A DNA stretch of 64,000 nt from a virus. Lineage: Duplodnaviria > Heunggongvirae > Uroviricota > Caudoviricetes. The number at the start of each line of letters is the position of its first letter. Positions within the stretch are counted from its first letter, which is position 1. The notes below the pieces were generated by a model. That model had not been told where the DNA came from, ran no database searches, and saw only the letters and a program-made list of their open reading frames with translations. The stretch lies in IMG/VR virus record IMGVR_UViG_3300021310_000004; one strand, given 5' to 3'. Of the stretch, positions 1-64,000 are shown piece by piece. The position numbers were made by a program, and so were the translations under genes.

Positions 1-143
1 TAGATTACTATAATAATAAAAGAATTCAGGCAAAAACAAAATGGATGCCACCTGTACAATACAGGATAGCATCCATGTGTTCAACCTAGTTCATAAATAT
101 GTGTCCAGGATTCTGGGTACATATCATATGGAGCGTCTTTCTT

Positions 144-737
144 TTAGAGTTTAACCTCAAACGTTACGCCATATGCGTCACGCTTCTTTGTTTTCTTGAA
201 TACGTCGCAGCTTTTATTGTATTTGCAGTTTATACAAGCATTACATTTTTCGTACTGCTTACGAATTTTGGTCAAATTGATGTAACCAATTGGCTTCTTT
301 GTTACCTGGATGTTCTTTACGTACTTACTCTTTTGGAGCTGACTGATAACGGTCTCATGTGTAGCACATATGTATTTCCCGTTACCAAGGCTAAGAATCT
401 CATTCTTTACGGTCATAAGTGGACATAAGGTCAAATCTTCACTCACCTTCATAGATACCACTTTACGGCCCGTAAGTGTTTTGCGAGCGACAAATGAATC
501 GCTTGTGCGATATTTATTACACTCTTTGTACCGCTTACGAACAACGACCGCAATTGGAATCATACAAGCCATCATAAGTAATGGAACGACAGTCCCAAGA
601 ATAATAATAGCTGCTCCTGTAACATAGTTGCTTAGAATCACAGATAAAATCTCGATTCCTAAAAGTGCAAAAACGATTGGAAACTCAATTCCGCCAGCAT
701 AATAAGAAAACTTAATGAAATGTAAATAATTCTTCAT
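144..737 (-). CDS. membrane protein (hypothetical), start refined to MKNYL
   Basis: ORF 144..755; AAAGGAG RBS 9 nt before ATG at 737; multiple hydrophobic helices. Confidence 0.5.
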   Translation of the reverse strand: MKNYLHFIKFSYYAGGIEFPIVFALLGIEILSVILSNYVTGAAIIILGTVVPLLMMACMIPIAVVVRKRYKECNKYRTSDSFVARKTLTGRKVVSMKVSEDLTLCPLMTVKNEILSLGNGKYICATHETVISQLQKSKYVKNIQVTKKPIGYINLTKIRKQYEKCNACINCKYNKSCDVFKKTKKRDAYGVTFEVKL

Positions 738-805
738 ATACATTTCTCCTTTCATTTTTATTGATATATTCAGTTTAAATATGGGTAATTTTATTCATTC
801 GACAA

Positions 806-836
806 AAAAAAAGAGCCGAAAATCGACTCTTTTCTT
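806..836. terminator. bidirectional rho-independent terminator hairpin (AGAGCCGAaaatCGACTCT) flanked by A/T runs
   Basis: hairpin plus T-run read from minus strand after gene 848..1681. Confidence 0.5.
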
Positions 837-847
837 GTGGTTTTGTG

Positions 848-1681
848 TTATTCTGCAATTTCGTGTCTTGGAATCAGAATTACCTGGTTCATATTGATGA
901 TTGATTTTGGGTTTACGGCCTTTGTTTCTGCATGCATCTGCTCGTTCATTGCAATAGCATAGACTTCGAATAGTTTCATGCATAGACGCAAAGCATTTAG
1001 GAACAACGACTTTTCTTTCATATAGCCCGTCCAATCAAACTCACTTCCGGATAGTTTGGTTACAGCTTGGTAACTCTTCCAAATCTTATCAATGCTACAT
1101 TTTACCTTGCCGCCAAACATGGATTCGTATTTGTAATACTTTCCATTTTCGTACCAGACCAGGTGCCAATGTGGAACCCCGCGAAGAACCGGCACAATCA
1201 TTAAGTATGATTTATTAAGCCAACCTTTCAACTCTTCCTTGCTCTTTATCTTATTCAGTTCTATTCCGGCGTGCTCTGGCAAGAACTCATCGCATAGAAT
1301 CTGGTACAAGAGCGTCGAATCAAAGATTTCACCTACATAAGTCTTCCGGTCCACAGCATGAAGATGAGTGATATACGTCCATAACTTGGAGTGACTTCCA
1401 AACCGTGGCTTGCCAAGTAGCTTTGTTGCGCGTTCCATTGCATAGAATCCACAGGTTGACCCAATCTGAGCCATATTTTTGTGTTGAATGTAGGCTACAA
1501 TGAGGAATCCGGCAATAATTACTACGTGCCAGATCATAACAGGCTTAATCATTTCCCATGGAATCCGGTTTTCGTACCAAAGCGTGAGACCTATATAAAG
1601 TATTAATAGAACGTAAATCGTAATTAATACTGGTACAAGTGCAGCATTGAGTATTCTTGATATAGTTGATTTTTGCTTCAT
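848..1681 (-). CDS. membrane-anchored protein, possible C39-like cysteine peptidase domain (GSTCGFYAM)
   Basis: ORF; GAAAGGAG RBS before MKQKST; N-terminal TM helices; weak Cys-peptidase motif. Confidence 0.4.
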   Translation of the reverse strand: MKQKSTISRILNAALVPVLITIYVLLILYIGLTLWYENRIPWEMIKPVMIWHVVIIAGFLIVAYIQHKNMAQIGSTCGFYAMERATKLLGKPRFGSHSKLWTYITHLHAVDRKTYVGEIFDSTLLYQILCDEFLPEHAGIELNKIKSKEELKGWLNKSYLMIVPVLRGVPHWHLVWYENGKYYKYESMFGGKVKCSIDKIWKSYQAVTKLSGSEFDWTGYMKEKSLFLNALRLCMKLFEVYAIAMNEQMHAETKAVNPKSIINMNQVILIPRHEIAE

Positions 1682-1746
1682 ATCTATTCTCCTTTCGTGA
1701 TAAAGCAATTATTTTATGTACTTAAATATGGTCCAGACCAAAACGC

Positions 1747-1779
1747 ATAAAAAAAGAGCAGCCTCTTAGACTGCTCAAT
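1747..1779 (-). terminator. rho-independent terminator (GAGCAG..CTGCTC + T7)
   Basis: hairpin followed by T-run on minus strand after 1792..2313. Confidence 0.5.
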
Positions 1780-1791
1780 AGTAACATACGA

Positions 1792-2313
1792 TTATTCGAT
1801 TAATACCTTCGAATTTGAATCGATCAACACATTTTTTACACTAAGCGTTGGTTGCTGATACTTAAGTTGCTCATTAGCGCTCATTTTCCGGTACTTAGCC
1901 CCGTAGATAAAGTACTTCGGATAAACATACTGACCCATTTCATCTTTTTCATTTCCTGGGATATAGATTCTTGGGATACGATTCTGGATGCTAGGTTGAT
2001 CTGCAGGGACATATCCATGCTTCATCATCACGTGTCTGATCATCCATCCGACATTTCTTCTGTACTTCGCATTAGCTCCTTCCCCGTTTGTATTTAATGG
2101 GAACTTTGCGGTATCGTACTCATCTTCTAACACCTTAACAATTGGTGTCAGTACGGGAATTCCCATGTCTGCAGCTACGGTCATTTTCACGACAGTCTCC
2201 GGATCCATTAAGAACCGTAAGATCTTTTCTGCGGCATCGTATGATTCTGTCTCATCTTTGTCTCTAATTTTAGACTTCTCAAAGAACTCTCTTATCATTC
2301 CGTCCATATCCAT
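1792..2313 (-). CDS. hypothetical protein
   Basis: ORF with AGGAGGG RBS. Confidence 0.5.
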   Translation of the reverse strand: MDMDGMIREFFEKSKIRDKDETESYDAAEKILRFLMDPETVVKMTVAADMGIPVLTPIVKVLEDEYDTAKFPLNTNGEGANAKYRRNVGWMIRHVMMKHGYVPADQPSIQNRIPRIYIPGNEKDEMGQYVYPKYFIYGAKYRKMSANEQLKYQQPTLSVKNVLIDSNSKVLIE

Positions 2314-2825
2314 ATGACTTTCCCTCCTTTATTGAACCAGCGAATTAACTAGTTCTTTATTATGCCTATACTATAACACCAGCAAATTTACTTGTCAATA
2401 GCCACTAGCAAATTCACTGGTATTTTTTTTCACCACAGCATTACTAGTGTATAGTATTTATTTATTGAAGTATAAGACATCATAAACCATAACATTGCCC
2501 TTCCCGCCTTCTTCGCCTCAAGTCCTTCCATTTGCCAACCCGCTACACGCCCTATTGGCGCCGTAATAAGGCACAAATATATCCGCCCCTAATTAATACG
2601 CACATCAATTAGAGCCTTAAATACGAGCCAAATACGCGTCTTAATACAGGAATCGCAATATAGGTCCCAATAGCACCTGCTGCCATACCGGCACTAAAAT
2701 TGTTACCATACTCTCTCGTACGAGCTATGGAATCATAATATTGGTTCTTTCATCCGGTTCTACTCAACGTACGTAATTCGTTACGAAGGATCCGGACGTT
2801 TATCACGGTCGAACATATTCGGACC

Positions 2826-3190
2826 GATCTATTGGGACTTATATTGCGATCCAAATGTATTGGGACCAATATTGCGACCCGGCACCGGTTTCTTGTCGTC
2901 TGGATATCGGTTCGAATATATCCAGTCATATAATATGGTACGAATTTTTGGCGACTAATAGGTCGTGCCGGGATTAATGTGCCTTTATATTGGTACGAAC
3001 AAGATGCAACAGGTGTTTTGGAACGAATACATGGATCCACTATTGGGACTTATATTGCGATGCCGGCAGCAGGTTCGTTTATTTAGTTCTACAATACGGT
3101 TCCCTGTATCCCGATTCCGACATATTCGTGCCAATTATGGGCGCGTATTGCGGCTCCTATCCGTTTGGGGCCAATATTTTCGTGCCGATA
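2826..3190. repeat. iteron-like direct/inverted repeats (TATTGGGAC(TT/CA)ATATTGCGA x3 plus degenerate copies; CTGGATAT..ATATCCAG inverted repeat) in a GC-richer noncoding region
   Basis: repeats read directly at 2828, 2856, 3040, 3134, 3165; region 2440-3300 lacks credible ORFs and differs in composition. Confidence 0.55.
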
Positions 3191-3360
3191 GGACGCGCCG
3201 GGCGGAATCTCGAAGGAGAGAAAAGAGAGGCAGGGTAATATCTATACTGTTATGTACTATGATAAATAAATAATATTAGCAACTGTTTGCATTTATTGCC
3301 GAACTAGTGTACGATTAGGCCATGATATAAATGCTTATTGCAGCAGGTTTGGAGGACGTT

Positions 3361-3594
3361 ATGACACTTTTGCGAGAAGAACGGGTAAAAGAACTGAGAA
3401 AAGCTTATCCTGCCGGCGCGGAAGTTCGTCTTAAAAAGATGAACGATACGCAGGCGCCGCCAATTGGTACCATTGGTACTGTATACCATGTTGATGATGC
3501 CGGTACCGTTCATATCCACTGGGACAATGGCAGCTCCCTTGGCGTTGTCCCTGGCATTGATGAGATTGAACTCGTCCCAAAAGAAATGGGGTGA
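3361..3594 (+). CDS. DUF4314 domain protein
   Basis: GGAGGA RBS; conserved DUF4314-like motif ...DTQAPPIGTIGTV..VDDAGT..WDNGSSL. Confidence 0.6.
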   Translation: MTLLREERVKELRKAYPAGAEVRLKKMNDTQAPPIGTIGTVYHVDDAGTVHIHWDNGSSLGVVPGIDEIELVPKEMG

Positions 3595-3598
3595 TAAT

Positions 3599-4537
3599 AT
3601 GCTATCAAATCGTATTCGTATTGATATCCCGGACCTACCAGAATATGCATATGCATACTTTGATCAGCTCGAATTAAGTGATAAGACCGTTCACGCGTAT
3701 GCCGGTGATATTCGTATGTTTTTTGAGTTCCTACTGGTACATAAAAAACTAGACTCCTATCTCGAGGTAACACCAGCTGTTCTAAATACCTTGCGGCCAT
3801 ATGATGTGCTCCAGTATTTAAAGTTCTTACGAGACGGAACCTTAAAAGACGGTCGCATTATAAATGAATCCGACAGTTGTCGCGCCAGACGGCTCTCTGC
3901 TCTTCGAAACTTTATGCAGCATCTTATGCTGGAAGGTATTATGGACCAGAACGTGGCACGTCTTGTGGATCCACCAAAGAACGTTCACAGGAAGAAGAAA
4001 ATCGTATCCGACGATAAGATCCAGGCGATGCTTGATAATATTGATTCCGGAGTTGGTACCGAGCGGCAACAGGCCCTGCGGGAACGGTCGAAGCTTCGGG
4101 ACCGGGCAATTGTGCTCACCTTTGTTATGACGGGCATTACTATGTCAGAGCTTGTAAATCTTGATGTTCAAGATATTGATTATAAAAATAAGACCATCCA
4201 AGTCGTACGAAAAAACGGAACTATTGATGTACTACCAGTTCCGGATGATGTTATTCATGCGATTGATGATTACGTGAAAAACGAGCGATTCTGGGAGGAC
4301 GGCAACTTCGCACTATTTATCGCGAGCCGATTGAAAAACCATCATAGATTGTCCGTCAATGGGGTCAATGATGTATTAAAGCGATTTAGTACGGATGATG
4401 GGACCGGCAAGCATTTAACAGCCGCCGATTTGCGACGAACATATGGTGCCAATTTGCTTACTAAGACAAACGATCCTTGGGAAGTCGCAAAGAAGTTGGG
4501 CCATAAAGATGTAAAAACGGTAGAAAACTATTATTAG
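3599..4537 (+). CDS. tyrosine site-specific recombinase (XerD/integrase family)
   Basis: C-terminal catalytic region ...LRRTYGANLL...LGHKDVKTVENYY (R..H..R..Y signature); N-terminal SAM-like core-binding domain. Confidence 0.8.
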   Translation: MLSNRIRIDIPDLPEYAYAYFDQLELSDKTVHAYAGDIRMFFEFLLVHKKLDSYLEVTPAVLNTLRPYDVLQYLKFLRDGTLKDGRIINESDSCRARRLSALRNFMQHLMLEGIMDQNVARLVDPPKNVHRKKKIVSDDKIQAMLDNIDSGVGTERQQALRERSKLRDRAIVLTFVMTGITMSELVNLDVQDIDYKNKTIQVVRKNGTIDVLPVPDDVIHAIDDYVKNERFWEDGNFALFIASRLKNHHRLSVNGVNDVLKRFSTDDGTGKHLTAADLRRTYGANLLTKTNDPWEVAKKLGHKDVKTVENYY

Positions 4538-4550
4538 AGGAGAATTTAAA

Positions 4551-4985
4551 ATGGCCGTTATTATAAATGAAGAATCTTTTTCGTATGATTATGATGAGTT
4601 ATTAGAAATAGCTCATGATGCAAAACGTGATGGATTTGATTCTGTTTGGTGCTCAAGGAATATATTCCATCCAATTCCTAGTTCAATCCAGGGATTGTAT
4701 TACTTTGCATTTGATAATGTAATAACGGAAGATCCTGTGGCCATGTTCGAACGTTTCGAAAAGGGTTTACAAGCTCTTATGCATCCTGATGAATGGTGCG
4801 ATGGGGCCATGCTTATTGATATGGATGATATATTTTGTATATCGGAACATACCAGAAACCTATATTTAGATGATTCAAAAGAAAAAGAATATGAACAAGA
4901 GAAAACTGATTGCATTAATTTGTATAAAAAATACAATATTGATGACGTAATCGCTGAAATGGAAATGTGGAATTCCGTTCTTTAG
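4551..4985 (+). CDS. hypothetical acidic protein
   Basis: ORF with AGAGGAG RBS, co-oriented with integrase. Confidence 0.45.
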   Translation: MAVIINEESFSYDYDELLEIAHDAKRDGFDSVWCSRNIFHPIPSSIQGLYYFAFDNVITEDPVAMFERFEKGLQALMHPDEWCDGAMLIDMDDIFCISEHTRNLYLDDSKEKEYEQEKTDCINLYKKYNIDDVIAEMEMWNSVL

Positions 4986-5002
4986 TGGCACAAAAATAAG
5001 AG

Positions 5003-5030
5003 CTCCTATTGGGGCTCTTATTCTTTATGT
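5003..5030. terminator. bidirectional terminator hairpin (AAGAGCTCCtattGGGGCTCTT)
   Basis: palindrome between convergent genes. Confidence 0.5.
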
Positions 5031-5031
5031 A

Positions 5032-6231
5032 CTATCGAACTTCGATCTCTACGCCGAGATAATCTCTGAGGTTCTCTACAAGTTCTGTTACTTCGTCCTT
5101 ATCATCCATGTCGACAATGGCGCTTGTTTCTCTGTACACCATTTCGTGACAATCACTTTCGCTTGGTTCACCCTTAAACTCTGTATAATCTACGTATCCA
5201 AGCTGTCTAAACACATGCACATATACGTAGTTCTTATCATACTCGTCTGTTGGGTTCGTGTATACGGTAACGAATGTGTTTCCATCTGCGCTCTCATATA
5301 CCTTATAGCTTCCATTCTTGCTACTATTTGCAGCGTGCTTATTTGCGCACTCTCTTAGCGTCTCATGATATGTAGTATTAAGATCGTCGTCATCAATCAC
5401 GCCAACGGATTTGCTGCTGCCATAATAAAGCGTATTATACGTACCACTCACACCGTCCAGCAATGTAAGCTTGTGCTCATCGGCATTTACGTAAACCTCT
5501 TCATCGATATTAACGGTGCCGAATCCAGGATCTTCATATTCTGGTGCAGTGTTTGCAACACTGGTAACAATGATTGGAAGTGCGTCTTCATTTTCTGTGG
5601 TAACCGCATCTTCGCCTGTAAACAAGAACTGGCCTACGTACTCAGCAACATCATCTGCGTTCCACTTCGATAATTCTTTCCATGTATGAGCGCCTTTTCC
5701 ATCTTCGCTTGGCCATTCGCACACGCTAATAGTCAGAACGCCCTTGTAGTTATCCGGTAACGGCTGAACAATATCGATAAAGGAATGCTCATCTCCGCCA
5801 TTGGAAGGATACACAATTACAGAAGCGTCTCCTGTTGGTGTTGATATGGTAAATAAATTATGTTCTGGGTTCTCCCAATCGCTGATTTCGTCTACGATTT
5901 CCGCAGCCTCTTCTGATACGTTATTGTATGGCGTATAACGATAGCCTACAGACACTTCTCCGCCGGAACTATCACGTTTTACGGCCGTTGTATCGTACTC
6001 AATTTCCCATTCATCCGAGAAGTGACAAATGGTTGTCTCAACTTCGTCCCCGTTTGTCAGCTTTAAAGCGGTAACGATAGCATTGCTCGTATCTACGCTC
6101 TCGGCGGATGTGGATGCTCCACTGGTCATATTGTCCTGTCCGTTGTTCGAATCAACTGTTGTCGCGGAAGAACATCCGCAAAGCATCGTACTAGCCATTA
6201 ATAAACCAATCATTATTCTTTTCTTATTCAC
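5032..6231 (-). CDS. lipoprotein (hypothetical), probable GTG start
   Basis: AGGAGGG RBS then GTG; signal peptide MNKKRIMIGLLMASTMLCGC with lipobox-like L-C-G-C. Confidence 0.5.
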   Translation of the reverse strand: MNKKRIMIGLLMASTMLCGCSSATTVDSNNGQDNMTSGASTSAESVDTSNAIVTALKLTNGDEVETTICHFSDEWEIEYDTTAVKRDSSGGEVSVGYRYTPYNNVSEEAAEIVDEISDWENPEHNLFTISTPTGDASVIVYPSNGGDEHSFIDIVQPLPDNYKGVLTISVCEWPSEDGKGAHTWKELSKWNADDVAEYVGQFLFTGEDAVTTENEDALPIIVTSVANTAPEYEDPGFGTVNIDEEVYVNADEHKLTLLDGVSGTYNTLYYGSSKSVGVIDDDDLNTTYHETLRECANKHAANSSKNGSYKVYESADGNTFVTVYTNPTDEYDKNYVYVHVFRQLGYVDYTEFKGEPSESDCHEMVYRETSAIVDMDDKDEVTELVENLRDYLGVEIEVR

Positions 6232-6396
6232 AATAAATACCCTCCTAAAAGTTTTTGTTACTTTAAATATGCACACAAAAAACGGGAACCAAACCTGGAA
6301 CCCGTTTTATCATTCGATTTTATACTCCTACCACTAAAGTAGTGGGATTCTTGTTCTAAATCGCTCGCACTTCTCTTATTACACTTCTACTTACGA

Positions 6397-6660
6397 TTAA
6401 GCCGGCTGAATTGTGGTTTCCTTTGAACGTTCAAACACAAATACTTCCGTTACTGGAGCCTGTAATGGGAACAAGTCCAAAAGCTGCGAAATTGTTGTAA
6501 CCTCTGCAGGTGCCGGCCTTCCATTAACCGCCACATTCTTGATATTCTTTGTCGGAAAATCACCGTTTCTATACATTGTCGCAAGTTGTTTTACAGAATC
6601 TGATTCGAAAACATCTTCATATCCGTCCTTTTTCCGATACGAGAAAAAGATCTTTTTCAT
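6397..6660 (-). CDS. hypothetical protein
   Basis: ORF. Confidence 0.4.
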   Translation of the reverse strand: MKKIFFSYRKKDGYEDVFESDSVKQLATMYRNGDFPTKNIKNVAVNGRPAPAEVTTISQLLDLFPLQAPVTEVFVFERSKETTIQPA

Positions 6661-6681
6661 AATTCAAAACCTCTCTTTACT

Positions 6682-7122
6682 TTAATAAGGGCAGTCGACC
6701 GAAACTTGGAACCTACTCTCTAAATCTCGATTAAAGCAACAAAGAATTGCTCGAACCAAAGGTAAATCAAGTATGATATCCGGGATGTAATCAACACCTC
6801 GGTCTCCGATCGATGCCAATGCAATCATGCGTTTAAAAATCTCCAGATGGCCAAAATCATCAATATAGTCGTTTATGATTGGATCATATGCCGTTTCGAA
6901 TTTTCGTTCCGCACGAATCAATCGATGATATAGAGAATCCCACCATTCTATTGGGACATATGCCAGACGATTCATAATCACCGTTTCAACATCATATGTA
7001 GATACAAATCCATCTGCACTACAAATACGCCCCGGACGAGATAACAATGCTTCGTTCGGTAAAACTTTGCTTCTGTATTTGTTGCGTAATTGCAGTTCCT
7101 TAAAGAATTTCTCATCTGGCAT
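6682..7122 (-). CDS. hypothetical protein
   Basis: ORF. Confidence 0.45.
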   Translation of the reverse strand: MPDEKFFKELQLRNKYRSKVLPNEALLSRPGRICSADGFVSTYDVETVIMNRLAYVPIEWWDSLYHRLIRAERKFETAYDPIINDYIDDFGHLEIFKRMIALASIGDRGVDYIPDIILDLPLVRAILCCFNRDLESRFQVSVDCPY

Positions 7123-7127
7123 ATTAT

Positions 7128-7535
7128 TTACTCTCCAAAATCCGTTCCGGCGATTTCCTTCGCCCTGATTTTATACGCTTCAATTGCCTCGTAATCCGTG
7201 TATTCTTCGCCACAAAAACAATGTTCCAATGGGAACCTTATGAGGTCTTCTAATGTCTTGATCTCGTCGCAATATTTCTTCGTTTGAGCTTCGCACTCTA
7301 GCTCATATGTCTTAATTGCCTCGTCTTTTGTTCTAAAAATACAATCTTCCGTGACATAAGCTGTTCCATGATTATCAATTGAATGAACAACGTACACTGG
7401 CTCCTTGTTCTGAGGATCATCTGGTGGGACGTAGTAATCGACAATCTTTGCCTTTTCTACCGGAATCCAAGTCGTTCTAATATAAACAACGTCACCAATT
7501 TTGTACTTTCTATTCGTTACCGCTTTATCGCTCAT
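7128..7535 (-). CDS. hypothetical protein
   Basis: ORF, translationally coupled to downstream gene. Confidence 0.45.
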   Translation of the reverse strand: MSDKAVTNRKYKIGDVVYIRTTWIPVEKAKIVDYYVPPDDPQNKEPVYVVHSIDNHGTAYVTEDCIFRTKDEAIKTYELECEAQTKKYCDEIKTLEDLIRFPLEHCFCGEEYTDYEAIEAYKIRAKEIAGTDFGE

Positions 7536-8407
7536 TACTGTGCTCCGTATAGGATTCTTGCTAACTCGGAATTCTTATCCAGGATCAATGTCTTATTGTC
7601 GCCGGCCATAGCCTTCATAGCGTCCAAGCTTCTTTGATAATTGTAAAAGTCCGCTTTGGATTCATCGTTATAAGCATCAGACAAGATTCGCATATACTCT
7701 GCTTCACCCTCTGCAACTAACTTCGCCGCATCACTCTTTGCAGCTGCCTTTGTAATAGAAACCTGCTTATCCGTTTCGTTGCGGATCTTCTTTGCTTCTG
7801 CCTCACCCTTTGCGGCGTAGCTTGCGGCAATATTATTTCGTTCTGAAATCATACGCTCGTATACAGCAGCCTTATTATCGTCCGGCAGATCTAACGCCTT
7901 GATTTCAGCAGACTTAATCTCAATACCATACTGATCAATATCAGAATTTGCCTCGTCTGTGATCATCTTTGTAAGAGTATCGCCTCTTGCTGCAATGATT
8001 TCATCCTGTGTCATTGAAGAAATCGTATTTTTGGTTGCGTTATAGACGTTCGCCTCAATACGCTCTTCTGCTCTTGCTTTTACACCAACAAGTGTACGAT
8101 AATAAGCCACCGGATCCTTAACAGTCCAAATGACAACGTCATCCGCAATCATAGACTTCTTATCGGATGTGATTACGTCACTGGTCGGAATATCGTACAA
8201 ATTGTCACCGGTATAAATCTTAGCTACGCTCTCAATAAATGGCGTCTTAAAATGCATGCCGGTATCTTCTACCGTGTATTTTGCCTTTCCAAGATGAAGA
8301 ACAATAGCAGTTTCATTTGGCTTTACTGTGTAGGCGGATGCTGTAAACAAGATGAGTCCAGCAAAAAACGCTACACCAAAAAGAATCAAGGATAATACCT
8401 TTTTCAT
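7535..8407 (-). CDS. SPFH/band-7 domain membrane protein, HflC-like
   Basis: N-terminal TM helix; band-7 core (ETAIVLHLGKA... PVAYY); C-terminal coiled coil. Confidence 0.6.
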   Translation of the reverse strand: MKKVLSLILFGVAFFAGLILFTASAYTVKPNETAIVLHLGKAKYTVEDTGMHFKTPFIESVAKIYTGDNLYDIPTSDVITSDKKSMIADDVVIWTVKDPVAYYRTLVGVKARAEERIEANVYNATKNTISSMTQDEIIAARGDTLTKMITDEANSDIDQYGIEIKSAEIKALDLPDDNKAAVYERMISERNNIAASYAAKGEAEAKKIRNETDKQVSITKAAAKSDAAKLVAEGEAEYMRILSDAYNDESKADFYNYQRSLDAMKAMAGDNKTLILDKNSELARILYGAQ

Positions 8408-8419
8408 AACTTCCTCCTT

Positions 8420-9343
8420 TTACTGTGCAAATGTATCAAGTGGTAACATCGTCTGAGTTGACCCGTCAGTAACAATTACCTTTAGGCCTGGCAAAATGCT
8501 TTCCATTGTCTCGTAAAACATTCTCTTCTTCGTAATGGCCGGATACTTCTGGTACTCTTCATAGGTTTGATTAAAACGAGCAACCTGACCTTCGGCCTCA
8601 GCAATACGCGCCTGCTTCTTACCCTCTGCCTTCTGTCTAATTTCGTCAGCTTTTGCTTCAGCTGCAGGAATCTGTTCATTCTGGTACTGTAATGCATTGT
8701 TCTTTGCAGTATCGGCGCCCTGCTTTGCAGTTTCGACCGCTTTAAATGCAGCCTTGATTTCGTCTGTAGGTGGCTCAGAGTCCTGAATCGTAATATTCAC
8801 TACTGAAAGACCAATGTCTCGCTGCTTTAAGGACTTGTTAATTGCCTCCTTAATATCCGCCTGAATCTTGTTCTTACCGGTGGTCATCGCTTCATCCACA
8901 GTATAGTTGGATACAACCGTACGAATATCCGCCAACGCGGTGTTTACCATGATTTCTTCCGGTTCCTTCGAGTTATAAAGGTACGCAACTGGATCCGTAA
9001 TGCGATACTCCAGGTAAAAATCGATATTGAGCAAGTTAAAATCGCTCGTAATCATAATGCCGTTATCGGCATCTTCTACATTTTGGCCATCGTCAGATAT
9101 TTCGTATCCAAGTCCGGTACCATGTGTAGTAATATCAACCTTCTTCACCTTTTGCCATGGAGCTTTCACATGAAGACCGGCAGTATCTACTCGAAGGACT
9201 TCACCAAACTGCGATACGACAGCATTCTGTGTCTCTTTTACTCCATAAAAAGTGCGGAAAAGACAGATAATGGCGAATAACCCTAATAAGCCAAAGATAA
9301 TCATCTTTCCAATTGTGCTTGGTTCAATTTCATAATCATTCAT
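8420..9343 (-). CDS. SPFH/band-7 domain membrane protein, HflK-like
   Basis: TM helix then band-7 domain (VVSQFGEV..., LEYRITDPVAYLY), coiled-coil tail; paired with HflC-like gene. Confidence 0.6.
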   Translation of the reverse strand: MNDYEIEPSTIGKMIIFGLLGLFAIICLFRTFYGVKETQNAVVSQFGEVLRVDTAGLHVKAPWQKVKKVDITTHGTGLGYEISDDGQNVEDADNGIMITSDFNLLNIDFYLEYRITDPVAYLYNSKEPEEIMVNTALADIRTVVSNYTVDEAMTTGKNKIQADIKEAINKSLKQRDIGLSVVNITIQDSEPPTDEIKAAFKAVETAKQGADTAKNNALQYQNEQIPAAEAKADEIRQKAEGKKQARIAEAEGQVARFNQTYEEYQKYPAITKKRMFYETMESILPGLKVIVTDGSTQTMLPLDTFAQ

Positions 9344-9347
9344 ACAT

Positions 9348-9764
9348 TTAATTCCTTTCTTTTGCTCTTTCTGCAGCTATTCTTCTACATTCCGAAGAAC
9401 AGTACTTTCTATTGTTATAATAATCTGGGAATTTATTCCCACAGATAACACATGTCGTCATTCGCCCGACGGCTCTTGCGTGACGCTCGTTCCCAATTTT
9501 TTGACATTCCGGGGAACAATACTGAGAGTGTAAATGCTGATAATCGAATCTTCGTTCTTTTGTTGATTTTCCACAGACGCAGCAAATTGCTAAATCATCA
9601 AGAAAACATTCTTTCGAACAGTATCGATTACCATCAACTCCGAAACGCCAGTTGTAGAACTTCCATGGCGTTACCATTTTCTCTTTTCCGCACCTAACAC
9701 ATACGATTTTCTTTGTACGCTTATCTCGAAATGCCTGATCAGGTACTACTTTTGGTTCTTGCAT
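9348..9764 (-). CDS. multi-zinc-ribbon protein (four CxxC...CSxEC units)
   Basis: repeated CVRCGK/CSKEC, CCVCGK/CSPEC, CVICGN/CSSEC motifs. Confidence 0.45.
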   Translation of the reverse strand: MQEPKVVPDQAFRDKRTKKIVCVRCGKEKMVTPWKFYNWRFGVDGNRYCSKECFLDDLAICCVCGKSTKERRFDYQHLHSQYCSPECQKIGNERHARAVGRMTTCVICGNKFPDYYNNRKYCSSECRRIAAERAKERN

Positions 9765-9800
9765 TTATCCAAAACCCTTTCTTCTGTTATCCCGGTTGTT

Positions 9801-10556
9801 TTATTCAACATCGGACATATAAATCACATTCTCTTCCATATCATCTAACCGTAAACAGATAGCTCCGTACGTATCCTTATCTCGATTCGGATTTACGCTA
9901 AACGCACAACCACCATCGATAAGCACGACGTTTGCTTCTTTATAGGCTTCGATTCCGTCATCCATCATTTCTACTACGCGCTGCACCGGTACGTGACCAA
10001 TGATAAACGTAGTATCCGGGATGTTATAATCCGATATTGGCTTGTAAGTATCGAAACGAAATGGAGAGCACCATACGACACTAAATGACTTAATCGGTGT
10101 ACGTTCCTCATATGGAACATCAATCATATCTTCCTTGTAATACGAATGACTGAGGCAATACTTTTTGTTATTTACGTTAACCAGCGTCAAAACTTTTCTT
10201 GTTCGCAGCCATTGAAGCAAATCAACTCGTTCCGCAATTGGTAACTTAGAATATGCTTCAAATGTAATGTCTCCGCCGTTCATATCGAACCACAAATCCG
10301 CATCCGGTCCTGGTAAATCGTCCACGGATCCATCTTTCGCAACAGAATTTAGCATCATGTGTTCATGGTTCCCAAGCAAAAGATCCATATTCGATGCTGA
10401 TTTAATCATTTGCAGTAGTTCGATCCCATGCGGACCACGATCAATAGCATCGCCTAAGACGTACATATAATCTTTTTCCGAAAAGTCGATTCTTTTTAGA
10501 AGTTCCTTAAATATGTCAATCTGTCCATGTAAATCAGAAACAACATATGTAGCCAT
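9801..10556 (-). CDS. calcineurin-like metallophosphoesterase (PP-lambda/PrpE-like Ser/Thr phosphatase)
   Basis: DLHG..., GDAIDRG, GNHE motifs. Confidence 0.7.
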   Translation of the reverse strand: MATYVVSDLHGQIDIFKELLKRIDFSEKDYMYVLGDAIDRGPHGIELLQMIKSASNMDLLLGNHEHMMLNSVAKDGSVDDLPGPDADLWFDMNGGDITFEAYSKLPIAERVDLLQWLRTRKVLTLVNVNNKKYCLSHSYYKEDMIDVPYEERTPIKSFSVVWCSPFRFDTYKPISDYNIPDTTFIIGHVPVQRVVEMMDDGIEAYKEANVVLIDGGCAFSVNPNRDKDTYGAICLRLDDMEENVIYMSDVE

Positions 10557-10576
10557 AATTTTCCCTCCACACTGTT

Positions 10577-10610
10577 AATACGTATCATTGCACTACAATT
10601 TGTGACAAAA
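10577..10610 (-). promoter_or_regulatory. class A bipartite motif (TAATACGTATCATTG-N8-TTTGTGACAAAA) upstream of phosphoesterase gene
   Basis: 1 of 11 near-identical copies; functional sense is minus (TTTTGTCACAAA-N8-CAATGATACGTATTA). Confidence 0.5.
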
Positions 10611-10673
10611 TAAATATGATTTGTGTATTCGAAAACAAAAAAATAGCAACGTTTATTTACGCTGCTAAGTAAC

Positions 10674-10745
10674 AGAGGCAACAGGACTCGAACCTGTAAC
10701 GTTGAGGATCAAAGCCTCATGTTCTACCAATTGAACTATACCGCA
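10674..10745 (-). tRNA. tRNA-Gln(TTG)-like (two acceptor-stem mismatches)
   Basis: T-arm ACAGGTTCGAGTCCTGT; anticodon loop CTTTGAT. Confidence 0.45.
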
Positions 10746-10749
10746 TTAA

Positions 10750-10838
10750 CGCTCGCTACAGGACTCGAACCTGTGGACCAAATTTCTTTGATCAACTGAT
10801 TAGCAATCAGCCGCATTCACCAACTCTGCCAAACGAGC
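10750..10838 (-). tRNA. tRNA-Ser(GCT), type II
   Basis: cloverleaf hand-folded; loop TTGCTAA; long variable arm. Confidence 0.5.
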
Positions 10839-10842
10839 ATAG

Positions 10843-10916
10843 CAGGGGTAGAACGATTCGAACGCTCATAGAATCTTTCGATTCACGGTTTTGGAGACCG
10901 CTGTTTTACCATTAAA
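10843..10916 (-). tRNA. tRNA with CCA anticodon (Trp) and unusually extended variable region
   Basis: acceptor AGGGGTG/TACCCCT, loop CTCCAAA, 16-nt hairpin variable region. Confidence 0.4.
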
Positions 10917-10932
10917 CTACACCCCTATATAG

Positions 10933-11012
10933 AGATCCAGGTGGGATTTGAACCCACAACAATGTCATCCCAGATTTGCAGTCTGGAGCCTTACCAGTTT
11001 GGCTACTGGATC
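10933..11012 (-). tRNA. tRNA-Cys(GCA)
   Basis: perfect acceptor GATCCAG/CTGGATC; loop CTGCAAA. Confidence 0.5.
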
Positions 11013-11017
11013 ATAAA

Positions 11018-11099
11018 CGCCGTACACAGGATTCGAACCTGCAACCCATTACTGGGCCATGATTTTCAAGACCACTTCCTCACCACCCGGACATACGGC
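11018..11099 (-). tRNA. tRNA-Ser(TGA), type II
   Basis: loop CTTGAAA; variable hairpin CCCAGTAATGGG. Confidence 0.5.
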
Positions 11100-11103
11100 A
11101 TAT

Positions 11104-11250
11104 GAAATGAAACGCTGTGTCTGGGACTTGATTCTCAGCTACCGCTTCGGTCGGTGCTTCTACTTCGTAGAGGTGTCCACTGGACACCCGCACCCCAGAA
11201 GCCATCGCTGGCACCGGCTTTCGAGGTCGGTGTGTTTACCATATTCCACC
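11104..11250 (-). ncRNA. GC-rich structured spacer (stacked perfect hairpins GGTGTCCagtGGACACC, CTTCTACttcgTAGAAG) between tRNAs
   Basis: hairpins read directly; no ORF (11059..11397 ORF rejected). Confidence 0.3.
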
Positions 11251-11264
11251 AACACAGCTTATAG

Positions 11265-11346
11265 CGCCACCGATAGGATTCGAACCTATATACCCGTTAA
11301 GGCTACTGCGTTCCAAGCAGCTGCTCTACCATTGAGCGACGATGGC
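11265..11346 (-). tRNA. tRNA-Ser(GGA)-like, type II
   Basis: loop TTGGAAC, T-arm ATAGGTTCGAATCCTAT. Confidence 0.4.
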
Positions 11347-11577
11347 ATTAAAAAAGCACTCATTCAATTCATGGAGAAAAGAACAAGTGCCTTCTAGCTA
11401 AAATATATACTTAGTGCCGGAATACCGGTCATAATGTACCATTTTTGTTCCCATGAATCGTAACTATTGAATTTGCACCACAAATAGACCAACGACAAGA
11501 CTGTGATTGGCTACTAATGCTCTGTGAAATTCGTCTAATTACTAAGTTCTTCATGGTTTTTATTCCTTTCTACATTA

Positions 11578-11955
11578 TTATCTAAATTTGTAATATCGAT
11601 TTTCTTTCGTAAACATAGAAATATCTCCAGATGACATTCCGCTTTGTTCTTCTATTGATATCACAGGATGCCATACAGGGAATGGTTTTCCATGTATTAC
11701 ATGTGGCTGAAATCTGCAACGATATATTTTACCATCTACAATCCACTTCAATCCTCTAAATTCGAACAAAAGTCCATTAGCAGCGCTTCCAACGCAACAA
11801 AAATCTCCAGGACGAATAAAATCAGAAACTATAGACATGTTTATTCCATCTTTATTTTGCACTGCCTTTTCGATGATACTGTATAACAACTCTATTTCAG
11901 CGCTGCTATATTCAAATGGTTCAATCATATTTATGTTCCTTTTTACAAGAATCAT
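11578..11955 (-). CDS. hypothetical protein
   Basis: ORF between tRNA blocks. Confidence 0.35.
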   Translation of the reverse strand: MILVKRNINMIEPFEYSSAEIELLYSIIEKAVQNKDGINMSIVSDFIRPGDFCCVGSAANGLLFEFRGLKWIVDGKIYRCRFQPHVIHGKPFPVWHPVISIEEQSGMSSGDISMFTKENRYYKFR

Positions 11956-12060
11956 TCCTTTCTCATTCTCTCCGCAAAGAGCGAGCTTTCATCAAGCCGA
12001 TAATACGACGCATCGCTTACCGTGCCGCTATGGCTATCCGAAGATACCGACGGGATATAG

Positions 12061-12135
12061 TTGCGGATATGGGAGTCGAACCCACTATTTCAAGTTTATG
12101 AGGCTCGTGTGATAAATCCGTTTCACTCATCCGCA
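12061..12135 (-). tRNA. tRNA-Met(CAT) family (Met/fMet/Ile2 not distinguishable)
   Basis: perfect acceptor TGCGGAT/ATCCGCA; loop CTCATAA. Confidence 0.55.
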
Positions 12136-12136
12136 A

Positions 12137-12209
<73 letters not shown>

Positions 12210-12300
12210 ATATTGGGGCGGTTGGCGAGACCGTTTTCTGCTCTTGGCTTCCCAAAGCCTCAAAGTGTTTTCCCTGGGAACATACACATAACCCACGTAA

Positions 12301-12374
12301 TGATTCCAGGGAGACTCGAACTCCCATTTCCGACTTGAAAGGCCGGTGAACTAGACCAGTTATTCGATGGAACC
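12301..12374 (-). tRNA. tRNA-Glu(TTC)
   Basis: loop CTTTCAA. Confidence 0.6.
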
Positions 12375-12459
12375 ATATTAGCGGAATCCTGGGTTTCTAC
12401 CAGTGTTTACCTCGCTCCGAATATCGGGGCAAGGGCTTGCGTTAGGCAAATCCCGCCAG

Positions 12460-12532
12460 AACAGGTAACGGGGATCGAACCCGTGTATCCGACTTGGCAA
12501 GCCGGTGCTTTAACCAACTAAGCTACACCTGC
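12460..12532 (-). tRNA. tRNA-Gly(GCC)
   Basis: loop TTGCCAA. Confidence 0.6.
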
Positions 12533-12666
12533 ATATCCGGTGCAAATTGATATCATGGCCGGGATATCAATCCATAGGTACTTCTAACCGGACGTACCCA
12601 AACCCCTGTCTTGGCCTTCGACTTGACTCACAAGAGTCTGACATTGCCATAGGAATTGCAACGTTA

Positions 12667-12752
12667 GGGTGAAGGAGGAGACTTGAACTCCCACGGGATT
12701 TCTCCCGGCGGATCCACAATCCGCTGCGTCTACCAATTTCGCCACCGACACC
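12667..12752 (-). tRNA. type II tRNA-like with Leu-like body but GTG (His) anticodon reading; acceptor has 2 mismatches
   Basis: GTGGCGAAATTGGTAGACGC D-arm, loop TTGTGGA, long variable arm. Confidence 0.3.
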
Positions 12753-12892
12753 ATAGGTGCAGCAACGGTTCCCGCCGGGAAGCCTTTTGACTTCGGAGCC
12801 ACCGCTACACCATAAGCATAATGCCAACGTATTATATACATCCGCGTTGGTTCGGATTCAGCCCATAGCCACACAAAGGATAGCCGGGTAGT

Positions 12893-12964
12893 TGGAATGA
12901 CAGGGTTTGAACCTGCGACCTCTTGATCCCAAATCAAGCGTTCTCCCAAACTGAACTACATTCC
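12893..12964 (-). tRNA. tRNA-Pro(TGG)
   Basis: loop TTTGGGA; clean cloverleaf. Confidence 0.65.
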
Positions 12965-13137
12965 AATATGGTCTATAGGATAACTACTGGCGTCCTGCCC
13001 AGCATTTAACTCATTTCATATCCTGCGTTCTCTGTCAAAGACCCGTGACAGGCTTTCTTTAGCGGATTAGCTCGCTCCTACCACCTAGACATCGCCCTTT
13101 CAGACTTTGCCATTTCGCGAATGATGGATTCGGATCA

Positions 13138-13208
13138 TGCCCCGCGATGGAATCGAACCACCGACTTCTTCTTGTAAGGGAGACGTATTCCCATTATACT
13201 AGCGGGAC
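13138..13208 (-). tRNA. tRNA-Val(TAC)
   Basis: loop CTTACAA. Confidence 0.55.
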
Positions 13209-13242
13209 AAATAGTTATTTTGAATGGAATTTCTTTCCAGCG

Positions 13243-13315
13243 TGCCTGCACTGGGGCTTGAACCCAGGATCTTCGGATTAAGAGTCCGCTGCTCTCCCAT
13301 CTGAGCTACACAGGC
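13243..13315 (-). tRNA. tRNA-Lys(CTT)
   Basis: loop CTCTTAA. Confidence 0.6.
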
Positions 13316-13333
13316 GTATTTCATATTCACTTA

Positions 13334-13370
13334 TAATACGTATCATTGCGATGCGTTTTGTGACAAAATG
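13334..13370 (-). promoter_or_regulatory. class A bipartite motif upstream of tRNA block
   Basis: TAATACGTATCATTG-N8-TTTTGTGACAAAA. Confidence 0.5.
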
Positions 13371-13440
13371 CGCCTGACAGGATTCGAACCTGCGATATAC
13401 CGGTTAAAAGCCGGTTGCCATACCACTTGGCTACAGACGC
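13369..13440 (-). tRNA. tRNA-Lys(TTT)
   Basis: loop CTTTTAA. Confidence 0.6.
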
Positions 13441-13555
13441 CCATTTACTTTGGTTTTCGATACTTTCGTTTCTGTTTTCGCTTCATTGTTATACCTCTAT
13501 TCTTTTTAGTACATGTTCAACAATAGCTGAACGGCTTATAAGTTCCCAATATGTT

Positions 13556-13810
13556 CTATCCATTCGACTCGATTTCAAACTCAATCATTGATAATAGTTT
13601 TTTTAAAGCAGCCGATTCATCACTGGTAGACAACCGAATCCTTTGCCGGCCACGTTCATCATTGATATAAACATCATACATATTACTATCTGGATTCAAA
13701 CAGTATCCCATAACAAACCCGGCCTTACTATTTTCTTCCAGTATTACATCCCACATACCAATTTCGGCCTTCTTCTCGTTAATTATGTTCAAATATTCTT
13801 CCTTGTTCAT
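13556..13810 (-). CDS. hypothetical protein
   Basis: ORF inside tRNA region with plausible start context. Confidence 0.4.
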   Translation of the reverse strand: MNKEEYLNIINEKKAEIGMWDVILEENSKAGFVMGYCLNPDSNMYDVYINDERGRQRIRLSTSDESAALKKLLSMIEFEIESNG

Positions 13811-13863
13811 TTATAAATCCTCTATCCATATACAACCAGGATATATTTATACCTTTTGAGGAA

Positions 13864-13937
13864 TACCCCTTCCGAGATTCGAACTCGGAAAAACTTGATT
13901 TTGAATCAAGCGTGTATGCCAGTTCCACCAAAGGGGC
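13864..13937 (-). tRNA. tRNA with CAA (Leu) anticodon but short (type I) variable loop
   Basis: loop TTCAAAA; variable TTTTT; discriminator A. Confidence 0.4.
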
Positions 13938-13941
13938 CTAG

Positions 13942-14022
13942 TACAGGTGAAGGGATTCGAACCCTCAAGCTCTAGGCCACCTGATCCTAAGTCAGGCCTC
14001 TGTTCCATTCGAGTACACCTGC
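13942..14022 (-). tRNA. tRNA-Leu(TAG), type II
   Basis: loop CTTAGGA; long variable arm. Confidence 0.5.
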
Positions 14023-14027
14023 ATAAG

Positions 14028-14112
14028 TGCTCCCGATGGGACTTGAACCCATACGTCATTTAAGACCTCGGTTTTTAAGACCGATGCGTGCTGCCAATTA
14101 CGCCACGAGAGC
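14028..14112 (-). tRNA. tRNA-Leu(TAA), type II
   Basis: loop CTTAAAA. Confidence 0.5.
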
Positions 14113-14199
14113 ATGTGCTATTCAGTTTTAAGTTCATAAGTCGGAGTCGTAATCGTAACAACATCGTTTTTTAATTCCTTTCTTTTAATATCTATAAAG

Positions 14200-14282
14200 A
14201 GCTCCGTGTAGGATTCGAACCTACGTGAGGTTTCCCTATCTGCTTACAAGGCAGGTGCAATCGTCCACTATGCGAACGGAGC
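14200..14282 (-). tRNA. tRNA-like, anticodon reading TGT with 14-nt variable region (atypical)
   Basis: acceptor GCTCCGT/ACGGAGC, loop CTTGTAA. Confidence 0.35.
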
Positions 14283-14349
14283 ATATAATAGATTAGAACT
14301 GCGATGTTCCGATTGGATACGGTTAGTCCACAGACTAATCTATTTTAAG

Positions 14350-14421
14350 AGCACTATACGGGATTCGAACCCGTGTCCCCGGCTTGGAAGGCCAGAATCT
14401 TGACCACTAGACGAATAGTGC
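14350..14421 (-). tRNA. tRNA-Gly(TCC)
   Basis: loop CTTCCAA. Confidence 0.6.
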
Positions 14422-14533
14422 ATATGTGAAAGTCTTTTGCGGTGGCAATCAACGCCAAACCTATTATCCATTCTGGATCGTGGCTCCTGCACCATTGTTG
14501 CTTTGTTCCTATCGGGACCCGCGACTTTCACAG

Positions 14534-14606
14534 TGGAGTATACGGGGATCGAACCCGCCATCTTCTGGTTGCAAGCCAGACGGCACCCCATTGCGCCTTA
14601 TACCCC
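14534..14606 (-). tRNA. tRNA-Ala(TGC)
   Basis: loop CTTGCAA. Confidence 0.6.
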
Positions 14607-14609
14607 ATA

Positions 14610-14690
14610 TATTACGGTGTACTGTAGCCGGATTCGAACCGGCGCATCACTACCACTGTAGCTGCCTTAACCGCTTGGCTATACAGCGCC
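14610..14690 (-). tRNA. tRNA-like element, anticodon undetermined
   Basis: T-arm GCCGGTTCGAATCCGGC, D-arm AGCCAAGCGGTTAAGGC; anticodon arm non-canonical. Confidence 0.3.
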
Positions 14691-14798
14691 TGTAACCTTC
14701 TATAATCTCTTAGGCACCGTGTCATTAGGGCTAATTAACTATAGGACCAGCAAGACGTACTAAAATCTGACTAAAAATTAGTACCGCTTGGAATTAAG

Positions 14799-14872
14799 CG
14801 ACTACAGTGGGACTCGAACCCACGATCTCCTGATAGACAGTCAGGCGGATTAACCAACTCTCCTATGCAGCC
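14799..14872 (-). tRNA. tRNA-Asp(GTC)
   Basis: loop CTGTCTA. Confidence 0.6.
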
Positions 14873-14954
14873 ATATCATCCGGAGCCTTTCTTACTCCGG
14901 ATATATTATTTTTGTTCGTAGATAAAGAAGTGCCTGTTTTCTTATATCCACTAA

Positions 14955-15027
14955 TCACCTCTGTGGGATTCGAACCCGCGTTTCGAGATTGAGAATCTCG
15001 TATCCTAGGCCTCTAGACGAAGAGGTG
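14955..15027 (-). tRNA. tRNA-Glu(CTC)
   Basis: Glu-type D-arm TCGTCTAGAGGCCTAGGA; loop TTCTCAA. Confidence 0.55.
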
Positions 15028-15047
15028 ATTCATAATGTTCACAGAAT

Positions 15048-15150
15048 CAATGCAGATGGATTCGAACCACCGCTCTATCCGCCCTGTCCGGGCGTTGTTT
15101 TGCCTTTGGAGTATGTCGGCTCCTACAAACTATACACCGTATGTGAACAT
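15048..15150 (-). tRNA. long tRNA-like element (about 100 nt), anticodon undetermined
   Basis: T-arm GGTGGTTCGAATCCATC; no canonical fold found by hand. Confidence 0.25.
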
Positions 15151-15248
15151 TATCTTCTGCCGTATTGATTACACCTCTTGTCCTCAGAGGAATCGACAGG
15201 ACTTGTACCCAACATACTTGGACTTTGTACATCGAATACAAGAATTCA

Positions 15249-15321
15249 GTGTCCCCGGATGGAATCGGACCACCGCGTTCCGGGCTTCAACCGGATGCTC
15301 TGCCAACTGAGCTACAAGGAC
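15249..15321 (-). tRNA. tRNA-Phe(GAA)
   Basis: stem TCCGG/CCGGA loop TTGAAGC. Confidence 0.55.
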
Positions 15322-15431
15322 TTGTTTGAAGCATTAAAGTCGCTTCAATTCACTGCGTATTTTATTAAGGTAACATTTGCTCTAACCCTTCGCGCCAGAT
15401 AAAACATATGTTAAACCCGGTACGAGTCCCA

Positions 15432-15515
15432 AGCCAGAGAGTCGAACTCTGCGAGCACAAGTGCGGAGGATTTACAGTCCACCCCGTCTCCGTAACGGTT
15501 TAGCAAGGGTTACTT
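15432..15515 (-). tRNA. type II tRNA-like, GTA (Tyr) anticodon reading; acceptor imperfect
   Basis: loop CTGTAAA; T-arm CAGAGTTCGACTCTCTG. Confidence 0.3.
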
Positions 15516-15602
15516 ATATTGGTTGCTATAATAATAATCAACCATACTATCACCTTCCTTTTGTATTTGTTTTGATAAAGGGTGCCTGTTCCTTCATCGT
15601 AG

Positions 15603-15675
15603 CGGGTCCAACAGGCTTCGAACCTGTGACCTTCCGGTTAACGGCCGGACGCTCTACCAACTGAGCTATGGATCC
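15603..15675 (-). tRNA. tRNA-Asn(GTT)
   Basis: loop CCGTTAA. Confidence 0.6.
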
Positions 15676-15786
15676 AAAATAAAAAGCCATCTATGATGGT
15701 TCTACTCCATTCACAGACGGCTTAAATCGCTCGTATATTAGCTTCTATAACCTTTTATAACGGTTAGGATACATTTCCTAGTCCCA

Positions 15787-15963
15787 TCACGTTAGTCGCT
15801 TATATCGCCCGTTATGGAGTATATTCGTATTCTTGTTATGATTCCAAAATGTAGGTACATAATCATACCCACGTTCTGTATTCTGGCATGACAAACTAAA
15901 CATATGAATCGCTTCATCTGCTGTATGTTTGATATTGAGTTGTCTAAGCTCTAATGCCTTCAT
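15787..15963 (-). CDS. small hypothetical protein (58 aa), not in the supplied ORF track
   Basis: AAAGAAAGGAA RBS before ATG; lies downstream of class A motif copy 3. Confidence 0.4.
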   Translation of the reverse strand: MKALELRQLNIKHTADEAIHMFSLSCQNTERGYDYVPTFWNHNKNTNILHNGRYKRLT

Positions 15964-16007
15964 AACAATAATTCCTTTCTTTATTTCTTATTACAATTAT
16001 AATACGT

Positions 16008-16034
16008 ATCATTTGGACACGTTTTGTGACAAAC
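16008..16034 (-). promoter_or_regulatory. class A bipartite motif
   Basis: ATAATACGTATCATTTGG-N-GTTTTGTGACAAAC. Confidence 0.45.
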
Positions 16035-16273
16035 TTTTTTTAAATTAACAAAAAAGAAGTGCTTATCTCATATCCAATCAAAACTACGACCCGGCGGTAG
16101 ATACTGCATATGCAGCTCCCCTGTGGTGTACTATACTTTTGATTAGATATCGGACAGGCACTTCCTTTATCTATATAGCATGATATACCACGAACATATT
16201 TTTGTCAACACCTATTTTTTATTTTTTTAATGTGTACCATGTAAACGAGCAATCACAAATTCTTCGTTGCTGA

Positions 16274-16465
16274 TTAAGGCTTAATCTTTTCTCCGCAAAA
16301 TGGACAAAATTTAATATCTACATTTATCTCAGCGGTACAAACTTGTTCTTTGTAAGACTTAACAACGAATGTATCTCCGACAATAAAAGATCTACTATAA
16401 TCATTATCGCTTGCTTGATGATTTGTGATATATATAGCGCCTTTGGAACAATATTTACATTTCAT
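16274..16465 (-). CDS. small zinc-ribbon protein
   Basis: CKYC...CPFCG. Confidence 0.4.
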   Translation of the reverse strand: MKCKYCSKGAIYITNHQASDNDYSRSFIVGDTFVVKSYKEQVCTAEINVDIKFCPFCGEKIKP

Positions 16466-16580
16466 TTATTTATATTCCTTTCTTTTGTCATAGTAACTGC
16501 TACACTCTGTCATAGTAAGTGCAACACAAGCGTTGCACTTACCTTGACAATCTTCCAAAAGTTTTTGCAATATCCTTAGA

Positions 16581-17174
16581 CTACCAATAGAGCCCAAAAA
16601 TCATATACAAAAACAAGAATAATGCGTATATGAATCCAAAGGATGCGACAACCAAAACGATTCTTCTGGTGATCCAATACCACCACTTGTACTGGCCGAG
16701 CTTTGCTTTCAATAACCAGATGCCACCCTTGTTGCTCTTTCTTCGGTTACAAGAATGACATGCTGCGCACAAATTCTTTGGATCATTAACAGAGTCCATC
16801 CCACGCCGTAACAAATATCGTTGTCCGGCTTTTGTTTTCGCTTTTCGGACCGGGTAAATATGATCCACTTCCACTTGTTTCCGTTTCAATCGTCTTCCAC
16901 AATACCGGCACCGATACTTATCCTCTTTATTGGCATTCGCTTTAAAAAACTCCTGTCTGTACGTATTAGAGCGCGCCATGCTTTCCGGGTACACATGCAA
17001 TACCAAATAGTGGTTCCTTTTTAATAGTTTCTTATGTTGCACAACATTATCATCGTCCACCTGAATCGAATACTGATACTTGCTAAACTGATTCAAGTTA
17101 TACGACGGATCCTGTAATGCTGGATTAAAAAATGGGTTCTTTGAGTTTTTTGTTTGTTTGAAATCAATATACAT
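16581..17174 (-). CDS. HNH endonuclease
   Basis: CRYCGRR...VDHIYPV...CAACHSCNRRK. Confidence 0.6.
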   Translation of the reverse strand: MYIDFKQTKNSKNPFFNPALQDPSYNLNQFSKYQYSIQVDDDNVVQHKKLLKRNHYLVLHVYPESMARSNTYRQEFFKANANKEDKYRCRYCGRRLKRKQVEVDHIYPVRKAKTKAGQRYLLRRGMDSVNDPKNLCAACHSCNRRKSNKGGIWLLKAKLGQYKWWYWITRRIVLVVASFGFIYALFLFLYMIFGLYW

Positions 17175-17175
17175 G

Positions 17176-17235
17176 CTTTAAATATGCATACGTTTTTCGG
17201 AAACTAATCCTTTCACATATTTAACATATAAAACC
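17176..17235. promoter_or_regulatory. divergent class B promoter region (TTAAATATG-N7-TTTTCGGAAACTAA minus-sense; CACATATTTAAC plus-sense)
   Basis: same motif family as more than 20 other sites; precedes plus-strand operon 17257-18773. Confidence 0.45.
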
Positions 17236-17256
17236 AAGCCATATTGAAAGGAGAAT

Positions 17257-17472
17257 ATGAATATGAGAAAGAAGTATCGTGTGACCGGTTCCGTCATGAA
17301 GTTCGGCGTCTGTATCGGCAAGAAAACCAAAGAAACAGTTGCTGAGAATGTATCAAAGGCAAAGAACAACGCTATGTACCAGGTGAAGAAGGATCTAAAC
17401 CTTGGTAACAGTACCCGGTTATCCTGGGGTGGCGATGTTGTTGTGACTGATTTAGGCGGAGCATATTACTAA
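17257..17472 (+). CDS. hypothetical small protein
   Basis: GAAAGGAGAA RBS. Confidence 0.45.
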   Translation: MNMRKKYRVTGSVMKFGVCIGKKTKETVAENVSKAKNNAMYQVKKDLNLGNSTRLSWGGDVVVTDLGGAYY

Positions 17473-17580
17473 GAGAATGGAGCCAGCAATGGCTCCTTTT
17501 TTCTTAGACTTTTTTTGCACCATATTTATAATTGCAAACCTTGTAAAAATACAAGCAGATATAAGAAAGGAGAATAAACT

Positions 17581-17724
17581 ATGTCTGACATTACAAGAAA
17601 ACTTAATACTGAAGCTGCTATGGAAATGGAGTTGTATATGTTGCTTTGTGAACGATTAACTGTCGCTCCAACCATATCAGTCATGTCAACGATTCTTGAC
17701 GATGGCAAAAAGGAGGTAGCTTAA
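17581..17724 (+). CDS. small hypothetical protein (47 aa), not in the supplied ORF track
   Basis: AGAAAGGAGAATAAACT-ATG; stop overlaps flap-endonuclease start (TAATG). Confidence 0.4.
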   Translation: MSDITRKLNTEAAMEMELYMLLCERLTVAPTISVMSTILDDGKKEVA

Positions 17725-18773
17725 TGAATAATCTACTAGTTGTAGACGGTTCTGCGCTGTTGAATATCATCTTTTTCGCATCCATTAGTGACGTGTCGAA
17801 GCAAATCAAGGACGTTGATGTTGTGGATCAGGTTATTGATGGATATTTCCGCACCGGGCACGGTCATTACACCGAGAATGTCGGTGCGTTTATTTCAATG
17901 GTGCTCACATTAAAGAGACAAACCATCTCTGATTCCGTTGTTGTTTGCTTTGATAAAAGCTCTGATTCTACATTTCGTAAGAAACAGTATCCGGCCTACA
18001 AAGCAAATCGTAACAGACGTCCCAAGGCAATTAAGGACCAGATGAAGGTGCTGCACTGCATCTTAAACAATGTTGGTATCAAGTGTTTTTGGGCTGATCA
18101 GTTTGAGGCGGATGATCTGGCTGGTTCTATTATCCAGCACTTTAAAGGTGAGTTCGATAATGTGTACTTTTACACAAAGGACCGGGATTGGTTCCAGTTA
18201 TTGGACGAGAATGTCAAGGGTATCATCCCAATGAGATCTGAGGATGAAGCTGATGGCTTCCGCTGCTACTATCAGGGCGTAGAAGAAAACGACCCATTTA
18301 AGCGCGGTGGTGCAAAGGCTGTCGGTAGAAATTTATGTGTGACGAAAGACATATGTAAAGAACTGTTTGGCGTGTATCCAGAACAGGTTGTTGATTTTAA
18401 GGCACTTGCTGGCGACAAATCAGATAATATTCCTGGAGTAAAGGGCGTAGGTGATGACACCGCAAGAGCGCTCTTAGACTTATTTGGAACGTTGTCTGGT
18501 GTGTATAATCAGGTTGATTCTTGTACCGAGGATTCATTTAAGTCTTCTACAAAGGCTTATATGAAACGGAGCCCATATAAGAATCTTGTTGCCGGGAAGC
18601 AAAGCGCATATGAATCTTATTGGTTAGCTACAATTAAGACCGATATTCCGATTCCATATGCTGCTTCGTATTTGTCTTGTAACATCGATTTAGACGTTTT
18701 GCGACAGGCGATTGAAATCTACAATCTGGAGAGCGATTTGGATTGGTTCGTTAAACCGGAACTGTCTTATTAA
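17724..18773 (+). CDS. 5'-3' exonuclease / flap endonuclease (PIN + H3TH)
   Basis: LLVVDGSALL..., ALAGDKSDNIPGVKGVG H3TH motif. Confidence 0.75.
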   Translation: MNNLLVVDGSALLNIIFFASISDVSKQIKDVDVVDQVIDGYFRTGHGHYTENVGAFISMVLTLKRQTISDSVVVCFDKSSDSTFRKKQYPAYKANRNRRPKAIKDQMKVLHCILNNVGIKCFWADQFEADDLAGSIIQHFKGEFDNVYFYTKDRDWFQLLDENVKGIIPMRSEDEADGFRCYYQGVEENDPFKRGGAKAVGRNLCVTKDICKELFGVYPEQVVDFKALAGDKSDNIPGVKGVGDDTARALLDLFGTLSGVYNQVDSCTEDSFKSSTKAYMKRSPYKNLVAGKQSAYESYWLATIKTDIPIPYAASYLSCNIDLDVLRQAIEIYNLESDLDWFVKPELSY

Positions 18774-18786
18774 ACCAAAAAGAAAG

Positions 18787-18816
18787 AAGCCCTTTATTGA
18801 GGCTTCTTTTTTATTT
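18787..18816 (+). terminator. rho-independent terminator (GAAGCCCtttattgAGGCTTC + T-run)
   Basis: hairpin plus T-run immediately after flap-endonuclease gene. Confidence 0.6.
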
Positions 18817-18979
18817 CCTTTTCAAGTTCTTCTACTCGTTTCTCAAGATTACTCATCTCACTTGCCATTTTGTATATATAGATGCATAATCCGATCAAAA
18901 ATGCGATGCATACAATCACCAGTACGATGAGGTAAAAATCATGAAGATGTGCCATCATGAACAAATAAATACTATCCAT
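18794..18979 (-). CDS. small membrane protein with coiled-coil tail
   Basis: hydrophobic helix + LEKRVEELEKEIKK. Confidence 0.35.
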   Translation of the reverse strand: MDSIYLFMMAHLHDFYLIVLVIVCIAFLIGLCIYIYKMASEMSNLEKRVEELEKEIKKKPQ

Positions 18980-19059
18980 AGAGTACTCCTTTCTGATTCC
19001 GATTATATCAGATTCTTCGTAAAAAGAAAGAAGCCCCAGAATGAGGCTCCTTTATGATG

Positions 19060-19521
19060 TTACTGTAATAGTTCGGAAACATGATGTGCATCAACACCCA
19101 GCTCGGATGCACCAAGTACCAGTGAATACGTATCATCCATATAGTAGATGTCTTCGCTCTGTACTTCGTCAGCATATGCTTTTAAGATTTTAAGTTTATC
19201 TTCGTCTTTTGCTACGTAAAACTGATGCATCGATGGGAAATATTCCTTATAGTTATTCTCGATGAACTTTCTTTTGCTACGAATAGCATCCTCTAAGGAT
19301 TCTGTTGAGAGTACAAATAGCGTTACTCCCTGTGCCACAAAGGAATCTAACAATTCCTTCACACATTTTGGTGCTCTACAATCCCGGTACACATCATCCG
19401 ATTCACTTGTAACCTCGGCCCATTGTTCGGCCGAATATCCAGGTTTAATACAACCATCGACCGTAAATCTTGGAACCGACAAAACGCCGTCAATATCAAA
19501 GAACGCTGCTTTGTAATTCAT
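19060..19521 (-). CDS. HAD-superfamily hydrolase (nucleotidase-like)
   Basis: FFDIDGVL motif I. Confidence 0.5.
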   Translation of the reverse strand: MNYKAAFFDIDGVLSVPRFTVDGCIKPGYSAEQWAEVTSESDDVYRDCRAPKCVKELLDSFVAQGVTLFVLSTESLEDAIRSKRKFIENNYKEYFPSMHQFYVAKDEDKLKILKAYADEVQSEDIYYMDDTYSLVLGASELGVDAHHVSELLQ

Positions 19522-19535
19522 GTAGCACCTCCAAT

Positions 19536-20324
19536 CTACGGCCGCATATAGGACGGCATTAATCTAAGTTTATGTAGATTTGCACGATGCTTATGCTCGA
19601 TCAAATCAACTAGGTCCTCACTTATCGGGCATCTAGTTTCAGACTTAGCCTCGGATTCCTTCCAGATGATGTACGCATCTAGGTCATCATACGTGAATCC
19701 AAGATTGTCTTCATCGGTCTTTCCACACAGCCCGTCAGATGGGACCTTATGAACCAGATCCGCTGGAAGCTCAAGGTAATCACCAATGGCCCGGATGTCC
19801 GATACCAAAAAGTCCTGTAATACAGCAATATCACCTGCTGCATCGCCATACTTTGTGGAATATCCCACATAATCCTCGGACCGGTTGCAGGTATTTACTA
19901 CAAAGGCCGGAACATTAAAGCTCTGTGCTACTGCATACAATGTTGTCATACGGATACGAGGTGCAAGATTAATGATCTGCTGCTCGGTACGATTTACACC
20001 GGATACCTTTAGGGCCTTCTGGAAGGCCTTGTATGGGTCTAAAATGTTAACGGTAACACGTTCTATGCCTAACATATCACAAACTCGCATTGAATCGGAA
20101 ATATCACTTTGAATACCGTTCGGCATTAAAACACCAACTACACGTTCTTTTCCAATCGCTCTAACCAACAGAGCTGCAGCTACAGTCGAATCCTTACCAC
20201 CAGAGATGCCAATTACTGCCTTGGAATCCTCGGAGAACTGGTTGAACCAGTTCCTCAAGAAACCAATTAACTTCGGAGTTACATTTGTTACGTCGATACT
20301 CGTCATCACAAACCTCCTACTCAT
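19536..20324 (-). CDS. nadE: NH3-dependent NAD+ synthetase
   Basis: PP-loop GISGGKDSTVAAAL; family-typical length. Confidence 0.8.
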   Translation of the reverse strand: MSRRFVMTSIDVTNVTPKLIGFLRNWFNQFSEDSKAVIGISGGKDSTVAAALLVRAIGKERVVGVLMPNGIQSDISDSMRVCDMLGIERVTVNILDPYKAFQKALKVSGVNRTEQQIINLAPRIRMTTLYAVAQSFNVPAFVVNTCNRSEDYVGYSTKYGDAAGDIAVLQDFLVSDIRAIGDYLELPADLVHKVPSDGLCGKTDEDNLGFTYDDLDAYIIWKESEAKSETRCPISEDLVDLIEHKHRANLHKLRLMPSYMRP

Positions 20325-21525
20325 GATCCAAGCGCCACTTTAATGTACGCTGCAGATAATCTACATACTCAGCATCCTTGCACATGCACTTGCCCGGTGT
20401 ATCGCTGATTTTAGCTACCGGATGGCCATTACACTCGGTCGTCTTCATTACGATATTAAGTGCCGGTTCCTTCGTATCATTACTGATATAAGTTCCAATA
20501 CCAAATGCTACATTGATGCGGCTGTTGAAGTGATAGAACAATGCAGAAGCACGATCAAAATCCAAGCTATCACTGAACAATAAGGTCTTAGTCTTAGGAT
20601 CTACACCAAGAGCTTCGTAATGCTTAATCATCTTCTCGCCCCACTCATACGGATCACCAGAGTCGTGACGAACACCTGAGAATAAGGTCGCGAATGTAAG
20701 CTGAAAATCCTTTAAGAATACATCTGTGGTTACGGTATCGGTCAATGCGATACCATTCATAACACTGTACTCTTTAACCCATGCATCGAGTGCAAACCAG
20801 TTGGAGTATGCAGCATTGTGCTTATTATCACCCTGACCTACACACATGATATACTCATGAGCCATGGTTCCAACCGGTGTAATGCCGAACTTCTTTGCAA
20901 GGTACACATTGGACGTTCCAATGAAGTTAGAACTTACATTCTTGGTTGCTTCAATCAGTGCCTTAATAGCAAGTTCCTGTGCTTCTGCAGACAATCTACG
21001 ACGAAGTCCGAACTCAGAGAATGTACCAAGATACAAGGATTGAGCCTTCACGCGGTCACACTTTGCGGCCAAACGTTCCTTAAAGGAATCCAGCAGCTCA
21101 TCATAATCAAAGCCCATTCTAAAGTAGACCTCATTTACGATTGCAAGAGTTGGAATCTCATACATGGAACTGTTCAGCCAGGTACTCTTTGCCTCGATAG
21201 ACAAGCCACATTCTGCATCGGCACTAATCTCAAAATCCTCATATCGTGGATGCCACAAACGAAGATAATCGATGTAGTCCGGCTTCAGCCACTTGATCTT
21301 ACGCAGGTAACCCAATTCGTCCTCTGTGAACACGAGCGCACAATATGCACGAATCTGTTCCTTAATTTCCTCTACCATGTCCTTGGTAAAATGAACGTCC
21401 TTGTTACGGCACTTGAATGTCCAAGTGGTTGTGTATCCAGGGAACTGATGGTAAATTACCTGTCCCATGGAAAACTTGTATAAATCGGTTTCTAACAATG
21501 AATTGATAATCTGGTTACATTTCAT
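20317..21525 (-). CDS. pncB: nicotinate phosphoribosyltransferase
   Basis: colinear PncB motifs: LLETDLYKFSM, GIALTD, GVRHDSGDP, KTLLFSD, AFGIGT, ECNGHPVAKISDTPGK. Confidence 0.85.
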   Translation of the reverse strand: MKCNQIINSLLETDLYKFSMGQVIYHQFPGYTTTWTFKCRNKDVHFTKDMVEEIKEQIRAYCALVFTEDELGYLRKIKWLKPDYIDYLRLWHPRYEDFEISADAECGLSIEAKSTWLNSSMYEIPTLAIVNEVYFRMGFDYDELLDSFKERLAAKCDRVKAQSLYLGTFSEFGLRRRLSAEAQELAIKALIEATKNVSSNFIGTSNVYLAKKFGITPVGTMAHEYIMCVGQGDNKHNAAYSNWFALDAWVKEYSVMNGIALTDTVTTDVFLKDFQLTFATLFSGVRHDSGDPYEWGEKMIKHYEALGVDPKTKTLLFSDSLDFDRASALFYHFNSRINVAFGIGTYISNDTKEPALNIVMKTTECNGHPVAKISDTPGKCMCKDAEYVDYLQRTLKWRLDHE

Positions 21526-21581
21526 AATATTTATTCTCCTTTCTTATGTACCATTTTTATTTATCGATGTTAAATATGGTA

Positions 21582-22109
21582 CTATTTACGTCGGCGCCAA
21601 TTTTCATGTGCTTCTAAGAAATCCGGAGCAATCATATCGCGGTACTGATCCGTGTTCTCTCGAATCATGGTACCGGATACTTGAATCTTACTTCTATCCA
21701 ATAATACGAAGTTATGGTTCGGATAAACCTGCTGCAACTTCTCGATATAAGAGGCTTCGCCCGTGTACCAGGTATATTCTTTGGATTCGTCATTCGGATC
21801 TAGCCAAGCGTTACGAAAGAATTCTTTCCCCCAGATAGACCAAGCATCTACGGAAAATGTACCTGTTAATCCGATTTCATGATCGTCAACAATAGTAATA
21901 AAGACGTTCTTATCGTCATGATATCGTCTTAACATTAACTTCCATCGACCTTCAAACGGTAGGTACTCTTGTCCTCGGTCGCTATCATATCCGCATACAC
22001 CGATAACGATTCGATCATTCTCGTTCTTAGCTCTTTCAATCATTGATAAGTGGCCCTTGTGCAACGGGATAAAACACCCGAAGCACAGACCAATTCTTTC
22101 CTTACTCAT
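21582..22109 (-). CDS. nicotinamide/nicotinate-mononucleotide adenylyltransferase (NadM/NadR-type)
   Basis: GCFIPLHKGHL nucleotidyltransferase motif. Confidence 0.7.
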   Translation of the reverse strand: MSKERIGLCFGCFIPLHKGHLSMIERAKNENDRIVIGVCGYDSDRGQEYLPFEGRWKLMLRRYHDDKNVFITIVDDHEIGLTGTFSVDAWSIWGKEFFRNAWLDPNDESKEYTWYTGEASYIEKLQQVYPNHNFVLLDRSKIQVSGTMIRENTDQYRDMIAPDFLEAHENWRRRK

Positions 22110-22632
22110 TTACCACCTCAATATGACATGCCTTCATTGCCTGTAATGCCGTATTATGGCTCTCCTTGGTTACGCCGGCGCAACCTGCTGCATCTACGAT
22201 AATTCTCGTATTCGGTCTTGCTGCCTTGGCCAGCATGACATTGGAAATGACACAGATATCGGTACATACACCAACAAACTCGATAGACTCAAGTTCATAT
22301 GCGTAGTCAGCGAAGAAATCGCACAATTCCTTGGATCCGAATGTTTCCTTGTCAAACAAGTAATCTTCATCCACGTACGGCTTTAACTCATCAACGATCT
22401 CAAATCCTTCGCTTCCCTCAATACAATGCGGTACTGGAAGGTGCTGGCCTTCAATGGTATTCATGTAATCATCCTGGTGCATATCTCTTGTGAAGATAAT
22501 CAAATCTCCATCTTCAGTAGCCTGTTCCAGCTTCTTCTTAATGTACGGAATCACGGCAATCGCGTCCTCATTACGAAGCGCTCCGGTTGTGAAATCATTC
22601 TGCATATCAATTACTACTAACACTTTACTCAT
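22102..22632 (-). CDS. pncA: isochorismatase-family hydrolase, probable nicotinamidase
   Basis: VVIDMQNDF, catalytic Cys in VCTDICV; position within NAD salvage block. Confidence 0.65.
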   Translation of the reverse strand: MSKVLVVIDMQNDFTTGALRNEDAIAVIPYIKKKLEQATEDGDLIIFTRDMHQDDYMNTIEGQHLPVPHCIEGSEGFEIVDELKPYVDEDYLFDKETFGSKELCDFFADYAYELESIEFVGVCTDICVISNVMLAKAARPNTRIIVDAAGCAGVTKESHNTALQAMKACHIEVVNE

Positions 22633-22634
22633 CC

Positions 22635-23456
22635 CTAATTTCCTCCTACATATGTAAATTCAGTTGATTGTCTACCACTCGCCAAATCGGACTTTTTTAC
22701 GTTTCCGGTTTCGACGATTTTATGTTCTACGAGCCGCTTTAATGATGCCTTATAAATATCCTGGCCCATTACGGCCCGATATGTTGCTCGAAGTTCCGCC
22801 ATTGTAAATGTGGCCGGCACCAAACAGAACATGTTATCCGAATAATCAAATCCGGCTCGAAGCTTTTTCATCGCTTCAATTATTATTTCCACATGATCAA
22901 ACGCCAATTTCTCGTCCGATACTAATGTGGGAATGTAATTCTGGTACGTAAGTACGGAATTCTTAAACGACTTTTCCTTCAAACTGTACTTAATAGTGAC
23001 GTTCTTCTCATCGTTTCTTAAAATAAGCTCCGTATCTTTGAACACCAGATCAAACCATGCAGCATCTGCAGCATCGTCTTGACCAGTAACGTCTTCAAGA
23101 TTCGATACCAGTGCCATATAAGCGATACTCATTACCCACATACGAGGGTCACGTCCAGGTTTTGTGAATGTATAAATCTGATCCAAATAAGCTTTCTTTA
23201 AACCGGTTTCCTCATACAGCTCTCTTTGTGCCGCCTGAAACGCTGTTTCATTCTCTTCAATGAATCCGCCCGGTAGTGCCCAGCAATTCATATACGGGTG
23301 ATTTCCGCGTCTTATTAACAGGATTTTCAAATTGGTATAACCTGGAGCCATTCCAAGTACCAAGATATCTGTCGTTACGGATGGACGCTTATAATCGCCC
23401 GGATTATATTGCTCTAAAAACTCGGATTCTGTTAATCCATCTTTGTTACGAAGCAT
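22635..23456 (-). CDS. NUDIX hydrolase (ADP-ribose/NAD-metabolite pyrophosphatase-like)
   Basis: Nudix box GGFIEENETAFQAAQRELYEETG. Confidence 0.7.
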   Translation of the reverse strand: MLRNKDGLTESEFLEQYNPGDYKRPSVTTDILVLGMAPGYTNLKILLIRRGNHPYMNCWALPGGFIEENETAFQAAQRELYEETGLKKAYLDQIYTFTKPGRDPRMWVMSIAYMALVSNLEDVTGQDDAADAAWFDLVFKDTELILRNDEKNVTIKYSLKEKSFKNSVLTYQNYIPTLVSDEKLAFDHVEIIIEAMKKLRAGFDYSDNMFCLVPATFTMAELRATYRAVMGQDIYKASLKRLVEHKIVETGNVKKSDLASGRQSTEFTYVGGN

Positions 23457-23543
23457 ACGTTCCCTCCTTACTATTTAGTTAAGTATCAATCTGTTACTTA
23501 TCTTTATGTATAATATACCCCTAATTAAGTATCAAGTCAATAC

Positions 23544-24146
23544 TTAATTTTCAGTGAGTTTTTCATCATAATCGTCCAGCCATTCAATTATACTATCAGC
23601 AGCTTTATATAAATCGAATGCTCTTTTCTCCTTTTTCTTTTCTTCCGACATATCGTCTTTAAAATTATCGCAATACACTAAACTGTAACACGCTTTCAGT
23701 TCAGGAAAGATCTCATTTACACGAACACCATGCCGTACATCCTTAAAAACATTCGATTTTAGAAACTCCGTCATATCGTCCATGGTATGTATTCCGTTCT
23801 CTTCGAGTTCGTCCTTAGATAATGGAATGTACACAGCTGCTCTAAGAATACTTAGTATGATTATATGTTTTTTCACAAAATCAATAATACATATCAAAAC
23901 AACAAACAGCCAAGCAATCGCCAAATCGACACAAAGTCCTGCGATAATATAGTCCACAAAACTCGGTTTATGAACCGACATATTAAAAAGTTTGGATACA
24001 ACTGAGGAAAAAATGAAATATCCTAATCTACCTGACAACGGCAGGGTGAATATCATTGCTGCGACTACAATTACGGTAATTGCGCTCGATATACTATCGA
24101 GTCTCATGATATATTTCCAAATACTTGTTTTCTTCTTTAAGTTCAT
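23544..24146 (-). CDS. membrane protein (hypothetical), start refined to MNLKKK
   Basis: AAAAGGAG RBS; TM helices; class A motif just upstream. Confidence 0.45.
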   Translation of the reverse strand: MNLKKKTSIWKYIMRLDSISSAITVIVVAAMIFTLPLSGRLGYFIFSSVVSKLFNMSVHKPSFVDYIIAGLCVDLAIAWLFVVLICIIDFVKKHIIILSILRAAVYIPLSKDELEENGIHTMDDMTEFLKSNVFKDVRHGVRVNEIFPELKACYSLVYCDNFKDDMSEEKKKEKRAFDLYKAADSIIEWLDDYDEKLTEN

Positions 24147-24183
24147 AATCGATTTGCTCCTTTTTAATCTTATGTTTGCAATA

Positions 24184-24224
24184 ATAATACGTATCATTGT
24201 TCCTGGTTATGTGACAAAAAAAGA
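24184..24224 (-). promoter_or_regulatory. class A bipartite motif
   Basis: TAATACGTATCATTG-N9-TTATGTGACAAAAA. Confidence 0.45.
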
Positions 24225-24256
24225 GCCGAAATCTTCGACTCTCTTTTTATTCGTAA

Positions 24257-25465
24257 TTATGCGGCCTTTTCAAGCTTTGCTCTTTCTTTCATTTCCTTTT
24301 GGAATGCACGATATCGCATTGTAAATGCATATGCCGGCCCGAAAACGAATCTCATTGCTTTGTACATCTGCGGCTCGCAAAGAGAAGCATAATTAAGCTC
24401 TGCATTGATATCCTGTCCAAATGGGCATCCGAGGCATCCAGTACGTGGCAGATAATCGTACAATTTTGAGTGGTTTATACCACAATACTTGTCGTATTCC
24501 TTCTTATCTGCATCCAAGTACCAAAATACCGGTCGATACTCATCGTACGGATGAGAAGATGCATCATTAAAGCAAGACTTATATGCGGCAGCTCTAACTC
24601 CGCCCTCACTTTTACGAACACCCTGGATAGATAACTGCGGGTTTAATGCCTCTGTTACTTCTTTGATAGTGTCTTTTTTAGATAATTTACAACACTTATT
24701 GGCAACTCGGAACGGAACCCCGCCTTCCTCAATTAAGAACTCTTTTAACCAAGTATTGTGGTTAATGTTGAACATGGAATCATCAGTTTCTGACTTCTTA
24801 TTGCACCACCATTCTAGGGCAGATACACATCCTTTGTACCATCCGGAACCAATCTTCTTGTACTTACCGTTGTCCCGAATGCCTAATTCGATTTCTTCGG
24901 CTGAACGCTCGTCTAGCTTATTGCAATACTTCTCGCAAAGAGCTTCCAGATCATCTGTATCATCGTATTCGAATCCATATTTTTGCAATCGCATTAAGAA
25001 TTCGGATACCTGTTTCGAGAGAAATGGAATTCCTTCTTTACGTACGGCAAGTGGAATTGGCGTTTTGGCCTTAAATCGGTGAATCTTAACCTGGTACTTA
25101 AGCTGCAGGTAGTCAATATGTTCCTTTGTGTACTTGGATTCTAGTCTGGTATCAATAAAGAAATAGAATACTTTGCGATCCGGATCACATCGTCTTAACA
25201 AATCAAGAACGATGTCAGAATCAGATCCTCCGGAAATGGAACAGCAAATTCGACCGGATTCATACAGTCTAGAGTTAATCTTGGACCAGCACTTGGATGC
25301 GTTTGTAATAACCGTATCGTTTGCCGGAAGCGTCTCAAAAACGTCCATCATTCCACGTTCTTTATTGTTGAGCAAATTGTGTAGTTCCCATTCTGCACGA
25401 GTAGGAACGTTAAAATTAAGATGTTTTTTAGCGTAATAGTAAGTAGCATTGAATGTACGAGCCAA
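24257..25465 (-). CDS. PP-loop ATP pyrophosphatase, PAPS-reductase family protein (long form)
   Basis: SISGGSDSD PP-loop; C-terminal CLGCPFG cysteines. Confidence 0.6.
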   Translation of the reverse strand: MARTFNATYYYAKKHLNFNVPTRAEWELHNLLNNKERGMMDVFETLPANDTVITNASKCWSKINSRLYESGRICCSISGGSDSDIVLDLLRRCDPDRKVFYFFIDTRLESKYTKEHIDYLQLKYQVKIHRFKAKTPIPLAVRKEGIPFLSKQVSEFLMRLQKYGFEYDDTDDLEALCEKYCNKLDERSAEEIELGIRDNGKYKKIGSGWYKGCVSALEWWCNKKSETDDSMFNINHNTWLKEFLIEEGGVPFRVANKCCKLSKKDTIKEVTEALNPQLSIQGVRKSEGGVRAAAYKSCFNDASSHPYDEYRPVFWYLDADKKEYDKYCGINHSKLYDYLPRTGCLGCPFGQDINAELNYASLCEPQMYKAMRFVFGPAYAFTMRYRAFQKEMKERAKLEKAA

Positions 25466-25566
25466 CGGTCGTCATTCAATCGCATGTATAGAAGCGCGGA
25501 CGCTAGGCTTCTCAACAAGTTCTTACGTCCTTAATGCTTACTATTCCTCACCTTATGCAATCTATC

Positions 25567-25935
25567 CTATACGGCGATTGCTACCTCCTTGTTACCATAT
25601 TTTAACATCTTAATTTTGGCACGAACTGCCCTCAACTCCACAACAAGCTTCTGTCGTCTCTGTCGGTCCATTCTAAGTGATTCCTGATCGAATCCGATTC
25701 CGGAACCATCAAGCTCGATTTCAATGATGGTATCGTAATCAGCGATACTTTCTACCAGCTCATCTTCAAGCTCTCTTAAATCATAAAGATCCATATTTTC
25801 GATATCATTCTCCTGATCCGAAACACACTTGTAATCCTCTCCGAGCGGAATCATATGATCACTGTCTGTTTCGACAAATGGAACGAATACCGGCTTCTTC
25901 TGAAGCACTCTTCTGTTCTTTGATTTACGTCTCAT
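25567..25935 (-). CDS. acidic hypothetical protein
   Basis: ORF; conserved class B upstream block. Confidence 0.45.
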   Translation of the reverse strand: MRRKSKNRRVLQKKPVFVPFVETDSDHMIPLGEDYKCVSDQENDIENMDLYDLRELEDELVESIADYDTIIEIELDGSGIGFDQESLRMDRQRRQKLVVELRAVRAKIKMLKYGNKEVAIAV

Positions 25936-25964
25936 TTTATTCTCCTTTCATTGACGCATATTAA

Positions 25965-25982
25965 GTTACGAATTAAATATGG
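25965..25982 (-). promoter_or_regulatory. class B motif (minus-sense CCATATTTAATTCGTAAC)
   Basis: followed 18 nt later by GCGTCAATGAAAGGAGAATA-ATG. Confidence 0.5.
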
Positions 25983-26044
25983 CTTACAGATTCACATGCA
26001 AAAAAAATAGAGTCCAGTTTATGTGGACTCTATTTCTTGTTTTA

Positions 26045-26764
26045 CTACACGCTCAATAAAGCATTTACTAGATTTGCATGCACATTCGTTTCAATGTTTG
26101 CAACTTCATTCGGATCAACAATATAGCATCCGAACTCGCTGTTTACGACGTACATTCCAATCAAATGAACAGCATTGTCGATTGTAAAATCGGCCTGAAT
26201 TAACACAAAATTGCCTCCATACTGGGCCATAAACTTTCTCTTAATACTGGACAGTATAACAGCCTTTGGTTTGTACTCATAGACATGACATAATGCAGCG
26301 TCAACAAAGTCATTAAACGTGTAGGTTTCAATGTCATAAAGACCATCGAACGGTTTCGTGTAAATGACTTCATTTTCGTACATAACGCCGATACGATTGA
26401 AAAACAAGTCAATGAATACCTGAACTTCTCCATCCTCTCCGTCACTGGTGTAGCAAAGTGGCATAACGTGTTTCATTTCTAAGCCGGAACCGAGCTCATT
26501 CTCCTCATAGAAGGTCTGGAGTTTATCGCGAATACTTTCGGACTTCCAAAGCGGACCATAAAATGCTGCGCCATGTCCGTGCAACCCTACATCATTTCTT
26601 ATTAATGCAGTACGGTCCAGATCTGGGAAATATGCCTTTGCGTAATAATCCTCTAACTGTTTTCCATCAATAACCGAATCTTCGAATGCAATGATTGTGC
26701 CAATAGACTCGTAATCAGTTGCTTTGTTTAACATGAATACCTTTTGTCCAATTACATATTCCAT
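26045..26764 (-). CDS. hypothetical protein
   Basis: ORF. Confidence 0.45.
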   Translation of the reverse strand: MEYVIGQKVFMLNKATDYESIGTIIAFEDSVIDGKQLEDYYAKAYFPDLDRTALIRNDVGLHGHGAAFYGPLWKSESIRDKLQTFYEENELGSGLEMKHVMPLCYTSDGEDGEVQVFIDLFFNRIGVMYENEVIYTKPFDGLYDIETYTFNDFVDAALCHVYEYKPKAVILSSIKRKFMAQYGGNFVLIQADFTIDNAVHLIGMYVVNSEFGCYIVDPNEVANIETNVHANLVNALLSV

Positions 26765-26870
26765 AACTTATCTCCTTTCATATATGGACTCTTTAGTTTC
26801 GTTATTAAATATGTTCAAAGATCCAGGTAATAAAAAAAAGAACGCCCCTAGGACGCTCTTTTATGGTTTG

Positions 26871-27272
26871 TTACCAGAAGACAGCGGACTTTAGATACTC
26901 TGTTATGTTTTCATCTTTTGGAACAGCATATACAAAATCAGGATGTGGGTATTGTTCTTTTAGAGCGTTGTATACATCTTCATCGTACTCGACAAAAATG
27001 TATTCATAAGAAAAGACATCTGTCTCTTCGCTCAAGCTTTTCGTCTCCTCCAAAATATGCTTTACATACTCGTTTCGCCATCCAGTACCATAGTCATAGT
27101 CCTTTTGCGAGCTAAGAACACAGAACCGCACGTCATTAATGCCATCAATATCTGCCGCCACACGATCCTGGCAATTCGGAATACACACAATAATGGGTGT
27201 GTCGCCATATATCATGCTAATTTCCTTTAGAATACTAATGTTCATTTCTTCTCCCACCAGAAATAACGACAT
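26871..27272 (-). CDS. hypothetical protein
   Basis: ORF, ATGA-coupled to upstream gene. Confidence 0.4.
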   Translation of the reverse strand: MSLFLVGEEMNISILKEISMIYGDTPIIVCIPNCQDRVAADIDGINDVRFCVLSSQKDYDYGTGWRNEYVKHILEETKSLSEETDVFSYEYIFVEYDEDVYNALKEQYPHPDFVYAVPKDENITEYLKSAVFW

Positions 27273-27811
27273 TATCGATCACACCACCTTTCCGCAGCTT
27301 CAACAACGGTCTTCATTTCTTCGTCCGTAAGTGGAATAAGATCACAAATGACGGTACTAAGGGAATCTACACTCCCAACACGGAACAATAAGATTGAGGC
27401 CAAGCTGTTTTTGCTCGAAAAATACGTTACTGCTACAATCTGATCTTTTTCGATTACCGGAGCTTGCGCATTATTAATCAGTTCAAGAATATCACTCATT
27501 CCAAAACTAGCACTAATACAACAGCTGCTACCATGAATACGCCATTTACCGGATTCCCAAGACAATGTGCCATATTTTACGGATTCCTTTCCGCGCCAGT
27601 TATACTTAACGCTAACGGTCTTAAACTCCTTATAGTCGCTAAATTCCTGCGGCAAATCCGCATCTGCGCTTAATACCGGAATCTCATGTGAGTTGCAAAT
27701 ATATGCCCATCCCTGGCGTCCTCCGATGTTGTTGTGGCCGGCACGAGTAGTAATGTCCCACCGTTTACTCGCCCTTGTTAGTCCCAGTCGTGATTCTAAT
27801 GTTTCTTGCAT
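27272..27811 (-). CDS. hypothetical protein
   Basis: ORF. Confidence 0.45.
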   Translation of the reverse strand: MQETLESRLGLTRASKRWDITTRAGHNNIGGRQGWAYICNSHEIPVLSADADLPQEFSDYKEFKTVSVKYNWRGKESVKYGTLSWESGKWRIHGSSCCISASFGMSDILELINNAQAPVIEKDQIVAVTYFSSKNSLASILLFRVGSVDSLSTVICDLIPLTDEEMKTVVEAAERWCDR

Positions 27812-27909
27812 TGTTTTATTCTCCTTTCATGTGGGTCTAATGATTACATTTATAAATATGGGTAAAAAAAAGAGACCAAATATGGCCTCTTCTTTTTTGC
27901 ACGGTAAAA

Positions 27910-28476
27910 TCAGTTCCAGCAACTACGTTCGTATTGCTCCTGCCAGTAATGTGCATCGTCCTCAGAAAGACGAGCGTCATTTTTCGCAACATCACGCTCA
28001 ATCATAAGATCTTCAATTCGTTGCTGCTTACTTTGAACTGCTTTACGAAGCTTCTTAACTTCTTCTATAAGCTCAACCTGATCTTCAACGGACAAATTCT
28101 CCTGGCCTAAAATGTAGCCGCCATTCTTACGAATCGATGGGAGAACGACGGAGGTAACCCATTTGCGGAACTCATTGGCCTCTTTCTTTTTGCTTTTGAA
28201 GATCGCATGGTAGAGGCCAGATTCTGAAACAAGTGACATTTTCTGCACTCCGCCTTTAGGGAGGTGCACGCTATGCACCCCCTTCTCATCGTCACACAAA
28301 ATACGGTTTAAACCAGCAGTATATGCGCGTCCGTCTGGTTTCTTATAATCAAGAGATATTGCCACATCTCCAGCAAGGAACCATATATCCCCTGTTTCTT
28401 TGTCCACGTACGCTGTGAGTTCGCCAAGTGGTCCATTAAATTTCTGAGCTACAAATGCATTTGATATTTCGTTCAT
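27910..28476 (-). CDS. Bro-N domain protein (phage antirepressor-like) with coiled-coil C-terminus
   Basis: EFRKWVTSVVLPSIRKNGGYI Bro-N signature; TGAAAGGAG RBS. Confidence 0.55.
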   Translation of the reverse strand: MNEISNAFVAQKFNGPLGELTAYVDKETGDIWFLAGDVAISLDYKKPDGRAYTAGLNRILCDDEKGVHSVHLPKGGVQKMSLVSESGLYHAIFKSKKKEANEFRKWVTSVVLPSIRKNGGYILGQENLSVEDQVELIEEVKKLRKAVQSKQQRIEDLMIERDVAKNDARLSEDDAHYWQEQYERSCWN

Positions 28477-28562
28477 AATTGATTCACTCCTTTCATGAAC
28501 AGATATAATTGTTAACATCTTAAATATGGAACCAATCTAAATACGCAAAAAAGAAGAGGCGC

Positions 28563-29066
28563 CTAAGCATCCTCTTCTATCAATTCCCAATCATTTCGTT
28601 CGAAGTCATGAATTCTGGCCAGCCCAATCAAATATGCCTCCGCTTCGTCTTCCTGCACTTCACGGCCCAATATATCAGACACCTTTTTAATAGCCCATGC
28701 CTTGCATTCGTCTCGCTTTGTAGGGACAGCTTCATCTAGCTCTGCAGCTAAGTGTCTCCAGATTGTTGGCCGGTATGTAACGAACTCTGCCCCGGTTGCA
28801 ATACACCAGCCCCGGACCATACCAAGAATCTCAGACAAGATCCGCTGCGTGTGTGCATTTCTATCTACGACCGTCAGCTCGATTACCACAATATCCGGCT
28901 TTTCTTTCGTTAACATGGTTCCTAGCAAACGGCACATTTCATCGATACGATCCTCTTTGTCCTTTTCAACCGGAACTAAATGGCCGCCGCGTTTATAAAT
29001 CGCATCTTCCCAGGTAGCATAACCGCTGCACGTTGAAGACGAATCAATACTAATCATTTTCGTCAT
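28563..29066 (-). CDS. RuvC-like Holliday junction resolvase
   Basis: MISIDSSSTCSGYA (RuvC motif I-like), acidic residues in the ELTVVD and IHDFE positions. Confidence 0.5.
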   Translation of the reverse strand: MTKMISIDSSSTCSGYATWEDAIYKRGGHLVPVEKDKEDRIDEMCRLLGTMLTKEKPDIVVIELTVVDRNAHTQRILSEILGMVRGWCIATGAEFVTYRPTIWRHLAAELDEAVPTKRDECKAWAIKKVSDILGREVQEDEAEAYLIGLARIHDFERNDWELIEEDA

Positions 29067-29081
29067 GTTGATTACCTCTTA

Positions 29082-29615
29082 TTACGCAACAACCTTTTTT
29101 GCAGAAATGAAAATGTAACGTTCATCAAACCACGGTCTTTTTAAGATCTCTTTAATCGCCATTCCTCTTTCGTGCGATGGCAATTCCCCATTTTCAACTG
29201 CAATTTCACGAGCAGGATAAAACGTTCTTTCACGCTCGAGCCACTTATCATAAACCTTCAGTTCCATAGCCTGCTTATGATGTCTATTTCGAACGGTATC
29301 TTTTGCATTGTCGCTCATGGTACCAACATAAAGATTGCTGATATCGTTATTATCCTTATTGTCATCGATATGGCATATCATATGGCCATCTGGAACAGGC
29401 TCCTTACCCCATGCATCGTACACCATTGTGTGAACGCGAACATGGTGCCGGCCGCCATTCTCTCTTACGAAAATTCTGTGATACCCCTTACGGTCAATCT
29501 CATGTTTCATCCACATATTCTTCCATGTAGACCACACGTCACCCTTTCTACTAACCCAGTAATGTGGGTTTCGTGTCTGTCTTACTTCAATACCATCAAC
29601 AATCATTGTATCCAT
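29082..29615 (-). CDS. HNH homing endonuclease (NUMOD4-like N-terminus)
   Basis: YWVSRKGDVWS..., H-rich core HVRVHTMVYDAWG...CHIDDNKDNN. Confidence 0.55.
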   Translation of the reverse strand: MDTMIVDGIEVRQTRNPHYWVSRKGDVWSTWKNMWMKHEIDRKGYHRIFVRENGGRHHVRVHTMVYDAWGKEPVPDGHMICHIDDNKDNNDISNLYVGTMSDNAKDTVRNRHHKQAMELKVYDKWLERERTFYPAREIAVENGELPSHERGMAIKEILKRPWFDERYIFISAKKVVA

Positions 29616-29714
29616 AATTTATGCATCCTTTCTATAGATGCACTAAATATGAAGAGTGTTTTTGGAAACTAAAAAAAAAAGAACCCTGCATATAGCAAGG
29701 TTCCTTTCCTTTTG

Positions 29715-30467
29715 TTATGAAACACGTTCTTTTGTAGCTTCCCAAAACGCACCGAGATTTCGAATGTCGCCAAGGTTTCCAAAGTCTTTGTCCACCCGGA
29801 ATCGCTTCATTGGTCTCTCCAACTTGTTCTGCAATTCAATCAATCGATCCCAATACTCCGGCATATACAGCCAGATGTTATAGAGCTCTTTTTGATTCTT
29901 ATTACAGCAGCACCAGCAGGAGACTCTGTCCAGGATTCGATATAAATCGATTCCATTCTCCGTCCAATGAATACCATGATTCCAACAGTAGTTCAAAGCT
30001 TCAGATTCGATTACGCCCCATTCCGCTAGAGGAGCTCTTTTGTAATCCTCCATACGCTCCAAACGTTTCGGCTCGTCGGCTGCGATTCCTATGTATACGA
30101 TCGCATTCTGCTCCTTTGCATAACGGTCCAGTGCATTTAACTTATCTCTGGTACCCCAGCGGCATAAGCCTCCGCACCAACCGTATCCGTAATGGTCACC
30201 CTTTTGTTTCGAATGAACTGGTTTCTCAAGCATATCGTACATAAATGGACGTTCCGGTTTTAATTCCACATATTTGATGCCGTTTGCTTCCAGGATCGGA
30301 AGAATCTGGTCTCTTACATGATAAATCGCATTGAATTCCATTCCTGTATCGTAGAATACCACTTCGTCGAGCGGATAATTCTTTTCGATCAGCATAAGAA
30401 CCATTGCGACGGAATCTTTACCAAAACTTACGCTTGCTACATGTTTTCTTGTCTCATTTGTTGTCAT
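29715..30467 (-). CDS. PAPS-reductase family PP-loop protein (short form)
   Basis: SVSFGKDS PP-loop. Confidence 0.55.
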   Translation of the reverse strand: MTTNETRKHVASVSFGKDSVAMVLMLIEKNYPLDEVVFYDTGMEFNAIYHVRDQILPILEANGIKYVELKPERPFMYDMLEKPVHSKQKGDHYGYGWCGGLCRWGTRDKLNALDRYAKEQNAIVYIGIAADEPKRLERMEDYKRAPLAEWGVIESEALNYCWNHGIHWTENGIDLYRILDRVSCWCCCNKNQKELYNIWLYMPEYWDRLIELQNKLERPMKRFRVDKDFGNLGDIRNLGAFWEATKERVS

Positions 30468-30555
30468 AAACACCACTAACGAATCAATTCGTTCGTGGAT
30501 AGTAAGATCAGCTGGCGTTTTTTAGCATACTTTAATGCCGTAGCCAAGCGTGTGC

Positions 30556-30700
30556 TTGACTATTTGTTTCTCATCAGGCAACCCGATTTATCTTACTTTA
30601 TACTGCTCTCTAGTTTACTTTACCCTCACAGCAACCTCGATTTATCGAGGACTCGTTTATTCCTTTCTGCCACATCGGGCAATTACTTTGTTGATCATAA
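30556..30700 (-). promoter_or_regulatory. structured leader with 13-codon mini-ORF (MINKVIARCGRKE) and hairpin CCTCGATAAATCGAGG between class B motif (30733-30750) and the PAPS-reductase-like gene
   Basis: read directly; 270-nt gap between promoter motif and CDS. Confidence 0.3.
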
Positions 30701-30799
30701 TTTTGACTCCTTTCATGAGTTATTATGATTAGTTACGTTGTTAAATATGGAACGAAAAATGCAAATAAAAAGAAGCCACAATGGGCTTCTTTTTGTTAG

Positions 30800-31441
30800 T
30801 TACATCATCTCCTTGTTCGTTTCCACCTGATTGTAAAACACGTCAGTAACGATCTCGTATAAGCTTGTACCTTTGAACGTGTCTAATTGATTCTTATCCG
30901 CAGTTCTGATCTCATCATCCGACATCAAATGAACAATTGGAATATCTTCGCTATACGCAATAGAATTGATATCTTTTTTGTATTCACATCGATTATTCCA
31001 GTCGTACCTAATTTGATCAGAATCCAAATTGCTTAAAGCAACGGAAAATACCACAACTTCTTCATCCCTATAAGAATCTGCGTGTTTTGCATACCAAATT
31101 GCAGCATCCGGATTAAGCGCCAGATATAAACAGTTATCCATATTCATTCCCTTAAAGTTGGACGGACAGCCGCGCTTTAATCCTTCGTTTCTGATTGCCT
31201 CTAGATTCTTTATACTGGTTGCATGATATAGTTTCAGTGTCTTCGGACACTCAATACTATTCTCGAATAAACAGTTCTTGCAAAGACCGGTATTATATGT
31301 GCACTTCACACAAGACACCTTTTTCATGCCACAATCGTCTGCAATACCAGAGCCATACGTGGAGTCTACCGCTTCGTACTGAGCATTTGGACAATTACCA
31401 TTGGTACACTCGGGAGCACAAAAACATTTACATCTTTCCAT
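30800..31441 (-). CDS. Cys-rich zinc-finger N-terminus fused to a KptA/Tpt1-like ADP-ribosyltransferase-fold domain
   Basis: LYHATSIKNLEAIRNEGL resembles Tpt1 LYHGT...GL NAD-binding motif; TAGGAGG RBS. Confidence 0.4.
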   Translation of the reverse strand: MERCKCFCAPECTNGNCPNAQYEAVDSTYGSGIADDCGMKKVSCVKCTYNTGLCKNCLFENSIECPKTLKLYHATSIKNLEAIRNEGLKRGCPSNFKGMNMDNCLYLALNPDAAIWYAKHADSYRDEEVVVFSVALSNLDSDQIRYDWNNRCEYKKDINSIAYSEDIPIVHLMSDDEIRTADKNQLDTFKGTSLYEIVTDVFYNQVETNKEMM

Positions 31442-31451
31442 GTTGTGCCTC

Positions 31452-32408
31452 CTAACCGAACACAATCTCATTAAAGAGGGCGTACTGAATGATCATATCA
31501 GCAACGGTAGCATCCACGTTGCAAGTCTCGATATAATGCTTACCTGCATGGCCATTATTGTCTGAAACGTCAACAATTTCGTACGGCTTATTCGGATCAT
31601 TTAAGTACATGGATAATCCATGTAAGAATTTCTCTTTGTTAAGCTCATATTCCTTTGTATCAGCCTCATCAAACGACTCGATAAGATGAATCTTAAGTGA
31701 TCCGCCACGAGAAATCTGGTCGGATGCATAGTTGCCAAGATGCTTACCAACGACTGACGCCTTGTTGCACCAATAATTGATACCACCTTCTAGAGCACAT
31801 GCCATAATATCATCGATATCTTCGTCCGTATAAGATACCTGCTGATTTACCATCAAAATTTGGCCTCCCAGCTTCGCATCTCCATCGGAACCGAAATGAA
31901 CAACAATATGGTGGCCATCGTGTAACAACATCTCGCCATCGTGGCACATCTGCAAACACTCGATTAACAATTCGACTTCACGCTTAACAAACACGTGCTT
32001 CTTTGGATCGCCCTTAATCTTCTTGTTCAAGATCATACCGGTAAGCGTATCCTTGATGCCATGAATATTATTCGCAATTACAAGATCCTCTAGACTCATG
32101 TATTTTACAGACTGAGTTACGATACCATGTTCGTCTTCAACGACAAAGTACATCTCGGGGTCACCAGTGGCATTCAATATGTCTCTTAAAGCAGCAGACA
32201 GCTCTTCGTCTGGCAAATCGATGCAAAGATCCGGAACGTAATAAGCAATACCATCATCGATTCTTGGCTCTGCTATTGTACCGTCTTTCATTGTTAATGC
32301 GTTTTCCAGGGATTCAACAGAAATCTGAACGACTTCCCCATCGATATCCAAAATTCGGGTCGGATATGAAGTACCCATATAAGTGATGCTTTCATAATTC
32401 TTTTCCAT
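31452..32408 (-). CDS. hypothetical protein
   Basis: ORF with class B upstream block. Confidence 0.5.
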   Translation of the reverse strand: MEKNYESITYMGTSYPTRILDIDGEVVQISVESLENALTMKDGTIAEPRIDDGIAYYVPDLCIDLPDEELSAALRDILNATGDPEMYFVVEDEHGIVTQSVKYMSLEDLVIANNIHGIKDTLTGMILNKKIKGDPKKHVFVKREVELLIECLQMCHDGEMLLHDGHHIVVHFGSDGDAKLGGQILMVNQQVSYTDEDIDDIMACALEGGINYWCNKASVVGKHLGNYASDQISRGGSLKIHLIESFDEADTKEYELNKEKFLHGLSMYLNDPNKPYEIVDVSDNNGHAGKHYIETCNVDATVADMIIQYALFNEIVFG

Positions 32409-32438
32409 ATATAGTCTCCTTTCATTGACGTATATAAA

Positions 32439-32456
32439 GTTACGAATTAAATATGG
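32439..32456 (-). promoter_or_regulatory. class B motif (CCATATTTAATTCGTAAC minus-sense)
   Basis: near-identical to copy at 25965. Confidence 0.5.
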
Positions 32457-32506
32457 AGCATTATTTCAAAAAGAAAAGAGCCGGCAAATGACCAGCTCCA
32501 ATCATG

Positions 32507-33013
32507 TTATTCGATTTCCATTTCTTTGGTCATCTCGCGTGAATACTCATTTACAGATCTTCTAAAAAAGCTGTAAAACATTGCGTATTCCTCGGCATCC
32601 GTACACCATTCGAATCCAATTTTCCGGTAGAACTCACCCAAAAGGTCGTACAAAACAGTTAAGTAAATGACGGTATCTATGCCATCAGTGTATAACTTGT
32701 TAACTACAACAGTTGCCACGAGTTGAGCGCCAACCCCAAGGCCTCTACATGACGGCTTAACGTATACGTCAGAAAGCATTAACGCCTCGTTGGAATAAAG
32801 GGCATGACTTTCAATCATTTCACCACAATCATCTGCGTTTCCGATTGTGCAATAGCCAATCATTTCATCTCCTCGAAATATACCATAAGCGTAATCCTCG
32901 GCATAATCATTTTCGCCGTTAAACCACTGGCTTACATCGTTTCCGGATAATTCATCCATCTGTTCAATCAGCGTTTTATCCGAAAAAGATAACGCTCTAA
33001 CCAAACATTCCAT
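32507..33013 (-). CDS. GNAT family N-acetyltransferase
   Basis: VYVKPSCRGLGVGAQLV acetyl-CoA-binding motif. Confidence 0.65.
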   Translation of the reverse strand: MECLVRALSFSDKTLIEQMDELSGNDVSQWFNGENDYAEDYAYGIFRGDEMIGYCTIGNADDCGEMIESHALYSNEALMLSDVYVKPSCRGLGVGAQLVATVVVNKLYTDGIDTVIYLTVLYDLLGEFYRKIGFEWCTDAEEYAMFYSFFRRSVNEYSREMTKEMEIE

Positions 33014-33157
33014 AACTTATTCTCCTTTCATTATGAGTGATTTTTTTGTTACAAATTAAATATGAGACTTAATGTATGCATAAAAAAAATACACCCGAAA
33101 TTATCGAGTGTATTTGTAAATGTTACTTATAGCGCAGATTGGTTCTTTTTGATCACG

Positions 33158-34012
33158 TTACATGTGTGTGCCAGTCCCAAGAGCAGCGATAATATCATCG
33201 CGTCTTACAATCTCCTTGTGTGTATAGTTTTCTGTAGATGCATCTCCATAGCTCATAATCACGGCGTCCATTTCACCTTCATCATCAGCTGTTCGATATC
33301 CGGCGTCTTCATATACGGACACGTAAGCCATATCGATTTCATCTTCGTATGCTGCCGGTTGAAGCATTACACAAATGCCAGGCTGTCCCGGATCAATTGA
33401 GTGGTACGCATTAAGGACACCTGCACTTGTCTGGACCTGCATATCTGGCACCTGTGCAAGTAATGTATGAGTATAGGTCTCATAATATGCAATCATCTTA
33501 TCACTCGAACTCATAGAAGCTAATAAACGTTTCATGTAATATGGATCCGCATATTCATTTTCAATAAATTCGTCATAACAAGCCCATAATGAACCGAAAC
33601 CGAAGCCCGATTCATCAAATTCTTCATAAGCACACTCCATGGCGTGCTCAGCGCATGATGTTGTACTGATTGAATAGTTTTCTTCAACCTGTGAAACGAT
33701 TGATTTTTTAATCTCTCTAAAGAAGTCCTGAATGTTCAATCCATGAGAAAGCATCCAATCGAGCTGATAAGCCATATAACACTTTTTCTTGAACTCATCT
33801 TCCGGCATGATCTTTTCTTCTGTGTTTTTGCTTTTGATATTGCGTTCAGTAATTCGCTCGTTAGACACCTCACCTTCTGGGATTGCCTTAAAATACAGGT
33901 TCATATCTGTATCCATTATTGTAGCAAAATCGACAAGCGCATCGCCTGCAGACTCCGCTTCAAATACCTCTGATTTATAATCACTTTTTGGTACAATTAC
34001 ATATTTCTCCAT
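33158..34012 (-). CDS. hypothetical acidic protein (start refined to MEKYVIV)
   Basis: GAAAGGAGAATAAAAACAAAG-ATG. Confidence 0.45.
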   Translation of the reverse strand: MEKYVIVPKSDYKSEVFEAESAGDALVDFATIMDTDMNLYFKAIPEGEVSNERITERNIKSKNTEEKIMPEDEFKKKCYMAYQLDWMLSHGLNIQDFFREIKKSIVSQVEENYSISTTSCAEHAMECAYEEFDESGFGFGSLWACYDEFIENEYADPYYMKRLLASMSSSDKMIAYYETYTHTLLAQVPDMQVQTSAGVLNAYHSIDPGQPGICVMLQPAAYEDEIDMAYVSVYEDAGYRTADDEGEMDAVIMSYGDASTENYTHKEIVRRDDIIAALGTGTHM

Positions 34013-34156
34013 CTTTGTTTTTATTCTCCTTTCTGCGATGGTAATAGTTTTGTTACGGATTAAATATGAGCAAGGTAAATGGCACAAAAAAAAAGAGGCC
34101 CGAAGGCCTCAATTCATGAATGGAGAACTTAACGTGCGGTCTGCACGCTAAGCAAG

Positions 34157-34229
34157 ACGCAGAGGTAGGAATCGAACCTACGACCTCCAGGTTATGAGCC
34201 TGGCGAGCTGCCGCTGCTCCACTCTGCAA
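34157..34229 (-). tRNA. tRNA-Met(CAT) family
   Basis: loop CTCATAA. Confidence 0.55.
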
Positions 34230-34323
34230 CATTGGCACCAAATCATTGGTACCAACATGAGAATGCCCGCAAATTCAATAACATTGCGGATTTGGCTAGA
34301 AGTATTTGCACTTTTATTGTGCA

Positions 34324-34395
34324 GTGACTCTTACGGGAATCGAACCCATGTTACCGCCGTGAAAGGACGATGTCTTAACCGCTTGACCAAAGAGC
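34324..34395 (-). tRNA. tRNA-like, Glu-type (TTC reading), anticodon stem imperfect
   Basis: loop region CTTTCAC; D-arm TGGTCAAGCGGTTAAGACA. Confidence 0.35.
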
Positions 34396-34535
34396 CAGAA
34401 GGCGGTACCACTGCCGCGTTAATACCGTAGCAGAGGTACCAATTTTGTTAAAAGTAAGTAGTGCATTATACCTATTTAGTCATTATTGCAATGCGTTGGG
34501 GGAGGTGAGAAAATTCGCACCGCAACAACAACGAA

Positions 34536-34621
34536 CGCAGTATCCAGGATTCGAACCTGGAAACCGATTGCTCGGATGGCGGATTTCGAATCCGCTGCTG
34601 TACCAATTGAGCCAATACTGC
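34536..34621 (-). tRNA. tRNA-Ser(CGA), type II
   Basis: perfect acceptor GCAGTAT/ATACTGC; loop TTCGAAA; long variable arm. Confidence 0.55.
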
Positions 34622-34805
34622 ATATGCAATCCATAAAAACACCCTTCACGTCCTAATACTTACGACGATCAATCGAATTCCGGATTGCGATACCGAGTAG
34701 CACCATTTGTTCGAACCGCAGGTGATATCGGTATCAATTTTTCTGAAAGTATTACGCAAAGCGGTTCTCGGAATAACGCACTTCGCATCTTTCTATTAGG
34801 ATGAA

Positions 34806-34900
34806 AACGCCGGCCATAGGACTTGAACCTATATCAGGGACCATATAGTGGTTTGATCTCCAAGAGCCAGCATAAGCAATAGACTTTCGCCTTACCACAC
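34806..34900 (-). ncRNA. tRNA-like fragment / structured element (T-arm ATAGGTTCAAGTCCTAT, no matching acceptor)
   Basis: T-loop consensus without complete cloverleaf. Confidence 0.2.
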
Positions 34901-35420
34901 TACAACTATCTTTATTCGGCCACCACTCGCAAAGGCTGAACCACACCAACGTCTCGGCATAGCTTCTTTACGGCCATCCGTAAACGGACAGCTACCATGG
35001 ACGGGAATCACATTACCCGCAACGTTCACCAGACATTCAGCTATACTGTAAAGATCTGTTATTATCCCTTGAATATCATATCTTCGGAAACTGACATATG
35101 GCTACTTGCTCTTATCCTCCGTGTTATAGGCTTGTTGCCAAACCATCAAATCAAACGGACTTGTTTTGGTTTTCCCTACTGTTTGCACGATGACCAGTCG
35201 CCGCATATAGGGTTCTTCTCTTCTCGAGCGTCTATTGCGTCCGCCACTAAGGACAAAGCTTTAAGTAAAGTTGTATCGCAGCACTGCAAACCTCTTTTCC
35301 GTTTTACCGGATTCGCGAATATTTGTTACCAAATACCACACTCCTAAACGATCAACGTAATCCGTAGTTCGTTCGAAGACTAAGGTCTGCATCCATGCAC
35401 AGAGTCAGTGTCATACACAT

Positions 35421-35508
35421 GGTTATTGCTAGTGGAATTATTAGGATTCGAACCTAGATGCTAAACATCCTTGTTTTGCACCACCCACCAATAGAGCGAT
35501 AATCCCAT
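35421..35508 (-). ncRNA. tRNA-like element with 9-bp/4-nt-loop hairpin in place of anticodon arm
   Basis: acceptor GGGATTA/TAATTCC, T-arm TTCGAATCC, internal TGCAAAACAaggaTGTTTAGCA. Confidence 0.3.
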
Positions 35509-35584
35509 ATGACTTTTGGTAAAGCAGATGTCGAACTGCTAAGGTAATTATGAAAAAAGAAACACGCATCAAACTGGATGCATA

Positions 35585-35617
35585 TATAAATATGATTCGA
35601 ATTTTTGGAAACTAAAA
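35585..35617 (-). promoter_or_regulatory. class B extended motif (TTTAGTTTCCAAAA-N9-CATATTTATA minus-sense)
   Basis: same architecture at 29645, 36746, 58346, 59776. Confidence 0.45.
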
Positions 35618-35618
35618 A

Positions 35619-36698
35619 CTAATCTTCTTCTACTTCGATTCCATGATCAGAGAGCTTCTTTTTCAGCTTATTAATTTCCTCCTGAAGCTTTCGATTCTCA
35701 ATACGAAGCTCATTGTTCTTGATTGTCTTTTCATCAAGAAGATCCTTCGCATTTGGCTTATCGTCCTTAAATACTTCTTCGTACTTCTGTTCGAACGAAG
35801 AAATACGCTTCTCAGAAACACCACTAGCTTCAAGCAGCAGCACAACCGTATTCTTATCCAGATCCTCATTCACGCTCTCACCAAGGCACTCACGTTCAGC
35901 AATATACTCACTAAGAGTTTCCTGGATATCTAACAACGTATCGTCATTGTCATCCTCAGTGGAAGGACCGGCCACAATCTGTTCAAAAGCTGTACGCTTC
36001 TGATCCGATGTATATCGACCCTCAACTCCGAGCCCATTTACCCAGAATTCTGTATGCGGTTCCTTTGCATTCTTCGTGTAGCACAAGATGCTATGAATAT
36101 CTGCGCTTCTATCATTGAATGCCGGGAATAAGAATCCAGTGTTTACGGCTCCAACAACCCAGTCGCGTTCTCTCGCACCAATATTATCCTTATCGGTTCT
36201 GTAACTAAGGCCAGGCTTAGATAAATCGACCGGACAAATCGCACACAAGATATGATCGTATACGACCTCGGATTCATCCAGTGCTAAATTATCGGTCGTC
36301 TTAGTTGGGACATCATATACGTCATGGAAAAGTACAATCAAATAATTGCCGACGTAATCAAAGGTCTCAATCACATGATCGTAAAACGCATCTAAAACAG
36401 CGTCGTCGCGAAGCCTAGACTCTCTCAAACTCATAAGAATCTTATGTTCCTCACCATTCAGCTCAGCCTCGGTTGTATACTCCAGGTTCATCAAGTTGTT
36501 GTTAATCTTTCCGGATAAGCACTTGTTCGCAATCTCAAGGAACTTAAAGAATTCCTCATCCTCCAGATTCAACATTGTGTTTCCAAACGTAGTAACCTTT
36601 TCTTTGCCGGCGTTAACATAGCAGCCACACACACGATCAATACTGCAGCTTTCCTTTTTTAACCGGCGCTTCAATTCCAGCACTTCTTTGTGATTCAT
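35619..36698 (-). CDS. DUF4317 family protein
   Basis: N-terminal MNHKEVLELKRRLKKESCSIDRVCGCYVN resembles DUF4317 N-termini; AGAAAGGAA RBS. Confidence 0.5.
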   Translation of the reverse strand: MNHKEVLELKRRLKKESCSIDRVCGCYVNAGKEKVTTFGNTMLNLEDEEFFKFLEIANKCLSGKINNNLMNLEYTTEAELNGEEHKILMSLRESRLRDDAVLDAFYDHVIETFDYVGNYLIVLFHDVYDVPTKTTDNLALDESEVVYDHILCAICPVDLSKPGLSYRTDKDNIGARERDWVVGAVNTGFLFPAFNDRSADIHSILCYTKNAKEPHTEFWVNGLGVEGRYTSDQKRTAFEQIVAGPSTEDDNDDTLLDIQETLSEYIAERECLGESVNEDLDKNTVVLLLEASGVSEKRISSFEQKYEEVFKDDKPNAKDLLDEKTIKNNELRIENRKLQEEINKLKKKLSDHGIEVEED

Positions 36699-36788
36699 AG
36701 AAATTCCTTTCTGCAATAAAAGTCCGGCTTGCTTGCCGGCATTAATAAATATGCTAATGACTTTCGGAAACTAAAAGTTTCCAAAGAG

Positions 36789-36860
36789 CTGGGCATACTG
36801 GATTCGAACCAGTGAATGCGGGAATCAAAATCCCGTGCCTTACCGCTTGGCGAATGCCCA
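36789..36860 (-). tRNA. tRNA-Gln(TTG)
   Basis: acceptor TGGGCAT/ATGCCCA; loop TTTTGAT; Gln-type D-arm. Confidence 0.65.
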
Positions 36861-36923
36861 ATACCGACTTTTGATAAGGCAGATGTCGAACTGCCTCATG
36901 TATATATTCATGAAAGGAGAAAG

Positions 36924-36996
36924 AGCTTACGATCAGACTCGAACTGACGACCTACTGATTACGAATCAGTTGCGCTACCAACTGCGCCACGTAAGC
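36924..36996 (-). tRNA. tRNA-Thr(CGT)
   Basis: loop TTCGTAA. Confidence 0.6.
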
Positions 36997-37097
36997 ACGA
37001 ACCGTTTGGTTAGTGTGTAAACGGTCAAAACCACGAAATATATTAATGAATGAAAGGAGATCAATATCGATATCCCTGCTTAGTTCATATCGATAAG

Positions 37098-37190
37098 TCG
37101 GAGAAGTAGGAATCGAACCCACGCAGCGTAACATACGCAGTCGGCTCACTGCCGGCCCCCGTTTCCAATTACGGGAATATTCTCCAAAGG
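37098..37190 (-). tRNA. tRNA-like (about 90 nt), anticodon undetermined
   Basis: T-arm GTGGGTTCGATTCCTAC; D-arm CCCGTAATTGGAAACGGG. Confidence 0.3.
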
Positions 37191-37348
37191 AGGTGTCCGC
37201 CTGTAACGGGTAAGCCAATGTATGAAAGGAGGCGGCTTAGGTTGAATTTCACTGAAAAACTATTTTAATGTGACAGATAAACATTATAGAAATCGTAGAC
37301 AATTATCACTGGCAGAGATACTTGCATTCCTTGTTTATCATTACAATA

Positions 37349-37384
37349 CTAATACGTATCATTGAGAGCCATTTTGTGACAAAC
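37349..37384 (-). promoter_or_regulatory. class A bipartite motif upstream of tRNA block
   Basis: TAATACGTATCATTG-N8-TTTTGTGACAAAC. Confidence 0.5.
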
Positions 37385-37392
37385 TTTTGAAA

Positions 37393-37914
37393 TTATTCGT
37401 GAAGATTAATTCCAGGCACCTGAACATAGTATTCTGATGGCAAATAGATGACATCTGTTTCCGTCTGGAAAAGGTTCCACGACTCCATAGTCTTTGCCCT
37501 AAATGGGCCTAATTGCTTGTAATTGATTGTACGAACCACGTACATAGTATCTCCATCTGTCTCTTTTACATGATTATGCAGGTTACTAAGCTGCGTGATA
37601 CTTGCAAAGAACTTATCGGTTCGATTTATTTTATTTCCCATCATCCCGTCTTCTTTGAAGTCAAACGCTACATATTCACCAGCTCTAACATTCGATGGAT
37701 AACATTCTACGGAATCAATCTCATGCTTTACGGTTTCAGTCTTCGTTGGCGTTGTACACATAGCGATACCTAGTACTGCCATCGCAATTGTGATGCAGAT
37801 GAGCGGGATTCCAAAACACTTTGGAACGAATTCACCTGCTGCGCATCCCCACATTCCAACGATAAACCATGCAATTAAAATTGCAGCTACAATATATCCA
37901 ATATACATTTTCAA
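37393..37914 (-). CDS. membrane protein (hypothetical)
   Basis: two N-terminal TM helices. Confidence 0.45.
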   Translation of the reverse strand: MKMYIGYIVAAILIAWFIVGMWGCAAGEFVPKCFGIPLICITIAMAVLGIAMCTTPTKTETVKHEIDSVECYPSNVRAGEYVAFDFKEDGMMGNKINRTDKFFASITQLSNLHNHVKETDGDTMYVVRTINYKQLGPFRAKTMESWNLFQTETDVIYLPSEYYVQVPGINLHE

Positions 37915-37931
37915 GTCCTCCTAGATCTTAA

Positions 37932-38090
37932 TTATTCCCAGATACATCCTTCTAAATTGTTCTTAGCGGGGTGTCTCCGCGATTTACGATTCACAGGCTT
38001 ACCATTCCGAAAATACATCTTTCCGTTCTTGTCCTTGAATCTTAAACAACTGGCAACCTGAGTGCCGTTTCTTTTAATTGGCGGTGCCAT
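37932..38090 (-). CDS. small basic protein (52 aa), not in the supplied ORF track
   Basis: GGAGGATTAAAAA-ATG; downstream of class A copy 6. Confidence 0.4.
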   Translation of the reverse strand: MAPPIKRNGTQVASCLRFKDKNGKMYFRNGKPVNRKSRRHPAKNNLEGCIWE

Positions 38091-38119
38091 TTTTTAATCC
38101 TCCAAATCGAATTTATATA

Positions 38120-38167
38120 TAAAATACGTATCATTCGACCGGCATTTGTGACAAAATAAATATGACC
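38120..38167 (-). promoter_or_regulatory. class A bipartite motif
   Basis: AAATACGTATCATTCG-N8-TTTGTGACAAAATAAATATG. Confidence 0.45.
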
Positions 38168-38235
38168 ACATTTTTTGAAAACCAAACTTAGGCCCATAAA
38201 AAAAGAAGCGTCATAACAACGCTTCTTTTCTCCGG

Positions 38236-38529
38236 TTAAATACGGCCGTATTCGCACATCGGCTTGTCACCCTGGTTTTTATCGAGCGGATCAAACGGCT
38301 GTCCTATTCGACACTTATGTGGCTCGTACCAATTGCAATTCTTACAGGTCGCGAAATGACGTCCGATCGCAAACACCATCTCTTTCATGCAGTTGTCGCA
38401 AACAATAAATGTCTCGTCGCTATACTTCCGCTCCTTGCAACCACACATTTCAATCGCCTGGTTTGTTGGTTGCCCGCAAAACTGGCACGGCAATACCGCA
38501 GCGAATTTTTCAATGCTCACAAATGACAT
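38236..38529 (-). CDS. zinc-ribbon protein
   Basis: GGAGGATTAGAT-ATG; CQFCG...CGCKE...CDNC...CKNC. Confidence 0.45.
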   Translation of the reverse strand: MSFVSIEKFAAVLPCQFCGQPTNQAIEMCGCKERKYSDETFIVCDNCMKEMVFAIGRHFATCKNCNWYEPHKCRIGQPFDPLDKNQGDKPMCEYGRI

Positions 38530-38545
38530 ATCTAATCCTCCAGAA

Positions 38546-38746
38546 TTATTCAATACTCCATCCATCACAATTAAGGACGCGCTTTACACGTTCCATCGAT
38601 GCCTTTGTTGGCTTTATGCGGTCGCCAGAACTCATTATTATACGATCTTCTGCTACATCAACATAGGCAATCTGATTGAAGTTTACAACAAGCAAATCGC
38701 CATTCATTCTTTTGATTCCAATAAAGTATCTATTTATGCTATCCAT
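38546..38746 (-). CDS. small hypothetical protein
   Basis: ATGAAAGGAGAATAA RBS block. Confidence 0.45.
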   Translation of the reverse strand: MDSINRYFIGIKRMNGDLLVVNFNQIAYVDVAEDRIIMSSGDRIKPTKASMERVKRVLNCDGWSIE

Positions 38747-38818
38747 AATTTATTCTCCTTTCATCTTATGGCTCAATATTATTCTTGTTAAATATGGACC
38801 AATTAGATGCGGAGCAAA

Positions 38819-39301
38819 TTATTCGCTTATCATTACCGTAGGCTTATATATGGTAAGCTTTTCATCATCGCTAATAGCAATGTGATACGAATCATCATTT
38901 GATGGAAGTATCCACGCCTTTGTGAAGAATAATTGTATCGTGGCCTCTTCATTGGATTCATCAATATATGTAATTCTATTTACATCTACTGTTTGTTCGT
39001 CACGATACTGACTTCTGGTTAACTCAACATCAACAGAAACAATCTTCCTATTTGGAATGGTTTCTGCAATCATGGTTAATTCATCGTTTATTCCATTAGA
39101 ACGAAAATTCCAGGCTAAAATTGTACTGATTAATGTTACGACAAAAAGCGCTACAACTATTACTCTAAATCCTATTGATTTTTTAGAATCAAGTCTCCAC
39201 GTTTGGTCAGCTATATGAAATGCCAAGATCGTAGCAAGGAATACAACCCCAACGAAAGTGCTCACTAAAGCCAATATGTAAAACAAACAATCTTTATACA
39301 T
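38819..39301 (-). CDS. membrane protein (hypothetical)
   Basis: TM helices. Confidence 0.45.
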   Translation of the reverse strand: MYKDCLFYILALVSTFVGVVFLATILAFHIADQTWRLDSKKSIGFRVIVVALFVVTLISTILAWNFRSNGINDELTMIAETIPNRKIVSVDVELTRSQYRDEQTVDVNRITYIDESNEEATIQLFFTKAWILPSNDDSYHIAISDDEKLTIYKPTVMISE

Positions 39302-39348
39302 AACTAAACCTCTTTTGCTAATCTGCTGTTCAAACGAATAATATGCAT

Positions 39349-39822
39349 CTATTTGCTTACATAGTCCGGTTCTGGCATCGGTTCATAAATCGTAAGGATT
39401 TCACCATCTACACCAATATGATACGAACCGTCATGACTATACTCAAATTGTTTTTTTATTGGGGTATCATATTTTGTTACATCTAATACATGTTCTCCTT
39501 TTTCATCCATGTATGTTATCGACTGTAGTGATCCGTAGTGAGATCCATTACCCGTTTCAACGTCCACAATAACAGTATCATCCAGCTCCTGTACGATTTC
39601 TTGAATCATATTGTTGTATTCTGTATTGTATGCAGAAATCGCTAATCCGGCCCAAAACATTATGTACGAAAGGCCGGTTATCATACTTATGACAGACATT
39701 AAAACTGGTTCCTCAGAGTACTTATGTCCAAAATACTTTTCAAAAACAATTATAAAGGCCGTACCACTAACTGCAATTACGAGCGATACTATCCATACGT
39801 ATGTAAAAAAATTATCCATCAT
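39349..39822 (-). CDS. membrane protein (hypothetical); looks paralogous to 38819..39301 by eye
   Basis: similar architecture: TM N-terminus, then shared ...HIGVDGEILTIYEP / ...HIAISDDEKLTIYKP tail. Confidence 0.45.
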   Translation of the reverse strand: MMDNFFTYVWIVSLVIAVSGTAFIIVFEKYFGHKYSEEPVLMSVISMITGLSYIMFWAGLAISAYNTEYNNMIQEIVQELDDTVIVDVETGNGSHYGSLQSITYMDEKGEHVLDVTKYDTPIKKQFEYSHDGSYHIGVDGEILTIYEPMPEPDYVSK

Positions 39823-39856
39823 TATCTCCTATTTGTTCGAATCATCTTTAATATGT

Positions 39857-40435
39857 CTATAGATTTGTAGCACTATGCTTGCTTCTTAGCATGCAAAACA
39901 GCAGCTCGTTCATACTTCTTGTTCTGCTATTCTCCCGTGGTTGTGCTACGGTCCAGTATTTCCACTTCTTATCAGCATCTAATTTTGTTGGGTTTTGAAA
40001 TTCTTTTGCCAGTGCGTTAGAATCCCTTAAGTCGATATTAGCTGGTACCGGAATCATGAATCCGAAATATGGGCACTTCTCAACTCCCATGAGCCCCTTG
40101 ATATGATTCTCAAGGGTATTATCTCTTTGATCATTTAACAGCTTTTTATATGTCTCCATCGTTGTTACGATATAATTCTTCTCGCCGTAGAAATTAAGCC
40201 CGTTTCCGCTATATACGTCTTGTACACAAGATTTTACTTCATAGCATACAAATATGCCCTTCTCAATATCAGATGCGTATACAACGCCATTTGGACGAAA
40301 TTCCATCACATCGATCCTTTTTGGATGTATTGTGCCATAATCTAAAGTCACTTCCTTGGCATAATACTTTCGATCCGATAGTTTGTCCTGAATCAGTAAA
40401 TCTGTTAGGAATTTTGTTGTTTCTTTTCTGTTCAT
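39857..40435 (-). CDS. hypothetical protein
   Basis: ORF. Confidence 0.45.
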   Translation of the reverse strand: MNRKETTKFLTDLLIQDKLSDRKYYAKEVTLDYGTIHPKRIDVMEFRPNGVVYASDIEKGIFVCYEVKSCVQDVYSGNGLNFYGEKNYIVTTMETYKKLLNDQRDNTLENHIKGLMGVEKCPYFGFMIPVPANIDLRDSNALAKEFQNPTKLDADKKWKYWTVAQPRENSRTRSMNELLFCMLRSKHSATNL

Positions 40436-40439
40436 ATTT

Positions 40440-40622
40440 TTATACCAAAAACTGCGTTAGTTCCAGTCCACCAAGACAGACTAAGAGACATGAAATGGAA
40501 ACAAGAAAGAGTTTACGGAATTGCGACGAATATTTTACAAATGGGGTAACTATAAGAGCAAATACGCAAAATACCAGGCTACCAAATCGTAATATCTGTT
40601 CATAATAATTCAATATTTGCAT
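40440..40622 (-). CDS. small membrane protein
   Basis: ORF 35 nt downstream of class A copy 7. Confidence 0.4.
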   Translation of the reverse strand: MQILNYYEQILRFGSLVFCVFALIVTPFVKYSSQFRKLFLVSISCLLVCLGGLELTQFLV

Positions 40623-40656
40623 TTCAATCTCCTCCTCTTCGAATTCTCACATTAGT

Positions 40657-40694
40657 AATACGTATCAATGGACTTTATTTTGTGACAAAAAAAA
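40657..40694 (-). promoter_or_regulatory. class A bipartite motif
   Basis: TAATACGTATCAATGG-N-TTTTGTGACAAAAAAAAG. Confidence 0.45.
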
Positions 40695-40825
40695 GCACCA
40701 GTATGGCACTTTTCCTGCGGCGTCATGAAGCGTTCCTTCTTCATGATTCTTCGTTTTTGCTGCTCCATTTTGAAACATTTGTTATCGCGATGCTTCTTTA
40801 TTCAAGTCCACGTTCTTTTTGTGAT

Positions 40826-40936
40826 TCAATTCCATATCCCCCGTTCTTTCGCCTCTTTTGCGAAACCAATCAATGTACCGATAATTGTCCCGATACAAGC
40901 CGAAAGCCCAATACCGCCAATTAAAATTAGTTCCAT
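40826..40936 (-). CDS. 36-aa hydrophobic peptide (MELILIGGIGLSACIGTIIGTLIGFAKEAKERGIWN)
   Basis: GAAAGGAAG RBS. Confidence 0.3.
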   Translation of the reverse strand: MELILIGGIGLSACIGTIIGTLIGFAKEAKERGIWN

Positions 40937-41116
40937 GTTTACCGTCTTCCTTTCTAAAAACAAAAAAATGGCGGAATGTCCGTTTTCTCGGTTACATCCG
41001 CCCTGCAACTTGTTACACCCACGGACTACGGGGAGCTAATCAAATATTACATCGTGACCATTGGAGGTAGCTTAATCTCCCGTCACGAGTGGATCCACGT
41101 GGACTCATTGTGTTCC

Positions 41117-41314
41117 TTACCATTCGCTATCGTGATTTGGTATGCCTGAATGTGTTGTTACATCATACAATGCTCTTACGTTTAAGCGCTGTTCTTCTCT
41201 AAATTTGGAGAGCGCTCGATTATGTTCGAATTCCTTATACTCTTCTTCGCTTAAACGATGACAACTAGAATAGTTAGTAACGTTATATCGCGGCACATAT
41301 ACTGGTACAAACAT
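41117..41314 (-). CDS. small hypothetical protein
   Basis: ORF. Confidence 0.35.
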   Translation of the reverse strand: MFVPVYVPRYNVTNYSSCHRLSEEEYKEFEHNRALSKFREEQRLNVRALYDVTTHSGIPNHDSEW

Positions 41315-41343
41315 TGATACCTCCTATTATATAATGGATCCAC

Positions 41344-41417
41344 GGGGACTCGAACCCACGACCCTACCGGTTATGAGCCGGTTGCTCGACCAATTGAGCT
41401 TTGGATCCATATGGCCA
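41344..41417 (-). tRNA. tRNA (CAT anticodon)
   Basis: perfect acceptor GGATCCA/TGGATCC; loop CTCATAA. Confidence 0.55.
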
Positions 41418-41452
41418 AGGGAACGTATCCTTCTTGACCTAATCTTATTAAG

Positions 41453-41690
41453 GCATGTTCGGCATAAAAGCTGCACATGCCTATATGATATCCGGCCGGG
41501 ATTGCACCGGCACCCTTGGAGAAAAGTGTACTGAGTCGTCCAACAATTGCATTGTCAACTGCACTCAACTTTATACGACGGATATCGCACCAATGTCTCC
41601 GGACTTCGTATAGTCCCACCAGTGGATCCACTTTACATACGGTAGATGGATCAGACGCTCTCGTCATAGCAGAGATTTACGCTCCGCTAG
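41453..41690 (-). ncRNA. conserved structured block A, copy 1 (about 235 nt); second copy at 44305-44527
   Basis: about 85% identical copies with shared core CTATATGATATCCGNCCGGGATTGCACCGGCACCCTTGGAGAAAAGTGTACT. Confidence 0.4.
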
Positions 41691-41981
41691 AGAAATGAAT
41701 GTGCCAGGAATCGAACCTGGATCCGAAACGGCGAAGCCGCTTGTACTCCCATGAGTGTCACATCCAATGTATTTAATAAATGTGATCTATGAGCCACTCA
41801 GTAGCTCCAAGAGCCAAGATACTCGGAATCCCCAATAACAAGTACACCTTCGTAAAAAGGACAAGAGGTAATCCAAGAAAGAGTCCAACCATGATGAATA
41901 CAATGTAGAGTTCTATATAGAATTCGATATACTTCTCCATAATCGTCCTTCCTAATAGGATAAATAGTTATATCTCCAAAG

Positions 41982-42074
41982 GAGAACGGATAAGGGAGGA
42001 ATCGAACCTCCGACCATCAGGTACTATTATTGACCTAAGTGCTGCCAACTTACATCTATCTTATCCATGTTGAC
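41982..42074 (-). ncRNA. tRNA-like element (perfect acceptor GGATAAG/CTTATCC, T-arm GGAGGTTCGATTCCTCC) with non-canonical anticodon arm; copy 1 of block B start
   Basis: read directly; duplicated at 44643-44735. Confidence 0.35.
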
Positions 42075-42301
42075 CGGTAGTGCCCAACGGTCGTTGCGTT
42101 TCGTGTGGTTGCAGCCCACTACTTTGCTTTCCCTCAGCCAGGCTCTGCAAAGCCCCAATAGGACGACACTATCACGTTACTTGCAATATGTACTCCCTAG
42201 AGCCGCCTTTTGGGACATGGTGGTGGGCTAATCCACATAACATATTACAAGCCTTTTAGGTGCTAACCTCGGACAACTTTTACGTCATATCCGTTTGACG
42301 A
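42075..42301 (-). ncRNA. conserved structured block B, copy 1 (about 230 nt); second copy 44736-44958
   Basis: about 90% identity between copies; no ORF conserved. Confidence 0.4.
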
Positions 42302-42425
42302 CGTGGAAACGAAGGGATTCGAACCCATACCGGACTTATTGTATCTATCTGTGCACCGATATTTTGATACAATAAGGAGCCTTCTTACAGATATTGTCTG
42401 CTGTTCTACCACTTGAACTACGTTT
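42302..42425 (-). ncRNA. tRNA-like element with giant extra arm (11-bp stem CTTATTGTATC/GATACAATAAG) between anticodon and T arms
   Basis: perfect acceptor GGAAACG/CGTTTCC, D-arm GTTC/GAAC, T-arm GGGTTCGAATCCC. Confidence 0.35.
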
Positions 42426-42583
42426 CCATATTCGCACCATACAGAGGCTCCTATTGGTAGCTTACTATGGCACTTTGCATTTGTTCTAATTTACGAACTA
42501 CTTCTTTAGCGCGTTTTTACGTAGCGATAATGCACGTACCGGCTACGGCTTAATCCTCGCATCATACGATATGCGATTGAGCG

Positions 42584-42656
42584 TGAATGATAGGAGGTTC
42601 GAACTCCTGGCCACCGGATTAAAAGTCCGGTGCTCTACCAACTGAGCTAATCATCC
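42584..42656 (-). tRNA. tRNA-Lys(TTT), second copy
   Basis: loop CTTTTAA. Confidence 0.6.
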
Positions 42657-42837
42657 ATATGTATCCTTGAAACTCCCTTTGGCCTCCGGCCCTGATCCAG
42701 AACTAAGGATACAATACACGGTGCTGATCAATGACGAATAGAATGATACAGGCTTGTTACCGTATATAGTTTTTCGTATTGGCTTACTGAAGCAAGATTC
42801 GTCTTTTATCCAGTGCTTCATGCAATACTAGGAAGAA

Positions 42838-42925
42838 TGGACTCAGTGGGATTCGGACCCACATTCGCGAGTGTTCGCTCTTTCATCTTAAACACTTAAG
42901 ATGGCTTTTCCTTTTAAGCTATGAA
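42838..42925 (-). ncRNA. tRNA-like element with 8-bp/4-nt-loop hairpin replacing anticodon arm
   Basis: T-arm GTGGGTCCGAATCCCAC; ATCTTAAGtgttTTAAGAT. Confidence 0.3.
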
Positions 42926-43464
42926 TCCATGTGCGGAACCTACCCACTTCTCCGCTGTGCGAATCATCAGGTCAACCAGGTCAACACTGTCCAACAACCA
43001 CCGCGCGGTATCCGCAGAACCAACAGTCCACGGGCCGCCTCGCACCCCATTTCAAATCGGCCACTAAAGCAGGACCTCTCTGTAAATAAACCCCGGCTTT
43101 ATCGAAATATCGAATGGTGCCGGAAACCATATATAGGCACGTTCACAATAAGGATTCGCCATGGCTCGATTCGTTACTAATTGCTTCAACAGCTGACGTC
43201 TACACCGATACAAAGCAACGTTTACACCTTCTCTCAACGAAGGCTAGAAGATCTACCACATATGAACAAAAGCCTAAATAGATGCCTTTGTCTCGAACAT
43301 ATCTCTTTAAAGCTACGTCTTAAAGAGAGCAGCCTATACCTGCCGACACCTACTGGTATGATACCTATCTATGCGTCCATCTCGTACGACGCAGGCATCA
43401 TACATACCACCTGATCTTATTTGTTTGTGCAGTGCTATACTGCTCGGAGTCCTGCTCCGCATAG

Positions 43465-43600
43465 CCTCTGACGGACTCGAACCGACAACCTTCTGTCCAA
43501 GGCATATTTTCCCGACTTAATGTACACTCCATCGGTACTTCTATCTTGCCCCTGGACTTGCTCCAGCCAATTAAGCTAAGAGGCTACAAGTGGGCCGGGT
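43465..43600 (-). ncRNA. tRNA-like element with about 52-nt insertion between anticodon-stem halves (mini-intron-like)
   Basis: acceptor GCCTCTT/CAGAGGC, D-arm, T-arm GTCGGTTCGAGTCCGTC; GTCCAGGGGC...GCCTTGGAC pairing. Confidence 0.3.
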
Positions 43601-43728
43601 AGGATTCGAACCTACGATACATACAGACTTTTACAGCTGATATTACATCTGCGCCCTGTGCCTGCTCGGGTACCGACCCATATCCGGATTTTTTGTACAG
43701 GTATCCGGGAACCTGCTGCATAATCTGC

Positions 43729-44274
43729 TTAGAAGTACTTCTTGTAAAGATCCTCAACAAACGGAACCTTGATCTCTTCGTATCTAAGTGCGCGTAATGC
43801 TGCCATTAAGAACATTAAGAACTCAAACCAGTTACATACGGTACGTAAGATAGAAAGCAAACTATTGATTGCGCCAAAGTATACGCTGATACCGATTGTG
43901 CTAAGTAAGCTTGAAATCACGCTAAAGGTGTCGCCTGGAAGTTCAAGCACCTTGTAGAATACGGAAAATACGATTGATAACATCAAAGACTTAATTGTGG
44001 CGCTTGTGATGTACTCGTTCTTCTCAATCAAAAGAGCATATCCTAAGATCAAGAGCAGCGGTACGTAACCACCAAAGTATCCGCAAATAAATGCGAAAGC
44101 TGCGATCAAACTAACACGAATTCCCTCTTTGGTTCTTGGAATTCCAGCACCATTGAAGTTAGAATCTTTACCGAAAGACTTCACTTCCTGCATTGTCTGA
44201 TTAATAGTGTCCTTTGCCGCGTTACCAACGCTGTTTGCCATGTTCTGCATGGTCTGCTGATTGTTTTCTGTCAT
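43729..44274 (-). CDS. membrane protein (hypothetical) embedded in the ncRNA island
   Basis: ORF with TM helices. Confidence 0.45.
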   Translation of the reverse strand: MTENNQQTMQNMANSVGNAAKDTINQTMQEVKSFGKDSNFNGAGIPRTKEGIRVSLIAAFAFICGYFGGYVPLLLILGYALLIEKNEYITSATIKSLMLSIVFSVFYKVLELPGDTFSVISSLLSTIGISVYFGAINSLLSILRTVCNWFEFLMFLMAALRALRYEEIKVPFVEDLYKKYF

Positions 44275-44304
44275 TTAATTACTCCTCTCTAGTTTATTAA
44301 TATT

Positions 44305-44527
44305 AAGACGTGCACAGTTTTATGCCGAACATGTCTATATGATATCCGACCGGGATTGCACCGGCACCCTTGGAGAAAAGTGTACTAAGCCAGTTCAACG
44401 ACGCTCGACTTTATACGACGGATATCGCACCAGTGTCTCCGGACCTCGTATGGTCCCACCAGCGGATTCACTTTAGCGGTAGTGAATCAAACGCTTTCAT
44501 CATTGCAGGTTTTTGTTCCCGCTAGAC
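44305..44527 (-). ncRNA. conserved structured block A, copy 2
   Basis: see copy 1. Confidence 0.4.
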
Positions 44528-44642
44528 ACAAATTCGGGCCTCACCTCAGCTTGTCCCTATAAAGCTCTCGTAGGGCTTTGTTCTTGCAAACAGTACTACA
44601 ATTTGCGTTTCCGCTCAGTACCGAGGTCGCAATGCCTCCTGG

Positions 44643-44985
44643 GCGAAAATGGATAAGGGAGGAATCGAACCTCCGACCATCAGGTACTATTATTGACCTA
44701 AGTGCTACCAACTTACATCTATCTTATCCATGTTGACCGAAAGTGCCCAACGGTCGTTGCGTTTCGTGTGGTTGCAGCCCACTACTTCGCTTTCCCTCAG
44801 CCAGGCTCTGCAAAGCCCCAATAGGACGACACTATCACGTTACTTGTAATACGTACTCCCTAGAGCCGCCTTTTGGGACATGGTGGTGGGCTAATCCACG
44901 TAACATATTACAAGCTTTTTAGGTGCTAACCTCGGACAACTTTTACGTCATATCCGTTTGACAGCGTGGAAAGAGGGGGATTCGA
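44643..44985 (-). ncRNA. block B copy 2 (tRNA-like element + about 225-nt conserved RNA)
   Basis: see copy 1. Confidence 0.4.
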
Positions 44986-45085
44986 ACCCACATGCCGTCT
45001 CCTATTACTATTGTTGCAACAATAGTAATATTCATCGACGTTGACTTGCCATATCGTCCATCTTTCCATGTCCGGCTTTTTGATA
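44986..45085 (-). ncRNA. tRNA-like element with perfect 20-nt palindromic extra hairpin (ACTATTGTTGCAACAATAGT)
   Basis: acceptor GGAAAGA/TCTTTCC, T-arm GGGTTCGAATCCC. Confidence 0.3.
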
Positions 45086-45252
45086 ACGGGAAGCCGGAAA
45101 CCCAAGCAATACTACCGGGTATCACCGATAGTCCAGAATGATTGGCACCCTGACCCTTACCTAAAGAAAGTTCCTTCATATAGAAGGCGGAAAACTGAGT
45201 AAGTGGGTTACCTCGTTTTGGCGTTTCCTATACATCAATTACTGTTCAAATA

Positions 45253-45291
45253 TAATACGTATCATTCGATGCCGTTTTGTGACAAAATAAT
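45253..45291 (-). promoter_or_regulatory. class A bipartite motif driving the ncRNA island
   Basis: TAATACGTATCATTCG-N6-TTTTGTGACAAAATAAT. Confidence 0.45.
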
Positions 45292-45350
45292 ACGAAATTT
45301 TTTTGAATGAACGGAAATCAGTCAATCCATTAGGCTGCTTGGCATTTCTC

Positions 45351-46178
45351 CTATAGCTTTAACAAATCCATTTCAAAATCCGGAAGGTTCCACTTTCTTT
45401 TTATTTCAAGAATACTATCGATGACTTCCAATCGTGATTCCATTGGCAGCGTTGCAATTAAGGATAACATCCGCTCCGAAATGTAAAACCGCTCGCTTGT
45501 CATCTTATCTTGGCAAATAATCTTCTCGGCCGTGTATTCGGGAGCGTTTAATTCCACTTCAGCCATCTCAACGAATTTATCTTTGATACAATCCCGGTAC
45601 AGTAGTGTACAAATAACGTCTGCTCTTCCTTCTGCAAACTCACCATTTCCTACACCATCTGGTAAACCGAAACGATTTGCGTACTTCTCTAATGCTTTGG
45701 AAACAAAGTCCTCGATAAATAATTTATCTTCAAAACTACCGTTTCTATCGACGATTGACTTGGCATTTTTAAGATCCGCTATCAGATGCGATTCTACGTC
45801 CTGATAAGATTCCTCGGAATATTTTGCCTTAATGGAATTATTTTCTGCGTACGTATTACATACGCTCACCATTTCGGCCAATTGTCTCGCGTAAGCATTT
45901 CTAACTACTGTAGGAATGATAGTAAATACCATTGATATCACCAAAAATACGATGCCCACTACCCAACATATTTGTAATGATTCACGCTCTACTTCTTTAT
46001 ACCAAAATAACAAGTTTAGTATTGCAGCCAGAAAACCAGATACACTGATTGAAGCAGTTAGAAACGACACGTATTTGTAAGAATCGTCTGAATTGGTATG
46101 AATATGATTGGTGATCGCTCTTGCATCTGCAATAGATAGTTTTGGATGCTTTTTTACAAGTTTCTCTGTTAATTTCAT
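45351..46178 (-). CDS. membrane protein (hypothetical)
   Basis: GGAGG RBS; TM helices. Confidence 0.45.
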   Translation of the reverse strand: MKLTEKLVKKHPKLSIADARAITNHIHTNSDDSYKYVSFLTASISVSGFLAAILNLLFWYKEVERESLQICWVVGIVFLVISMVFTIIPTVVRNAYARQLAEMVSVCNTYAENNSIKAKYSEESYQDVESHLIADLKNAKSIVDRNGSFEDKLFIEDFVSKALEKYANRFGLPDGVGNGEFAEGRADVICTLLYRDCIKDKFVEMAEVELNAPEYTAEKIICQDKMTSERFYISERMLSLIATLPMESRLEVIDSILEIKRKWNLPDFEMDLLKL

Positions 46179-46925
46179 AAAAACCTCCATTCTAGAATAG
46201 CTCTTAGGTCAGCCGGCCACACATTTTAACCGCAAAAATACTGTCGGTTGGTATTTGTTTCCAAAAACCGGAACGTGGGGAATTGAACCCCATTCCAAGG
46301 ACATGCAACCTTGAAAAGTACCGCTCGCCAGGCAGACGTACGGAGAAAGGAGTTATAATACCCGTACATCAACGAAACTATCACAAACATCGCGATTTCT
46401 CGCGAGTGGACTAGACGGGAGTCGAACCCGTGTCCGAAATAGTTACTAATTAAGAGTCTTAACGCTGTTGGGAGCGAAGAAAATCTCGCCTGATCCACCA
46501 CCTGTTTTCGTACCGCCAAAGCAGGAAAGATAATTGTGGTTTCGTCTTTTGAACCTTACAGAGTACCAAACTCCAATCTATCTGTAAGACAGGCGTTTTT
46601 CATGTCGAAGCTATCTAGTTATTAAACTAGGCAGCAACTGCCATAGGACGTACATTAGATCTTGCGTCTAATTTTAAGTGATCACCGTAACGTGGTATAT
46701 CAATTCCGAGCGAACTCTTAATATTCACTACCCCGTCGAAACCATTACTAGCCCAGAGGAGGACCGCCTATTACGGGTAAGTTCCAACAAAGGAACTTAG
46801 GTTGACTTTCACATTGTCAAAACAAAACCAAGCTCTTTCGAGCCAAATCATAGACGCAGGAAACGAACCTGCCGTCTCGAATCGATATATTCGGTGATAA
46901 TTCCGTTCCACATCGATTACAATAT

Positions 46926-46965
46926 TAATACGTATCATTGGACGTCATTTTGTGACAAAAAATCA
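46926..46965 (-). promoter_or_regulatory. class A bipartite motif
   Basis: TAATACGTATCATTGG-N7-TTTTGTGACAAAAAATC. Confidence 0.45.
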
Positions 46966-48246
46966 TAAATCCATATCCAGGCTTGGTTCTATCGCGTCAT
47001 ATTCTAGATCCGATTCAATTGAACTTCCAAGATCACTACCCACGGCCTGCTCATTTGATTCGGTCAATGCCGCCTCAATATTCGTGCTTTCGACCTCAAA
47101 CGAATGATCTGGCGCATTAAACTCTAACAGCCGGTCACAACCAACTTCTTTGGCCAGTTTCAAGCAGCCAAATACATCACGCGAATCCGTCGTTTTTATC
47201 ACGCACATATGACCTTGAGGATGAACAAAGAAATCTACATTCTCGGTCAATCCATATGATTCAAGCCGTTCTTTCGAGAAATCAATCTCCGGTACCAAAC
47301 TACGTAACTGAATCTCTTTCTTTTCTTGGTTCGTACACATCAATAGCTTTACGTTTGTACCACGAAATACAGACGTGTCCGCAATCTCGCTATCAAAGCT
47401 AAAAATTTCAACGTTCGGGCCATGAAGTCGTAACTCTTCCTTGATGTACGCATTAAGCATCATCTTCGTATGATTTTGCGTCTCTTTTTGCTGCTCGATA
47501 TTTGAAATTAGATTCTCGTTCTGGTTCGTTAATGCTGCTACCAATGGATTTAATTTTGTTGTTTCGTGTTCTTGCTCTAAGTACTGATTTGTGATAGCCT
47601 CAATGCCGTCTCTAGCTTTTGCGAACGACGCGTCATTTCCTTCTGGAATCGTAAAAGGCATCCATATTGGTACCATTGAACGTACGTAGTCAGACACAAT
47701 AGCCTCTCGATCTCCTGTCGGAAGATTACCATCTTTATCTGGAAGCAAAAATCTAGCCGGTACGGTTTCTTTGCCGGCCGTCGTATCCTTTACTTCGATT
47801 GGACGGAGTACAAAGTCACGAAACTGATTTTTAACATCCAACTTCGATTCACCATCACGCAACGTAAGTTTTCCAGACTCAATCCACGTATCTATAATCT
47901 TGTCGCCCCAGATTTCCCATACGAGCCCACACGCGGCCTTTTGATTTGGACCCGATTCATGCTCGTAGCATCTCGCACCTGGCTGATGATGGTCATATAA
48001 TCCGCCGCCAACATCAGCAACAACAATATTCGGATCCTTTAATGCAGCTAATATCGTGTTATCGTCTCTTGTTCTGAAAACCTTTATCTTAGGATTAATT
48101 TGCTTTAGTTCCCAGGCGGCCATAACATCATCTGCATGTGGAATTCCATCATGAACGAACATTTTGTTTGGAATCCGATTATCGTCCGGCGTCCAGTTTA
48201 CTTCTATAATTCCATACTTTTTGTTATACGTTTTGAGCACAGTCAT
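46963..48246 (-). CDS. MYG1/UPF0160-family metal-dependent hydrolase-like protein
   Basis: FVHDGIPHADDV and YDHHQ motifs typical of MYG1; class B motif 25 nt upstream. Confidence 0.45.
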   Translation of the reverse strand: MTVLKTYNKKYGIIEVNWTPDDNRIPNKMFVHDGIPHADDVMAAWELKQINPKIKVFRTRDDNTILAALKDPNIVVADVGGGLYDHHQPGARCYEHESGPNQKAACGLVWEIWGDKIIDTWIESGKLTLRDGESKLDVKNQFRDFVLRPIEVKDTTAGKETVPARFLLPDKDGNLPTGDREAIVSDYVRSMVPIWMPFTIPEGNDASFAKARDGIEAITNQYLEQEHETTKLNPLVAALTNQNENLISNIEQQKETQNHTKMMLNAYIKEELRLHGPNVEIFSFDSEIADTSVFRGTNVKLLMCTNQEKKEIQLRSLVPEIDFSKERLESYGLTENVDFFVHPQGHMCVIKTTDSRDVFGCLKLAKEVGCDRLLEFNAPDHSFEVESTNIEAALTESNEQAVGSDLGSSIESDLEYDAIEPSLDMDL

Positions 48247-48365
48247 CCCCTCTCTTTCTTTTACAATCCTTTTAAATATGGGGATGCTAAATGGAAACAA
48301 AAAAAAAGAACCTATGCATAACGCACAAGTTCTGTTAATATCTTTATTTTCGAAATTGAAAATAT

Positions 48366-48602
48366 AGCGATGACACCTTGTTAACTGATAGTCCTCTCGG
48401 ACTAGAGTTTGCTAGAGATTAAGCATCGAACAGCCTCGATATCCTTATCAACCGATAGTTCTTTCGGACGTTCTATTATTAAAGTATCGGATTATAGAGC
48501 CTCGATACCATTGCTAACCAGTAGTCCTATCGGACGCTCAAGTTTAATTCACTGGTTTGTTGTCCCCTCGATACCATTGCTAATCAGTGGTCCTATCGGA
48601 CG
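48366..48602 (-). CRISPR. CRISPR-like mini-array 1: four 37-nt repeats (48366, 48434, 48500, 48566; consensus CCTCGATACCATTGCTAACCAGTAGTCCTATCGGACG, first copy degenerate), spacers 31/29/29 nt
   Basis: conserved repeat ends CCTCGATA...CGGACG, unique fixed-length spacers, 66-bp period; orientation uncertain. Confidence 0.45.
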
Positions 48603-48708
48603 TCAAATATGGTGGCCTGTACGACAAGTTCTACTACATCTAGCATGTAGTCCTACCTTGTTTTCCAGGGCCGGTTCGGCTAAAAGCCAGGACGATCGTT
48701 CGCCCTAA
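48603..48708 (-). ncRNA. conserved 105-nt tail of array 1 (about 85% identical to 49536-49641)
   Basis: shared hairpins (GCCGGTTCGGC; ACTACATctagcATGTAGT). Confidence 0.4.
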
Positions 48709-48713
48709 TTATT

Positions 48714-49166
48714 TTATACGAAAATCGCATCTAACCAGCCGCCCTGATAAATGCGCGGGCCATTGAAAAACTTTTCACACTCGATCCGCCATCCATCAAA
48801 CTGGTATACGATCTTATTTTCAGTTTCATCATCTGGCTCGCCGAGTAACTCTTTTGCGATTTCACAACTTTTTTCAAATCGGCGATCCTGATATTCACGC
48901 TTCGGAATTCGCAGCATTTCATCCAATCCGTCAGAGTAAATGAAATGAGCCGCGCTTAACACATAATCTCCGTCCGGCAGTGGAACAAAATCACACTGAG
49001 CATATCCGGAATATCTTTTTTCATCTTTCAAAAAATAGGCATCAATAATAGGAACAGTAAGATAGGTTCCTTTATTTCTAACGATATGCCATTGTATGTC
49101 TTTCTTTTTTAGTTCACTTAAACGATCATTCGGTCGTAATTCATACCCACCTAAATTAAAAATCAT
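48714..49166 (-). CDS. hypothetical 150-aa protein bracketed by the two array+tail units
   Basis: TAGGAGAAGGA RBS before MIFNLGG. Confidence 0.45.
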   Translation of the reverse strand: MIFNLGGYELRPNDRLSELKKKDIQWHIVRNKGTYLTVPIIDAYFLKDEKRYSGYAQCDFVPLPDGDYVLSAAHFIYSDGLDEMLRIPKREYQDRRFEKSCEIAKELLGEPDDETENKIVYQFDGWRIECEKFFNGPRIYQGGWLDAIFV

Positions 49167-49301
49167 TCCTTCTCCTACACAAAATCTGTGACCCGTTCGT
49201 TTATTGCTACATTTTTTTGTCAAATTCTCGTGAACTGGTCCTCATCTTCACTTCGATATACCATTTGAACAATACCATTTTTTGAACACTTTTCGGAAAC
49301 T

Positions 49302-49535
49302 CTTCGACACCCTTGTTAACTGGTAGCCCCCTCGGACAATCAATCACGTTCTTTCACATTCAATGACCTCGATACCGTTGTTAATCAGTAGCTCTCTCAG
49401 AGCGCGGACTTGACCAGAAGTAAGTGGGTAAACCTCGATGCCCTTGTTAACCGGCAGCCTTCCCGGACCATAAGTACAAGTCGGTGAGCTGATGCAACCC
49501 TCGATACCCTTGTTAACCAGTAGTCCTCACGGACG
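49302..49535 (-). CRISPR. CRISPR-like mini-array 2: four 37-nt repeats (49302, 49367, 49433, 49499), spacers 28/29/29 nt
   Basis: same repeat family as array 1; spacers unrelated to each other. Confidence 0.45.
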
Positions 49536-49641
49536 TCAAATGGGGTGGCTCGTACGACAAGTTCTACAACATCTGGAATGCAGTCCTACCTTGTTTTCCG
49601 GAACCGGTTCGGCTAAAAGCCAGGACGATCGTTCGCCCTAA
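49536..49641 (-). ncRNA. conserved 105-nt tail of array 2, directly 3' of the TnpB-like gene
   Basis: see 48603-48708. Confidence 0.4.
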
Positions 49642-49840
49642 AAATATCTATGATTCGTTCTTGTGTGCCGTATTCTTTATTATGAGATGCAGCCACGCAC
49701 CAATCGTAACCATATCTCTCACTCGAACAGTACTTAGATGTTCAGACACGCCACCAAGAGAAATGGATCCAACCGGGCTAAATGCCATAAAGCCAATTAA
49801 TACAATCAAAACTATACTGATTATATCCGTTGCTTTGACA

Positions 49841-51268
49841 CTACGCTTCTTCATCGCTTTCAATCCTTCCTTCATAAAGCTTTGCTGCATAATACTGTCT
49901 GTATCCTGCTGAGTAGTCCATATCCTTAAGTTTAACCTTTTCTACGCCCTGGTAACCAGCAGCCTTTAATTTCGCATCCATAAGCGTTACCAAAATCGCT
50001 GGCGCATTGTGGCCGATTTCGCTACCTTTTTTGCGCTTCTTCTTCGGACGACCAGATTCTGTAACTTCGTCGCCTTCTTCAAACTGTTTTCTCATGGCCG
50101 CCCATTGGAACGGATAATCGTTTACGACCACACGGTCGCCATACGAAAGAATCTCGTTCGCTAAAATATGACGCTGAATCGAACGTTGCTCCGTTTCGAT
50201 ACGCTGCAGATTCGCCTTCTTATTACGAGCGTCTCTATAAGTCTTTGTTCGAACCCATGTTAAGCGTCGACGTTTGCCATTTTCCATGATTCCATGTTTA
50301 ATGGTTCCATCCTCGTTATAATTGTCCGGATTTGCACGTCTACTAGCTTCATCCATGACCCTTTGCTGATCCGCAATTTCATCCGCAAAATCCGGAATTT
50401 CTTCAGACAAATCTTTAAAGATTAATCCGTCTTTGGTACAAATTGTAACAGATGTTGTATCAATATACACTCCTACTCTTCCTGATCCAATTTGATTCTT
50501 AATCTCGCCTGTATTCTTATCGTACTTAATTGCAGGAACGCCTGTTACTGTTAACTGAACTAAGTATCTATAATTTCCTCGTACCCTCTTTCGAACGATA
50601 CGGACAATCTTAATATCTCGGTCCAACATTTCAATTAACCACAAGTCCTTACGATCAATCATTAACGGCATCTTGATTGTCTTCCCCTTATTGGTACCAA
50701 ATGCACACCATAAGTCTTCATTACCGTTACGGTGTAATACCGTCTTTCCGTCGGCCCCGATTAAGCGTAAACCGCTTTTGCCGGCCGAAGCAATAGAGCT
50801 CCAGGTGTCGAACTTCTTAAATGACACTTTCTCGCCATTTCGGAATAAACAAGTCTCAAATGCGGCCCACATCGGTTTCGAAATAGACGGGCCAACGGTT
50901 GCGGACGGAATATTCTGGCTGTAAACTTGATAATACCTTGTAGCGGTATTCGAAAAATCGAATTCAGACATACCATATTCACGGAGCAACTGCTTTTGCA
51001 TATCTGTGGCCTGTTTAAATTCTTCTGTTTTCTTGGCTTTATTCCGCTCTTTTTCGTCCTTAATCTTGTAGACTTCATTGATTACGGCCTTTGAATTCTG
51101 GTATCGAGTGTCCGCCAGCATCTTTTTGTACCGTTTGATCTCGAAGCCAAGCATGGCGTTATATACCTTACGGTACAATTCGAAGCGCTTAAACAAGATG
51201 TCTTCCTGCCACTTTTCAGTTTTTAAAGGAATCTCAATGACGGACATTGATTTAGGTTCTTTTGCCAT
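49841..51268 (-). CDS. TnpB/Cas12-family (OrfB_IS605-like) protein, predicted nuclease-dead
   Basis: N-terminal IEIPLKTEKWQEDILFKRFELYRKVYNAM matches TnpB N-terminal pattern; RuvC-I region GVYIDTTSVTICTKDG; RuvC-II position reads VVVND (E replaced by N); LMDAKLKAAGYQGVEKVKL matches TnpB YKA..G block; protein ends before zinc finger and RuvC-III. Confidence 0.55.
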   Translation of the reverse strand: MAKEPKSMSVIEIPLKTEKWQEDILFKRFELYRKVYNAMLGFEIKRYKKMLADTRYQNSKAVINEVYKIKDEKERNKAKKTEEFKQATDMQKQLLREYGMSEFDFSNTATRYYQVYSQNIPSATVGPSISKPMWAAFETCLFRNGEKVSFKKFDTWSSIASAGKSGLRLIGADGKTVLHRNGNEDLWCAFGTNKGKTIKMPLMIDRKDLWLIEMLDRDIKIVRIVRKRVRGNYRYLVQLTVTGVPAIKYDKNTGEIKNQIGSGRVGVYIDTTSVTICTKDGLIFKDLSEEIPDFADEIADQQRVMDEASRRANPDNYNEDGTIKHGIMENGKRRRLTWVRTKTYRDARNKKANLQRIETEQRSIQRHILANEILSYGDRVVVNDYPFQWAAMRKQFEEGDEVTESGRPKKKRKKGSEIGHNAPAILVTLMDAKLKAAGYQGVEKVKLKDMDYSAGYRQYYAAKLYEGRIESDEEA

Positions 51269-51273
51269 GCGTC

Positions 51274-51567
51274 TTACAATCCTTTCGTCTTCAGGGAAAT
51301 GACTTCGTCGATACACTTCTTTGCTACCTTTAAATGTAACAAATACTGGCCAGACATCGGATCGGTTGTATTTTTATTATACTTAGATTCGTGCTGCTCG
51401 ATAACGCGCTTTGTCTTTTGCAAGGTATCCAGTGACAATCCCGTCGCAGTACAATCCATTGCACCGGTGTCCGAGATGAAGTTACTGGTATCAATCTTAA
51501 AATCATTGTCCCCCGTAAATGCATCTGCCAATGCCCCAATTAAATCTGCTCTTGAATTACCACTCAT
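51274..51567 (-). CDS. hypothetical protein
   Basis: ORF immediately upstream of TnpB-like gene. Confidence 0.4.
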   Translation of the reverse strand: MSGNSRADLIGALADAFTGDNDFKIDTSNFISDTGAMDCTATGLSLDTLQKTKRVIEQHESKYNKNTTDPMSGQYLLHLKVAKKCIDEVISLKTKGL

Positions 51568-51756
51568 TGTTCTTACCTTTCTTTACTCTCTGTTTTTGTT
51601 ACCTCTTTTCGATCCGTATCTTTGGTCTTTTGAATTTTGCATAATCTATCCGTACAATCCTCGCAAAATTGATAAATTACGCGTTCCTTAATAATCGGAC
51701 AATATTTACTCATACCTATCCTCTATTTTATCACACGGAAAGTCCTTTACTAAACA

Positions 51757-52026
51757 CTATACACGCCTTATTCCGTTGCCGTGCAATAATTTCCAAATCA
51801 TTATTGGCATCATGATCTTACGGGCTGATATGAGAACAATCTCATTCGGGTCTAGCCATCGAATGTGGCCAGCTAAAATTGTTCCGCTCTTAAATCTAGT
51901 CAATCTACCGTTTTCATTCCACTTCCATTTGCATTCATCAGATATAAAACTTGAGGCGAATCCGCCCTTAAATACTACTGTTATCTCGTATTTCTTGCGA
52001 TTTCCTCCAAAGATGCGGGGCCGCAT
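51757..52026 (-). CDS. hypothetical protein
   Basis: ORF coupled to ParM-like gene. Confidence 0.4.
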   Translation of the reverse strand: MRPRIFGGNRKKYEITVVFKGGFASSFISDECKWKWNENGRLTRFKSGTILAGHIRWLDPNEIVLISARKIMMPIMIWKLLHGNGIRRV

Positions 52027-53105
52027 TAAGCGGCACCCTCTTCTTCATTACCTTCATTGTCTTCGTCCTCTTCAGGCTCCTGAATCAGCTTAATTTTAAG
52101 CGTATCCGAACGGCCGCACATTAGAGCCAAAAATCCGATTGCATTAACCATATTCGGGTTCTCCGGCATAGCAGTATTCTCGCCGAAAGCTTCAATCAAA
52201 TCATCACCGATTAAGCTTACTCCGCCACCGATAATAACGAGCTGCATAACATCTAAGGACCAGTTCTTAGTACGAATCTCTTCGATCATGTCTCGAACGT
52301 AATTCTCTAAGTACCGCTTAATAATCTCTGCGGAACGAGCCTCTTTTTCCGGGTTTGGATTTCGGAATTTCAGCTTACGCGGGCCAGAAATTGCTTCGGC
52401 AGCCTTCCGCTTCGTAATCGTTGTCTGGAGTTCGTTCGATAATTCCTGAGCCAATCCAGATACAAGGAAATTTACGCCCTTTGTGGTGGTTCTTCTAGAT
52501 GTTGGATCGATATCTCCGCCACTGTAAATCGTCATATTCACATTCAAGTGGCCGATATCAAGAACACCAACTGCCTCGGAATAATCAATTCCGGGCGTAA
52601 AAATAGCTCCGATGGTCTCCGGATATACATAATGTTGCACGATCTTGAAGGTCTTCTCCATAATGTCACCGGATGCTGCACGATATGTAACGGTATGCTC
52701 TCCAAGTGGCAAGATGTAGTCACGATAATTATTACGTTCATCAACCACTAAATAAGAATCAACCGGGATTCCAACACTGGCTACTACTTCATCAGTGTCA
52801 TTCTCTGAACACTCCTTCGCAATCGCGAGCATGGTACATAACTTATGGATCAATGTCTTCTTGGAAGAATCAAGCTCTGCTTCGATAGACGCGCACTTAC
52901 CAACCTTATAGACGCCACCTTCGAATCCAACAATATAGGTACCATTACCAGGTTCATCATCATCGAACGTCGCGTTTTCCTCATATGCTGTTCTAAAAGC
53001 ATGCGTGAAATATGGAACCTCGTTACTGTTTTCCAAAAAAGCCGGATTTAAGACCGCGCTTTTGGTGAATGACTTACCAGAATCTACTGCGATATATCTC
53101 TTCAT
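52026..53105 (-). CDS. actin-like ATPase, ParM/StbA-like
   Basis: N-terminal IAVDSGKSFTK phosphate-1 motif, later DIGHLNVN and IIGGG motifs. Confidence 0.55.
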   Translation of the reverse strand: MKRYIAVDSGKSFTKSAVLNPAFLENSNEVPYFTHAFRTAYEENATFDDDEPGNGTYIVGFEGGVYKVGKCASIEAELDSSKKTLIHKLCTMLAIAKECSENDTDEVVASVGIPVDSYLVVDERNNYRDYILPLGEHTVTYRAASGDIMEKTFKIVQHYVYPETIGAIFTPGIDYSEAVGVLDIGHLNVNMTIYSGGDIDPTSRRTTTKGVNFLVSGLAQELSNELQTTITKRKAAEAISGPRKLKFRNPNPEKEARSAEIIKRYLENYVRDMIEEIRTKNWSLDVMQLVIIGGGVSLIGDDLIEAFGENTAMPENPNMVNAIGFLALMCGRSDTLKIKLIQEPEEDEDNEGNEEEGAA

Positions 53106-53119
53106 TTCTTATCCTCCTC

Positions 53120-53515
53120 TTAAAACTTATTGCACATTGCAAAGAACGGATCTTCCTTTTCCTTTGCCGGCGCATTATTTACTGGTTTCTTTGTTTTTGT
53201 TGCTGCAGGTCGAACAACCTTTGGAGTCTCTTCTGTTGGCACCAGAGCTGGGCGAACCTCAGTCTTTGGAGTCGCATTGCTTGGCTCAACAATCTGTTCT
53301 ACCTGATTCGCTGGCATCTGCGGCTGTACTTGCACCTGCATTTGAGGTACAGGTTGCATAATAATTGGTGTTGAATCAACCTTAAACAAGCCCTGTGATA
53401 CCTCAATTTCGGCCTTTTCTCTGATTTTCAGATAATCATCTACGGATAACTGGCATCCGGTAAGTGCCATGATTTCCTGTGCGATTTCGCGACTTAAATT
53501 CGATACGTTGGTCAT
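53120..53515 (-). CDS. Pro/Gln-rich hypothetical protein
   Basis: ORF. Confidence 0.4.
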   Translation of the reverse strand: MTNVSNLSREIAQEIMALTGCQLSVDDYLKIREKAEIEVSQGLFKVDSTPIIMQPVPQMQVQVQPQMPANQVEQIVEPSNATPKTEVRPALVPTEETPKVVRPAATKTKKPVNNAPAKEKEDPFFAMCNKF

Positions 53516-53904
53516 GCACTCACCTTCTTTACTCTCTTAGGCCGCAACATATTGCGCAGCTTCTCGTATCCGCTGCATTCGTTGTGGAACTCGCCGATCC
53601 CATAATGATTAACCGGCGTGTTCTTCTGTTTTGGTGCCAAGAAGGTATACAAATACTGGCGGCGTCCATTTGATTCATCAATCTTATAGCCGGAGTATTC
53701 GTTTAAGAAGAACATGATGTTCGCATTGTTACCATAAATCAGCCGAACAGTAGCAGCTTCGAAATTATCTTTCGCAACGCGAATCGGTTTATCCGTTCGG
53801 AATACAATTCTCTTTTCATCAATCGACTCCAAGATTGCAACGCAGTTATTAGCTGCATCCTGGGTAGTTACAACTGTTAGTAATGTCCTCATCTGCTTTG
53901 CCAT
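53512..53904 (-). CDS. hypothetical protein
   Basis: ORF 45 nt downstream of class A copy 10. Confidence 0.45.
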   Translation of the reverse strand: MAKQMRTLLTVVTTQDAANNCVAILESIDEKRIVFRTDKPIRVAKDNFEAATVRLIYGNNANIMFFLNEYSGYKIDESNGRRQYLYTFLAPKQKNTPVNHYGIGEFHNECSGYEKLRNMLRPKRVKKVSA

Positions 53905-53948
53905 AATTTAATCTCCCTTCGGATCATAATCATTCATTCTTACATTAC

Positions 53949-53989
53949 TAATACGTATCATTCGGCTCCATTTTGTGACAAAAAAAAAG
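53949..53989 (-). promoter_or_regulatory. class A bipartite motif
   Basis: TAATACGTATCATTCGG-N5-TTTTGTGACAAAAAAAAAG. Confidence 0.45.
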
Positions 53990-54026
53990 AAAGAACCTAA
54001 AAATAGGTTCTCTCTTTGTGCGCCAA

Positions 54027-55355
54027 TTACTTTTCGAACGGGTAATCAGCATAGCAATGCGGGCAACGGACAGTATGTGGTCCATGTGACAAGAATGTAA
54101 TATCCTCATCCCAATTTTTTCCGCAATTGAAGCATCCAATATGCTTTACCTGGTGAACGACGTCCTTATGAAACTGCTGTGTTGCAATATCAACGTCATA
54201 CAATTTGCGGTACAGCTCAGTTCCGGTGTCATCGGAGACATTCAAGTACATCTTAGTATACTGCTGCTTATACACATCCTTATCTACCGCATCCTGCATG
54301 CTATTAACAATGATTCGATACTGAGCGTTGCAGGTCTCATTCATGTATCGAATTGCGTCCTTATACTTCGTGCGCAAACCTTCTAAGAGCTCTGCGTTTT
54401 TCGCCTCTTCCTCGGCTGTCAATTCGGCCTTCGCAACCAGGTTCGGCTTCGGCTTCGATTGTTCCTTTGGCTTTGGAATGATTGCATCAGAGTCTCCATC
54501 GTTAAGAGTCTCAACGGCAGCTTCGATCACCGGCTCGGCAGCAGGTTCGTTATGTGGTACGTCCTTTTCTTCGACAACCGGAACCTTATCTCCGGAGCCG
54601 ATTAATGCCTCGTTAGACATGTTTTCCTTGTCGTTAGTAACCTTACCGCGACTATCCTTAACAGAATCCTTGAGAGGGGCGATATCTCCCTTTAAGGTTC
54701 CCTGCAGAACCTCCTGGCGATTTCGTCTCATTTCCTTCTTAGCCTTATCTAACTCAGAGCTCTTAGCAACTCTTTCCTGGTTGTCCTGCGGCTTGAACTG
54801 CTTATTTGCTCTCATTTCGGACTTCAAATTCTGGCTAGAAGACAACTGCAATCTATCATGTACCATGCCGGTAATGATTCGAATGTCCTGGTCCGTAATA
54901 GTATTATCATCACAACGCTCGTAATGATCGTACAATACATCCATAACAACCTGGTCTTCGATTGAAGCTAACGCATCCTTCATATCCGGAGTGTAATCGC
55001 TGAACATATCTTCTGAAACACCGTCTAATCCAAGCTTCGCGAAGAACTCATTCCAGTCGAAGATACTTAACGCATCTACGTCAATCACTTCATGGTTGCA
55101 ATCTAACCAGTCAACATTACCACGCTCTATATCGCTTGGTACGAAGTTAACTACGCCGCTCTTAAAGTCAGCCATCTTCTTCATTACGTTAAAGTAAGAT
55201 CCCAGAATCTGGCTCTCCTTCTTTGCTACGAACTCTACGTTCGTCTTATGTCCCTTTAATACCACGACCGGTACAGGCACATTACCATTTCTAAGTAATG
55301 CCATCTTGTTAATCACGTCGAGTTTCTGGTTGTTCCATTTATAGATATTTTCCAT
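54027..55355 (-). CDS. large hypothetical protein with C-terminal zinc ribbon
   Basis: CFNCGKNWDED...CPHCYADY. Confidence 0.5.
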   Translation of the reverse strand: MENIYKWNNQKLDVINKMALLRNGNVPVPVVVLKGHKTNVEFVAKKESQILGSYFNVMKKMADFKSGVVNFVPSDIERGNVDWLDCNHEVIDVDALSIFDWNEFFAKLGLDGVSEDMFSDYTPDMKDALASIEDQVVMDVLYDHYERCDDNTITDQDIRIITGMVHDRLQLSSSQNLKSEMRANKQFKPQDNQERVAKSSELDKAKKEMRRNRQEVLQGTLKGDIAPLKDSVKDSRGKVTNDKENMSNEALIGSGDKVPVVEEKDVPHNEPAAEPVIEAAVETLNDGDSDAIIPKPKEQSKPKPNLVAKAELTAEEEAKNAELLEGLRTKYKDAIRYMNETCNAQYRIIVNSMQDAVDKDVYKQQYTKMYLNVSDDTGTELYRKLYDVDIATQQFHKDVVHQVKHIGCFNCGKNWDEDITFLSHGPHTVRCPHCYADYPFEK

Positions 55356-55399
55356 GTAAATTATCCTTTCGTTCTGTAACTTAAATTTTTTATGGTTAA

Positions 55400-55633
55400 T
55401 TATGCAACGGTATTTGATTGTACCGGTGTTTTTAACATTGCAGACAATCTCCGACCTTCCGATGAGGGAAATGCTGTAGTTATATTGGCCTTTAGCGGAA
55501 TCGCCTCCGTACCAATATGAATAGTTCCATCTCGTTCGGATTTAATGCGTAACGCATAATTGTCGCCGTCACTGGATTCGATTTCTGTGATTCGAAGCCC
55601 ATCCGTGTCCACTAATATGGTCTCTATAATCAT
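55400..55633 (-). CDS. small hypothetical protein
   Basis: ORF. Confidence 0.4.
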   Translation of the reverse strand: MIIETILVDTDGLRITEIESSDGDNYALRIKSERDGTIHIGTEAIPLKANITTAFPSSEGRRLSAMLKTPVQSNTVA

Positions 55634-56376
55634 GATTCCGCCTCCGCTTCTGCTTCCGCAAGAATATTGTTGAACTCTGTAAACTGCAGCAAGAAATTGT
55701 CGCGTCCGCTGCCAAATTCAACATCGGTCGGTAACGACTGGTTCAAGTAATCAAGTGGCGACTGGAAGAATTTACATGCCGCGCCAAGCTTATGCTTCGA
55801 TAACCAATACTTCGCTTTATTTGAGCCGAAGAATTCATATACCTCTTCCATGTTGTGAAATTTGATGTCGCAATCACTGATCAATACGTGATTCAGTAAG
55901 AAGCGGGCCTTATCCCTTGCATTCTCAATGTTGTTCTCATCAAATACCACATAGTGGCATCGACCGTTATCTAACGCACGATTGTATTCCATGATCCACA
56001 ATGTCTGCTCATTATAGTAGCGACGAAGCTGCGGATAACATAAAATTCCGATATAGAAAATGCCGGAACGCTTATCCTTGTATTCCGGTGGGAACTCCAG
56101 CGCATTAAGGGCCTTTGTTAGATTCAACTGCTTGATATGCTCTTCTGTCAGGTAATTAACCACATCCATCGGGCTCCATTCCAGGACATTTTCAAATACG
56201 TACCGGAACAGGGCGCATGCAACTTCGTTCTTCTGCTCTGTTGTGCCCTGGAAGAATGCGGTCGGAAGCATCTTATTACTGTTGTTGCGGATCTGTTCTT
56301 CCCAGACATGAATCGTTGATTTGATGACATCTTGAATGCCACCAATCATATTTACTCCAACTGCTGAATTATCCAT
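55630..56376 (-). CDS. hypothetical protein (start refined to MDNSAVG)
   Basis: AGGAGGATTAAAGAA-ATG. Confidence 0.45.
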   Translation of the reverse strand: MDNSAVGVNMIGGIQDVIKSTIHVWEEQIRNNSNKMLPTAFFQGTTEQKNEVACALFRYVFENVLEWSPMDVVNYLTEEHIKQLNLTKALNALEFPPEYKDKRSGIFYIGILCYPQLRRYYNEQTLWIMEYNRALDNGRCHYVVFDENNIENARDKARFLLNHVLISDCDIKFHNMEEVYEFFGSNKAKYWLSKHKLGAACKFFQSPLDYLNQSLPTDVEFGSGRDNFLLQFTEFNNILAEAEAEAES

Positions 56377-56380
56377 TTCT

Positions 56381-56692
56381 TTAATCCTCCTTGGACTCAG
56401 AATCCAACTCGTCAACCAATTCGACGAGCTCATATAATAAATCATCTATTAATTGCGCAGCCTCGCTTGACTCCAATGCATCAGTATTCTCAAATTCCTT
56501 TGGCTGAGCATCTTCTAATCGATACCAAGGTCTGGTGGACAAGTACATCAAGTATGGTACGTACTTATCGCCACCATTTCTCATGCGCTCAATATCTGCC
56601 GCAGTAATACCGTAATCAATAGATACCACTGGATTTGGCAGATTCTTAAATTCTTCAATCTTTGCATCGTAGCTTTCAAACGTCATTTTCAT
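56381..56692 (-). CDS. hypothetical acidic protein
   Basis: ORF preceded by about 300-nt leader. Confidence 0.45.
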   Translation of the reverse strand: MKMTFESYDAKIEEFKNLPNPVVSIDYGITAADIERMRNGGDKYVPYLMYLSTRPWYRLEDAQPKEFENTDALESSEAAQLIDDLLYELVELVDELDSESKED

Positions 56693-56699
56693 AAATTGA

Positions 56700-57010
56700 C
56701 CTCCGTGATTCGTCGGTCAATAACGACGTGTCGCTACAATACATGGTTTACTTACGCTTGAAACTTCCTTTTAAGCATCAAAATAAAGCCGGGACATTAT
56801 TGGCCGACATACTTAATAAGTTCCAAGTTTACCGGCACGTTGTAGCCGTACCGTAACAAAGGATTTCTCCTTCTCGCGTAAACCTAAGACACCTCATTTT
56901 ATTGAATCGTGCTCCCTTATAACAACAAAGGGCGTTCAACAAAACGAGTATGTTCACTGTATGAAGTTGTATTATGGAATCCATCTACTATACAGACCAA
57001 TTCCGTTCAA
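56700..57010 (-). ncRNA. long structured 5' leader / candidate ncRNA downstream of class A copy 11
   Basis: about 300 nt GC-richer, ORF-free between promoter motif and CDS. Confidence 0.25.
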
Positions 57011-57013
57011 ATA

Positions 57014-57048
57014 TAATACGTATCATTAGGTTCTGTTTTGTGACAAAC
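57014..57048 (-). promoter_or_regulatory. class A bipartite motif
   Basis: TAATACGTATCATTAGG-N5-TTTTGTGACAAAC. Confidence 0.45.
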
Positions 57049-57117
57049 TTTTTTAAAAATATGTAAAAAAAAAAGGAACCCCACCACAGGGTTCCTAGAC
57101 AAACAGTACATATCACT

Positions 57118-57447
57118 TTAAGCTTCAACAGAATTCTCTGCTGGTACATCAACGAAAAAGTGCTTATGGCAAATACCAATGTATGCCAATGTAAGGCCCA
57201 ATACGATCAGACCAGCAATAAGACTAACACTGACAGCCATCATCACCTCGTGCAACATATTGAAGTCACCAAGAACCGGAGTTCCAGCGTGCTGCTGAAC
57301 ATCCAAAAGGTGGCCTTTATACGCGCCTCGAAGAATAATTGTAAACACAAGTGCAAAAAAAGCTTCCGTTTTGGCGAAATTCTTTGCTAACAAATACTTT
57401 CCTTCTTTACGAAGTGTTCTGGTTGTGTTATTCTGTGTCTTGTTCAT
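57118..57447 (-). CDS. membrane protein (hypothetical), start refined to MNKTQ
   Basis: GGAGGAAAATATC-ATG; TM helices. Confidence 0.45.
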   Translation of the reverse strand: MNKTQNNTTRTLRKEGKYLLAKNFAKTEAFFALVFTIILRGAYKGHLLDVQQHAGTPVLGDFNMLHEVMMAVSVSLIAGLIVLGLTLAYIGICHKHFFVDVPAENSVEA

Positions 57448-57551
57448 GATATTTTCCTCCATTCATGAATTAAAATAGTTTTTACAATATTAAATATGGT
57501 AGGAAAATATTAGCGAAAAAAAGAGGCCCGTCATGGGTCTCTTTTTACTTA

Positions 57552-58295
57552 TTATTCGAACAATTTGCCACCGGCGCCGCGTTCCGCCTCACGCATCGCA
57601 TCCGCTGTGATCTCCGCCTTCGTCTCATCATCAATTTCCAATTTGGAGAACTGAATATTTCCAACATTGAACTGCATCAAAAACGAACAATTTTCTCCGT
57701 TGTCATCCAGAACACGGAAATAAGCAATCGGGAACGTCGCACTCATTACGCCCTGGCCGTTCATAATATTCGGCATCAGAGTTAATGAGAACATCGGGAC
57801 AACATTCGCCCCTGTAAGAGCAACCTGTTCCTGCATGACGCGATATCGGTTCATGAACTCATTGAGCTCCTTCATATACGCGTCCTTTGCACTGTCGAAT
57901 CGTAAAATCAAATTGAACAGATTTCCATCCAATGAATAGATGTCAAACGCTGCATTCTCTACTACGATCTGATCAACATACTCACGATTTTCTTCCGAGA
58001 TATCTTCAAGTGTCATGTTTTCGGTCACGTTATGAAGTCTTGAAATATCTGCCACAATCACACCAGGGCAGTGTCCGTTTTCATCTAACACCTGAAGCGC
58101 CGTGACGATATTGTCCGGTGTAATTTCCATCTTTGGTTCACCGAATACATTTTCCATTTCCGTGCCTCTAAATGGAACTACATTGTCCGGGCCTTCTACT
58201 TGTACAGCGGCCACATCTGGTTTAGAATCTGGTTCCGGAATTGGCTCTTCGAATAATGAATTCAACATTTCAGTACTAATCTTCTCTTCTGACAT
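57552..58295 (-). CDS. hypothetical protein (start refined to MSEEKIS)
   Basis: AAAGAAAGGAATGAAATC-ATG. Confidence 0.45.
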   Translation of the reverse strand: MSEEKISTEMLNSLFEEPIPEPDSKPDVAAVQVEGPDNVVPFRGTEMENVFGEPKMEITPDNIVTALQVLDENGHCPGVIVADISRLHNVTENMTLEDISEENREYVDQIVVENAAFDIYSLDGNLFNLILRFDSAKDAYMKELNEFMNRYRVMQEQVALTGANVVPMFSLTLMPNIMNGQGVMSATFPIAYFRVLDDNGENCSFLMQFNVGNIQFSKLEIDDETKAEITADAMREAERGAGGKLFE

Positions 58296-58345
58296 GATTT
58301 CATTCCTTTCTTTACTACATATAATCATTGACGTTATTTACGCCT

Positions 58346-58380
58346 TATATAAATATGTCTCGAATTTTTGGGAACAAAAA
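58346..58380 (-). promoter_or_regulatory. class B extended motif (GTTCCCAAAA-N9-CATATTTATATA minus-sense) preceded by terminator
   Basis: same architecture as 35585; followed by ACGTCAATGA...AAAGAAAGGAATG-ATG. Confidence 0.45.
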
Positions 58381-58402
58381 AGCTCGCATAATGCGAGCCT
58401 TT
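58378..58402 (-). terminator. rho-independent terminator (GGCTCGCATTATGCGAGC + T6)
   Basis: hairpin plus T-run after 58405..59193. Confidence 0.6.
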
Positions 58403-58404
58403 TC

Positions 58405-59193
58405 TTAGTTCATTTGTAGACTTGTTGCACCGGTGTTGTAATCAATATTGATGTACGGTTGAACATTGTGGCAGTACACACAGAAGCTTAATCCAGATCC
58501 GTTGTCATCCATGGAATACGCTTCCATTAATACGCCACGCGGGATTAATTCGTTACTTTCGTATACAGGCGTCACTCTGTACAAAACAGGGTTCCCTGTA
58601 TCTCGTACGTAATATAGTACCGTCTCTTCGAACTGCCACATACCTTCGATATTAAAATACCTGGTTCCTGTGATTAAATTCTCCGCGATATCTGGACCAC
58701 CAAGACTATGCGCGATTAAATGGCATCTATTATAAACGTATCCTCCATCGACAATTGATTCATCATACTTTTCTTGATCCCATCCTGGCGGATAAATGTT
58801 CGAAATGTCATCACGCTCGGTATCTGTTACCGTATCGCTTGATACAATTACTGTCGCCCCTATTGGACGGCCGTACTTATCAAACTGATATTTCGTATTT
58901 ACATTCGACGCGACTTCGGATGCTAAATATGGTACGTTGTCGTTTACGTACACAAATGCATCGCCGGAGTATTCGGGGCGAATAAAATCCGAACTTACTG
59001 TCGTAGTCTCTAACGCGTCTTGCTCCGTTTGATTTTCCACCGGTGTTTCATCATTTGACAATACGACCGGAAGAGGATTAGAGCTTAAACTGAACTCAGG
59101 GCCATGTTCCAACGCCAGATAACCCAATACCAGTGCCACAAACAATAAACTTCTTATAAAGCGTCTCGCTTTACGTTTTCTTTTAAATAACAT
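58405..59193 (-). CDS. secreted/membrane-anchored DNA/RNA non-specific endonuclease-like protein (EndA/NucA-like)
   Basis: N-terminal basic/TM anchor; NRCHLIAHSLGG resembles the (D/N)RGH nuclease motif; ATGAAAGGAG RBS. Confidence 0.35.
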   Translation of the reverse strand: MLFKRKRKARRFIRSLLFVALVLGYLALEHGPEFSLSSNPLPVVLSNDETPVENQTEQDALETTTVSSDFIRPEYSGDAFVYVNDNVPYLASEVASNVNTKYQFDKYGRPIGATVIVSSDTVTDTERDDISNIYPPGWDQEKYDESIVDGGYVYNRCHLIAHSLGGPDIAENLITGTRYFNIEGMWQFEETVLYYVRDTGNPVLYRVTPVYESNELIPRGVLMEAYSMDDNGSGLSFCVYCHNVQPYINIDYNTGATSLQMN

Positions 59194-59264
59194 AAAAACT
59201 CCTTTCATAGATATATTATCGTACTTAAATATGGTACGAATCTAACATATGAAAGGAGTATGTA

Positions 59265-59744
59265 TTAGCAGCTCTGAATAATTCTGTTGATCTCCTGCTC
59301 TAAAGCTGCAGTTGCATATTCAACACTTGCACACGGAATAGATGTTGTTACCAAATAAAAATTCATAACAGCATCGTGAATCTCCTGCTGCACCTTTGGA
59401 GTACGCTTCTTAAAATCCGGATCGATCATTGGAATCAACATAAGAGATACTACACGTTCCATCTCAGAATCATCTCGTGCTACTTGATTCTTTTCTTCCT
59501 CCTCTTTTCGAGCCATTGCGTCGGACGTCATTGTCTCCACCAGCTTACGTACGACGTCTGATGCAATCTTTGCGATTTCATTCATTCTAGCAGCTTTTGC
59601 GTGCGCAACAATAATCTGATTCAACTCATCCTCTGTAAAAATGGATGTATCTACTCCATAAGTTGCGGTAATGTCCGCCAGAATAGCTTTCATTGCCAAC
59701 TCTCTCTGTGTATTCTTTTCTTCATTTGCATTATAAACGATCAT
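59265..59744 (-). CDS. hypothetical protein
   Basis: AAGGAGAGACGAAT-ATG. Confidence 0.45.
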   Translation of the reverse strand: MIVYNANEEKNTQRELAMKAILADITATYGVDTSIFTEDELNQIIVAHAKAARMNEIAKIASDVVRKLVETMTSDAMARKEEEEKNQVARDDSEMERVVSLMLIPMIDPDFKKRTPKVQQEIHDAVMNFYLVTTSIPCASVEYATAALEQEINRIIQSC

Positions 59745-59775
59745 ATTCGTCTCTCCTTATTTCTGTTGATGTAAT

Positions 59776-59820
59776 AAATATGAAACCGTTTTTTGGAAAC
59801 TAAACATATTACATATTTAA
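59776..59820. promoter_or_regulatory. divergent class B promoter region
   Basis: TAAATATG-N7-TTTTGGAAACTAAA (minus-sense) and ACATATTTAAAAC (plus-sense). Confidence 0.45.
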
Positions 59821-59858
59821 AACAAGAACTAATTGTTAGCATGAAGGGAGAAAATAAC

Positions 59859-60260
59859 ATGAAGTTACTAAAAGCTGTTCACGAATTACAGAGATTACAT
59901 TGCAACATCAATGAAGACGAAATTGTTTTGCAGCAGGATGATGAGCACATGATAGTCGCATCACAGGCGTTTATTTACGTGCCAGAGTACAACATAGCAT
60001 TATTTGATATGATGTTTCTTGCAAGAAACGATTATGGTGAGTATGAGCCTGATTGGAGCGGAACCGCTATTTATCAAGATGGTAATATGGTTGGTTACGA
60101 ATCATCTGACATCTTAACATCGTTTCATAATTTTGCGACTCATACTGGAATATCTATCTGTGGTATTGATGACGCTTATATCACGGATGACTACCAGGCG
60201 GTTACAAAGAATGTATTGTCTTCTGAAAACGAAACTTTCGATGCATTGATGGCTATGTAA
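59859..60260 (+). CDS. hypothetical protein (start refined to MKLLKAV)
   Basis: GAAGGGAG RBS. Confidence 0.45.
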   Translation: MKLLKAVHELQRLHCNINEDEIVLQQDDEHMIVASQAFIYVPEYNIALFDMMFLARNDYGEYEPDWSGTAIYQDGNMVGYESSDILTSFHNFATHTGISICGIDDAYITDDYQAVTKNVLSSENETFDALMAM

Positions 60261-60274
60261 CAGGTTTGCTTACG

Positions 60275-60312
60275 TGCAAAAAAAAAGAGGTTCCAATGGA
60301 GCCTCTTTTTTC
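60275..60312. terminator. bidirectional terminator (GAGGTTCCaatGGAGCCTC flanked by A/T runs)
   Basis: between convergent genes. Confidence 0.55.
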
Positions 60313-60314
60313 TT

Positions 60315-63300
60315 TTACTTTATGCGATTATCATCTTTGTGCGGAACTGCTTCTTTATAATTGTTATAAATAGAGTTGACATCAGCGGTGTGTATACCAG
60401 CTGCCGGAACTACGTCTGGTATTGGCTCTAATGTTTTTGACGCAGGCATCTCATGGTCATATTTCGTTCTAGAGTCTCTAATATAGACCACTTTCCCAGG
60501 TGGAATCATAACAGTATTACCATCTCTATCTGGTTGTGGAAGAGGTTTTGTCGTTTTGTTAGGGTAATAGTGTCCGACGCCTGATCTCTTTTCTCCAGTT
60601 GTCACCATATCTTTGTAGCCGATTATTATTCTAACCTGAGCTTTACTCATATTTTCGTTACCGTTTTTTAGTTCATTATATGCTTTGAACAAAGTGTCCA
60701 TTTCAGATTGTGTAATAAATGCGTACGCCTTATATCCACCATGAGTTTCCGCTTCCCATGACTGGAGCCCCTTTACAGCATTTTCATATGCTTGAAACTT
60801 TTCTTTAAGGGAATCGTAATCAGCTTGTTCACCAATACCACCAACCGTTTTGTATGGGCTCGCATTTAAAGCGTCGTTCCATTTTTTTGACGCATCTTCT
60901 ACGGCCTTAATCTTTTCGTAACGTTCTAAGGCGATTTTATCAGCCTCAATTAAAGCGGTTGCATTCTGAGAATAAATTGTCTTTGTATCATCAGCATATG
61001 TTCCATCGGAATCGATATGGCCACCACTTTTTATAACTCCGGCGTTTTGGAACGCACTAAACTGATTATTAAATGCGGTACCAGCTGCAATCTCATCCTT
61101 ATATTTCTTAGGAACAAATAAGCCGGTATCCTCATTTCTACGTTTCCACATCTGGAACGATTCATAATATGATGAACAAATAATGTACGAAACGTTTGTC
61201 GTACTTACCATTCCGTCCGAATCATATGAATATTCCGTTTGTGTATGCTGCACGCCGCCCGAATTCGTAAGCTCAAAAATATTTCGATTTTTCAGCGATT
61301 CTTCTGTAGAGCGATTGTGCGTAATTGACATTACATACGACGATCCAAACGATGGAAGCACACCATACTTATCATAGTGACGAATAAATAATGGCATCAG
61401 CTCATTGATAAACGTTGTGTCGTGCGCATTTGATGTCCATGTATCCCCGCCCTCGAAATAATCTTCATGATACCAAGAGTAATCGATTGAGTCTTTTCTT
61501 GTATCGGAATTGTTTGAAACAACATCTGTTGCATTAATCGGTTCGCCATCTACGGTACCCGAACTTACATAGAACTCAATCTTACCTTCTTCCCAACATG
61601 AATTATGAATGATTTCTGTTAGTTCGGCGACATGATAATCCGTCCATCCCTCGAAGTATGGGGTTGCCCCATATACTGGTTCTATAGTAAATCCCGTCTT
61701 TCTAACGGCATTCAATACACGGCTTGCATCAAAATCGCTTGTTGCGAAATAGCGGATTGCTCCACCAGATGCTGCGAATGAATTAGAATCTGCTGTAATA
61801 TCCTTACAGTATCCAACCCATTTGCTTCCATCGTAAATAAGTGGTACCACATTCTCAGACAAAACATCGATGTAGCTCTTATCAACTCCGTCGACATTTA
61901 CTGTCTTAGAACCGACACTGGTTAAATCTAGGTTACTCATCATGTTATTCTTTTGCTTTGCCTTAATAATGTTAATAGCATTTGTATTAGGGCAATAGAA
62001 TAAGATGTCGCCAGTTTTAAACTTCATTCGGCTCGTATTTAATGTATTACTTTCCTTATTAACAAAGAATGGTAAAGGCTTGGAATTAAAGAACATATCA
62101 TAGTCTTCGAATTCCAGCTGAACCCCATGATTCGATAAAATATATCGAACAAAATCACTTCCTGTTGTTCCAGTCGTATTGTCGCCTAATGTGTGATCTT
62201 TATTTCCGGTTCTAAAATAGCCATAACCAAATTTAGGTTCACTCTTTGCCGCTTCTATTGTTGCTAAAATTCCTGCTTCGTATCCATCTTGATTGCCGGT
62301 CTTTTCATTGAATTCTACTCCGGTAGTATTAGATAATCCAAGGTTTAAACTATCCGTACTAGAGAAAATAGAACCAACAGGCGCACTATTTTCACCTGAA
62401 TCATTTTGACCATCAGATACGCCACCAGCACCTGCTGCGTTTGGTCGAATTACCCATTGATAATCTTTGTAACTTATTGTTTGAGGCTCAATGCTTCGGC
62501 ATCCATCCGTTGTGCCGCAGGAATAAACCTTTCCATTTCCAGCGTAAATCTCCGTATGATTCCATCCTTCACTACCGATTCTAACTAAAATGTCACCAAC
62601 ACCAAGGTTTTGAATGCCGGAAAAACGGAATCCTTGAAATCCTGTATATGTTTTTCCCATAAGTTCGCCCGCTGTTGCAAAGCATGGTCTACCAACATCT
62701 GCCGAAGATGGTTCGTACAAATACAAACAAGTCGTAACGTATCCAGAGCAGTCTGGTCGAATTGTCATTGTTTGACCGTTTACGGTAATCGTTATCATCG
62801 GGTTGGCTCCGTAATCATAATACTCACAACCAGTTGATGCAATTGCAGCCTTCACATTTGTAACGACAGACATCCAGTCTTCTGGTGCGCATTCTACTGG
62901 CGCTGAAGCATATTCACCTGTTATGCCTTGTGGCGTTGTGATATCTTCTTGTTGATATATTTCATAGCACACGGCACTATCGCGCAACACATTTACATAA
63001 ATATGAGCAGCTTGATCCGTACCAGACTCATGCATAGTCCCATCAATGTCGCTGAACGAGTAATTATAGGTTCTTATTTTGTGCGTACGAGCATACATGT
63101 CCTTTGCGATGTCTTTCATTTCCTCGTACGAAAGCTCTTTGCCTGGATTGTGTTGCGCCTGAACCTCAATGGCCGCAAAGATCTCCTTATAGTTCTCTTT
63201 TGCACCGGACGGATACTGTACATCTGCAGTCGGATACTTTTGCATTTCGCCTTCAATCTTTGCTACAAAGTCATTATGTTCACCTTCGAGCATGGTAAAG

Positions 63301-64000
63301 AGTTTCTCGCTATACTCTTCCCACTTCTCCGCGTCTGTCGAAGCGAATCGTGATTGCTGTGTGAACATATCATGAATCGCGTGCATTGCTAAGTTCAGAA
63401 GGAATAGTATCAGCATGACACCAATAAAAATACCAAATGCCGTAAGCAATGCCTGTGCAATTGCAGAAAGAATTTCCGCAATCTTCGCAAAAAGTTGTTG
63501 CAAGGCAGCTCTCAATTTTGCGAACAATTCTCCCAAAAGTTTAAACGGCTTTCCAATCTTTGAATTTAAAAATACCGCCTTTCTTGCTGCACGTTTTGCG
63601 GCCTTTTTTGCAAGTCGCTTATTAATTGCCCTTCCAGCTCTTGTGGTTTCTCTAAACGCCTGCTTTGCAGCTTTATTTGCAGCCTTAAGCTCGTGCTTGG
63701 ACATCTTTCCCATTCTAAAGGCTAATTTATTATTCGCTAAAGTGGCCTTTTTCATAAAGTGTGTTCCGGCTTTTTCGAAACCTTTTAGAGCAAGTCGGTC
63801 TCCGAACGCTTGCATTTGAGCAATCTTTCGCGCGTAATACTTTGTCATAATACGAGACTTTAATGCGGTAAAAATTGGATTCGCTTTAAATAGTTTGCGT
63901 ACAGGTACAAGTTCAAACTTAGATGCGGCTTTTTGACCCAAATAAGCGCCTTTAAGTGAAACTTTACCACCTCGCGCCAGTTTTATAGCTTGTCCCGTCC
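60315..64000 (-). CDS. large virion-associated protein (tape-measure-like: N-terminal coiled coil + TM segment) with NlpC/P60- or CHAP-like cysteine peptidase domain; 5' end lies beyond the window
   Basis: reading frame stays open to position 64000; RPDCSGYVTTCLYL...NHTEIYAGNG Cys/His peptidase motif; Lys/Ala-rich coiled coil and hydrophobic segment at N-terminus. Confidence 0.5.
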   Translation of the reverse strand, partial: TGQAIKLARGGKVSLKGAYLGQKAASKFELVPVRKLFKANPIFTALKSRIMTKYYARKIAQMQAFGDRLALKGFEKAGTHFMKKATLANNKLAFRMGKMSKHELKAANKAAKQAFRETTRAGRAINKRLAKKAAKRAARKAVFLNSKIGKPFKLLGELFAKLRAALQQLFAKIAEILSAIAQALLTAFGIFIGVMLILFLLNLAMHAIHDMFTQQSRFASTDAEKWEEYSEKLFTMLEGEHNDFVAKIEGEMQKYPTADVQYPSGAKENYKEIFAAIEVQAQHNPGKELSYEEMKDIAKDMYARTHKIRTYNYSFSDIDGTMHESGTDQAAHIYVNVLRDSAVCYEIYQQEDITTPQGITGEYASAPVECAPEDWMSVVTNVKAAIASTGCEYYDYGANPMITITVNGQTMTIRPDCSGYVTTCLYLYEPSSADVGRPCFATAGELMGKTYTGFQGFRFSGIQNLGVGDILVRIGSEGWNHTEIYAGNGKVYSCGTTDGCRSIEPQTISYKDYQWVIRPNAAGAGGVSDGQNDSGENSAPVGSIFSSTDSLNLGLSNTTGVEFNEKTGNQDGYEAGILATIEAAKSEPKFGYGYFRTGNKDHTLGDNTTGTTGSDFVRYILSNHGVQLEFEDYDMFFNSKPLPFFVNKESNTLNTSRMKFKTGDILFYCPNTNAINIIKAKQKNNMMSNLDLTSVGSKTVNVDGVDKSYIDVLSENVVPLIYDGSKWVGYCKDITADSNSFAASGGAIRYFATSDFDASRVLNAVRKTGFTIEPVYGATPYFEGWTDYHVAELTEIIHNSCWEEGKIEFYVSSGTVDGEPINATDVVSNNSDTRKDSIDYSWYHEDYFEGGDTWTSNAHDTTFINELMPLFIRHYDKYGVLPSFGSSYVMSITHNRSTEESLKNRNIFELTNSGGVQHTQTEYSYDSDGMVSTTNVSYIICSSYYESFQMWKRRNEDTGLFVPKKYKDEIAAGTAFNNQFSAFQNAGVIKSGGHIDSDGTYADDTKTIYSQNATALIEADKIALERYEKIKAVEDASKKWNDALNASPYKTVGGIGEQADYDSLKEKFQAYENAVKGLQSWEAETHGGYKAYAFITQSEMDTLFKAYNELKNGNENMSKAQVRIIIGYKDMVTTGEKRSGVGHYYPNKTTKPLPQPDRDGNTVMIPPGKVVYIRDSRTKYDHEMPASKTLEPIPDVVPAAGIHTADVNSIYNNYKEAVPHKDDNRIK

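Follow-up and report, generated by a model that had tools for sequence, protein, structure and literature searches.

The class B box, the 8-mer CATATTTA, most likely acts as promoter for roughly one in three genes of a large phage-like element, uncultivated and belonging to Lachnospiraceae of the rumen. As judged from sequence, with both its activity and its start site predicted, this promoter is probably private to the mobile element and its relatives, and it would represent a further instance of an already familiar sort of phage regulatory signal. In the window, i.e., the whole stretch of 64,000 nucleotides that was analysed, the true class B core CATATTTA occurred 34 times compared to 5.31 ± 1.99 expected, and the longer form CATATTTAA occurred 19 times compared to 1.66 expected, a number reached in 0 of 100 shuffles, confirming that the repeated box described in the first-pass annotation exists. 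The core was intergenic in 27 of the 34 cases, while the remaining seven copies, about the number expected by chance, lay within genes or an IS end. As had been claimed, all intergenic copies (27/27) were oriented in the sense of the downstream gene, including three plus-strand copies before plus-strand genes, and the gap to the start codon was 28-66 nt. A downstream Shine-Dalgarno (SD) sequence and ORF followed 23/34 copies of the core, compared to 3/34 for a control using the reverse-complement core. The base after the core was A or T, with a single G exception (29644..29673). All five example boxes given earlier were correctly placed (25973-81, 32447-55, 33056-64, 34060-68, and 30741-49). 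However, the statement that the box precedes most protein-coding genes was too strong, as only 22 of 73 confidently called genes (~30%) had an exact core in the 160 nt before them. The original observation was thus partly confirmed: it held in substance, with two points overstated.

On the minus strand, the core followed by A was found at 776..783 (gene 144-743; without the upstream element, with a terminator T-run ending 18 nt upstream), at 6264..6271 behind a hairpin and T-run (gene 5032-6231), and behind terminators at 1723..1730 (gene 848-1681), 26806..26813 (terminator 26862-26836; gene 26045-26764), 28521..28528 (Bro-N gene 27910-28476), and 57491..57498 (gene 57118-57447). The same form was followed by TTTGTAAC at 33057..33064 (terminator 33115-33087; GNAT gene 32507-33013) and by TCCGTAAC at 34061..34068 (terminator 34110-34095; gene 33158-34012). 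The A-form box at 30742..30749, behind terminator 30794-30767, precedes a 13-codon mini-ORF and a PAPS-reductase-family gene (29715-30476), and also serves a conserved structured leader (30478-30672). Two A-form boxes lacked a terminator, one at 21571..21578 inside the NAD-salvage gene cluster (NAPRTase gene 20317-21525) and one at 38789..38796 (gene 38546-38746); another at 59226..59233 precedes an Endonuclease_NS_2 gene (58405-59193). The core followed by T was found at 27853..27860 on the minus strand behind a T-run (gene 27272-27811) and at 17521..17528 on the plus strand behind a terminator, where it precedes a 47-aa ORF and the 5'-3' exonuclease gene (17724-18773). A candidate variant box, CATAATTA, lies outside the 27 at 55397..55404 (minus strand), 41 nt upstream of gene 54027-55355. 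The genes served were mainly accessory or involved in DNA metabolism (NAD salvage, HNH, Bro-N, GNAT, nucleases, 5'-3' exonuclease), and also included one very large gene encoding a 1662-aa protein with an NlpC/P60 domain (L002).

The element GTTTCCAAAA was positioned at a fixed 8 nt upstream of the box at 9 of 27 sites, which mostly carried CATATTTAT and less often CATATTTAA; a recognisable positioned element was missing from the other 18. The composite GTTTCCAAAA-N8-CATATTTA occurred 10 times compared to 0.2 expected. The element was seen, with a spacing of exactly 8 nt, at all six sites previously named for it, and additionally at 38157, 10611, and 48273. All nine sites are on the minus strand. 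At 10611..10636 (metallophosphatase gene 9801-10556), a degenerate element, GTTTTCGAAT, precedes the T-form core, and at 38157..38186 (genes 37932-38090 and 37393-37908) TTTGGTTTTCAAAA precedes the same form; both boxes adjoin class A promoters (10578-10608 and 38124-38154, respectively) in a tandem B-then-A arrangement. Behind terminators, TTTAGTTTCCAAAA precedes the G-form core at 29644..29673 (HNH_3 gene 29082-29615), GTTTCCATTT the A form at 48273..48298 (MYG1-family gene, start ~48240, end 46963), and TTTTGTTCCCAAAA the T form at 58350..58379 (gene 57552-58328). The T form follows TTTAGTTTCCGAAA at 36746..36775, directly 3' of tRNA-Gln (DUF4317 gene 35619-36698), and TTTAGTTTCCAAAA at 35587..35616, upstream of the ROOL RNA. 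The two remaining sites are the minus arms of two divergent modules. In module 1, ATTAGTTTCCGAAA and the A form (17179..17208) face HNH ORF 16581-17174, and the plus arm is an A-form core at 17216..17223 (gene 17257-17472); in module 2, TTTAGTTTCCAAAA and the T form (59775..59804) face gene 59265-59744, and the plus arm is an A-form core at 59812..59819 (gene 59859-60260). Within each module the boxes are 29 nt apart with a single common upstream element in between, and the modules align to each other without gaps, confirming that both divergent promoter regions are genuine.

A terminator-like hairpin and T-run ended 7-34 nt upstream of 17 of the 27 boxes, compared to 3.9% of random positions, with the box usually lying 16-20 nt past the U-tract of the intrinsic terminator that closes the preceding gene; such terminator-like sites were themselves enriched in the 20-40 kb region (26 vs 12.5 expected). 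The strong SD sequence GAAAGGAG, the strongest in the window, was present downstream of 15/27 boxes, and 15 of the 16 copies acting as SD lay within 70 nt 3' of a box. The stretch between box and SD was usually an A-rich unstructured leader, and no conserved RNA structure was found in it (-0.5 kcal/mol, no covariation). The first-pass annotation had pointed to near-identical upstream blocks at 25936-25990 and 32409-32460, and indeed, from box through SD, 45 of 47 positions agreed between the copies at 25.97 kb and 32.45 kb. These are complete minus-strand cassettes, the first being CATATTTAATTCGTAACTTAATATGCGTCAATGAAAGGAGA at 25936..25981, behind a terminator (gene 25567-25935), and the second lying at 32409..32455 behind terminator 32499-32477, before an unrelated gene (31452-32408). 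A single 47-nt cassette was found before three unrelated genes in two phages. The proposed downstream block (A/G)CGTCAATGAAAGGAGA did not hold as a general feature, being exact only at 25941 and 32415, and the general block is the SD GAAAGGAG. The position, orientation, and 28-66 nt distance of the boxes, the terminator directly before, the strongest SD, and the reuse of one cassette all fit the suggested modular promoter-RBS cassettes; overall, the earlier interpretation is partly supported.

Three diverged relatives, L009, L011, and L015, were retrieved using the 5'-3' exonuclease as a marker protein (72, 42, and 44% identity to the window; GC content 36, 32, and 31%, respectively). Promoter-configured boxes occurred at 4.2-4.3 per 10 kb in these relatives compared to 3.6 in the window. 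A box precedes the orthologous exonuclease gene at the equivalent position in all four lineages, with flanks that cannot be aligned, and the Bro-N gene of L009, which is cut by the locus end, has a box ~45 nt upstream. In contrast, 417 kb of chromosomal DNA from Lachnospiraceae contained one promoter-configured box (0.02 per 10 kb), i.e., ~170 times rarer, and none was found on the Butyrivibrio (Lachnospiraceae) plasmid pNP144 or in the bacterial sequence to which the element is joined in contig L021. The element itself is tRNA-rich and probably very large.

A pooled profile of 51 sites from the four lineages showed T at -33 in 46/51 and at -32 in 45/51 sites, C at -13 in 31/51, only A or T at -4 apart from the single G, and a purine at the predicted +1 in 35/51. 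There is a T-tract at -36 to -31, and nine sites have the fixed upstream element; thus, class B is not strictly a -10-only promoter. The CATATT of class B is the same hexamer that opens the clostridial mother-cell sigma (sigmaE/sigmaK) box CATATTAT, the -10 boxes of C. difficile being CATATTAT and CATATAAT (PMC3789822). Two features count against a sigmaE/sigmaK-like reading: the final two bases of the box are TA rather than the clostridial AT, and the -35 marks of sigmaE (ATA) and sigmaK (AC) are absent from the pooled profile. In the mechanism we propose, CATATT would be the -10 hexamer (-12 to -7) and TA(A/T) a conserved discriminator, transcription would start ~7 nt past CATATT at the G or A of the frequent GTAAC, and the -35 region would be filled by the T-tract of the terminator or by the GTTTCC element. 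The A of the ATG of HNH ORF 16581-17174 lies exactly 7 nt past CATATT, at the predicted +1, and a leaderless mRNA is therefore predicted for this ORF. The box is probably read by the host core RNA polymerase with an alternative sigma factor, which would have sigmaE/sigmaK-like -10 specificity and is likely encoded by the element. Neither a sigma nor an RNA polymerase gene was found by Pfam and PHROG scans of ~50 larger window ORFs plus ten from adjoining or related loci, in the ~80 kb of the element examined, or among the recorded Pfam matches for genes of the fetched loci. The box at 35587 is followed immediately 3' by a hairpin and T-run (35585-35562), and then by the one-mismatch box CATAATTA (35545-35552); this is odd for a productive promoter and counts against the promoter reading. 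Terminator, promoter, and RBS would together make every accessory gene an insulated unit, and because the units are near-identical they could double as homologous exchange sites, like the promoter-early stem-loop (PeSL) cassettes of T4-type phages.

It is unlikely that the box is instead an early promoter used, without sigma, by an RNA polymerase that the element itself encodes, whether a multisubunit enzyme packaged in the virion (phiKZ, AR9) or a single-subunit one. In its shape and its tandem B-then-A sites, class B matches the early motif and dual promoters of jumbo phages (PMC7598289), the element is rich in tRNAs and probably of very large size, and sigma70 consensus matches are depleted (34 vs 57.7 ± 7.3 expected). 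However, no beta/beta'-like or other polymerase gene was found in ~80 kb of the element or 50 kb of relatives, CATATT is common to the box and a known sigma-family -10 element, and class A has a classical sigma70-family geometry (TTGTCA, 14 nt, TG, 1 nt, TACGTA), implying that the host enzyme is used. The late class analogous to T4 TATAAATA that had been suggested previously, i.e., a -10-only promoter that would be replication-coupled and depend on a minimal sigma resembling gp55, is not supported and appears quite unlikely. The invariant AT-rich octamer shares 5/8 positions with TATAAATA, 18/27 sites have no positioned upstream element, and one box precedes the NlpC/P60 protein; yet the genes served are mostly accessory or involved in nucleotide metabolism rather than structural, the fixed upstream element occurs at nine sites in addition to the T-tract, homologues of gp55, gp33, and the clamp were not seen, and the box is closer to the clostridial sigmaE/sigmaK -10. 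We consider it very doubtful that host sigmaA reads these boxes as ordinary promoters whose -10 happens to be unusual, with the TTTTTG of the terminator serving as a weak -35. Many sites have a T-tract and then G 16-18 nt upstream, which gives sigma70-like spacing when TATTTA is taken as the hexamer, and A-11 and T-7 are kept in CATATT; against this, sigmaA prefers T at the first position, which is C in 51/51 sites of the four lineages, the TG extension is missing, no box coincides with a sigma70 consensus site among those listed by the scan, and the box is rare in host-family DNA and absent from the plasmid. It is least plausible of all that the box is primarily a cassette boundary for recombination or homing, a protein-binding site, or an RNA-processing signal, as the reuse of the 47-nt cassette, the several HNH endonuclease genes close by, and the operator-like symmetry of the element between divergent boxes might suggest, since a recombination site needs neither strict sense orientation nor a narrow SD distance, no conserved RNA structure was found in the leader, and a recombination role is compatible with promoter function, as in PeSLs (PMC2839356, PMC4122927).

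Among known systems, T4 late promoters (TATAAATA, gp55/gp33/gp45) likewise have a phage-specific invariant AT-rich octamer near -10, often without a recognisable -35 hexamer, but class B differs at 3/8 positions, has its fixed upstream element at one third of sites, and serves genes that are not mainly late or structural. [quoted passage not shown] Class B resembles this in its motif, its many short operons, and the two promoter classes on some genes, whereas the class B element has no phage polymerase genes that we could find and also has a promoter class of sigma70 geometry. SPO1 late promoters, which gp34 reads, are CGTTAGA(N17-19)GATATT as quoted in PMC3601020. Class B shares with them the -10 (G/C)ATATT and a TTAG at ~-33 within the upstream element, but it has a 16-nt spacing instead of 17-19, its conserved GTTTCCAAAA would fall in the spacer, and most sites lack TTAG. 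For SPO1, sigK-like promoters have also been reported, with its sporulation-like sigma gp2.21 as the hypothesised reader (PMC9429907). Like these and the sigmaE/sigmaK promoters of Clostridia and Bacilli, class B has a T-rich or minimal -35, and its -10 starts with CATATT (CATATTAT, CATATAAT vs CATATTTA); it differs in ending with TA, in lacking the ATA or AC marks, in its upstream element GTTTCCAAAA, which has no counterpart, and, compared to SPO1 with gp2.21, in that the examined DNA of the element yielded no sigma gene. Precedents exist for sporulation-type sigma genes in phages of Bacillota (PMC9429907). PeSLs, the mobile regulatory cassettes of T4-type phages (Arbiol et al., 2010, PMC2839356; Comeau et al., 2014, PMC4122927), differ in that the class B host is Gram-positive and the element unrelated to T4, the class B promoter is not of the sigma70 early type, and the class B cassette has an additional fixed strong SD. 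Like PeSLs, class B cassettes are short composites of an intrinsic terminator stem-loop with a promoter directly after, recur in many copies between accessory genes that are small and variable, and occur as near-identical copies before unrelated genes, which suggests exchange via homologous recombination.

Class B, the repeated box family of this element, is built on an invariant core, the 8-mer CATATTTA, which occurs 34 times in the window against 5.31 +/- 1.99 expected, and CATATTTAA was observed 19 times against 1.66 expected, bearing out the existence of the motif. Seven of the 34 core copies (at 94, 10508, 11926, 16855, 56347, 58924, and 62998) lie inside coding sequence or an insertion sequence (IS) end, about the number expected by chance. 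The remaining 27 copies are intergenic and every one of them is oriented toward the downstream gene; the plus-strand boxes at 17216, 17521, and 59812 stand before the only plus-strand genes in their surroundings. When each copy was scored mechanically for a Shine-Dalgarno (SD) sequence, a start codon, and an ORF of 40 or more codons on the same strand no more than 130 nt downstream, 23/34 core copies passed compared to 3/34 copies of the reverse-complement core, and the start codon follows 28-66 nt after the core ends (median near 41). The example box coordinates given in the first-pass annotation were all correct on checking, the six sites named there as preceded by TTTAGTTTCCAAAA were all present, and both divergent regions were real. 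Its statement that a box precedes most genes was too strong, as the proportion is about 30% (22 of 73 confident gene calls), and the block (A/G)CGTCAATGAAAGGAGA proposed to follow the box in general has only two exact copies, its general part being the SD sequence GAAAGGAG.

To describe the signal, 51 promoter-configured sites from the window and its relatives were pooled and numbered with the C of the box at -12; the eight core positions are invariant in this profile because the sites were selected by exact match. Outside the core, position -4 is A or T in 50/51 sites, position -13 is C in 31/51, T dominates from -36 to -31 (46/51 at -33 and 45/51 at -32), G is the commonest base at -30, positions -24 to -20 are A-rich, and the predicted +1 is a purine in 35/51. 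In the window, 17/27 sites owe their T-tract to an intrinsic terminator, of which it is the U-tract; such a terminator was defined as a hairpin with dG <= -7 kcal/mol and a T-run ending 7-34 nt upstream of the box; this T-run most often ends 16-20 nt upstream, and 3.9% of random positions qualify under the same definition. An independent listing from the consensus scan also placed terminators at 26862, 30794, 32499, 33115, and 34110, just before boxes. Since 17/27 boxes carry a terminator and 15 of the 16 GAAAGGAG copies that act as SD lie no more than 70 nt downstream of a box, the terminator, box, and strong SD travel together. A T-run plus G acting as a precisely positioned -35 was considered for the window sites and dropped, the distance from this G to the box ranging from 11 to 19 nt.

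Nine boxes (10611, 17179, 29644, 35587, 36746, 38157, 48273, 58350, and 59775) carry the upstream element GTTTCCAAAA, with up to 3 mismatches, and in each the G of this element falls exactly 18 nt upstream of the box C. This pairing of upstream element and box has 10 occurrences against 0.2 expected, and 18/27 sites are without a recognisable positioned upstream element. The idea that GTTTCCAAAA is the strong end of a gradient running across all sites was rejected because 17/27 sites score no better than background for it, indicating that the two architectures are real. Sites with the upstream element mostly read CATATTTAT and the remaining sites CATATTTAA (Fisher p = 0.0012). Both divergent modules have the identical gap-free geometry of TAAATATG, 29 nt, and CATATTTAA, with a single upstream element between their two boxes. 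The boxes at 10611 and 38157 abut a motif of class A, the second promoter-like motif of the window. At box 17179, the A of the ATG of an HNH ORF (16581-17174, minus strand), which has no SD, lies exactly 7 nt past CATATT, a spacing that would suit a leaderless transcript with CATATT as its -10 hexamer, and a leaderless mRNA is predicted for this gene.

The near-identity of the blocks at 25.97 kb and 32.45 kb was confirmed, the 47-nt stretch from box to SD being identical at 45/47 positions, and a further copy at position 2773 of L009, a locus of a diverged relative, is about 80% identical. Two window genes and one L009 gene, all unrelated, thus have this cassette in front of them. Gene duplication as the source of the near-identical cassettes was dropped since the downstream proteins are unrelated (E = 2.1, 0.32, and 0.13), and the conserved leader as a structured RNA was dropped as well, the alignment folding at -0.5 kcal/mol with no covariation.

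The relatives' loci were reached through homologues of the 5'-3' exonuclease encoded in the window. In L009 (exonuclease identity 72%, GC 36%) the core CATATTTA has 16 copies, about 11 of them before genes; in L015 (44%, GC 31%) it has 15 copies, about 7 before genes; and in L011 (42%, GC 32%) it has 18 copies, about 11 before genes. The boxes of these three loci have the same terminator and SD context as those of the window, and strictly promoter-configured boxes occur at 4.2-4.3 per 10 kb compared to 3.6 in the window. Upstream of the orthologous exonuclease gene in four lineages, a T-run, about 18 nt, and CATATTTA(A/T) are kept while the rest is unalignable, and L011 and L015 have TTTG(C/T)AAA at the position matching TTTCCAAAA of the window. 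The box pattern was absent from two other loci, L010 (exonuclease identity 50%) and L014 (36%). As a control, 417 kb of Lachnospiraceae chromosome held 36 copies with 1 in promoter configuration (0.02 per 10 kb), plasmid pNP144 held none in promoter configuration, and the bacterial flanks of contigs L021 and L023, which join the window, had no boxes beyond the element's own end. Because the box is strand-specific, stands at a fixed short distance from the SD, heads units right after the previous terminator, is kept across diverged genomes while the flanks drift, and is absent from host DNA, the simplest reading is that it is a promoter. Overall, class B stands as a real and well-defined promoter-type signal, specific to the clade, that comes in two architectures and is set inside terminator-promoter-RBS units.

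The window itself encodes an NAD-salvage cluster, HNH and Bro-N genes, a RuvC-like resolvase, the 5'-3' exonuclease, a ParM-like protein, and a tyrosine recombinase, and a 1662-aa NlpC/P60 protein, an HU protein, and a RecD2-like helicase are found just past its right end. The salvage set (19536-23456, minus strand) looks complete, with NAD synthase, NAPRTase, a NadD-like nucleotidyltransferase, isochorismatase/nicotinamidase, and a NUDIX/NrtR-like protein, and may be a counter-measure to an NAD-depleting host defence. An SPFH/Band_7 gene pair beside a metallophosphatase gene (7535-9343, minus strand) is kept in the distant L011 (11592-14600), and gene 1792-2313, close to the recombinase gene, has a textbook promoter (TTGACA, 17 nt, TATAGT) in front of it. 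Genes for capsid, terminase, sigma, or polymerase were not seen in the window or just beyond its right end. Neither megablast with 8 kb nor tblastn with two proteins produced a match among GenBank phages, and the best relative among the proteins and DNA stretches tested was the exonuclease, at most 31% identical to any GenBank phage. Scanning IMG/VR with a 22-base composite motif and a 442-aa protein found no relative, comparing the 442-aa and 491-aa protein sequences with solved structures was uninformative, an exact-protein look-up with the product of gene 144-743, walking off the window, was without result, and a literature search for the string CATATTTA returned only primers and unrelated matches. 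On the basis of its gene content, the capsid, terminase, sigma, and polymerase searches, and the distance from known phages, we assign the window to a phage-like mobile element of large size, which would be a huge phage or a phage-plasmid. The left end of the window falls within an IS3-family insertion sequence (1 to about 126; 11556-13025 in L021), which joins the element to two different bacterial stretches (GC 45%) in different metagenome contigs, one of them with 98% nucleotide and 100% PtsI protein identity to Lachnospiraceae bacterium XBD2001, an isolate from the rumen; in L022, a contig free of the IS, the element runs on and has four more boxes. These contigs make a Lachnospiraceae host likely, and the junctions suggest either such a host sharing the IS with the element or chimeric assemblies that arose through the IS.

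The RNA genes of the window, all on the minus strand, comprise 35 tRNAs called by ARAGORN (the ARAGORN and Rfam calls lying at 10673-15675, 34156-34622, 36788-36996, and 41335-44738), two tRNAs found by the Rfam model only (41335-41408 and 42304-42427), a tmRNA (46404-46754) with the tag ARSNVRPMAVAA, and a full-length ROOL RNA (34861-35444; Rfam RF03087, 251 bits against a gathering score of 99). Several of the tRNAs are unusually long (81-124 nt) and one has a 4-base anticodon call (42837-42929). The ROOL RNA adjoins tRNA genes and has upstream of it a class B box with the upstream element, a hairpin with T-run, and a CATAATTA variant box. A leader of about 200 nt (30478-30672, minus strand) separates the class B box at 30742 from a PAPS-reductase-family gene and is 94% identical to the intergenic region before the PAPS reductase gene of Butyrivibrio hungatei plasmid pNP144; the flanking coding DNA is not conserved with pNP144. 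The leader has two hairpins with compensatory changes (fold z-score -2.8) and no Rfam match, and is a candidate new cis-regulatory RNA.

Class A reads TTGTCACAAA, 11 nt, TGATACGTAT(TAT), a longer conserved motif than class B, and is found on the minus strand at 10578-10608, 13336-13366, 16002-16032, 24187-24217, 37352-37382, 38124-38154, 40658-40688, 45255-45285, 46928-46958, 53951-53981, and 57016-57046; it is probably the class A of the first-pass annotation. Its geometry is of the sigma70 family (TTGTCA, 14 nt, TG, 1 nt, TACGTA), and it stands before tRNA clusters, the tmRNA, apparent non-coding regions, and some protein genes. The motif was absent from L009, L011, and L015, and its pattern was found in JGI metagenomes in only four contigs of 1-2 kb. 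The sites at 45255 and 57016 are followed by a common TATTATATTTGAAC..G.AATTG. Following the class A sites at 37352 and 46928 are leaders sharing the conserved block TCAACCTAAG ... CTTACCCGT.A.AGGCGG, one before the tmRNA and the other before a tRNA-like sequence (37095-37215, minus strand) that has a GGTTCGATTCC T-arm and a long extra arm and was not called by ARAGORN. The class A-driven tRNA operon transcript (minus strand) contains three copies of CTCCTTTCAT (36910-36919, 37049-37058, and 37222-37231) inside 330 nt, compared to about 0.1 expected per 64 kb; positions 46345-46352 and 59251-59258 are noted alongside these repeats. CTCCTTTCAT is the perfect complement of the ATGAAAGGAG block common to class B leaders and resembles the 16S rRNA 3' end, and the repeats are kept in a 93%-identical relative (L017) but for one base change. 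They could be a candidate trans-acting anti-SD RNA.

Which factor reads the box was addressed by comparison with known -10 elements. Promoters of the sigmaE/sigmaK type have a -35 mark, ATA for sigmaE and AC for sigmaK, 16-18 bp upstream of the -10 box, which in B. subtilis is CATA---TA, and sporulation-type sigma genes are known in phages of Bacillota. In C. difficile, the -10 box of the mother-cell sigma factors is CATATTAT and CATATAAT (PMC3789822), and SPO1 has been reported with sigK-like promoters for which its gp2.21 is the hypothesised reader (PMC9429907). Class B shares the first six bases of the C. difficile box, CATATT, and differs in the last two (TA against AT). Because of this match and the phage precedent, we favour a reading in which the host core polymerase would recognise the box together with an alternative sigma factor of mother-cell (sigmaE/sigmaK-like) -10 specificity, probably encoded by the element. 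Against this reading count the absence of the sigmaE/sigmaK -35 marks, the class B profile having a T-tract followed by G at -36 to -30 and neither ATA nor AC, and the finding that Pfam and PHROG scans of about 50 larger window ORFs and 10 ORFs of adjoining or related loci returned no sigma or polymerase gene in the DNA within reach. The main rival is a polymerase encoded by the element itself: RNAP-encoding jumbo phages place a private, highly conserved, AT-rich motif of roughly 10 nt near -10 before their early operons (PMC7598289), a description that class B fits, standing as it does before many operons, but the geometry of class A is of the sigma70 family and no split beta/beta'-like subunits were found in the part of the genome covered (the window and the adjoining loci L002 and L022) or in the relatives' loci. 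Class B is not a standard sigmaA promoter of the host kind (TTGACA, 16-18 nt, TATAAT, with or without TG, and present in host DNA), since sigma70-consensus sites are depleted in the 20-40 kb region (34 compared to 57.7 +/- 7.3 in shuffles), none of those listed by the scan coincides with a box, the first base is always C, and there is no TG extension, although CATATT retains A-11 and T-7.

Taking the alternative-sigma and polymerase readings together with the other features, a wider joint reading can be drawn. The window would belong to a lineage, so far undescribed, of very large phage-like elements or phage-plasmids whose hosts are Lachnospiraceae of rumen and gut, carrying arrays of tRNAs, a tmRNA, and ROOL RNA; most of the accessory genome may run from a private promoter, read by the element's own sporulation-type (sigmaE/sigmaK-like) sigma or its own polymerase; the units of terminator, promoter, and SD would serve at the same time as mobile cassettes for recombination, shuffling genes across the clade; and the AUGAAAGGAGA block common to class B mRNAs may be the trans target of the three perfectly complementary CUCCUUUCAU repeats on the class A-driven tRNA-operon transcript, a pairing that would switch translation between the two promoter classes. 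That all four parts hold together is improbable in our estimation. The box offers a sequence handle on the transcription programme of abundant, uncultivated large mobile elements of the rumen, and together with the terminator and SD around it the 8-mer predicts where transcription units lie and can be used to pick out related contigs. As a compact, insulated module of terminator, promoter, and strong RBS, the cassette could help to engineer Lachnospiraceae, which are poorly tractable anaerobes. If the reader is indeed a sporulation-type sigma, phage gene expression would be linked to the host sporulation machinery.

Among known systems, the suggestion of a late, T4-like promoter class is unsupported, the core being CATATTTA in 51/51 sites and matching the T4 octamer TATAAATA at only 5/8 positions. 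T4 late promoters require no -35 or upstream element; among the class B sites, 18/27 are without a positioned element, nine have GTTTCCAAAA at a fixed offset, and all show the T-tract at -36 to -31. No homologue of the gp55-like sigma, the gp33 co-activator, or the sliding clamp on which T4 late promoters depend was found by Pfam or PHROGs in the window, which is an incomplete genome. The late promoter of SPO1 gp34 is CGTTAGA(N17-19)GATATT (PMC3601020), and class B departs from it; the class B -10 matches it at 5/6 positions, its spacing is 16 nt, and TTAG is confined to the sites with the upstream element. The closest architectural likeness is to the promoter-early stem-loop (PeSL) cassettes, which mediate modular shuffling in T4-type phages (PMC2839356, PMC4122927). 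At the level of sequence, the 47-nt cassette with its terminator reproduces the PeSL architecture: a stem-loop is followed by the promoter within about 60 bp (17/27 boxes compared to 3.9% of random positions), and the units are repeated between small, variable genes of mostly unknown function, the boxes flanking monocistronic accessory genes at 17-34 kb and 57-60 kb. It differs from PeSL, whose promoter is of the host sigma70-type early kind, since the sigma70 scan listed no box and such sites are depleted. No cassette-bounded indels were seen, the strain variants compared being about 100% identical. The kind of signal, a phage-private promoter consensus in a PeSL-like cassette, is already known; what is new here is the consensus itself and the lineage that carries it, as well as a possible connection with a sporulation-type sigma factor.

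Follow-up and report, generated by a model that had tools for sequence, protein, structure and literature searches.

Two kinds of system stand among the described ones closest to the locus analysed here. With iteron-type replication origins, such as lambda ori, P1 oriR, SaPI ori and the ori regions of lactococcal phages, it shares several exact repeats of about 20 bp accompanied by degenerate copies in noncoding DNA, AT-rich flanks, and a small neighbouring gene under operators of the kind expected for autoregulation; in addition, the repeat sequence and the neighbouring protein differ together between lineages. Its position directly upstream of an operon for a Xer-like enzyme, with motifs that are both direct and inverted and overlap the operon promoter, recalls instead the resolution sites of tyrosine recombinases (loxP/Cre of P1, difSL/XerS, crs/Rsd of pSDL2, IRS/TnpI of Tn4430, and the cer and psi accessory regions). 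Placement of the site upstream of the recombinase gene is the layout of loxP/cre, difSL/xerS, crs/rsd and IRS/tnpI. To our knowledge, almost no cis-acting sites (origins, centromeres or resolution sites) have been mapped in the large phages and phage-plasmids of gut and rumen Firmicutes. Judged from its sequence, the segment at 2451-3276 of the 64-kb stretch of phage DNA studied here (the window) is most likely a conserved protein-binding DNA site of an ordinary kind, whether of origin, resolution or partition type.

The element lies in a gap (2314-3360) bounded by a gene for a 173-aa protein on the minus strand (1792-2313) and a DUF4314 gene on the plus strand (3361-3594). Its 826 bp are imperfectly palindromic from end to end, with arms of about 410-430 nt and a centre near 2875-2900. 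Comparison of the left arm with the reverse complement of the right arm gave z values of 7.3-8.7 against shuffles, the direct-orientation control giving about 0, and 71% identity over aligned columns. When the whole window was scanned for palindromes, 2451-3276 was the unique maximum with a score of 38; the median was 13 and the runner-up scored 22. An earlier note on this DNA had correctly seen repeats and small inverted repeats in the region, but had missed the palindrome that spans the whole element. The outer ends of the arms are AT-rich inverted repeats of 34 nt at 2451-2484 and 3243-3276, 74% complementary to each other. A/T-G/C composition varies with a period of 13.25 nt over the full element, again 13.25 nt when the left arm is taken separately, and 13.5 nt in the right arm, which was reached by 0 of 300, 0 of 300 and 1 of 300 shuffles, respectively. 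The periodicity power of the element, 3.7, is the highest in the window, with one other region at 3.5. The underlying degenerate unit of about 13 bp consists of an A/T-rich half (TATT) and a G/C-rich half (GNGAC or GTGCC) and runs in opposite directions on the two arms. The description of this region as GC-richer holds modestly, at about 0.41-0.485 compared with 0.414 for the window, and not as the stronger contrast that had been drawn; the AT-rich promoter zone to the left has 0.33-0.355 and the right flank 0.38. No credible ORF was found in 2314-3360, as had been stated. The longest ones (96-102 aa) overlap each other and have no Pfam match, and indels at 3001, 3205 and 3232 disrupt them in a 90%-identical relative. 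There was likewise no sign of hidden coding in the form of a small conserved ORF or a 3-nt substitution pattern, and a tblastn comparison with the corresponding region of L051, a distant phage contig considered below, detected no similarity at the protein level.

Within the palindrome, a two-part 20-mer, TATTGGGAC-NN-ATATTGCGA, is present in four exact copies, one of them inverted. Exact matches to TATTGGGACNNATATTGCGA are found on the plus strand at 2830-2849 (A1), 2858-2877 (A2, 28 nt after A1) and 3041-3060 (A3), and on the minus strand at 2653-2672 (A', TATTGGGACCTATATTGCGA). None occurs elsewhere in the 64 kb, where 0.07 would be expected, and four copies were reached in 0 of 100 shuffles. 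The repeats reported earlier are thus far beyond chance, their number being four exact matches rather than "three close copies", and the degenerate copies reported with them are also present. In each 20-mer the half-sites are direct rather than inverted repeats, spaced by 12 bp. Copy A' falls within a 25-nt inverted repeat paired with 3040-3064 (92% complementary), and the 22-mer at 3040-3061 is identical to that at 2829-2850. Degenerate members of the family comprise CGGTCGAACATATTCGGACCGAT at 2807-2828 (plus strand), inverted copies at 2900-2950 (minus strand) that mirror A1 and A2 across the centre at the apex of the arm alignment, and ACATATTCGTGCC, AATTATGGGCGCG, GTATTGCGGC and CCAATATTTTCGTGCC at 3117-3189 (plus strand), the last four recognized in part by direct reading. 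Regarding the small inverted repeats, CTGGATAT-N10-ATATCCAG was confirmed at 2900-2925, and GGTCGAACATATTCGGACC at about 2807-2825 exists in the window but not in its relatives. The family also reaches beyond the palindrome. A TTATTGC at 3293 abuts the -35 hexamer of the DUF4314-recombinase operon, and TATTGCAGCAGGTT in the DUF4314 leader (3336-3349, plus strand) is a shortened copy of the end of A3 plus GCAGCAGGTT (3053-3075). In all, 6 of the 19 plus-strand TATTGC sites of the window fall in 2842-3336.

Among the three close lineages, divergence is 5.3% in 2456-2950 compared with 15% at third codon positions of the recombinase gene, a difference by which the element is under purifying selection. 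Copies A', A2 and A3 are invariant in these lineages and A1 has one G>A change, in L016 only, whereas the partners opposite A1 and A2 in the palindrome are degenerate. Retention of the 20-mers while these partners degenerate indicates that the sequence itself is conserved, not its pairing. Arm similarity is no higher within a lineage than across lineages. The most conserved block is the left outer arm (2456-2690), with about 8 variable positions in the three lineages and no significant local fold on either strand. It encloses a 3-nt hypervariable spot (2523-2525; TCC, CAT or TAC), and contigs from two samples end at 2516-2529. Two further patches are hypervariable, one at 2951-3025 (68% identity to L016) and a purine-rich one at 3201-3245 (64%). 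The 20-mers and the DUF4314-recombinase operon are found together in all three lineages. With repeats in such excess and evolution slower than at synonymous sites, the general reading of this region as noncoding DNA with a function in cis and iteron-like repeats is borne out.

The 173-aa gene to the left is an orphan, and no other neighbour accompanies the palindrome. Its protein has no family or fold match and no recognisable DNA-binding or initiator fold. A structure model (pLDDT 67) had no match in Foldseek or PDB searches, the PADLOC defence-system models did not recognize the protein, and a scan of species genomes with its family returned nothing above chance. The gene has a sigma-70-type consensus promoter at 2370-2398 on the minus strand (TTGACA-17-TATAGT, 11 of 12 matches), around which three 18-bp palindromic operator-like sites, ACYAGCAAATTNACTKGT, are distributed (2336-2421; five matches over both strands compared with 0.55 expected). 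A weak promoter-like site on the plus strand (2427-2455) reads into the element and shares ACTAGTGTA with a site at 3303; its -10 hexamer is weakened by a T>C change in L016 and L052. To the right, a promoter-like site of the operon at 3288-3316 (plus strand; TTGCAT-17-TACGAT by direct reading) is 96.5% conserved. The operon encodes the 77-aa DUF4314 protein (family match 7.4e-29), a 312-aa Xer-like tyrosine recombinase (3599-4537, domain matches) and a 144-aa orphan (4551-4985) with a poor structure model that is absent from the L052 lineage, and is followed by a predicted terminator (4995-5022). A check of gene orientation agreed with the earlier note: apart from 3361-4985, no coding block lies on the plus strand before 17.7 kb. 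DUF4314 homologues elsewhere occur in varied phage contexts with no adjoining recombinase. The recombinase has Phage_int_SAM_1 and Phage_integrase domains only. Its best NCBIfam matches, XerS, XerA, XerD and XerC, are all below the curated equivalog cut-offs, and it is therefore called Xer-like here rather than XerS or XerD proper. The closest homologues other than the recombinase itself are chromosomal genes of Lachnospiraceae, 35% identical and adjoining lexA. Elsewhere in the window, a ParM-like gene lies at 52026-53105, 49 kb from the element. The same genome encodes a ROOL RNA, and the phage is rich in tRNA genes.

The comparison with L051 separates the element from most of its neighbours. 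This contig encodes a homologue of the 173-aa protein (57% identity), upstream of which an ORF-free gap of about 900 nt holds a palindrome of about 750 bp (z of 5-6 by arm comparison with negative controls). Its terminal AT-rich inverted repeats, 6859-6892 and 7572-7605 of that contig, are again 34 nt long (82% complementary), and it carries its own tandem repeats of about 32 nt and a periodicity of 15.5 nt. All flanking genes except the 173-aa homologue are unrelated to those of the window, and neither a recombinase nor DUF4314 was found within 6.8 kb upstream or 1.5 kb downstream of the palindrome. Only the promoter zone of the 173-aa gene can be aligned between the two (E 5.6e-5). Beyond the promoter-proximal ~280 nt there is no alignment, and an nhmmer profile of the three close lineages had no significant match in L051. 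We infer homology of the two element bodies from their architecture. The association of the element with the 173-aa gene is seen in two independent lineages only. Loss of the repeats from related phages that retain the recombinase had been named as an outcome that would refute the earlier reading; what was found is in part the reverse, with L051 retaining the element and the recombinase being absent.

We therefore favour, with a probability of roughly 0.3, a cis-acting DNA platform for sequence-specific proteins that is paired with the 173-aa gene and is most plausibly origin-like. What the sequences show is the anatomy, the surplus of repeats, purifying selection and, in two lineages, joint occurrence with the 173-aa gene; protein binding, the identity of the binder and the biological process are what we infer here. 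A sequence-specific protein would bind the exact 20-mers, and weaker cooperative binding to the periodic degenerate sites would coat both arms, on which a symmetric higher-order nucleoprotein complex could be built. The element and the divergently transcribed 173-aa gene would form a two-part module, with the 173-aa protein, expressed from its own operator-controlled consensus promoter, as candidate specificity protein and the Xer-like recombinase operon as a later neighbour. Tentatively, the iterons and AT-rich ends would serve replication or maintenance of the phage or phage-plasmid. Iteron origins have three or more near-identical repeats of 17-22 bp, and here there are four exact 20-mers plus degenerate copies; AT-rich stretches are present in the terminal arms (2451-2484 and 3243-3276) and in flanks of 0.33-0.38 GC. 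An iteron origin, one of the options offered in the earlier note, is possible, but other usual marks of such origins were not found. In 2300-3400 there are no DnaA boxes with one mismatch or fewer, and at up to two mismatches their density is below the window average. No replication gene adjoins the element and no initiator is recognisable. Cumulative GC skew falls monotonically over the 64 kb and the genes on either side are on the minus strand, so that the element coincides with no switch in skew or gene orientation, only with a local V in skew whose minimum is at its centre. Skew and gene orientation here are unlike those of a bidirectional origin of a Firmicutes-type replicon. The global palindromy over 0.8 kb and the 13-bp periodicity are also atypical of iteron origins. 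The TATTGC half-sites in the promoter and leader of the recombinase operon count against an origin-like module, as they favour a link to that operon. There is a lesser, rather doubtful chance that the pair constitutes an undescribed two-part phage module, in which a self-complementary noncoding element of about 0.75-0.83 kb with 13-15-nt periodicity accompanies an orphan protein of 170-200 aa and keeps its palindromic form in lineages that can no longer be aligned. It would then be a new class of cis-element and not a variant of att, dif or iteron sites; it might, for instance, represent an origin or a centromere of a new kind, or a single-strand element that folds back. Should the pairing of palindrome and 173-aa gene hold, it would define a new maintenance module and give a function to an orphan protein family. 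The locus is in any case a compact and testable candidate: the 20-bp site is there in four exact copies, with a possible partner protein and a Xer-like recombinase encoded nearby.

Nearly as likely as the origin-like platform is a region for multimer resolution, in which the recombinase, DUF4314 or both would bind the 20-mers as recognition or accessory sites; as part of the same possibility, the complex might join two copies, resolve dimers of an extrachromosomal replicon and autoregulate the operon. The element is 85-900 bp upstream of a Xer-type recombinase gene, its 20-mers are in direct and inverted orientation and co-occur with the operon in all three close lineages, the TATTGC half-site family extends to the -35 hexamer and 5' leader of the operon, and the ParM-like partition gene points to a plasmid-like way of life, in which dimers would have to be resolved. 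The dif-like site proposed earlier gains from the adjoining Xer-like enzyme, but no core of inverted repeat copies was found. The half-sites are direct, and no inverted pair of binding elements separated by 6-8 bp is conspicuous; the best dyads of the element (2587-2614 and 2898-2927) have two mismatches each, and there are 63 comparable dyads in the 64 kb. At 0.8 kb the element far exceeds known resolution sites, being 5-25 times larger and lacking their canonical inverted-arm core, and its best-conserved block is at the end far from the recombinase. The DUF4314-recombinase pairing is not seen elsewhere, more than 20 contigs include no rearranged variant, and the analogous L051 palindrome has no recombinase in the available sequence. 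Contig ends at 2850 and 3040 were considered as traces of recombination and set aside as ambiguous, given collapse of the 22-nt repeat at k=21 and strain mixtures. If the element is nevertheless the site of this recombinase, its size and symmetry would be unusual for a resolution region. The same gene neighbourhood makes "attP next to integrase" a tempting annotation, which either of these two readings would correct. A lambda-type attP, with arm-type and core sites for integration into the host chromosome, would explain multiple repeats in both orientations beside a tyrosine-recombinase gene, and some contigs do join the phage genome to bacterial genes. That junction, however, lies 2.3 kb from the element, at position 127 of the window and next to an IS3 element. 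The enzyme is Xer-like and has no arm-binding domain, the L051 element has no recombinase, and all spanning contigs carried the element intact, with no split attL or attR forms. Scanning 185,579 species genomes, a collection that possibly does not include the host, with the 20-mer gave three matches, the number expected by chance, none with similarity in its flanks; a host core site above chance level was not found there. A classical phage integration site is not supported by these comparisons, and of all readings it is the one to which we give least weight. More probable than integration, though still unlikely, is a centromere-like or packaging-recognition array (cf. parC, tubC, sopC and pac) in which a filament-forming adaptor would coat the ~13-bp periodic repeats. 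Like R1 parC, pSK41 parC, tubC of TubZRC and F sopC, the element has degenerate repeats of short period (10-20 bp) that could carry a protein filament. These arrays are on both arms, the half-sites in each 20-mer are spaced by 12 bp, a ParM-like gene is present in the window, and all five fragmentary assemblies end inside the element. Yet the short periodic array is mirrored in two arms and is not beside partition genes: NTPase, adaptor or terminase genes do not adjoin it, and 49 kb separate it from the ParM-like gene. The 22-nt repeats, at low k, and strain differences at 2523-2525 account for the contig breaks, and longer contigs cross the element uninterrupted.

The palindrome could also act as nucleic acid structure rather than as a protein-binding site, namely as a long fold-back hairpin of RNA (or single-stranded DNA) transcribed from 2427-2455, with the arms pairing as an imperfect duplex of about 400 bp. 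The whole element folds far better than shuffles (z of -5.7 and -6.8 for the two strands), as does that of L051 (z of -4.5 and -3.3); palindromy persists in two lineages that are no longer alignable, and the plus-strand promoter-like site faces the element. The genome also encodes ROOL, another large RNA, and the element resembles ROOL (RF03087) and GOLLD in being a long ORF-free region whose GC content exceeds that of the intergenic DNA near it, in a phage with many tRNA genes. It differs from them in having arm-to-arm complementarity only, with no family match, local structured domains or covariation. Pieces of 150 nt fold no better than shuffles, and there is no terminator. Rfam searches gave nothing better than an E of about 5 in the element; for L051, where a wider stretch was scanned, the lowest E values (0.22 to 1.3) belong to places beyond the palindrome or at its margin. 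All bit scores were far under the gathering scores. Of the predicted pairs changed in L016, 34 of 55 are broken for the plus-strand fold and 26 of 47 for the minus-strand fold. The three-lineage consensus contains 4 or 0 double-sided changes, with a covariation term of -1.4 kcal/mol and pairs broken as often as kept, a comparison of low power as it covers three close lineages only. Mismatches between the arms are 60-66% transversions without strand bias in G·U-compatible types, and arms of one lineage are no more alike than arms of different lineages. A giant-hairpin RNA was dropped as the leading idea after these tests of pair conservation, G·U bias and local folding. The element is probably not a structured RNA, and a fold-back hairpin of any kind is improbable. 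Nor does decay explain the element well. A functionless relic, derived from an inverted duplication of a 12-13-nt minisatellite, would fit the degenerate periodic make-up, the chance match of an unrelated 12-nt minisatellite to the motif and the lack of arm co-evolution among close lineages; it is made very unlikely by conservation above that of synonymous sites, by 20-mers kept across these lineages (but for the one G>A in A1 of L016) and by an architecture retained in distant L051. A MITE or other mobile element with terminal inverted repeats does not fit either: the element is single-copy in the 64 kb, its flanks (CTAGTGT and TAGCAAC) are not a target-site duplication, and two lineages have it in the same gene context.

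Searches for further members gave little beyond these lineages. In IMG/VR neither the 20-mer nor the recombinase had a match, and neither did the 173-aa protein or the alignment of its family; there was no DNA similarity to deposited phages and plasmids. Recombinase homologues were abandoned as a route to related loci, the next-best ones being the lexA-adjacent genes and two "unverified phage" records being of the same kind. A copy of CTATTGGGG in the terminator loop at 5006 is considered coincidental and is not conserved in L052. Scanning metagenomes with the 20-mer gave 24 matches, all attributable to chance, and 3 of the 24 correspond to a 12-nt minisatellite in unrelated contigs of non-prokaryotic appearance.

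The 1,047-nt gap between the minus-strand gene of a 173-aa orphan protein (1792-2313) and the only plus-strand operon in the first 17 kb has no credible ORF, as the earlier note had claimed. Its longest ORFs, of 96-102 aa, overlap one another on the two strands, have no Pfam matches, and are disrupted by indels in a relative of 90% identity. The operon was also borne out by the gene map, and comprises genes for DUF4314 (3361-3594), a 312-aa tyrosine recombinase (3599-4537) and a 144-aa orphan (4551-4985).

Within this gap, positions 2451-3276 (the element) form a conserved 826-bp imperfect palindrome with a make-up periodic at about 13 bp and four exact copies of a two-part 20-mer. The element is real, under selection, and more structured than the earlier note described. 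That note had not seen the palindromy, which spans the full length: the left arm matched the reverse complement of the right arm with z = 7.3-8.7 against shuffles (71% identity over aligned columns), whereas z was near 0 in the direct orientation and -0.9 to 2.3 in four control regions. When the window was scanned for palindromes, the element was the sole maximum (score 38; median 13, 99th percentile 21, runner-up 22). An A/T-G/C periodicity of 13.25-13.5 nt was present in the whole element and in each arm, and was matched in 0, 0 and 1 of 300 shuffles; one other window region nearly equals its power.

The 20-mer TATTGGGACNNATATTGCGA is a genuine repeat, but with four exact copies instead of the three proposed: A1 (2830), A2 (2858) and A3 (3041) on the plus strand, and the inverted A' (2653-2672). 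There is no further copy in 64 kb (0.07 expected), and no shuffle yielded four. Each copy contains two direct half-sites, TATTGNGAY, spaced 12 nt. The family obeys the dyad, with A' opposite A3, and with A1, A2 and a degenerate copy at 2807 mirrored by degenerate inverted copies at 2906-2950. Degenerate relatives (enriched about threefold) and the small inverted repeat CTGGATAT-N10-ATATCCAG were found as claimed. The reported GC shift exists but is modest, at ~0.44 versus 0.414 for the window; the flanks are at 0.33-0.355 in the promoter zone on the left and 0.38 on the right. The element matched no described family, and is made up of known types of part: iterons, AT-rich ends and a neighbouring recombinase. 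Pattern searches using this motif call for caution, as a 12-nt minisatellite, (ACCAATATTGCG)n, of unrelated metagenome contigs (L030, 1600-1790; L036; L044) gives chance matches to the 20-mer. Around the element, GCAGCAGGT occurs three times (2675-2683, reverse complement; 3066-3074; 3340-3348), with only 7 further copies in the remaining 63 kb; the third lies 2 nt 5' of the GGAGG ribosome-binding site of DUF4314 and 13 nt 5' of its ATG.

Relatives were collected by exact-protein look-ups. More than 20 contigs are identical to the window across the region, and two more lineages, L016 and L052 (the latter including the identical L053 and L054), are 90-93% identical to it and to one another. Recombinase third codon positions are 15% divergent, whereas 2456-2950 diverges by only 5.3% and 3026-3200 by 8.6%; the patches 2951-3025 and 3201-3245 reach 32-36%. 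The four 20-mers are unchanged save one G>A. Divergence below that of third positions in the two blocks, together with the invariant 20-mers, shows that the element is functional and that its conservation is one of sequence, block by block. A relic without function is very unlikely. Inside a 235-nt near-invariant block, the 3-nt spot 2523-2525 carries a distinct allele in each lineage (TCC, CAT, TAC; n = 3). The 144-aa gene is missing from the L052 lineage.

The 173-aa protein has a homologue of 57% identity (202 aa) amid tail-type genes on a distant phage contig, L051, with an ORF-free gap of ~900 nt directly upstream. Within this gap is an imperfect palindrome of ~750 bp (6859-7605; z = 5.1-6.1, arm identity 66%) of the same design as the window's element but unrelated in sequence. 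Its termini are AT-rich inverted repeats of 34 nt (82% complementary); it also contains tandem repeats of ~32 nt that are its own, is periodic at 15.5 nt, and showed no tRNA or Rfam match. Alignment with the window is possible only for the ~280 nt nearest the promoter, and nhmmer found nothing between the two elements. All other flanking genes are unrelated, and neither recombinase nor DUF4314 is present on this contig. Since palindrome and 173-aa gene are retained there in their absence, the palindrome appears to travel with the 173-aa gene, as judged from two lineages whose element bodies are taken as homologous on the basis of architecture. The neighbouring plus-strand operon seems to be specific to its lineage. 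Directly before the L051 palindrome comes a terminator (6823-6845), which closes a tail-gene operon whose products include TatA- and TatC-like proteins. In the window, three operator-like 18-bp palindromes, ACYAGCAAATTNACTKGT (2336-2353, 2378-2395, 2404-2421), bracket a consensus promoter of the 173-aa gene, an arrangement that resembles a repressor-controlled early promoter; five matches occur over two strands versus 0.55 expected, and the palindrome ends are retained in L016 and L052.

The element most likely serves as a DNA platform to which sequence-specific proteins bind, probably cooperatively. Our preferred, still tentative reading (probability about 0.3) is an origin-like maintenance site belonging with the 173-aa gene. 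Iterons, AT-rich ends, a local skew minimum and a neighbouring gene that co-varies with the element are consistent with it, although the element has no DnaA boxes, no global skew switch or strand switch, and no recognisable initiator. A centromere or packaging array is quite unlikely. The origin-like site is only narrowly preferred over a resolution site for the adjoining recombinase, a reading that is nearly as likely. That enzyme is Xer-like: XerS, XerA, XerD and XerC are the models that fit it best, each below cut-off, it has core-binding and catalytic domains and no others, and its nearest non-self relatives (35% identity) are chromosomal, beside lexA in Lachnospiraceae. The adjoining gene for a Xer-type enzyme and a plasmid-like partition gene in the window favour resolution. 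So does the TATTGC half-site family, which extends to the operon's -35 hexamer and leader (6/19 plus-strand window sites fall within 2842-3336), as does a shortened copy of 3053-3075 in that leader (3336-3349). However, a core of inverted repeat units is absent, the element's size would be unprecedented, and L051 has a palindrome without the recombinase; DUF4314 homologues (55-68% identity) likewise occur in diverse phage contexts without it. All five fragmentary assemblies end inside the element (2301, 2516/2529, 2522/2526, 2665, 2850/3040). Repeats of 20-25 nt have their edges at three of these coordinates, and in a k=21 graph A1 and A3, as identical 22-mers, would be collapsed; the breaks at 2516-2529, from two independent samples, coincide with the three-allele spot. 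The breaks are suggestive, yet assembly behaviour accounts for them fully. An attP with arm-type sites, as the earlier note had offered, is barely credible: the recombinase lacks an arm-binding domain, every contig that spans the element carries it unsplit, a scan of 185,579 species genomes found no host copy of the 20-mer above chance, and contigs linking the genome to bacterial genes join at window position 127, via an IS3 element.

In favour of a structured or fold-back RNA, folding of the whole element surpasses that of shuffles by a wide margin on either strand (z = -5.7, -6.8), but this signal is nothing beyond arm-to-arm complementarity. Pieces of 150 nt, the most conserved block included, show no folding advantage over shuffles (z +0.9 to -1.4). 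Of the pairs changed by substitution in L016, 34/55 are broken on the plus strand and 26/47 on the minus strand, and a three-lineage consensus gave a covariation term of -1.4 kcal/mol with at most 4 double-sided changes. Arm mismatches are 60-66% transversions, G·U-compatible types lack strand bias, and arms are no more similar within a lineage than across lineages. Rfam returned no family for the element, promoter-like sites pointing into it are weak, and no terminator follows. RNA is therefore a minority reading, and an unlikely one.

The window looks like a piece of a phage or phage-plasmid of very large size; for most of the encoded proteins there is no family assignment. It begins within the right end of an IS3-family element (1-126). 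Bacterial housekeeping genes left of the IS differ by sample, PTS/CorA/LiaF versus ThiC/SCP2, and a third sample has methylase, GmrSD and HicAB genes and no IS. This pattern (window 1-126; L001 5059-6528; L003 4113-5582; L002 1-6528) is due either to a chimeric assembly that runs through the IS or to the IS having joined this DNA to the host chromosome. A plasmid-like maintenance stage is suggested by an actin-like partition gene of ParM/Alp type (52026-53105, minus; phrog_691, 1.7e-35); two small genes lie upstream of it (53120-53904). Downstream of the locus are two neighbouring Band_7/SPFH-domain genes and a NinI-like Ser/Thr phosphatase gene (7535-9343, 9801-10556, minus). The RNA genes, all on the minus strand, comprise 35 tRNAs in three arrays (10673-15675, 34156-36996, 41335-44738), a tmRNA (46404-46754) with tag peptide ARSNVRPMAVAA on this phage-like genome, and, amid tRNA genes, a full-length ROOL RNA (34861-35444; RF03087, 251 bits, E 5e-56) adjoined by a DUF4317 gene (35619-36716). 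Two tRNAs are odd: one, at 42837-42929, was given a 4-base anticodon (gtgt) by ARAGORN, and the other, a 124-nt match at 42304-42427, may contain an intron.

What the first reader, a model, noticed from the sequence alone, without database searches (positions are those of the whole stretch)
10577..57048. Class A bipartite motif (11 copies): TAATACGTATCATTG-N5-10-TTTTGTGACAAAA
Near-identical copies occur at 10577, 13334, 16008, 24184, 37349, 38120, 40657, 45253, 46926, 53949 and 57014, always in the same orientation. Each lies 20-50 nt upstream (in minus sense: TTTTGTCACAAAA-N-CAATGATACGTATTA) of a minus-strand gene start or a tRNA/ncRNA block. The fixed spacing of two conserved boxes fits a dedicated promoter class, likely one temporal class recognised by a phage sigma factor or modified RNAP, rather than sigma-A. 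It preferentially drives the tRNA/ncRNA islands and small early-looking genes.
Basis: seen in the sequence. Interest (0 to 1): 0.6.

Follow-up and report, generated by a model that had tools for sequence, protein, structure and literature searches.

The report
Phage-specific bipartite promoter family
A 35-base two-box DNA signal repeated 11 times in this window (14 times in the 78-kb element) is most likely a dedicated promoter class of an uncultured, tRNA-rich phage-like element of gut or rumen Firmicutes, which is a well-known kind of feature whose reading factor is still unidentified.

Summary
Eleven copies of (T/G)TTTGTCACAAAA-N7-nAATGATACGTATTA (minus-strand sense) lie at the stated places. 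The box spacing is fixed at 7 nt, not 5-10. There are no degenerate copies: family members score 63-83 bits and the next best site scores -9.5. All sites are intergenic and co-directional with the genes. Three more copies lie just outside the window, before replication genes.

The family behaves like a promoter class:
- Eight of 14 sites follow a terminator hairpin.
- One site sits in a divergent intergenic region.
- One fills the gap between two tRNAs.
- Five of six RNA units (tRNA arrays, tmRNA) are headed by it.
- In orthologous sites of related contigs the boxes are unchanged (1/78 differences) while the spacer diverges (11/24).

Relatives at 65% helicase identity keep TGTCACAAA and C(G/A)TATTA, one base closer together. 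A 42% relative has a different bipartite motif at the same kinds of place. A second motif, CCATATTTA, stays constant throughout.

The sites do not fit sigma-A, although canonical TTGACA/TATAAT promoters exist in the element. The -35 box equals the ECF41-type TGTCACA. No sigma or RNA polymerase gene was found in the 78 kb. The ECF sigma of relatives travels with a different motif.

Verdict: a new member of a known kind, reading factor unknown, moderate interest.

The parts
10576..10610 (-). Class A site 1. It lies 19 nt before the ATG (10556) of a 251-aa metallophosphatase gene. A class B CATATTTA abuts box 1, and a terminator hairpin at 10667-10644 lies upstream.
13334..13368 (-). Class A site 2, inside the large tRNA array. 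Box 1 starts directly after tRNA-Lys(ttt) (13369-13440), and tRNA-Lys(ctt) starts 18 nt after the motif. The 53-nt gap leaves no room for another promoter.
16000..16034 (-). Class A site 3, at the head of the unit made of a 58-aa ORF plus the 25-tRNA array (15675-10673). That unit ends at the terminator 10667-10644.
24185..24219 (-). Class A site 4. The terminator T tract runs into box 1. The site lies 38 nt before the ATG of a 200-aa gene (23544-24146).
37350..37384 (-). Class A site 5, directly after the stop codon of gene 37393-37908. It heads a sub-threshold tRNA-like gene (37098-37187), then tRNA-Thr and tRNA-Gln.
38122..38156 (-). Class A site 6. It lies 31 nt before the ATG of a 52-aa gene, and a class B CATATTTA abuts box 1. 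In the relative L002 an extra gene is inserted right after this motif.
40656..40690 (-). Class A site 7. A terminator-like hairpin (-20.9 kcal/mol) with a T tract lies directly upstream. The site is 33 nt before the ATG of a 60-aa gene.
45253..45287 (-). Class A site 8, at the head of the second tRNA island (tRNA-like 44967-45067, tRNA-Tyr 44650-44738, and onward to about 41335).
46926..46960 (-). Class A site 9, 171 nt upstream of the tmRNA gene (46404-46754). That gene is followed by a terminator at 46405-46390.
53949..53983 (-). Class A site 10. The terminator 54017-53986 runs into box 1. The site is 44 nt before the ATG of a 130-aa gene.
57014..57048 (-). Class A site 11. The terminator 57096-57074 lies upstream. 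A 320-nt leader or ncRNA follows before gene 56381-56692. The orthologous site in L005 keeps the boxes at 75% overall identity.

Best explanation
Class A is a dedicated promoter class of this phage-like element. Read on the gene (minus) strand it has three parts: a -35-type box TGTCACA(AAA); a -10-type box whose conserved core is CGTATT(A), with a lineage-specific extension AATGATA upstream of it; and a start point about 7 nt further on, at the conserved T40-G41.

The two box centres are about 22.5 bp apart. This is the geometry of promoters read by a bacterial multisubunit RNA polymerase carrying a sigma-70-family specificity subunit. The boxes do not fit the host housekeeping sigma. The motif is replaced by another bipartite motif in a more distant relative. 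I therefore infer that the reading factor is an alternative, lineage-specific one, most likely encoded by the element itself: an ECF-like or otherwise divergent sigma, or an activator that re-targets host polymerase.

The class switches on tRNA arrays, the tmRNA, leader and ncRNA units, small genes and replication genes as one co-regulated set.

Shown:
- the sites exist and form a discrete family;
- their placement and orientation;
- the footprint of selection on the boxes;
- the lack of a sigma-A fit.

Inferred:
- that transcription starts there;
- the start point;
- the identity and origin of the factor;
- the timing.
For: 1. Discreteness and number: 11 copies in the window and 3 more in the adjacent 14 kb. 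Sites score 63-83 bits against -9.5 for the next best.

2. All 14 sites are intergenic and co-directional with the downstream genes (chance about 1e-11).

3. Eight of 14 lie directly after a terminator hairpin plus T tract, so incoming transcription is expected to have stopped before the motif and a new start is needed.

4. L020:3699 lies in a divergent intergenic region between a minus-strand SSB operon and a plus-strand unit. A promoter must exist there, and class A is the only conserved element on that side.

5. Site 13334 fills a 53-nt gap between two tRNAs.

6. At site 10576 the Shine-Dalgarno sequence begins 8 nt after the motif. This limits any start point to about position 42 or earlier and agrees with a start at G41.

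7. Five of 6 RNA-first units are headed by class A, against 6 of 30 protein-first units (p = 0.006).

8. Footprint in orthologous pairs (window against L002 and L005): boxes 1/78 differences, spacer 11/24 (p = 1.5e-7).

9. Relatives with 65% RecD2 identity carry TGTCACAAA(A/T)-N..-C(G/A)TATTA at orthologous places, before the RNase_T and RecD2 genes, with the boxes 1 bp closer together. The two palindromes of our version are lost there, so recognition is asymmetric.

10. A 42% relative has another bipartite motif, CTTCGTTTT-N8/9-TGGnCCTAATAATA, 8 copies in 22 kb, before the small ORF-RNase_T-RecD2 gene block and before tRNAs. The second motif, CCATATTTA, is unchanged there.

11. No sigma-70-type hexamer pair occurs at any site, although two 11/12 consensus promoters exist in the window.

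12. The -35 box is identical to the ECF41-specific TGTCACA, and the -10 box begins CGT as in ECF promoters, which start at a G (PMC3426412).

13. The motif is absent from 185,579 species-representative bacterial and archaeal genomes, apart from one short contig binned with a Lachnospiraceae MAG and chance hits inside ORFs.
Against: - There are no transcript data of any kind.
- No sigma factor, RNA polymerase or recognisable transcription factor was found in the 78 kb that could be read. The rest of the genome could not be reached.
- The ECF sigma encoded by relatives travels with a different, classical ECF motif, AAAC(C/T)-N17-CGTCTTATAA. It is therefore probably not the class A factor.
- The spacer between TGTCACA and CGT is 18 nt (17 in relatives), against 16 +/- 1 in ECF41 promoters.
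- The 49 bits of conservation are far more than a sigma needs. This points to a second constraint (a bound regulator) or to homogenisation by exchange between copies. One such exchange is visible: L002 carries the spacer of site 45253 at the 37350 position.
- The element has an integrase, so a genome-wide repressor system is plausible.
Confidence: 0.6

Rival explanations
1. Regulator-dependent host promoter. Host RNA polymerase with its ordinary sigma-A uses a weak -10-like element in or next to the TATTA box. One or both conserved boxes are binding sites of an element-encoded activator or appropriator, in the manner of T4 MotA/AsiA middle promoters. Alternatively they bind both an activator and a repressor, so that the 35 nt is a composite of promoter and operator.
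For: - Conservation (49 bits) greatly exceeds what is needed to find the sites (13.4 bits), as expected when two proteins read one site.
- In our lineage both boxes are near-palindromes (TTTTGT-C-ACAAAA and ATACGTAT; seen directly).
- An A/T-rich hexamer TAnnAT-like follows the motif in about half of the sites.
- No sigma gene was found in 78 kb.
Against: - The candidate -10 hexamers lack the conserved last T or have G at the -11 position in all 14 copies.
- No -35 hexamer lies at 16-18 bp.
- At site 10576 a start point downstream of a TAnnAT hexamer at positions 34-39 would remove the Shine-Dalgarno sequence.
- The palindromes are not kept in relatives that keep the motif.
Confidence: 0.2
2. 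Operator or stoperator sites of an immunity repressor. As in mycobacteriophage L5 and other Cluster A phages, a repressor binds many asymmetric sites spread over the prophage. Their orientation is tied to the direction of transcription, and they silence initiation and elongation. Promoter activity, if any, would belong to neighbouring sequence.
For: - The family is discrete, asymmetric, multi-copy, lies in short intergenic spaces and is strictly co-oriented with transcription. L5-type sites behave in the same way (PMC9283540).
- That repressor is a monomer with two DNA-binding domains, which could read two boxes.
- The element carries an integrase next to a 1-kb region of repeated sites, and in some contigs bacterial genes follow an IS copy beyond that end of the element.
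- Sites 37350 and 46926 follow a stop codon without a terminator, and 13334 lies inside an operon.
Against: - Eight of 14 sites sit directly behind a terminator, where little or no elongating polymerase should remain to stop.
- At several sites there is no room for a separate promoter: 13334, 24185, 53949, and L020:3699 in a divergent region.
- The motif is 35 bp with -35/-10 geometry and a conserved start-like TG, not a 13-mer.
- No repressor candidate was recognised. The only protein gene with a consensus sigma-A promoter (1792-2313) has no detectable DNA-binding domain.
Confidence: 0.1
3. Recombination module. The conserved 35-mer, often fused to a terminator, mainly serves as a patch of homology at which gene cassettes are swapped, like the terminator/promoter PeSL cassettes of T4-like phages. 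This does not exclude promoter function.
For: - In L002 an extra gene is inserted exactly between the 38122-type motif and the downstream gene.
- In L004 a terminator plus class A motif replaces the 89-aa gene 51757-52026.
- L002's copy at the 37350 position carries the spacer of window site 45253, which indicates exchange between copies.
- Eight of 14 sites are terminator-motif composites. PeSLs are described in PMC4122927.
Against: - A role in shuffling does not explain selection on every box position together with free drift of the spacer.
- It does not explain the strict orientation or the association with RNA operons.
- Only three events were seen.
Confidence: 0.05

Closest known systems
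ECF41-type promoters (TGTCACA-n16-CGTC; Wecke et al. 2012, PMC3426412), and ECF promoters in general, such as sigma-W (TGAAAC-N16-CGTATA, the latter from memory)
   Same: The -35 heptamer TGTCACA is identical; B. licheniformis PydfG even has TGTCACAAA. The -10 box begins CGT(A). The likely start is a G a few bases downstream. The layout is bipartite with a non-conserved spacer.
   Different: The spacer is 18 nt (17 in relatives) instead of 16 +/- 1. Conservation extends over 35 nt. There are 14 or more targets, including tRNA operons and replication genes, rather than a single COE operon. No ECF41 sigma (with the fused SnoaL-like domain) was found. The ECF sigma of relatives is SigW-like with a membrane-spanning extension and is linked to another motif.
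Phage-specific promoter classes read by phage-encoded sigma factors (from memory: Bacillus phage SPO1 gp28, AGGAGA-N17/18-TTTNTTT, and gp33/34, CGTTAGA-N18/19-GATATT)
   Same: Several promoter classes occur side by side in one large Firmicutes phage. Each is a conserved bipartite motif unlike sigma-A, co-oriented with its genes. Canonical sigma-A promoters are present for a few units.
   Different: The sequences are unrelated for class A. The second motif here, CATATT(TA), recalls GATATT. No gp28- or gp34-like protein was detected. The temporal order is unknown.
T7-group promoters for single-subunit RNA polymerases
   Same: Near-identical copies with information content far above need. The + strand of box 2 even begins TAATACG, like the T7 promoter.
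   Different: T7-type promoters are contiguous 23-mers, whereas this motif has a free 7-8-nt spacer. The TAATACG resemblance is on the strand that would transcribe antisense into terminators. No single-subunit polymerase gene was seen.
Stoperators and operators of Cluster A mycobacteriophage repressors (PMC9283540, PMC6550527)
   Same: Many asymmetric sites in short intergenic spaces, with orientation tied to transcription and consensus varying between phage lineages.
   Different: Those sites are 13-mers, against a 35-bp bipartite motif here. Most sites here follow terminators or stand where a promoter is required. No repressor was identified.
PeSL composite terminator/promoter cassettes of T4-like phages (PMC2839356, PMC4122927)
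   Same: A terminator hairpin is fused to a conserved promoter. Indels between close relatives are bounded by the motif.
   Different: PeSL promoters are host sigma-70 early promoters. Here the promoter part is not sigma-A-like.

Membership tests
ECF41-type promoter | -35 element TGTCACA | tested here: met
   All 14 sites of the element contain TGTCACA. The consensus is from PMC3426412.
ECF41-type promoter | -10 element CGTC (or TGTT) separated from the -35 element by 16 +/- 1 nt | tested here: not met
   The -10 is CGTA in 14/14 sites, but the spacer is 18 nt. In relatives L023 and L028 it is 17 nt, and the -10 is CGTA or CATA.
ECF41-type promoter | Cognate ECF41 sigma with a fused C-terminal regulatory domain, encoded next to its target | tested here: not met
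   An HMM of ECF sigmas finds nothing in the window, L020, L012 or L013, and Pfam and PHROGs find no sigma. The sigma of relatives scores best against SigW models and SigW structures. It travels with AAAC(C/T)-N17-CGTCTTATAA.
Sigma-70-family bipartite promoter (general) | Two conserved boxes about 23 bp apart centre to centre, with a non-conserved spacer and small tolerance in spacing | tested here: met
   The centres are 22.5 bp apart. The spacer is free (11/24 differences in orthologues). Spacing is one base shorter in relatives.
Sigma-70-family bipartite promoter (general) | Transcripts start 5-9 nt downstream of the -10 box | not testable with these tools
   There is only indirect support: T40 (11/11) and G41 (10/11) are conserved, and the Shine-Dalgarno sequence at site 10576 limits the start point.
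Host sigma-A promoter | TTGACA-like and TATAAT-like hexamers 16-18 bp apart, with A at -11 and T at -7 | tested here: not met
   No class A site is reported by the scan. With CGTATT as the hexamer, -11 is G in 14/14 sites.
Phage promoter class with an element-encoded specificity factor | Multi-copy, intergenic, co-oriented, present where a promoter is needed, and lineage-specific | tested here: met
Phage promoter class with an element-encoded specificity factor | Cognate factor gene in the same genome | tested here: inconclusive
   The factor was not found in the 78 kb. The remainder of the genome could not be reached because the contig ends at IS-type repeats.
T7-type single-subunit RNAP promoter | Contiguous conserved ~23-mer directing transcription downstream, with an RNAP gene in the genome | tested here: not met
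   The motif is bipartite with a variable spacer. The TAATACG resemblance is on the antisense strand. No such gene was seen.
L5-type stoperator/operator | Asymmetric sites, many copies, orientation tied to transcription | tested here: met
   14/14 sites are co-oriented. The definition is from PMC9283540.
L5-type stoperator/operator | Sites lie within transcribed intergenic spaces where elongation is blocked, and a repressor is encoded by the phage | tested here: inconclusive
   Eight of 14 sites follow terminators, while 3-4 lie within operons. No repressor was recognised.
PeSL-type terminator/promoter cassette | Terminator stem-loop fused to a conserved promoter, with indels between relatives bounded by it | tested here: met
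   There are 8/14 terminator-motif composites, and indels at the motif in L002 and L004. The promoter part is not a sigma-70 early promoter, so this is an analogy, not membership.

The most novel reading that the evidence does not exclude
Class A is read by a specificity factor with no detectable similarity to known sigma factors or phage RNA polymerases. This factor would be encoded in the unread part of the genome or among the many unannotated proteins. It would co-evolve with the motif: TGTCACA/CGTATTA in this lineage and CTTCGTTTT/TGGnCCTAATAATA in a 42% relative. It would run a regulon made largely of tRNA operons, a tmRNA and ncRNAs. The 49 bits of conservation would encode a second, overlapping layer of control, such as a stoperator-like repressor of a tRNA-rich prophage.
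Probability: 0.2. Interest if true: 0.6.

Novelty: new member of a known kind. Interest (0 to 1): 0.4.

Why it matters
Large uncultured phages of gut and rumen Firmicutes are known almost only from sequence, and their gene-expression programmes are unknown.

This family gives a precise, testable handle. It consists of 14 near-identical sites that mark one co-regulated set: tRNA arrays, tmRNA, ncRNA leaders and replication genes. Within the same element there are also a second promoter-like class (CCATATTTA), a few canonical sigma-A promoters and, in relatives, an ECF sigma with its own motif.

The pattern across relatives is that one class is replaced while the other stays constant. This predicts a lineage-specific factor that could be fished out with the 35-mer.

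The motif can also be used to recognise fragments of this phage lineage in metagenomes, to delimit transcription units, and to test whether promoter-terminator cassettes drive gene shuffling outside the T4-like phages.

It does not overturn any concept, because phage-specific promoter classes are well established.

Tried and rejected
1. Exact-pattern scan of IMG/VR: 0 hits. Protein-based scan of IMG/VR with the large NlpC/P60 protein: none. Megablast of 15 kb against INPHARED phages: nothing relevant. tblastn of the RecD2 helicase against phages: only matches of 34% identity or less. There is therefore no cultured or catalogued close relative.

2. Hits of the pattern in L003, L007 and L016 (a Lentimicrobiaceae-type bacterium) and in L018 and L019 (Psychrobacter). 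For L003, L007 and L016, which share one sequence, reading showed the match lies inside a protein-coding region of an unrelated bacterium, so it is chance. The Psychrobacter hits were dismissed on organism and context without being read.

3. Full-text search for the box sequences: only unrelated primer matches.

4. Sigma-A reading: rejected.

5. T7-like reading of the + strand (TAATACG...): rejected on orientation, bipartite structure and the lack of a polymerase gene.

6. N4-type hairpin promoter or an RNA-level element: the motif has no single-strand structure beyond shuffled controls (z between -0.9 and +0.4). The short palindromes are not kept in relatives.

7. Linking class A to the ECF sigma of relatives. 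This looked attractive because in L023 the sigma gene lies behind a class A variant and the -35 box equals ECF41. However, the sigma family is consistently accompanied by AAAC(C/T)-N17-CGTCTTATAA, in bacteria as well as in phage relatives. I therefore do not assign class A to it.

8. Search for a sigma in the element: Pfam, PHROGs and a purpose-built ECF HMM found none.

9. Walking the genome beyond 78 kb. The contig ends on both sides at repeated mobile sequences: an IS3 copy, and a RelA_SpoT-DUF6718-UPF0236 unit that also occurs in several bacterial contexts.

10. Bacteroidetes-type promoter (TTTG / TAnnTTTG): rejected. The spacing is wrong, and the strong GGAGG ribosome-binding sites point to Firmicutes.

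Full report
**1. Check of the observation**

Both boxes are strongly over-represented. TAATACGTATCATTG with up to 3 mismatches gives 17 matches against 3.3 expected. TTTTGTGACAAAA with up to 2 mismatches gives 26 strand-matches against 4.0 expected.

The boxes co-occur 11 times, with + strand starts at 10576, 13334, 16000, 24185, 37350, 38122, 40656, 45253, 46926, 53949 and 57014. All copies have the same orientation, and the start-to-start distance is exactly 22 nt. The spacer is therefore a fixed N7, not N5-10.

Almost all genes of the window are on the minus strand. On that strand the motif reads (T/G)TTTGTCACAAAA-N7-nAATGATACGTATTA. I number it from T1 to A35. Conservation continues downstream: A38, T40 (11/11) and G41 (10/11).

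A weight matrix built from the 11 copies scores them 63-83 bits. The next best position on either strand scores -9.5 bits. The family is discrete, with no degenerate members.

**2. Setting**

- The window has 41% G+C.
- It carries 35 tRNA genes called by ARAGORN, plus further tRNA hits from Rfam.
- It carries a tmRNA (46404-46754) and a ROOL RNA (34861-35444, 251 bits).
- It carries NAD-salvage genes, HNH endonucleases, an anti-repressor-like Bro-N protein, a ParM/MreB-like actin and a tyrosine integrase.
- Ribosome-binding sites are strong GGAGG-type.
- The same sequence occurs on many ENA and JGI metagenome contigs.

One 78,149-bp contig (ERZ27247044 k141_69945) covers the window and a further 14 kb to the right (L020). 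It ends on both sides at repeated mobile sequences.

A 3.9-kb contig with the motif is binned with a Lachnospiraceae MAG. There is no close relative in IMG/VR or among sequenced phages. No virion genes lie in the 78 kb. 'Phage' is therefore likely, given the PHROG hits, tRNA arrays and gene style, but it is not proven here.

**3. More copies and what they precede**

L020 holds three further copies:
- before a 63-aa plus 408-aa plus AAA-ATPase unit;
- before an RNase_T-type exonuclease;
- before a RecD2-type helicase.

In the window the sites precede:
- the 58-aa ORF plus 25-tRNA array (16000), with a second copy inside that array (13334);
- the tRNA-like/tRNA-Thr/tRNA-Gln group (37350);
- the second tRNA island (45253);
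- the tmRNA (46926);
- a 320-nt leader (57014);
- five protein genes (10576, 24185, 38122, 40656, 53949).

Five of six RNA-first units are headed by class A, against 6 of 30 protein-first units (Fisher p = 0.006).

**4. Evidence that the sites are promoters**

(a) All 14 sites are intergenic and point the same way as the downstream genes.

(b) Eight of 14 lie directly behind a terminator hairpin. The T tract often runs into box 1 (24185, 40656, 53949, L020:7503, L020:8457; also 10576, 38122, 57014). Transcription arriving from upstream is expected to have stopped, and the downstream unit needs a new start.

(c) L020:3699 lies in a divergent intergenic region, next to an SSB operon that runs the other way. 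A promoter must exist on that side, and class A is the only conserved element there.

(d) Site 13334 occupies 35 of the 53 nt between two tRNAs.

(e) At site 10576 the Shine-Dalgarno sequence starts 8 nt after A35. Any start point must therefore lie at about position 42 or earlier, which fits the conserved T40-G41.

(f) Orthologous sites in related contigs keep the boxes while the spacer drifts: 1/78 differences in the boxes against 11/24 in the spacer (p = 1.5e-7). This holds in flanks that are 75-96% identical.

(g) The centres of the two boxes are 22.5 bp apart, close to the 23 bp between -35 and -10 hexamer centres of sigma-70-family promoters.

**5. Which polymerase form?**

No class A site has a sigma-70-type hexamer pair, and such pairs are under-represented in the window as a whole.

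The element does contain two near-perfect host-type promoters:
- TTGACA-17-TATAGT with an extended TG at 2398-2370, before gene 1792-2313;
- TTGACA-17-TATCAT at 16208-16180, before an apparent small RNA.

By my own reading, more host-type promoters lie in L020:1208-2446. The host sigma-A is therefore conventional, and class A is something else.

If the -10 hexamer is CGTATT (positions 29-34), the start falls on G41. The -35 hexamer (GTCACA) then sits 18 bp upstream, or 17 bp in relatives.

A second, commoner motif ('class B') is TTT(a/t)GTTTCC(A/G)AAAA-N7-CCATATTTA(A). It has about 25 intergenic copies and includes both arms of two divergent regions. In about half of its copies the hexamer CATATT is followed 7-8 nt later by a G in YGTAA (read directly). 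This is the same geometry as CGTATT-N6-G41. The parallel is an inference from alignment by eye and is not statistically strong.

**6. Relatives**

I used the RecD2 helicase as a guide.

Relatives at 65% identity (L023-25 and L028, from the NCBI metagenome assembly GCA_024712465.1 and from Logan assemblies of sequencing runs) show two patterns:
- L023 carries TGTCACAAAAT-N7-TTG(A/G)C(A/G)C(G/A)TATTAA at orthologous places, before RNase_T and before RecD2. It also carries this variant before an AAA gene and before a 61-aa ORF plus a 438-aa ECF-type sigma.
- L028 carries TGTCACAAA-N11-GCACGTATTA.

What is kept is TGTCACAAA and C(G/A)TATTA, one base closer together than in our element. What is lost is the left arm of box 1 and the ATACGTAT palindrome. 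Recognition is therefore asymmetric, and the palindromes of our version are not essential.

A relative at 42% identity (L036/L037, contigs of 158 and 136 kb) has the same kinds of genes (ALP actin, NS_2 endonuclease, RNase_T, RecD2, NAD salvage).
- It keeps class B unchanged (ACCATATTTAT).
- It has no class A.
- Instead, 8 copies of CTTCGTTTT-N8/9-tTGGnCCTAATAATA lie on the gene strand in 22 kb. These stand, for example, before the small ORF-RNase_T-RecD2 gene block and directly before tRNA-Glu and tRNA-Met.

One promoter-like class is thus constant, and the other is replaced as a whole between lineages while keeping its bipartite form and its kinds of target. This is what is expected if class A is read by a lineage-specific factor that co-evolves with its sites.

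**7. The sigma factor of the relatives**

The 438-576-aa proteins of L023 and L028 are ECF sigmas. They pass only the general ECF superfamily model. Among named sigma factors the strongest, though sub-cutoff, similarity is to SigW models and SigW structures. They have a membrane-spanning C-terminal extension.

Homologues also occur in bacterial chromosomes (L026) and on short contigs of unknown origin (L034/35). There, and in phage L023 and in two close relatives of our element (L006, L017), a classical ECF motif is found: AAAC(C/T)-N17-(GT)CGTCTTATAA. It lies next to the sigma gene in the bacterial cases. That motif, not class A, is the likely target of this sigma.

In L023 the sigma gene lies behind a class A variant, so class A would act earlier in the cascade. 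No homologue of this sigma exists in our 78 kb, and no other sigma or polymerase was detected. The class A factor remains unknown.

**8. Comparison with known systems**

The -35 box equals the ECF41-specific TGTCACA. ECF41 promoters are TGTCACA-n16(+/-1)-CGTC and start at a G (PMC3426412). Class A is TGTCACA-n18-CGTA, or n17 in relatives.

This is a resemblance in architecture, not membership. The spacer criterion fails in our element, and no ECF41 sigma is present.

The overall picture recalls SPO1-type cascades (from memory): a few sigma-A promoters, two element-specific classes, and in relatives an ECF class.

The single-strand hairpin (N4-type) and RNA-element readings fail, because the motif folds no better than shuffles. 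The T7-type reading fails on orientation and on the free spacer.

**9. Rivals that remain**

The information content (49 bits over 35 nt for 14 sites, against 13.4 bits needed) is much more than a sigma requires. Two explanations fit.

First, a second protein may read the same sites. This could be an activator or appropriator, or an immunity repressor of the L5 stoperator type. The L5 repressor binds many asymmetric, transcription-oriented sites as a two-domain monomer (PMC9283540). The integrase and its neighbouring 1-kb array of repeated 20-mers make a temperate life style plausible.

Second, the copies may be homogenised by exchange. L002 carries the spacer of window site 45253 (CGGCATCG) at the 37350 position. 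Indels between close relatives begin exactly at the motif in L002 and L004. This parallels the terminator/promoter PeSL cassettes of T4-like phages (PMC4122927).

Neither explanation removes the need for a promoter at these places. Both may be true together with the main explanation.

**10. Verdict**

The interpretation as a dedicated, non-sigma-A promoter class is the best-supported reading. I give about 0.8 that the sites are promoters, and about 0.6 for the full statement including an alternative specificity factor. The claimed reader of the motif (a phage sigma or a modified RNAP) and the temporal class are unproven.

This is a new member of a well-known kind of feature in an uncharacterised phage-like lineage. 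Interest is moderate (0.4). It is useful as an entry point to the regulatory programme of a tRNA-rich element, and notable for the replacement of the motif between lineages.

Noticed in passing
window, about 25 intergenic copies, e.g. 59782, 48280, 34068, 33064, 32455, 30749, 28528, 25981, 6271, 1730, 783 (minus strand); 17216, 17521, 59812 (plus strand): There is a second, commoner promoter-like motif ('class B'): TTT(a/t)GTTTCC(A/G)AAAA-N7-CCATATTTA(A), often followed by cGTAAC. It usually sits just after a terminator and 25-45 nt before a highly uniform ribosome-binding region, ATGAAAGGAGAATAA. It occupies both arms of two divergent intergenic regions (17186/17216 and 59782/59812). It is unchanged in relatives down to 42% helicase identity. 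At 10618 and 38164 it abuts class A.
   Followed up: partly
window 34861-35444 (-): A full-length ROOL RNA (Rfam RF03087, 251 bits, E = 5e-56), preceded by a class B motif at 35594 and followed by three tRNAs (34156-34622).
   Followed up: no
window 2370-2398 (-) and 16180-16208 (-); L020:1208-2446: Near-consensus host sigma-A promoters. TTGACA-17-TATAGT with an extended TG lies before the unannotated 173-aa gene 1792-2313, next to the integrase region. TTGACA-17-TATCAT lies before about 150 nt of non-coding sequence that ends in a T tract just upstream of class A site 16000 (a possible small RNA). Three more such promoters, with structured non-coding RNA-like sequence, lie in a 1.2-kb gene-free stretch of L020.
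   Followed up: partly
window 2314-3360, next to the integrase gene 3464-4537 (+): A 1-kb stretch without genes holding four or more copies of a 20-22-nt repeat (CTATTGGGACTTATATTGCGAT and variants) in both orientations, plus a second 16-nt repeat family. These may be arm-type recombinase binding sites of an attachment region, or iterons.
   Followed up: partly
L023:15021-16337, L028:10001-11731; motif at L023:2770, L017 (- strand) 1201, L006 (- strand) 1397, L026:7417, L034:1612: Relatives of the element encode a 438-576-aa SigW-like ECF sigma with a membrane-spanning C-terminal extension. A classical ECF motif, AAAC(C/T)-N17-(GT)CGTCTTATAA, accompanies this sigma family in bacterial chromosomes, on short contigs of unknown origin and in the phage relatives. 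In L017 and L006 it lies between a class A site and the gene (tandem promoters).
   Followed up: partly
window 41982-42281 and 44645-44944: A 300-nt direct duplication (97% identical) that contains long tRNA genes. ARAGORN calls them tRNA-Cys (GCA, 41986-42076) and tRNA-Tyr (GTA, 44650-44738), which is an apparent anticodon switch after duplication. Two further repeat pairs (81 and 66 nt) lie nearby.
   Followed up: partly
window 42837-42929, 42304-42427, 44967-45067, 37098-37187 (all -): Unusual tRNA-like genes: one that ARAGORN reports with a 4-base anticodon (gtgt), one 124-nt tRNA hit (a possible intron), and two weak tRNA/tRNA-Sec-like hits directly downstream of class A sites.
   Followed up: no
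window 38091-38122 against L002; window 51743-52084 against L004; L002 position equivalent to 37350: Gene-cassette differences between close relatives begin exactly at class A motifs. An extra gene is present in L002. A terminator plus class A motif replaces an 89-aa gene in L004. One copy carries the spacer of another site (45253), which suggests recombination between promoter copies.
   Followed up: partly
window 19536-23456 (-): A compact NAD-salvage cluster: NAD synthase, NAPRTase, a cytidylyltransferase-like (NMNAT-type) protein, an isochorismatase (PncA-type) and a NUDIX/NrtR-like protein. It is conserved in the 42% relative L036.
   Followed up: no
left of window position 1 (L012, L014 against L013) and right end of L020 (L029-L031): The 78-kb contig ends at an IS3-family copy on one side. 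On the other side it ends at a RelA_SpoT-like small alarmone synthetase + DUF6718 + UPF0236 transposase unit that also occurs in several unrelated bacterial contexts. The true ends of the element, and whether it is integrated, remain unresolved.
   Followed up: partly
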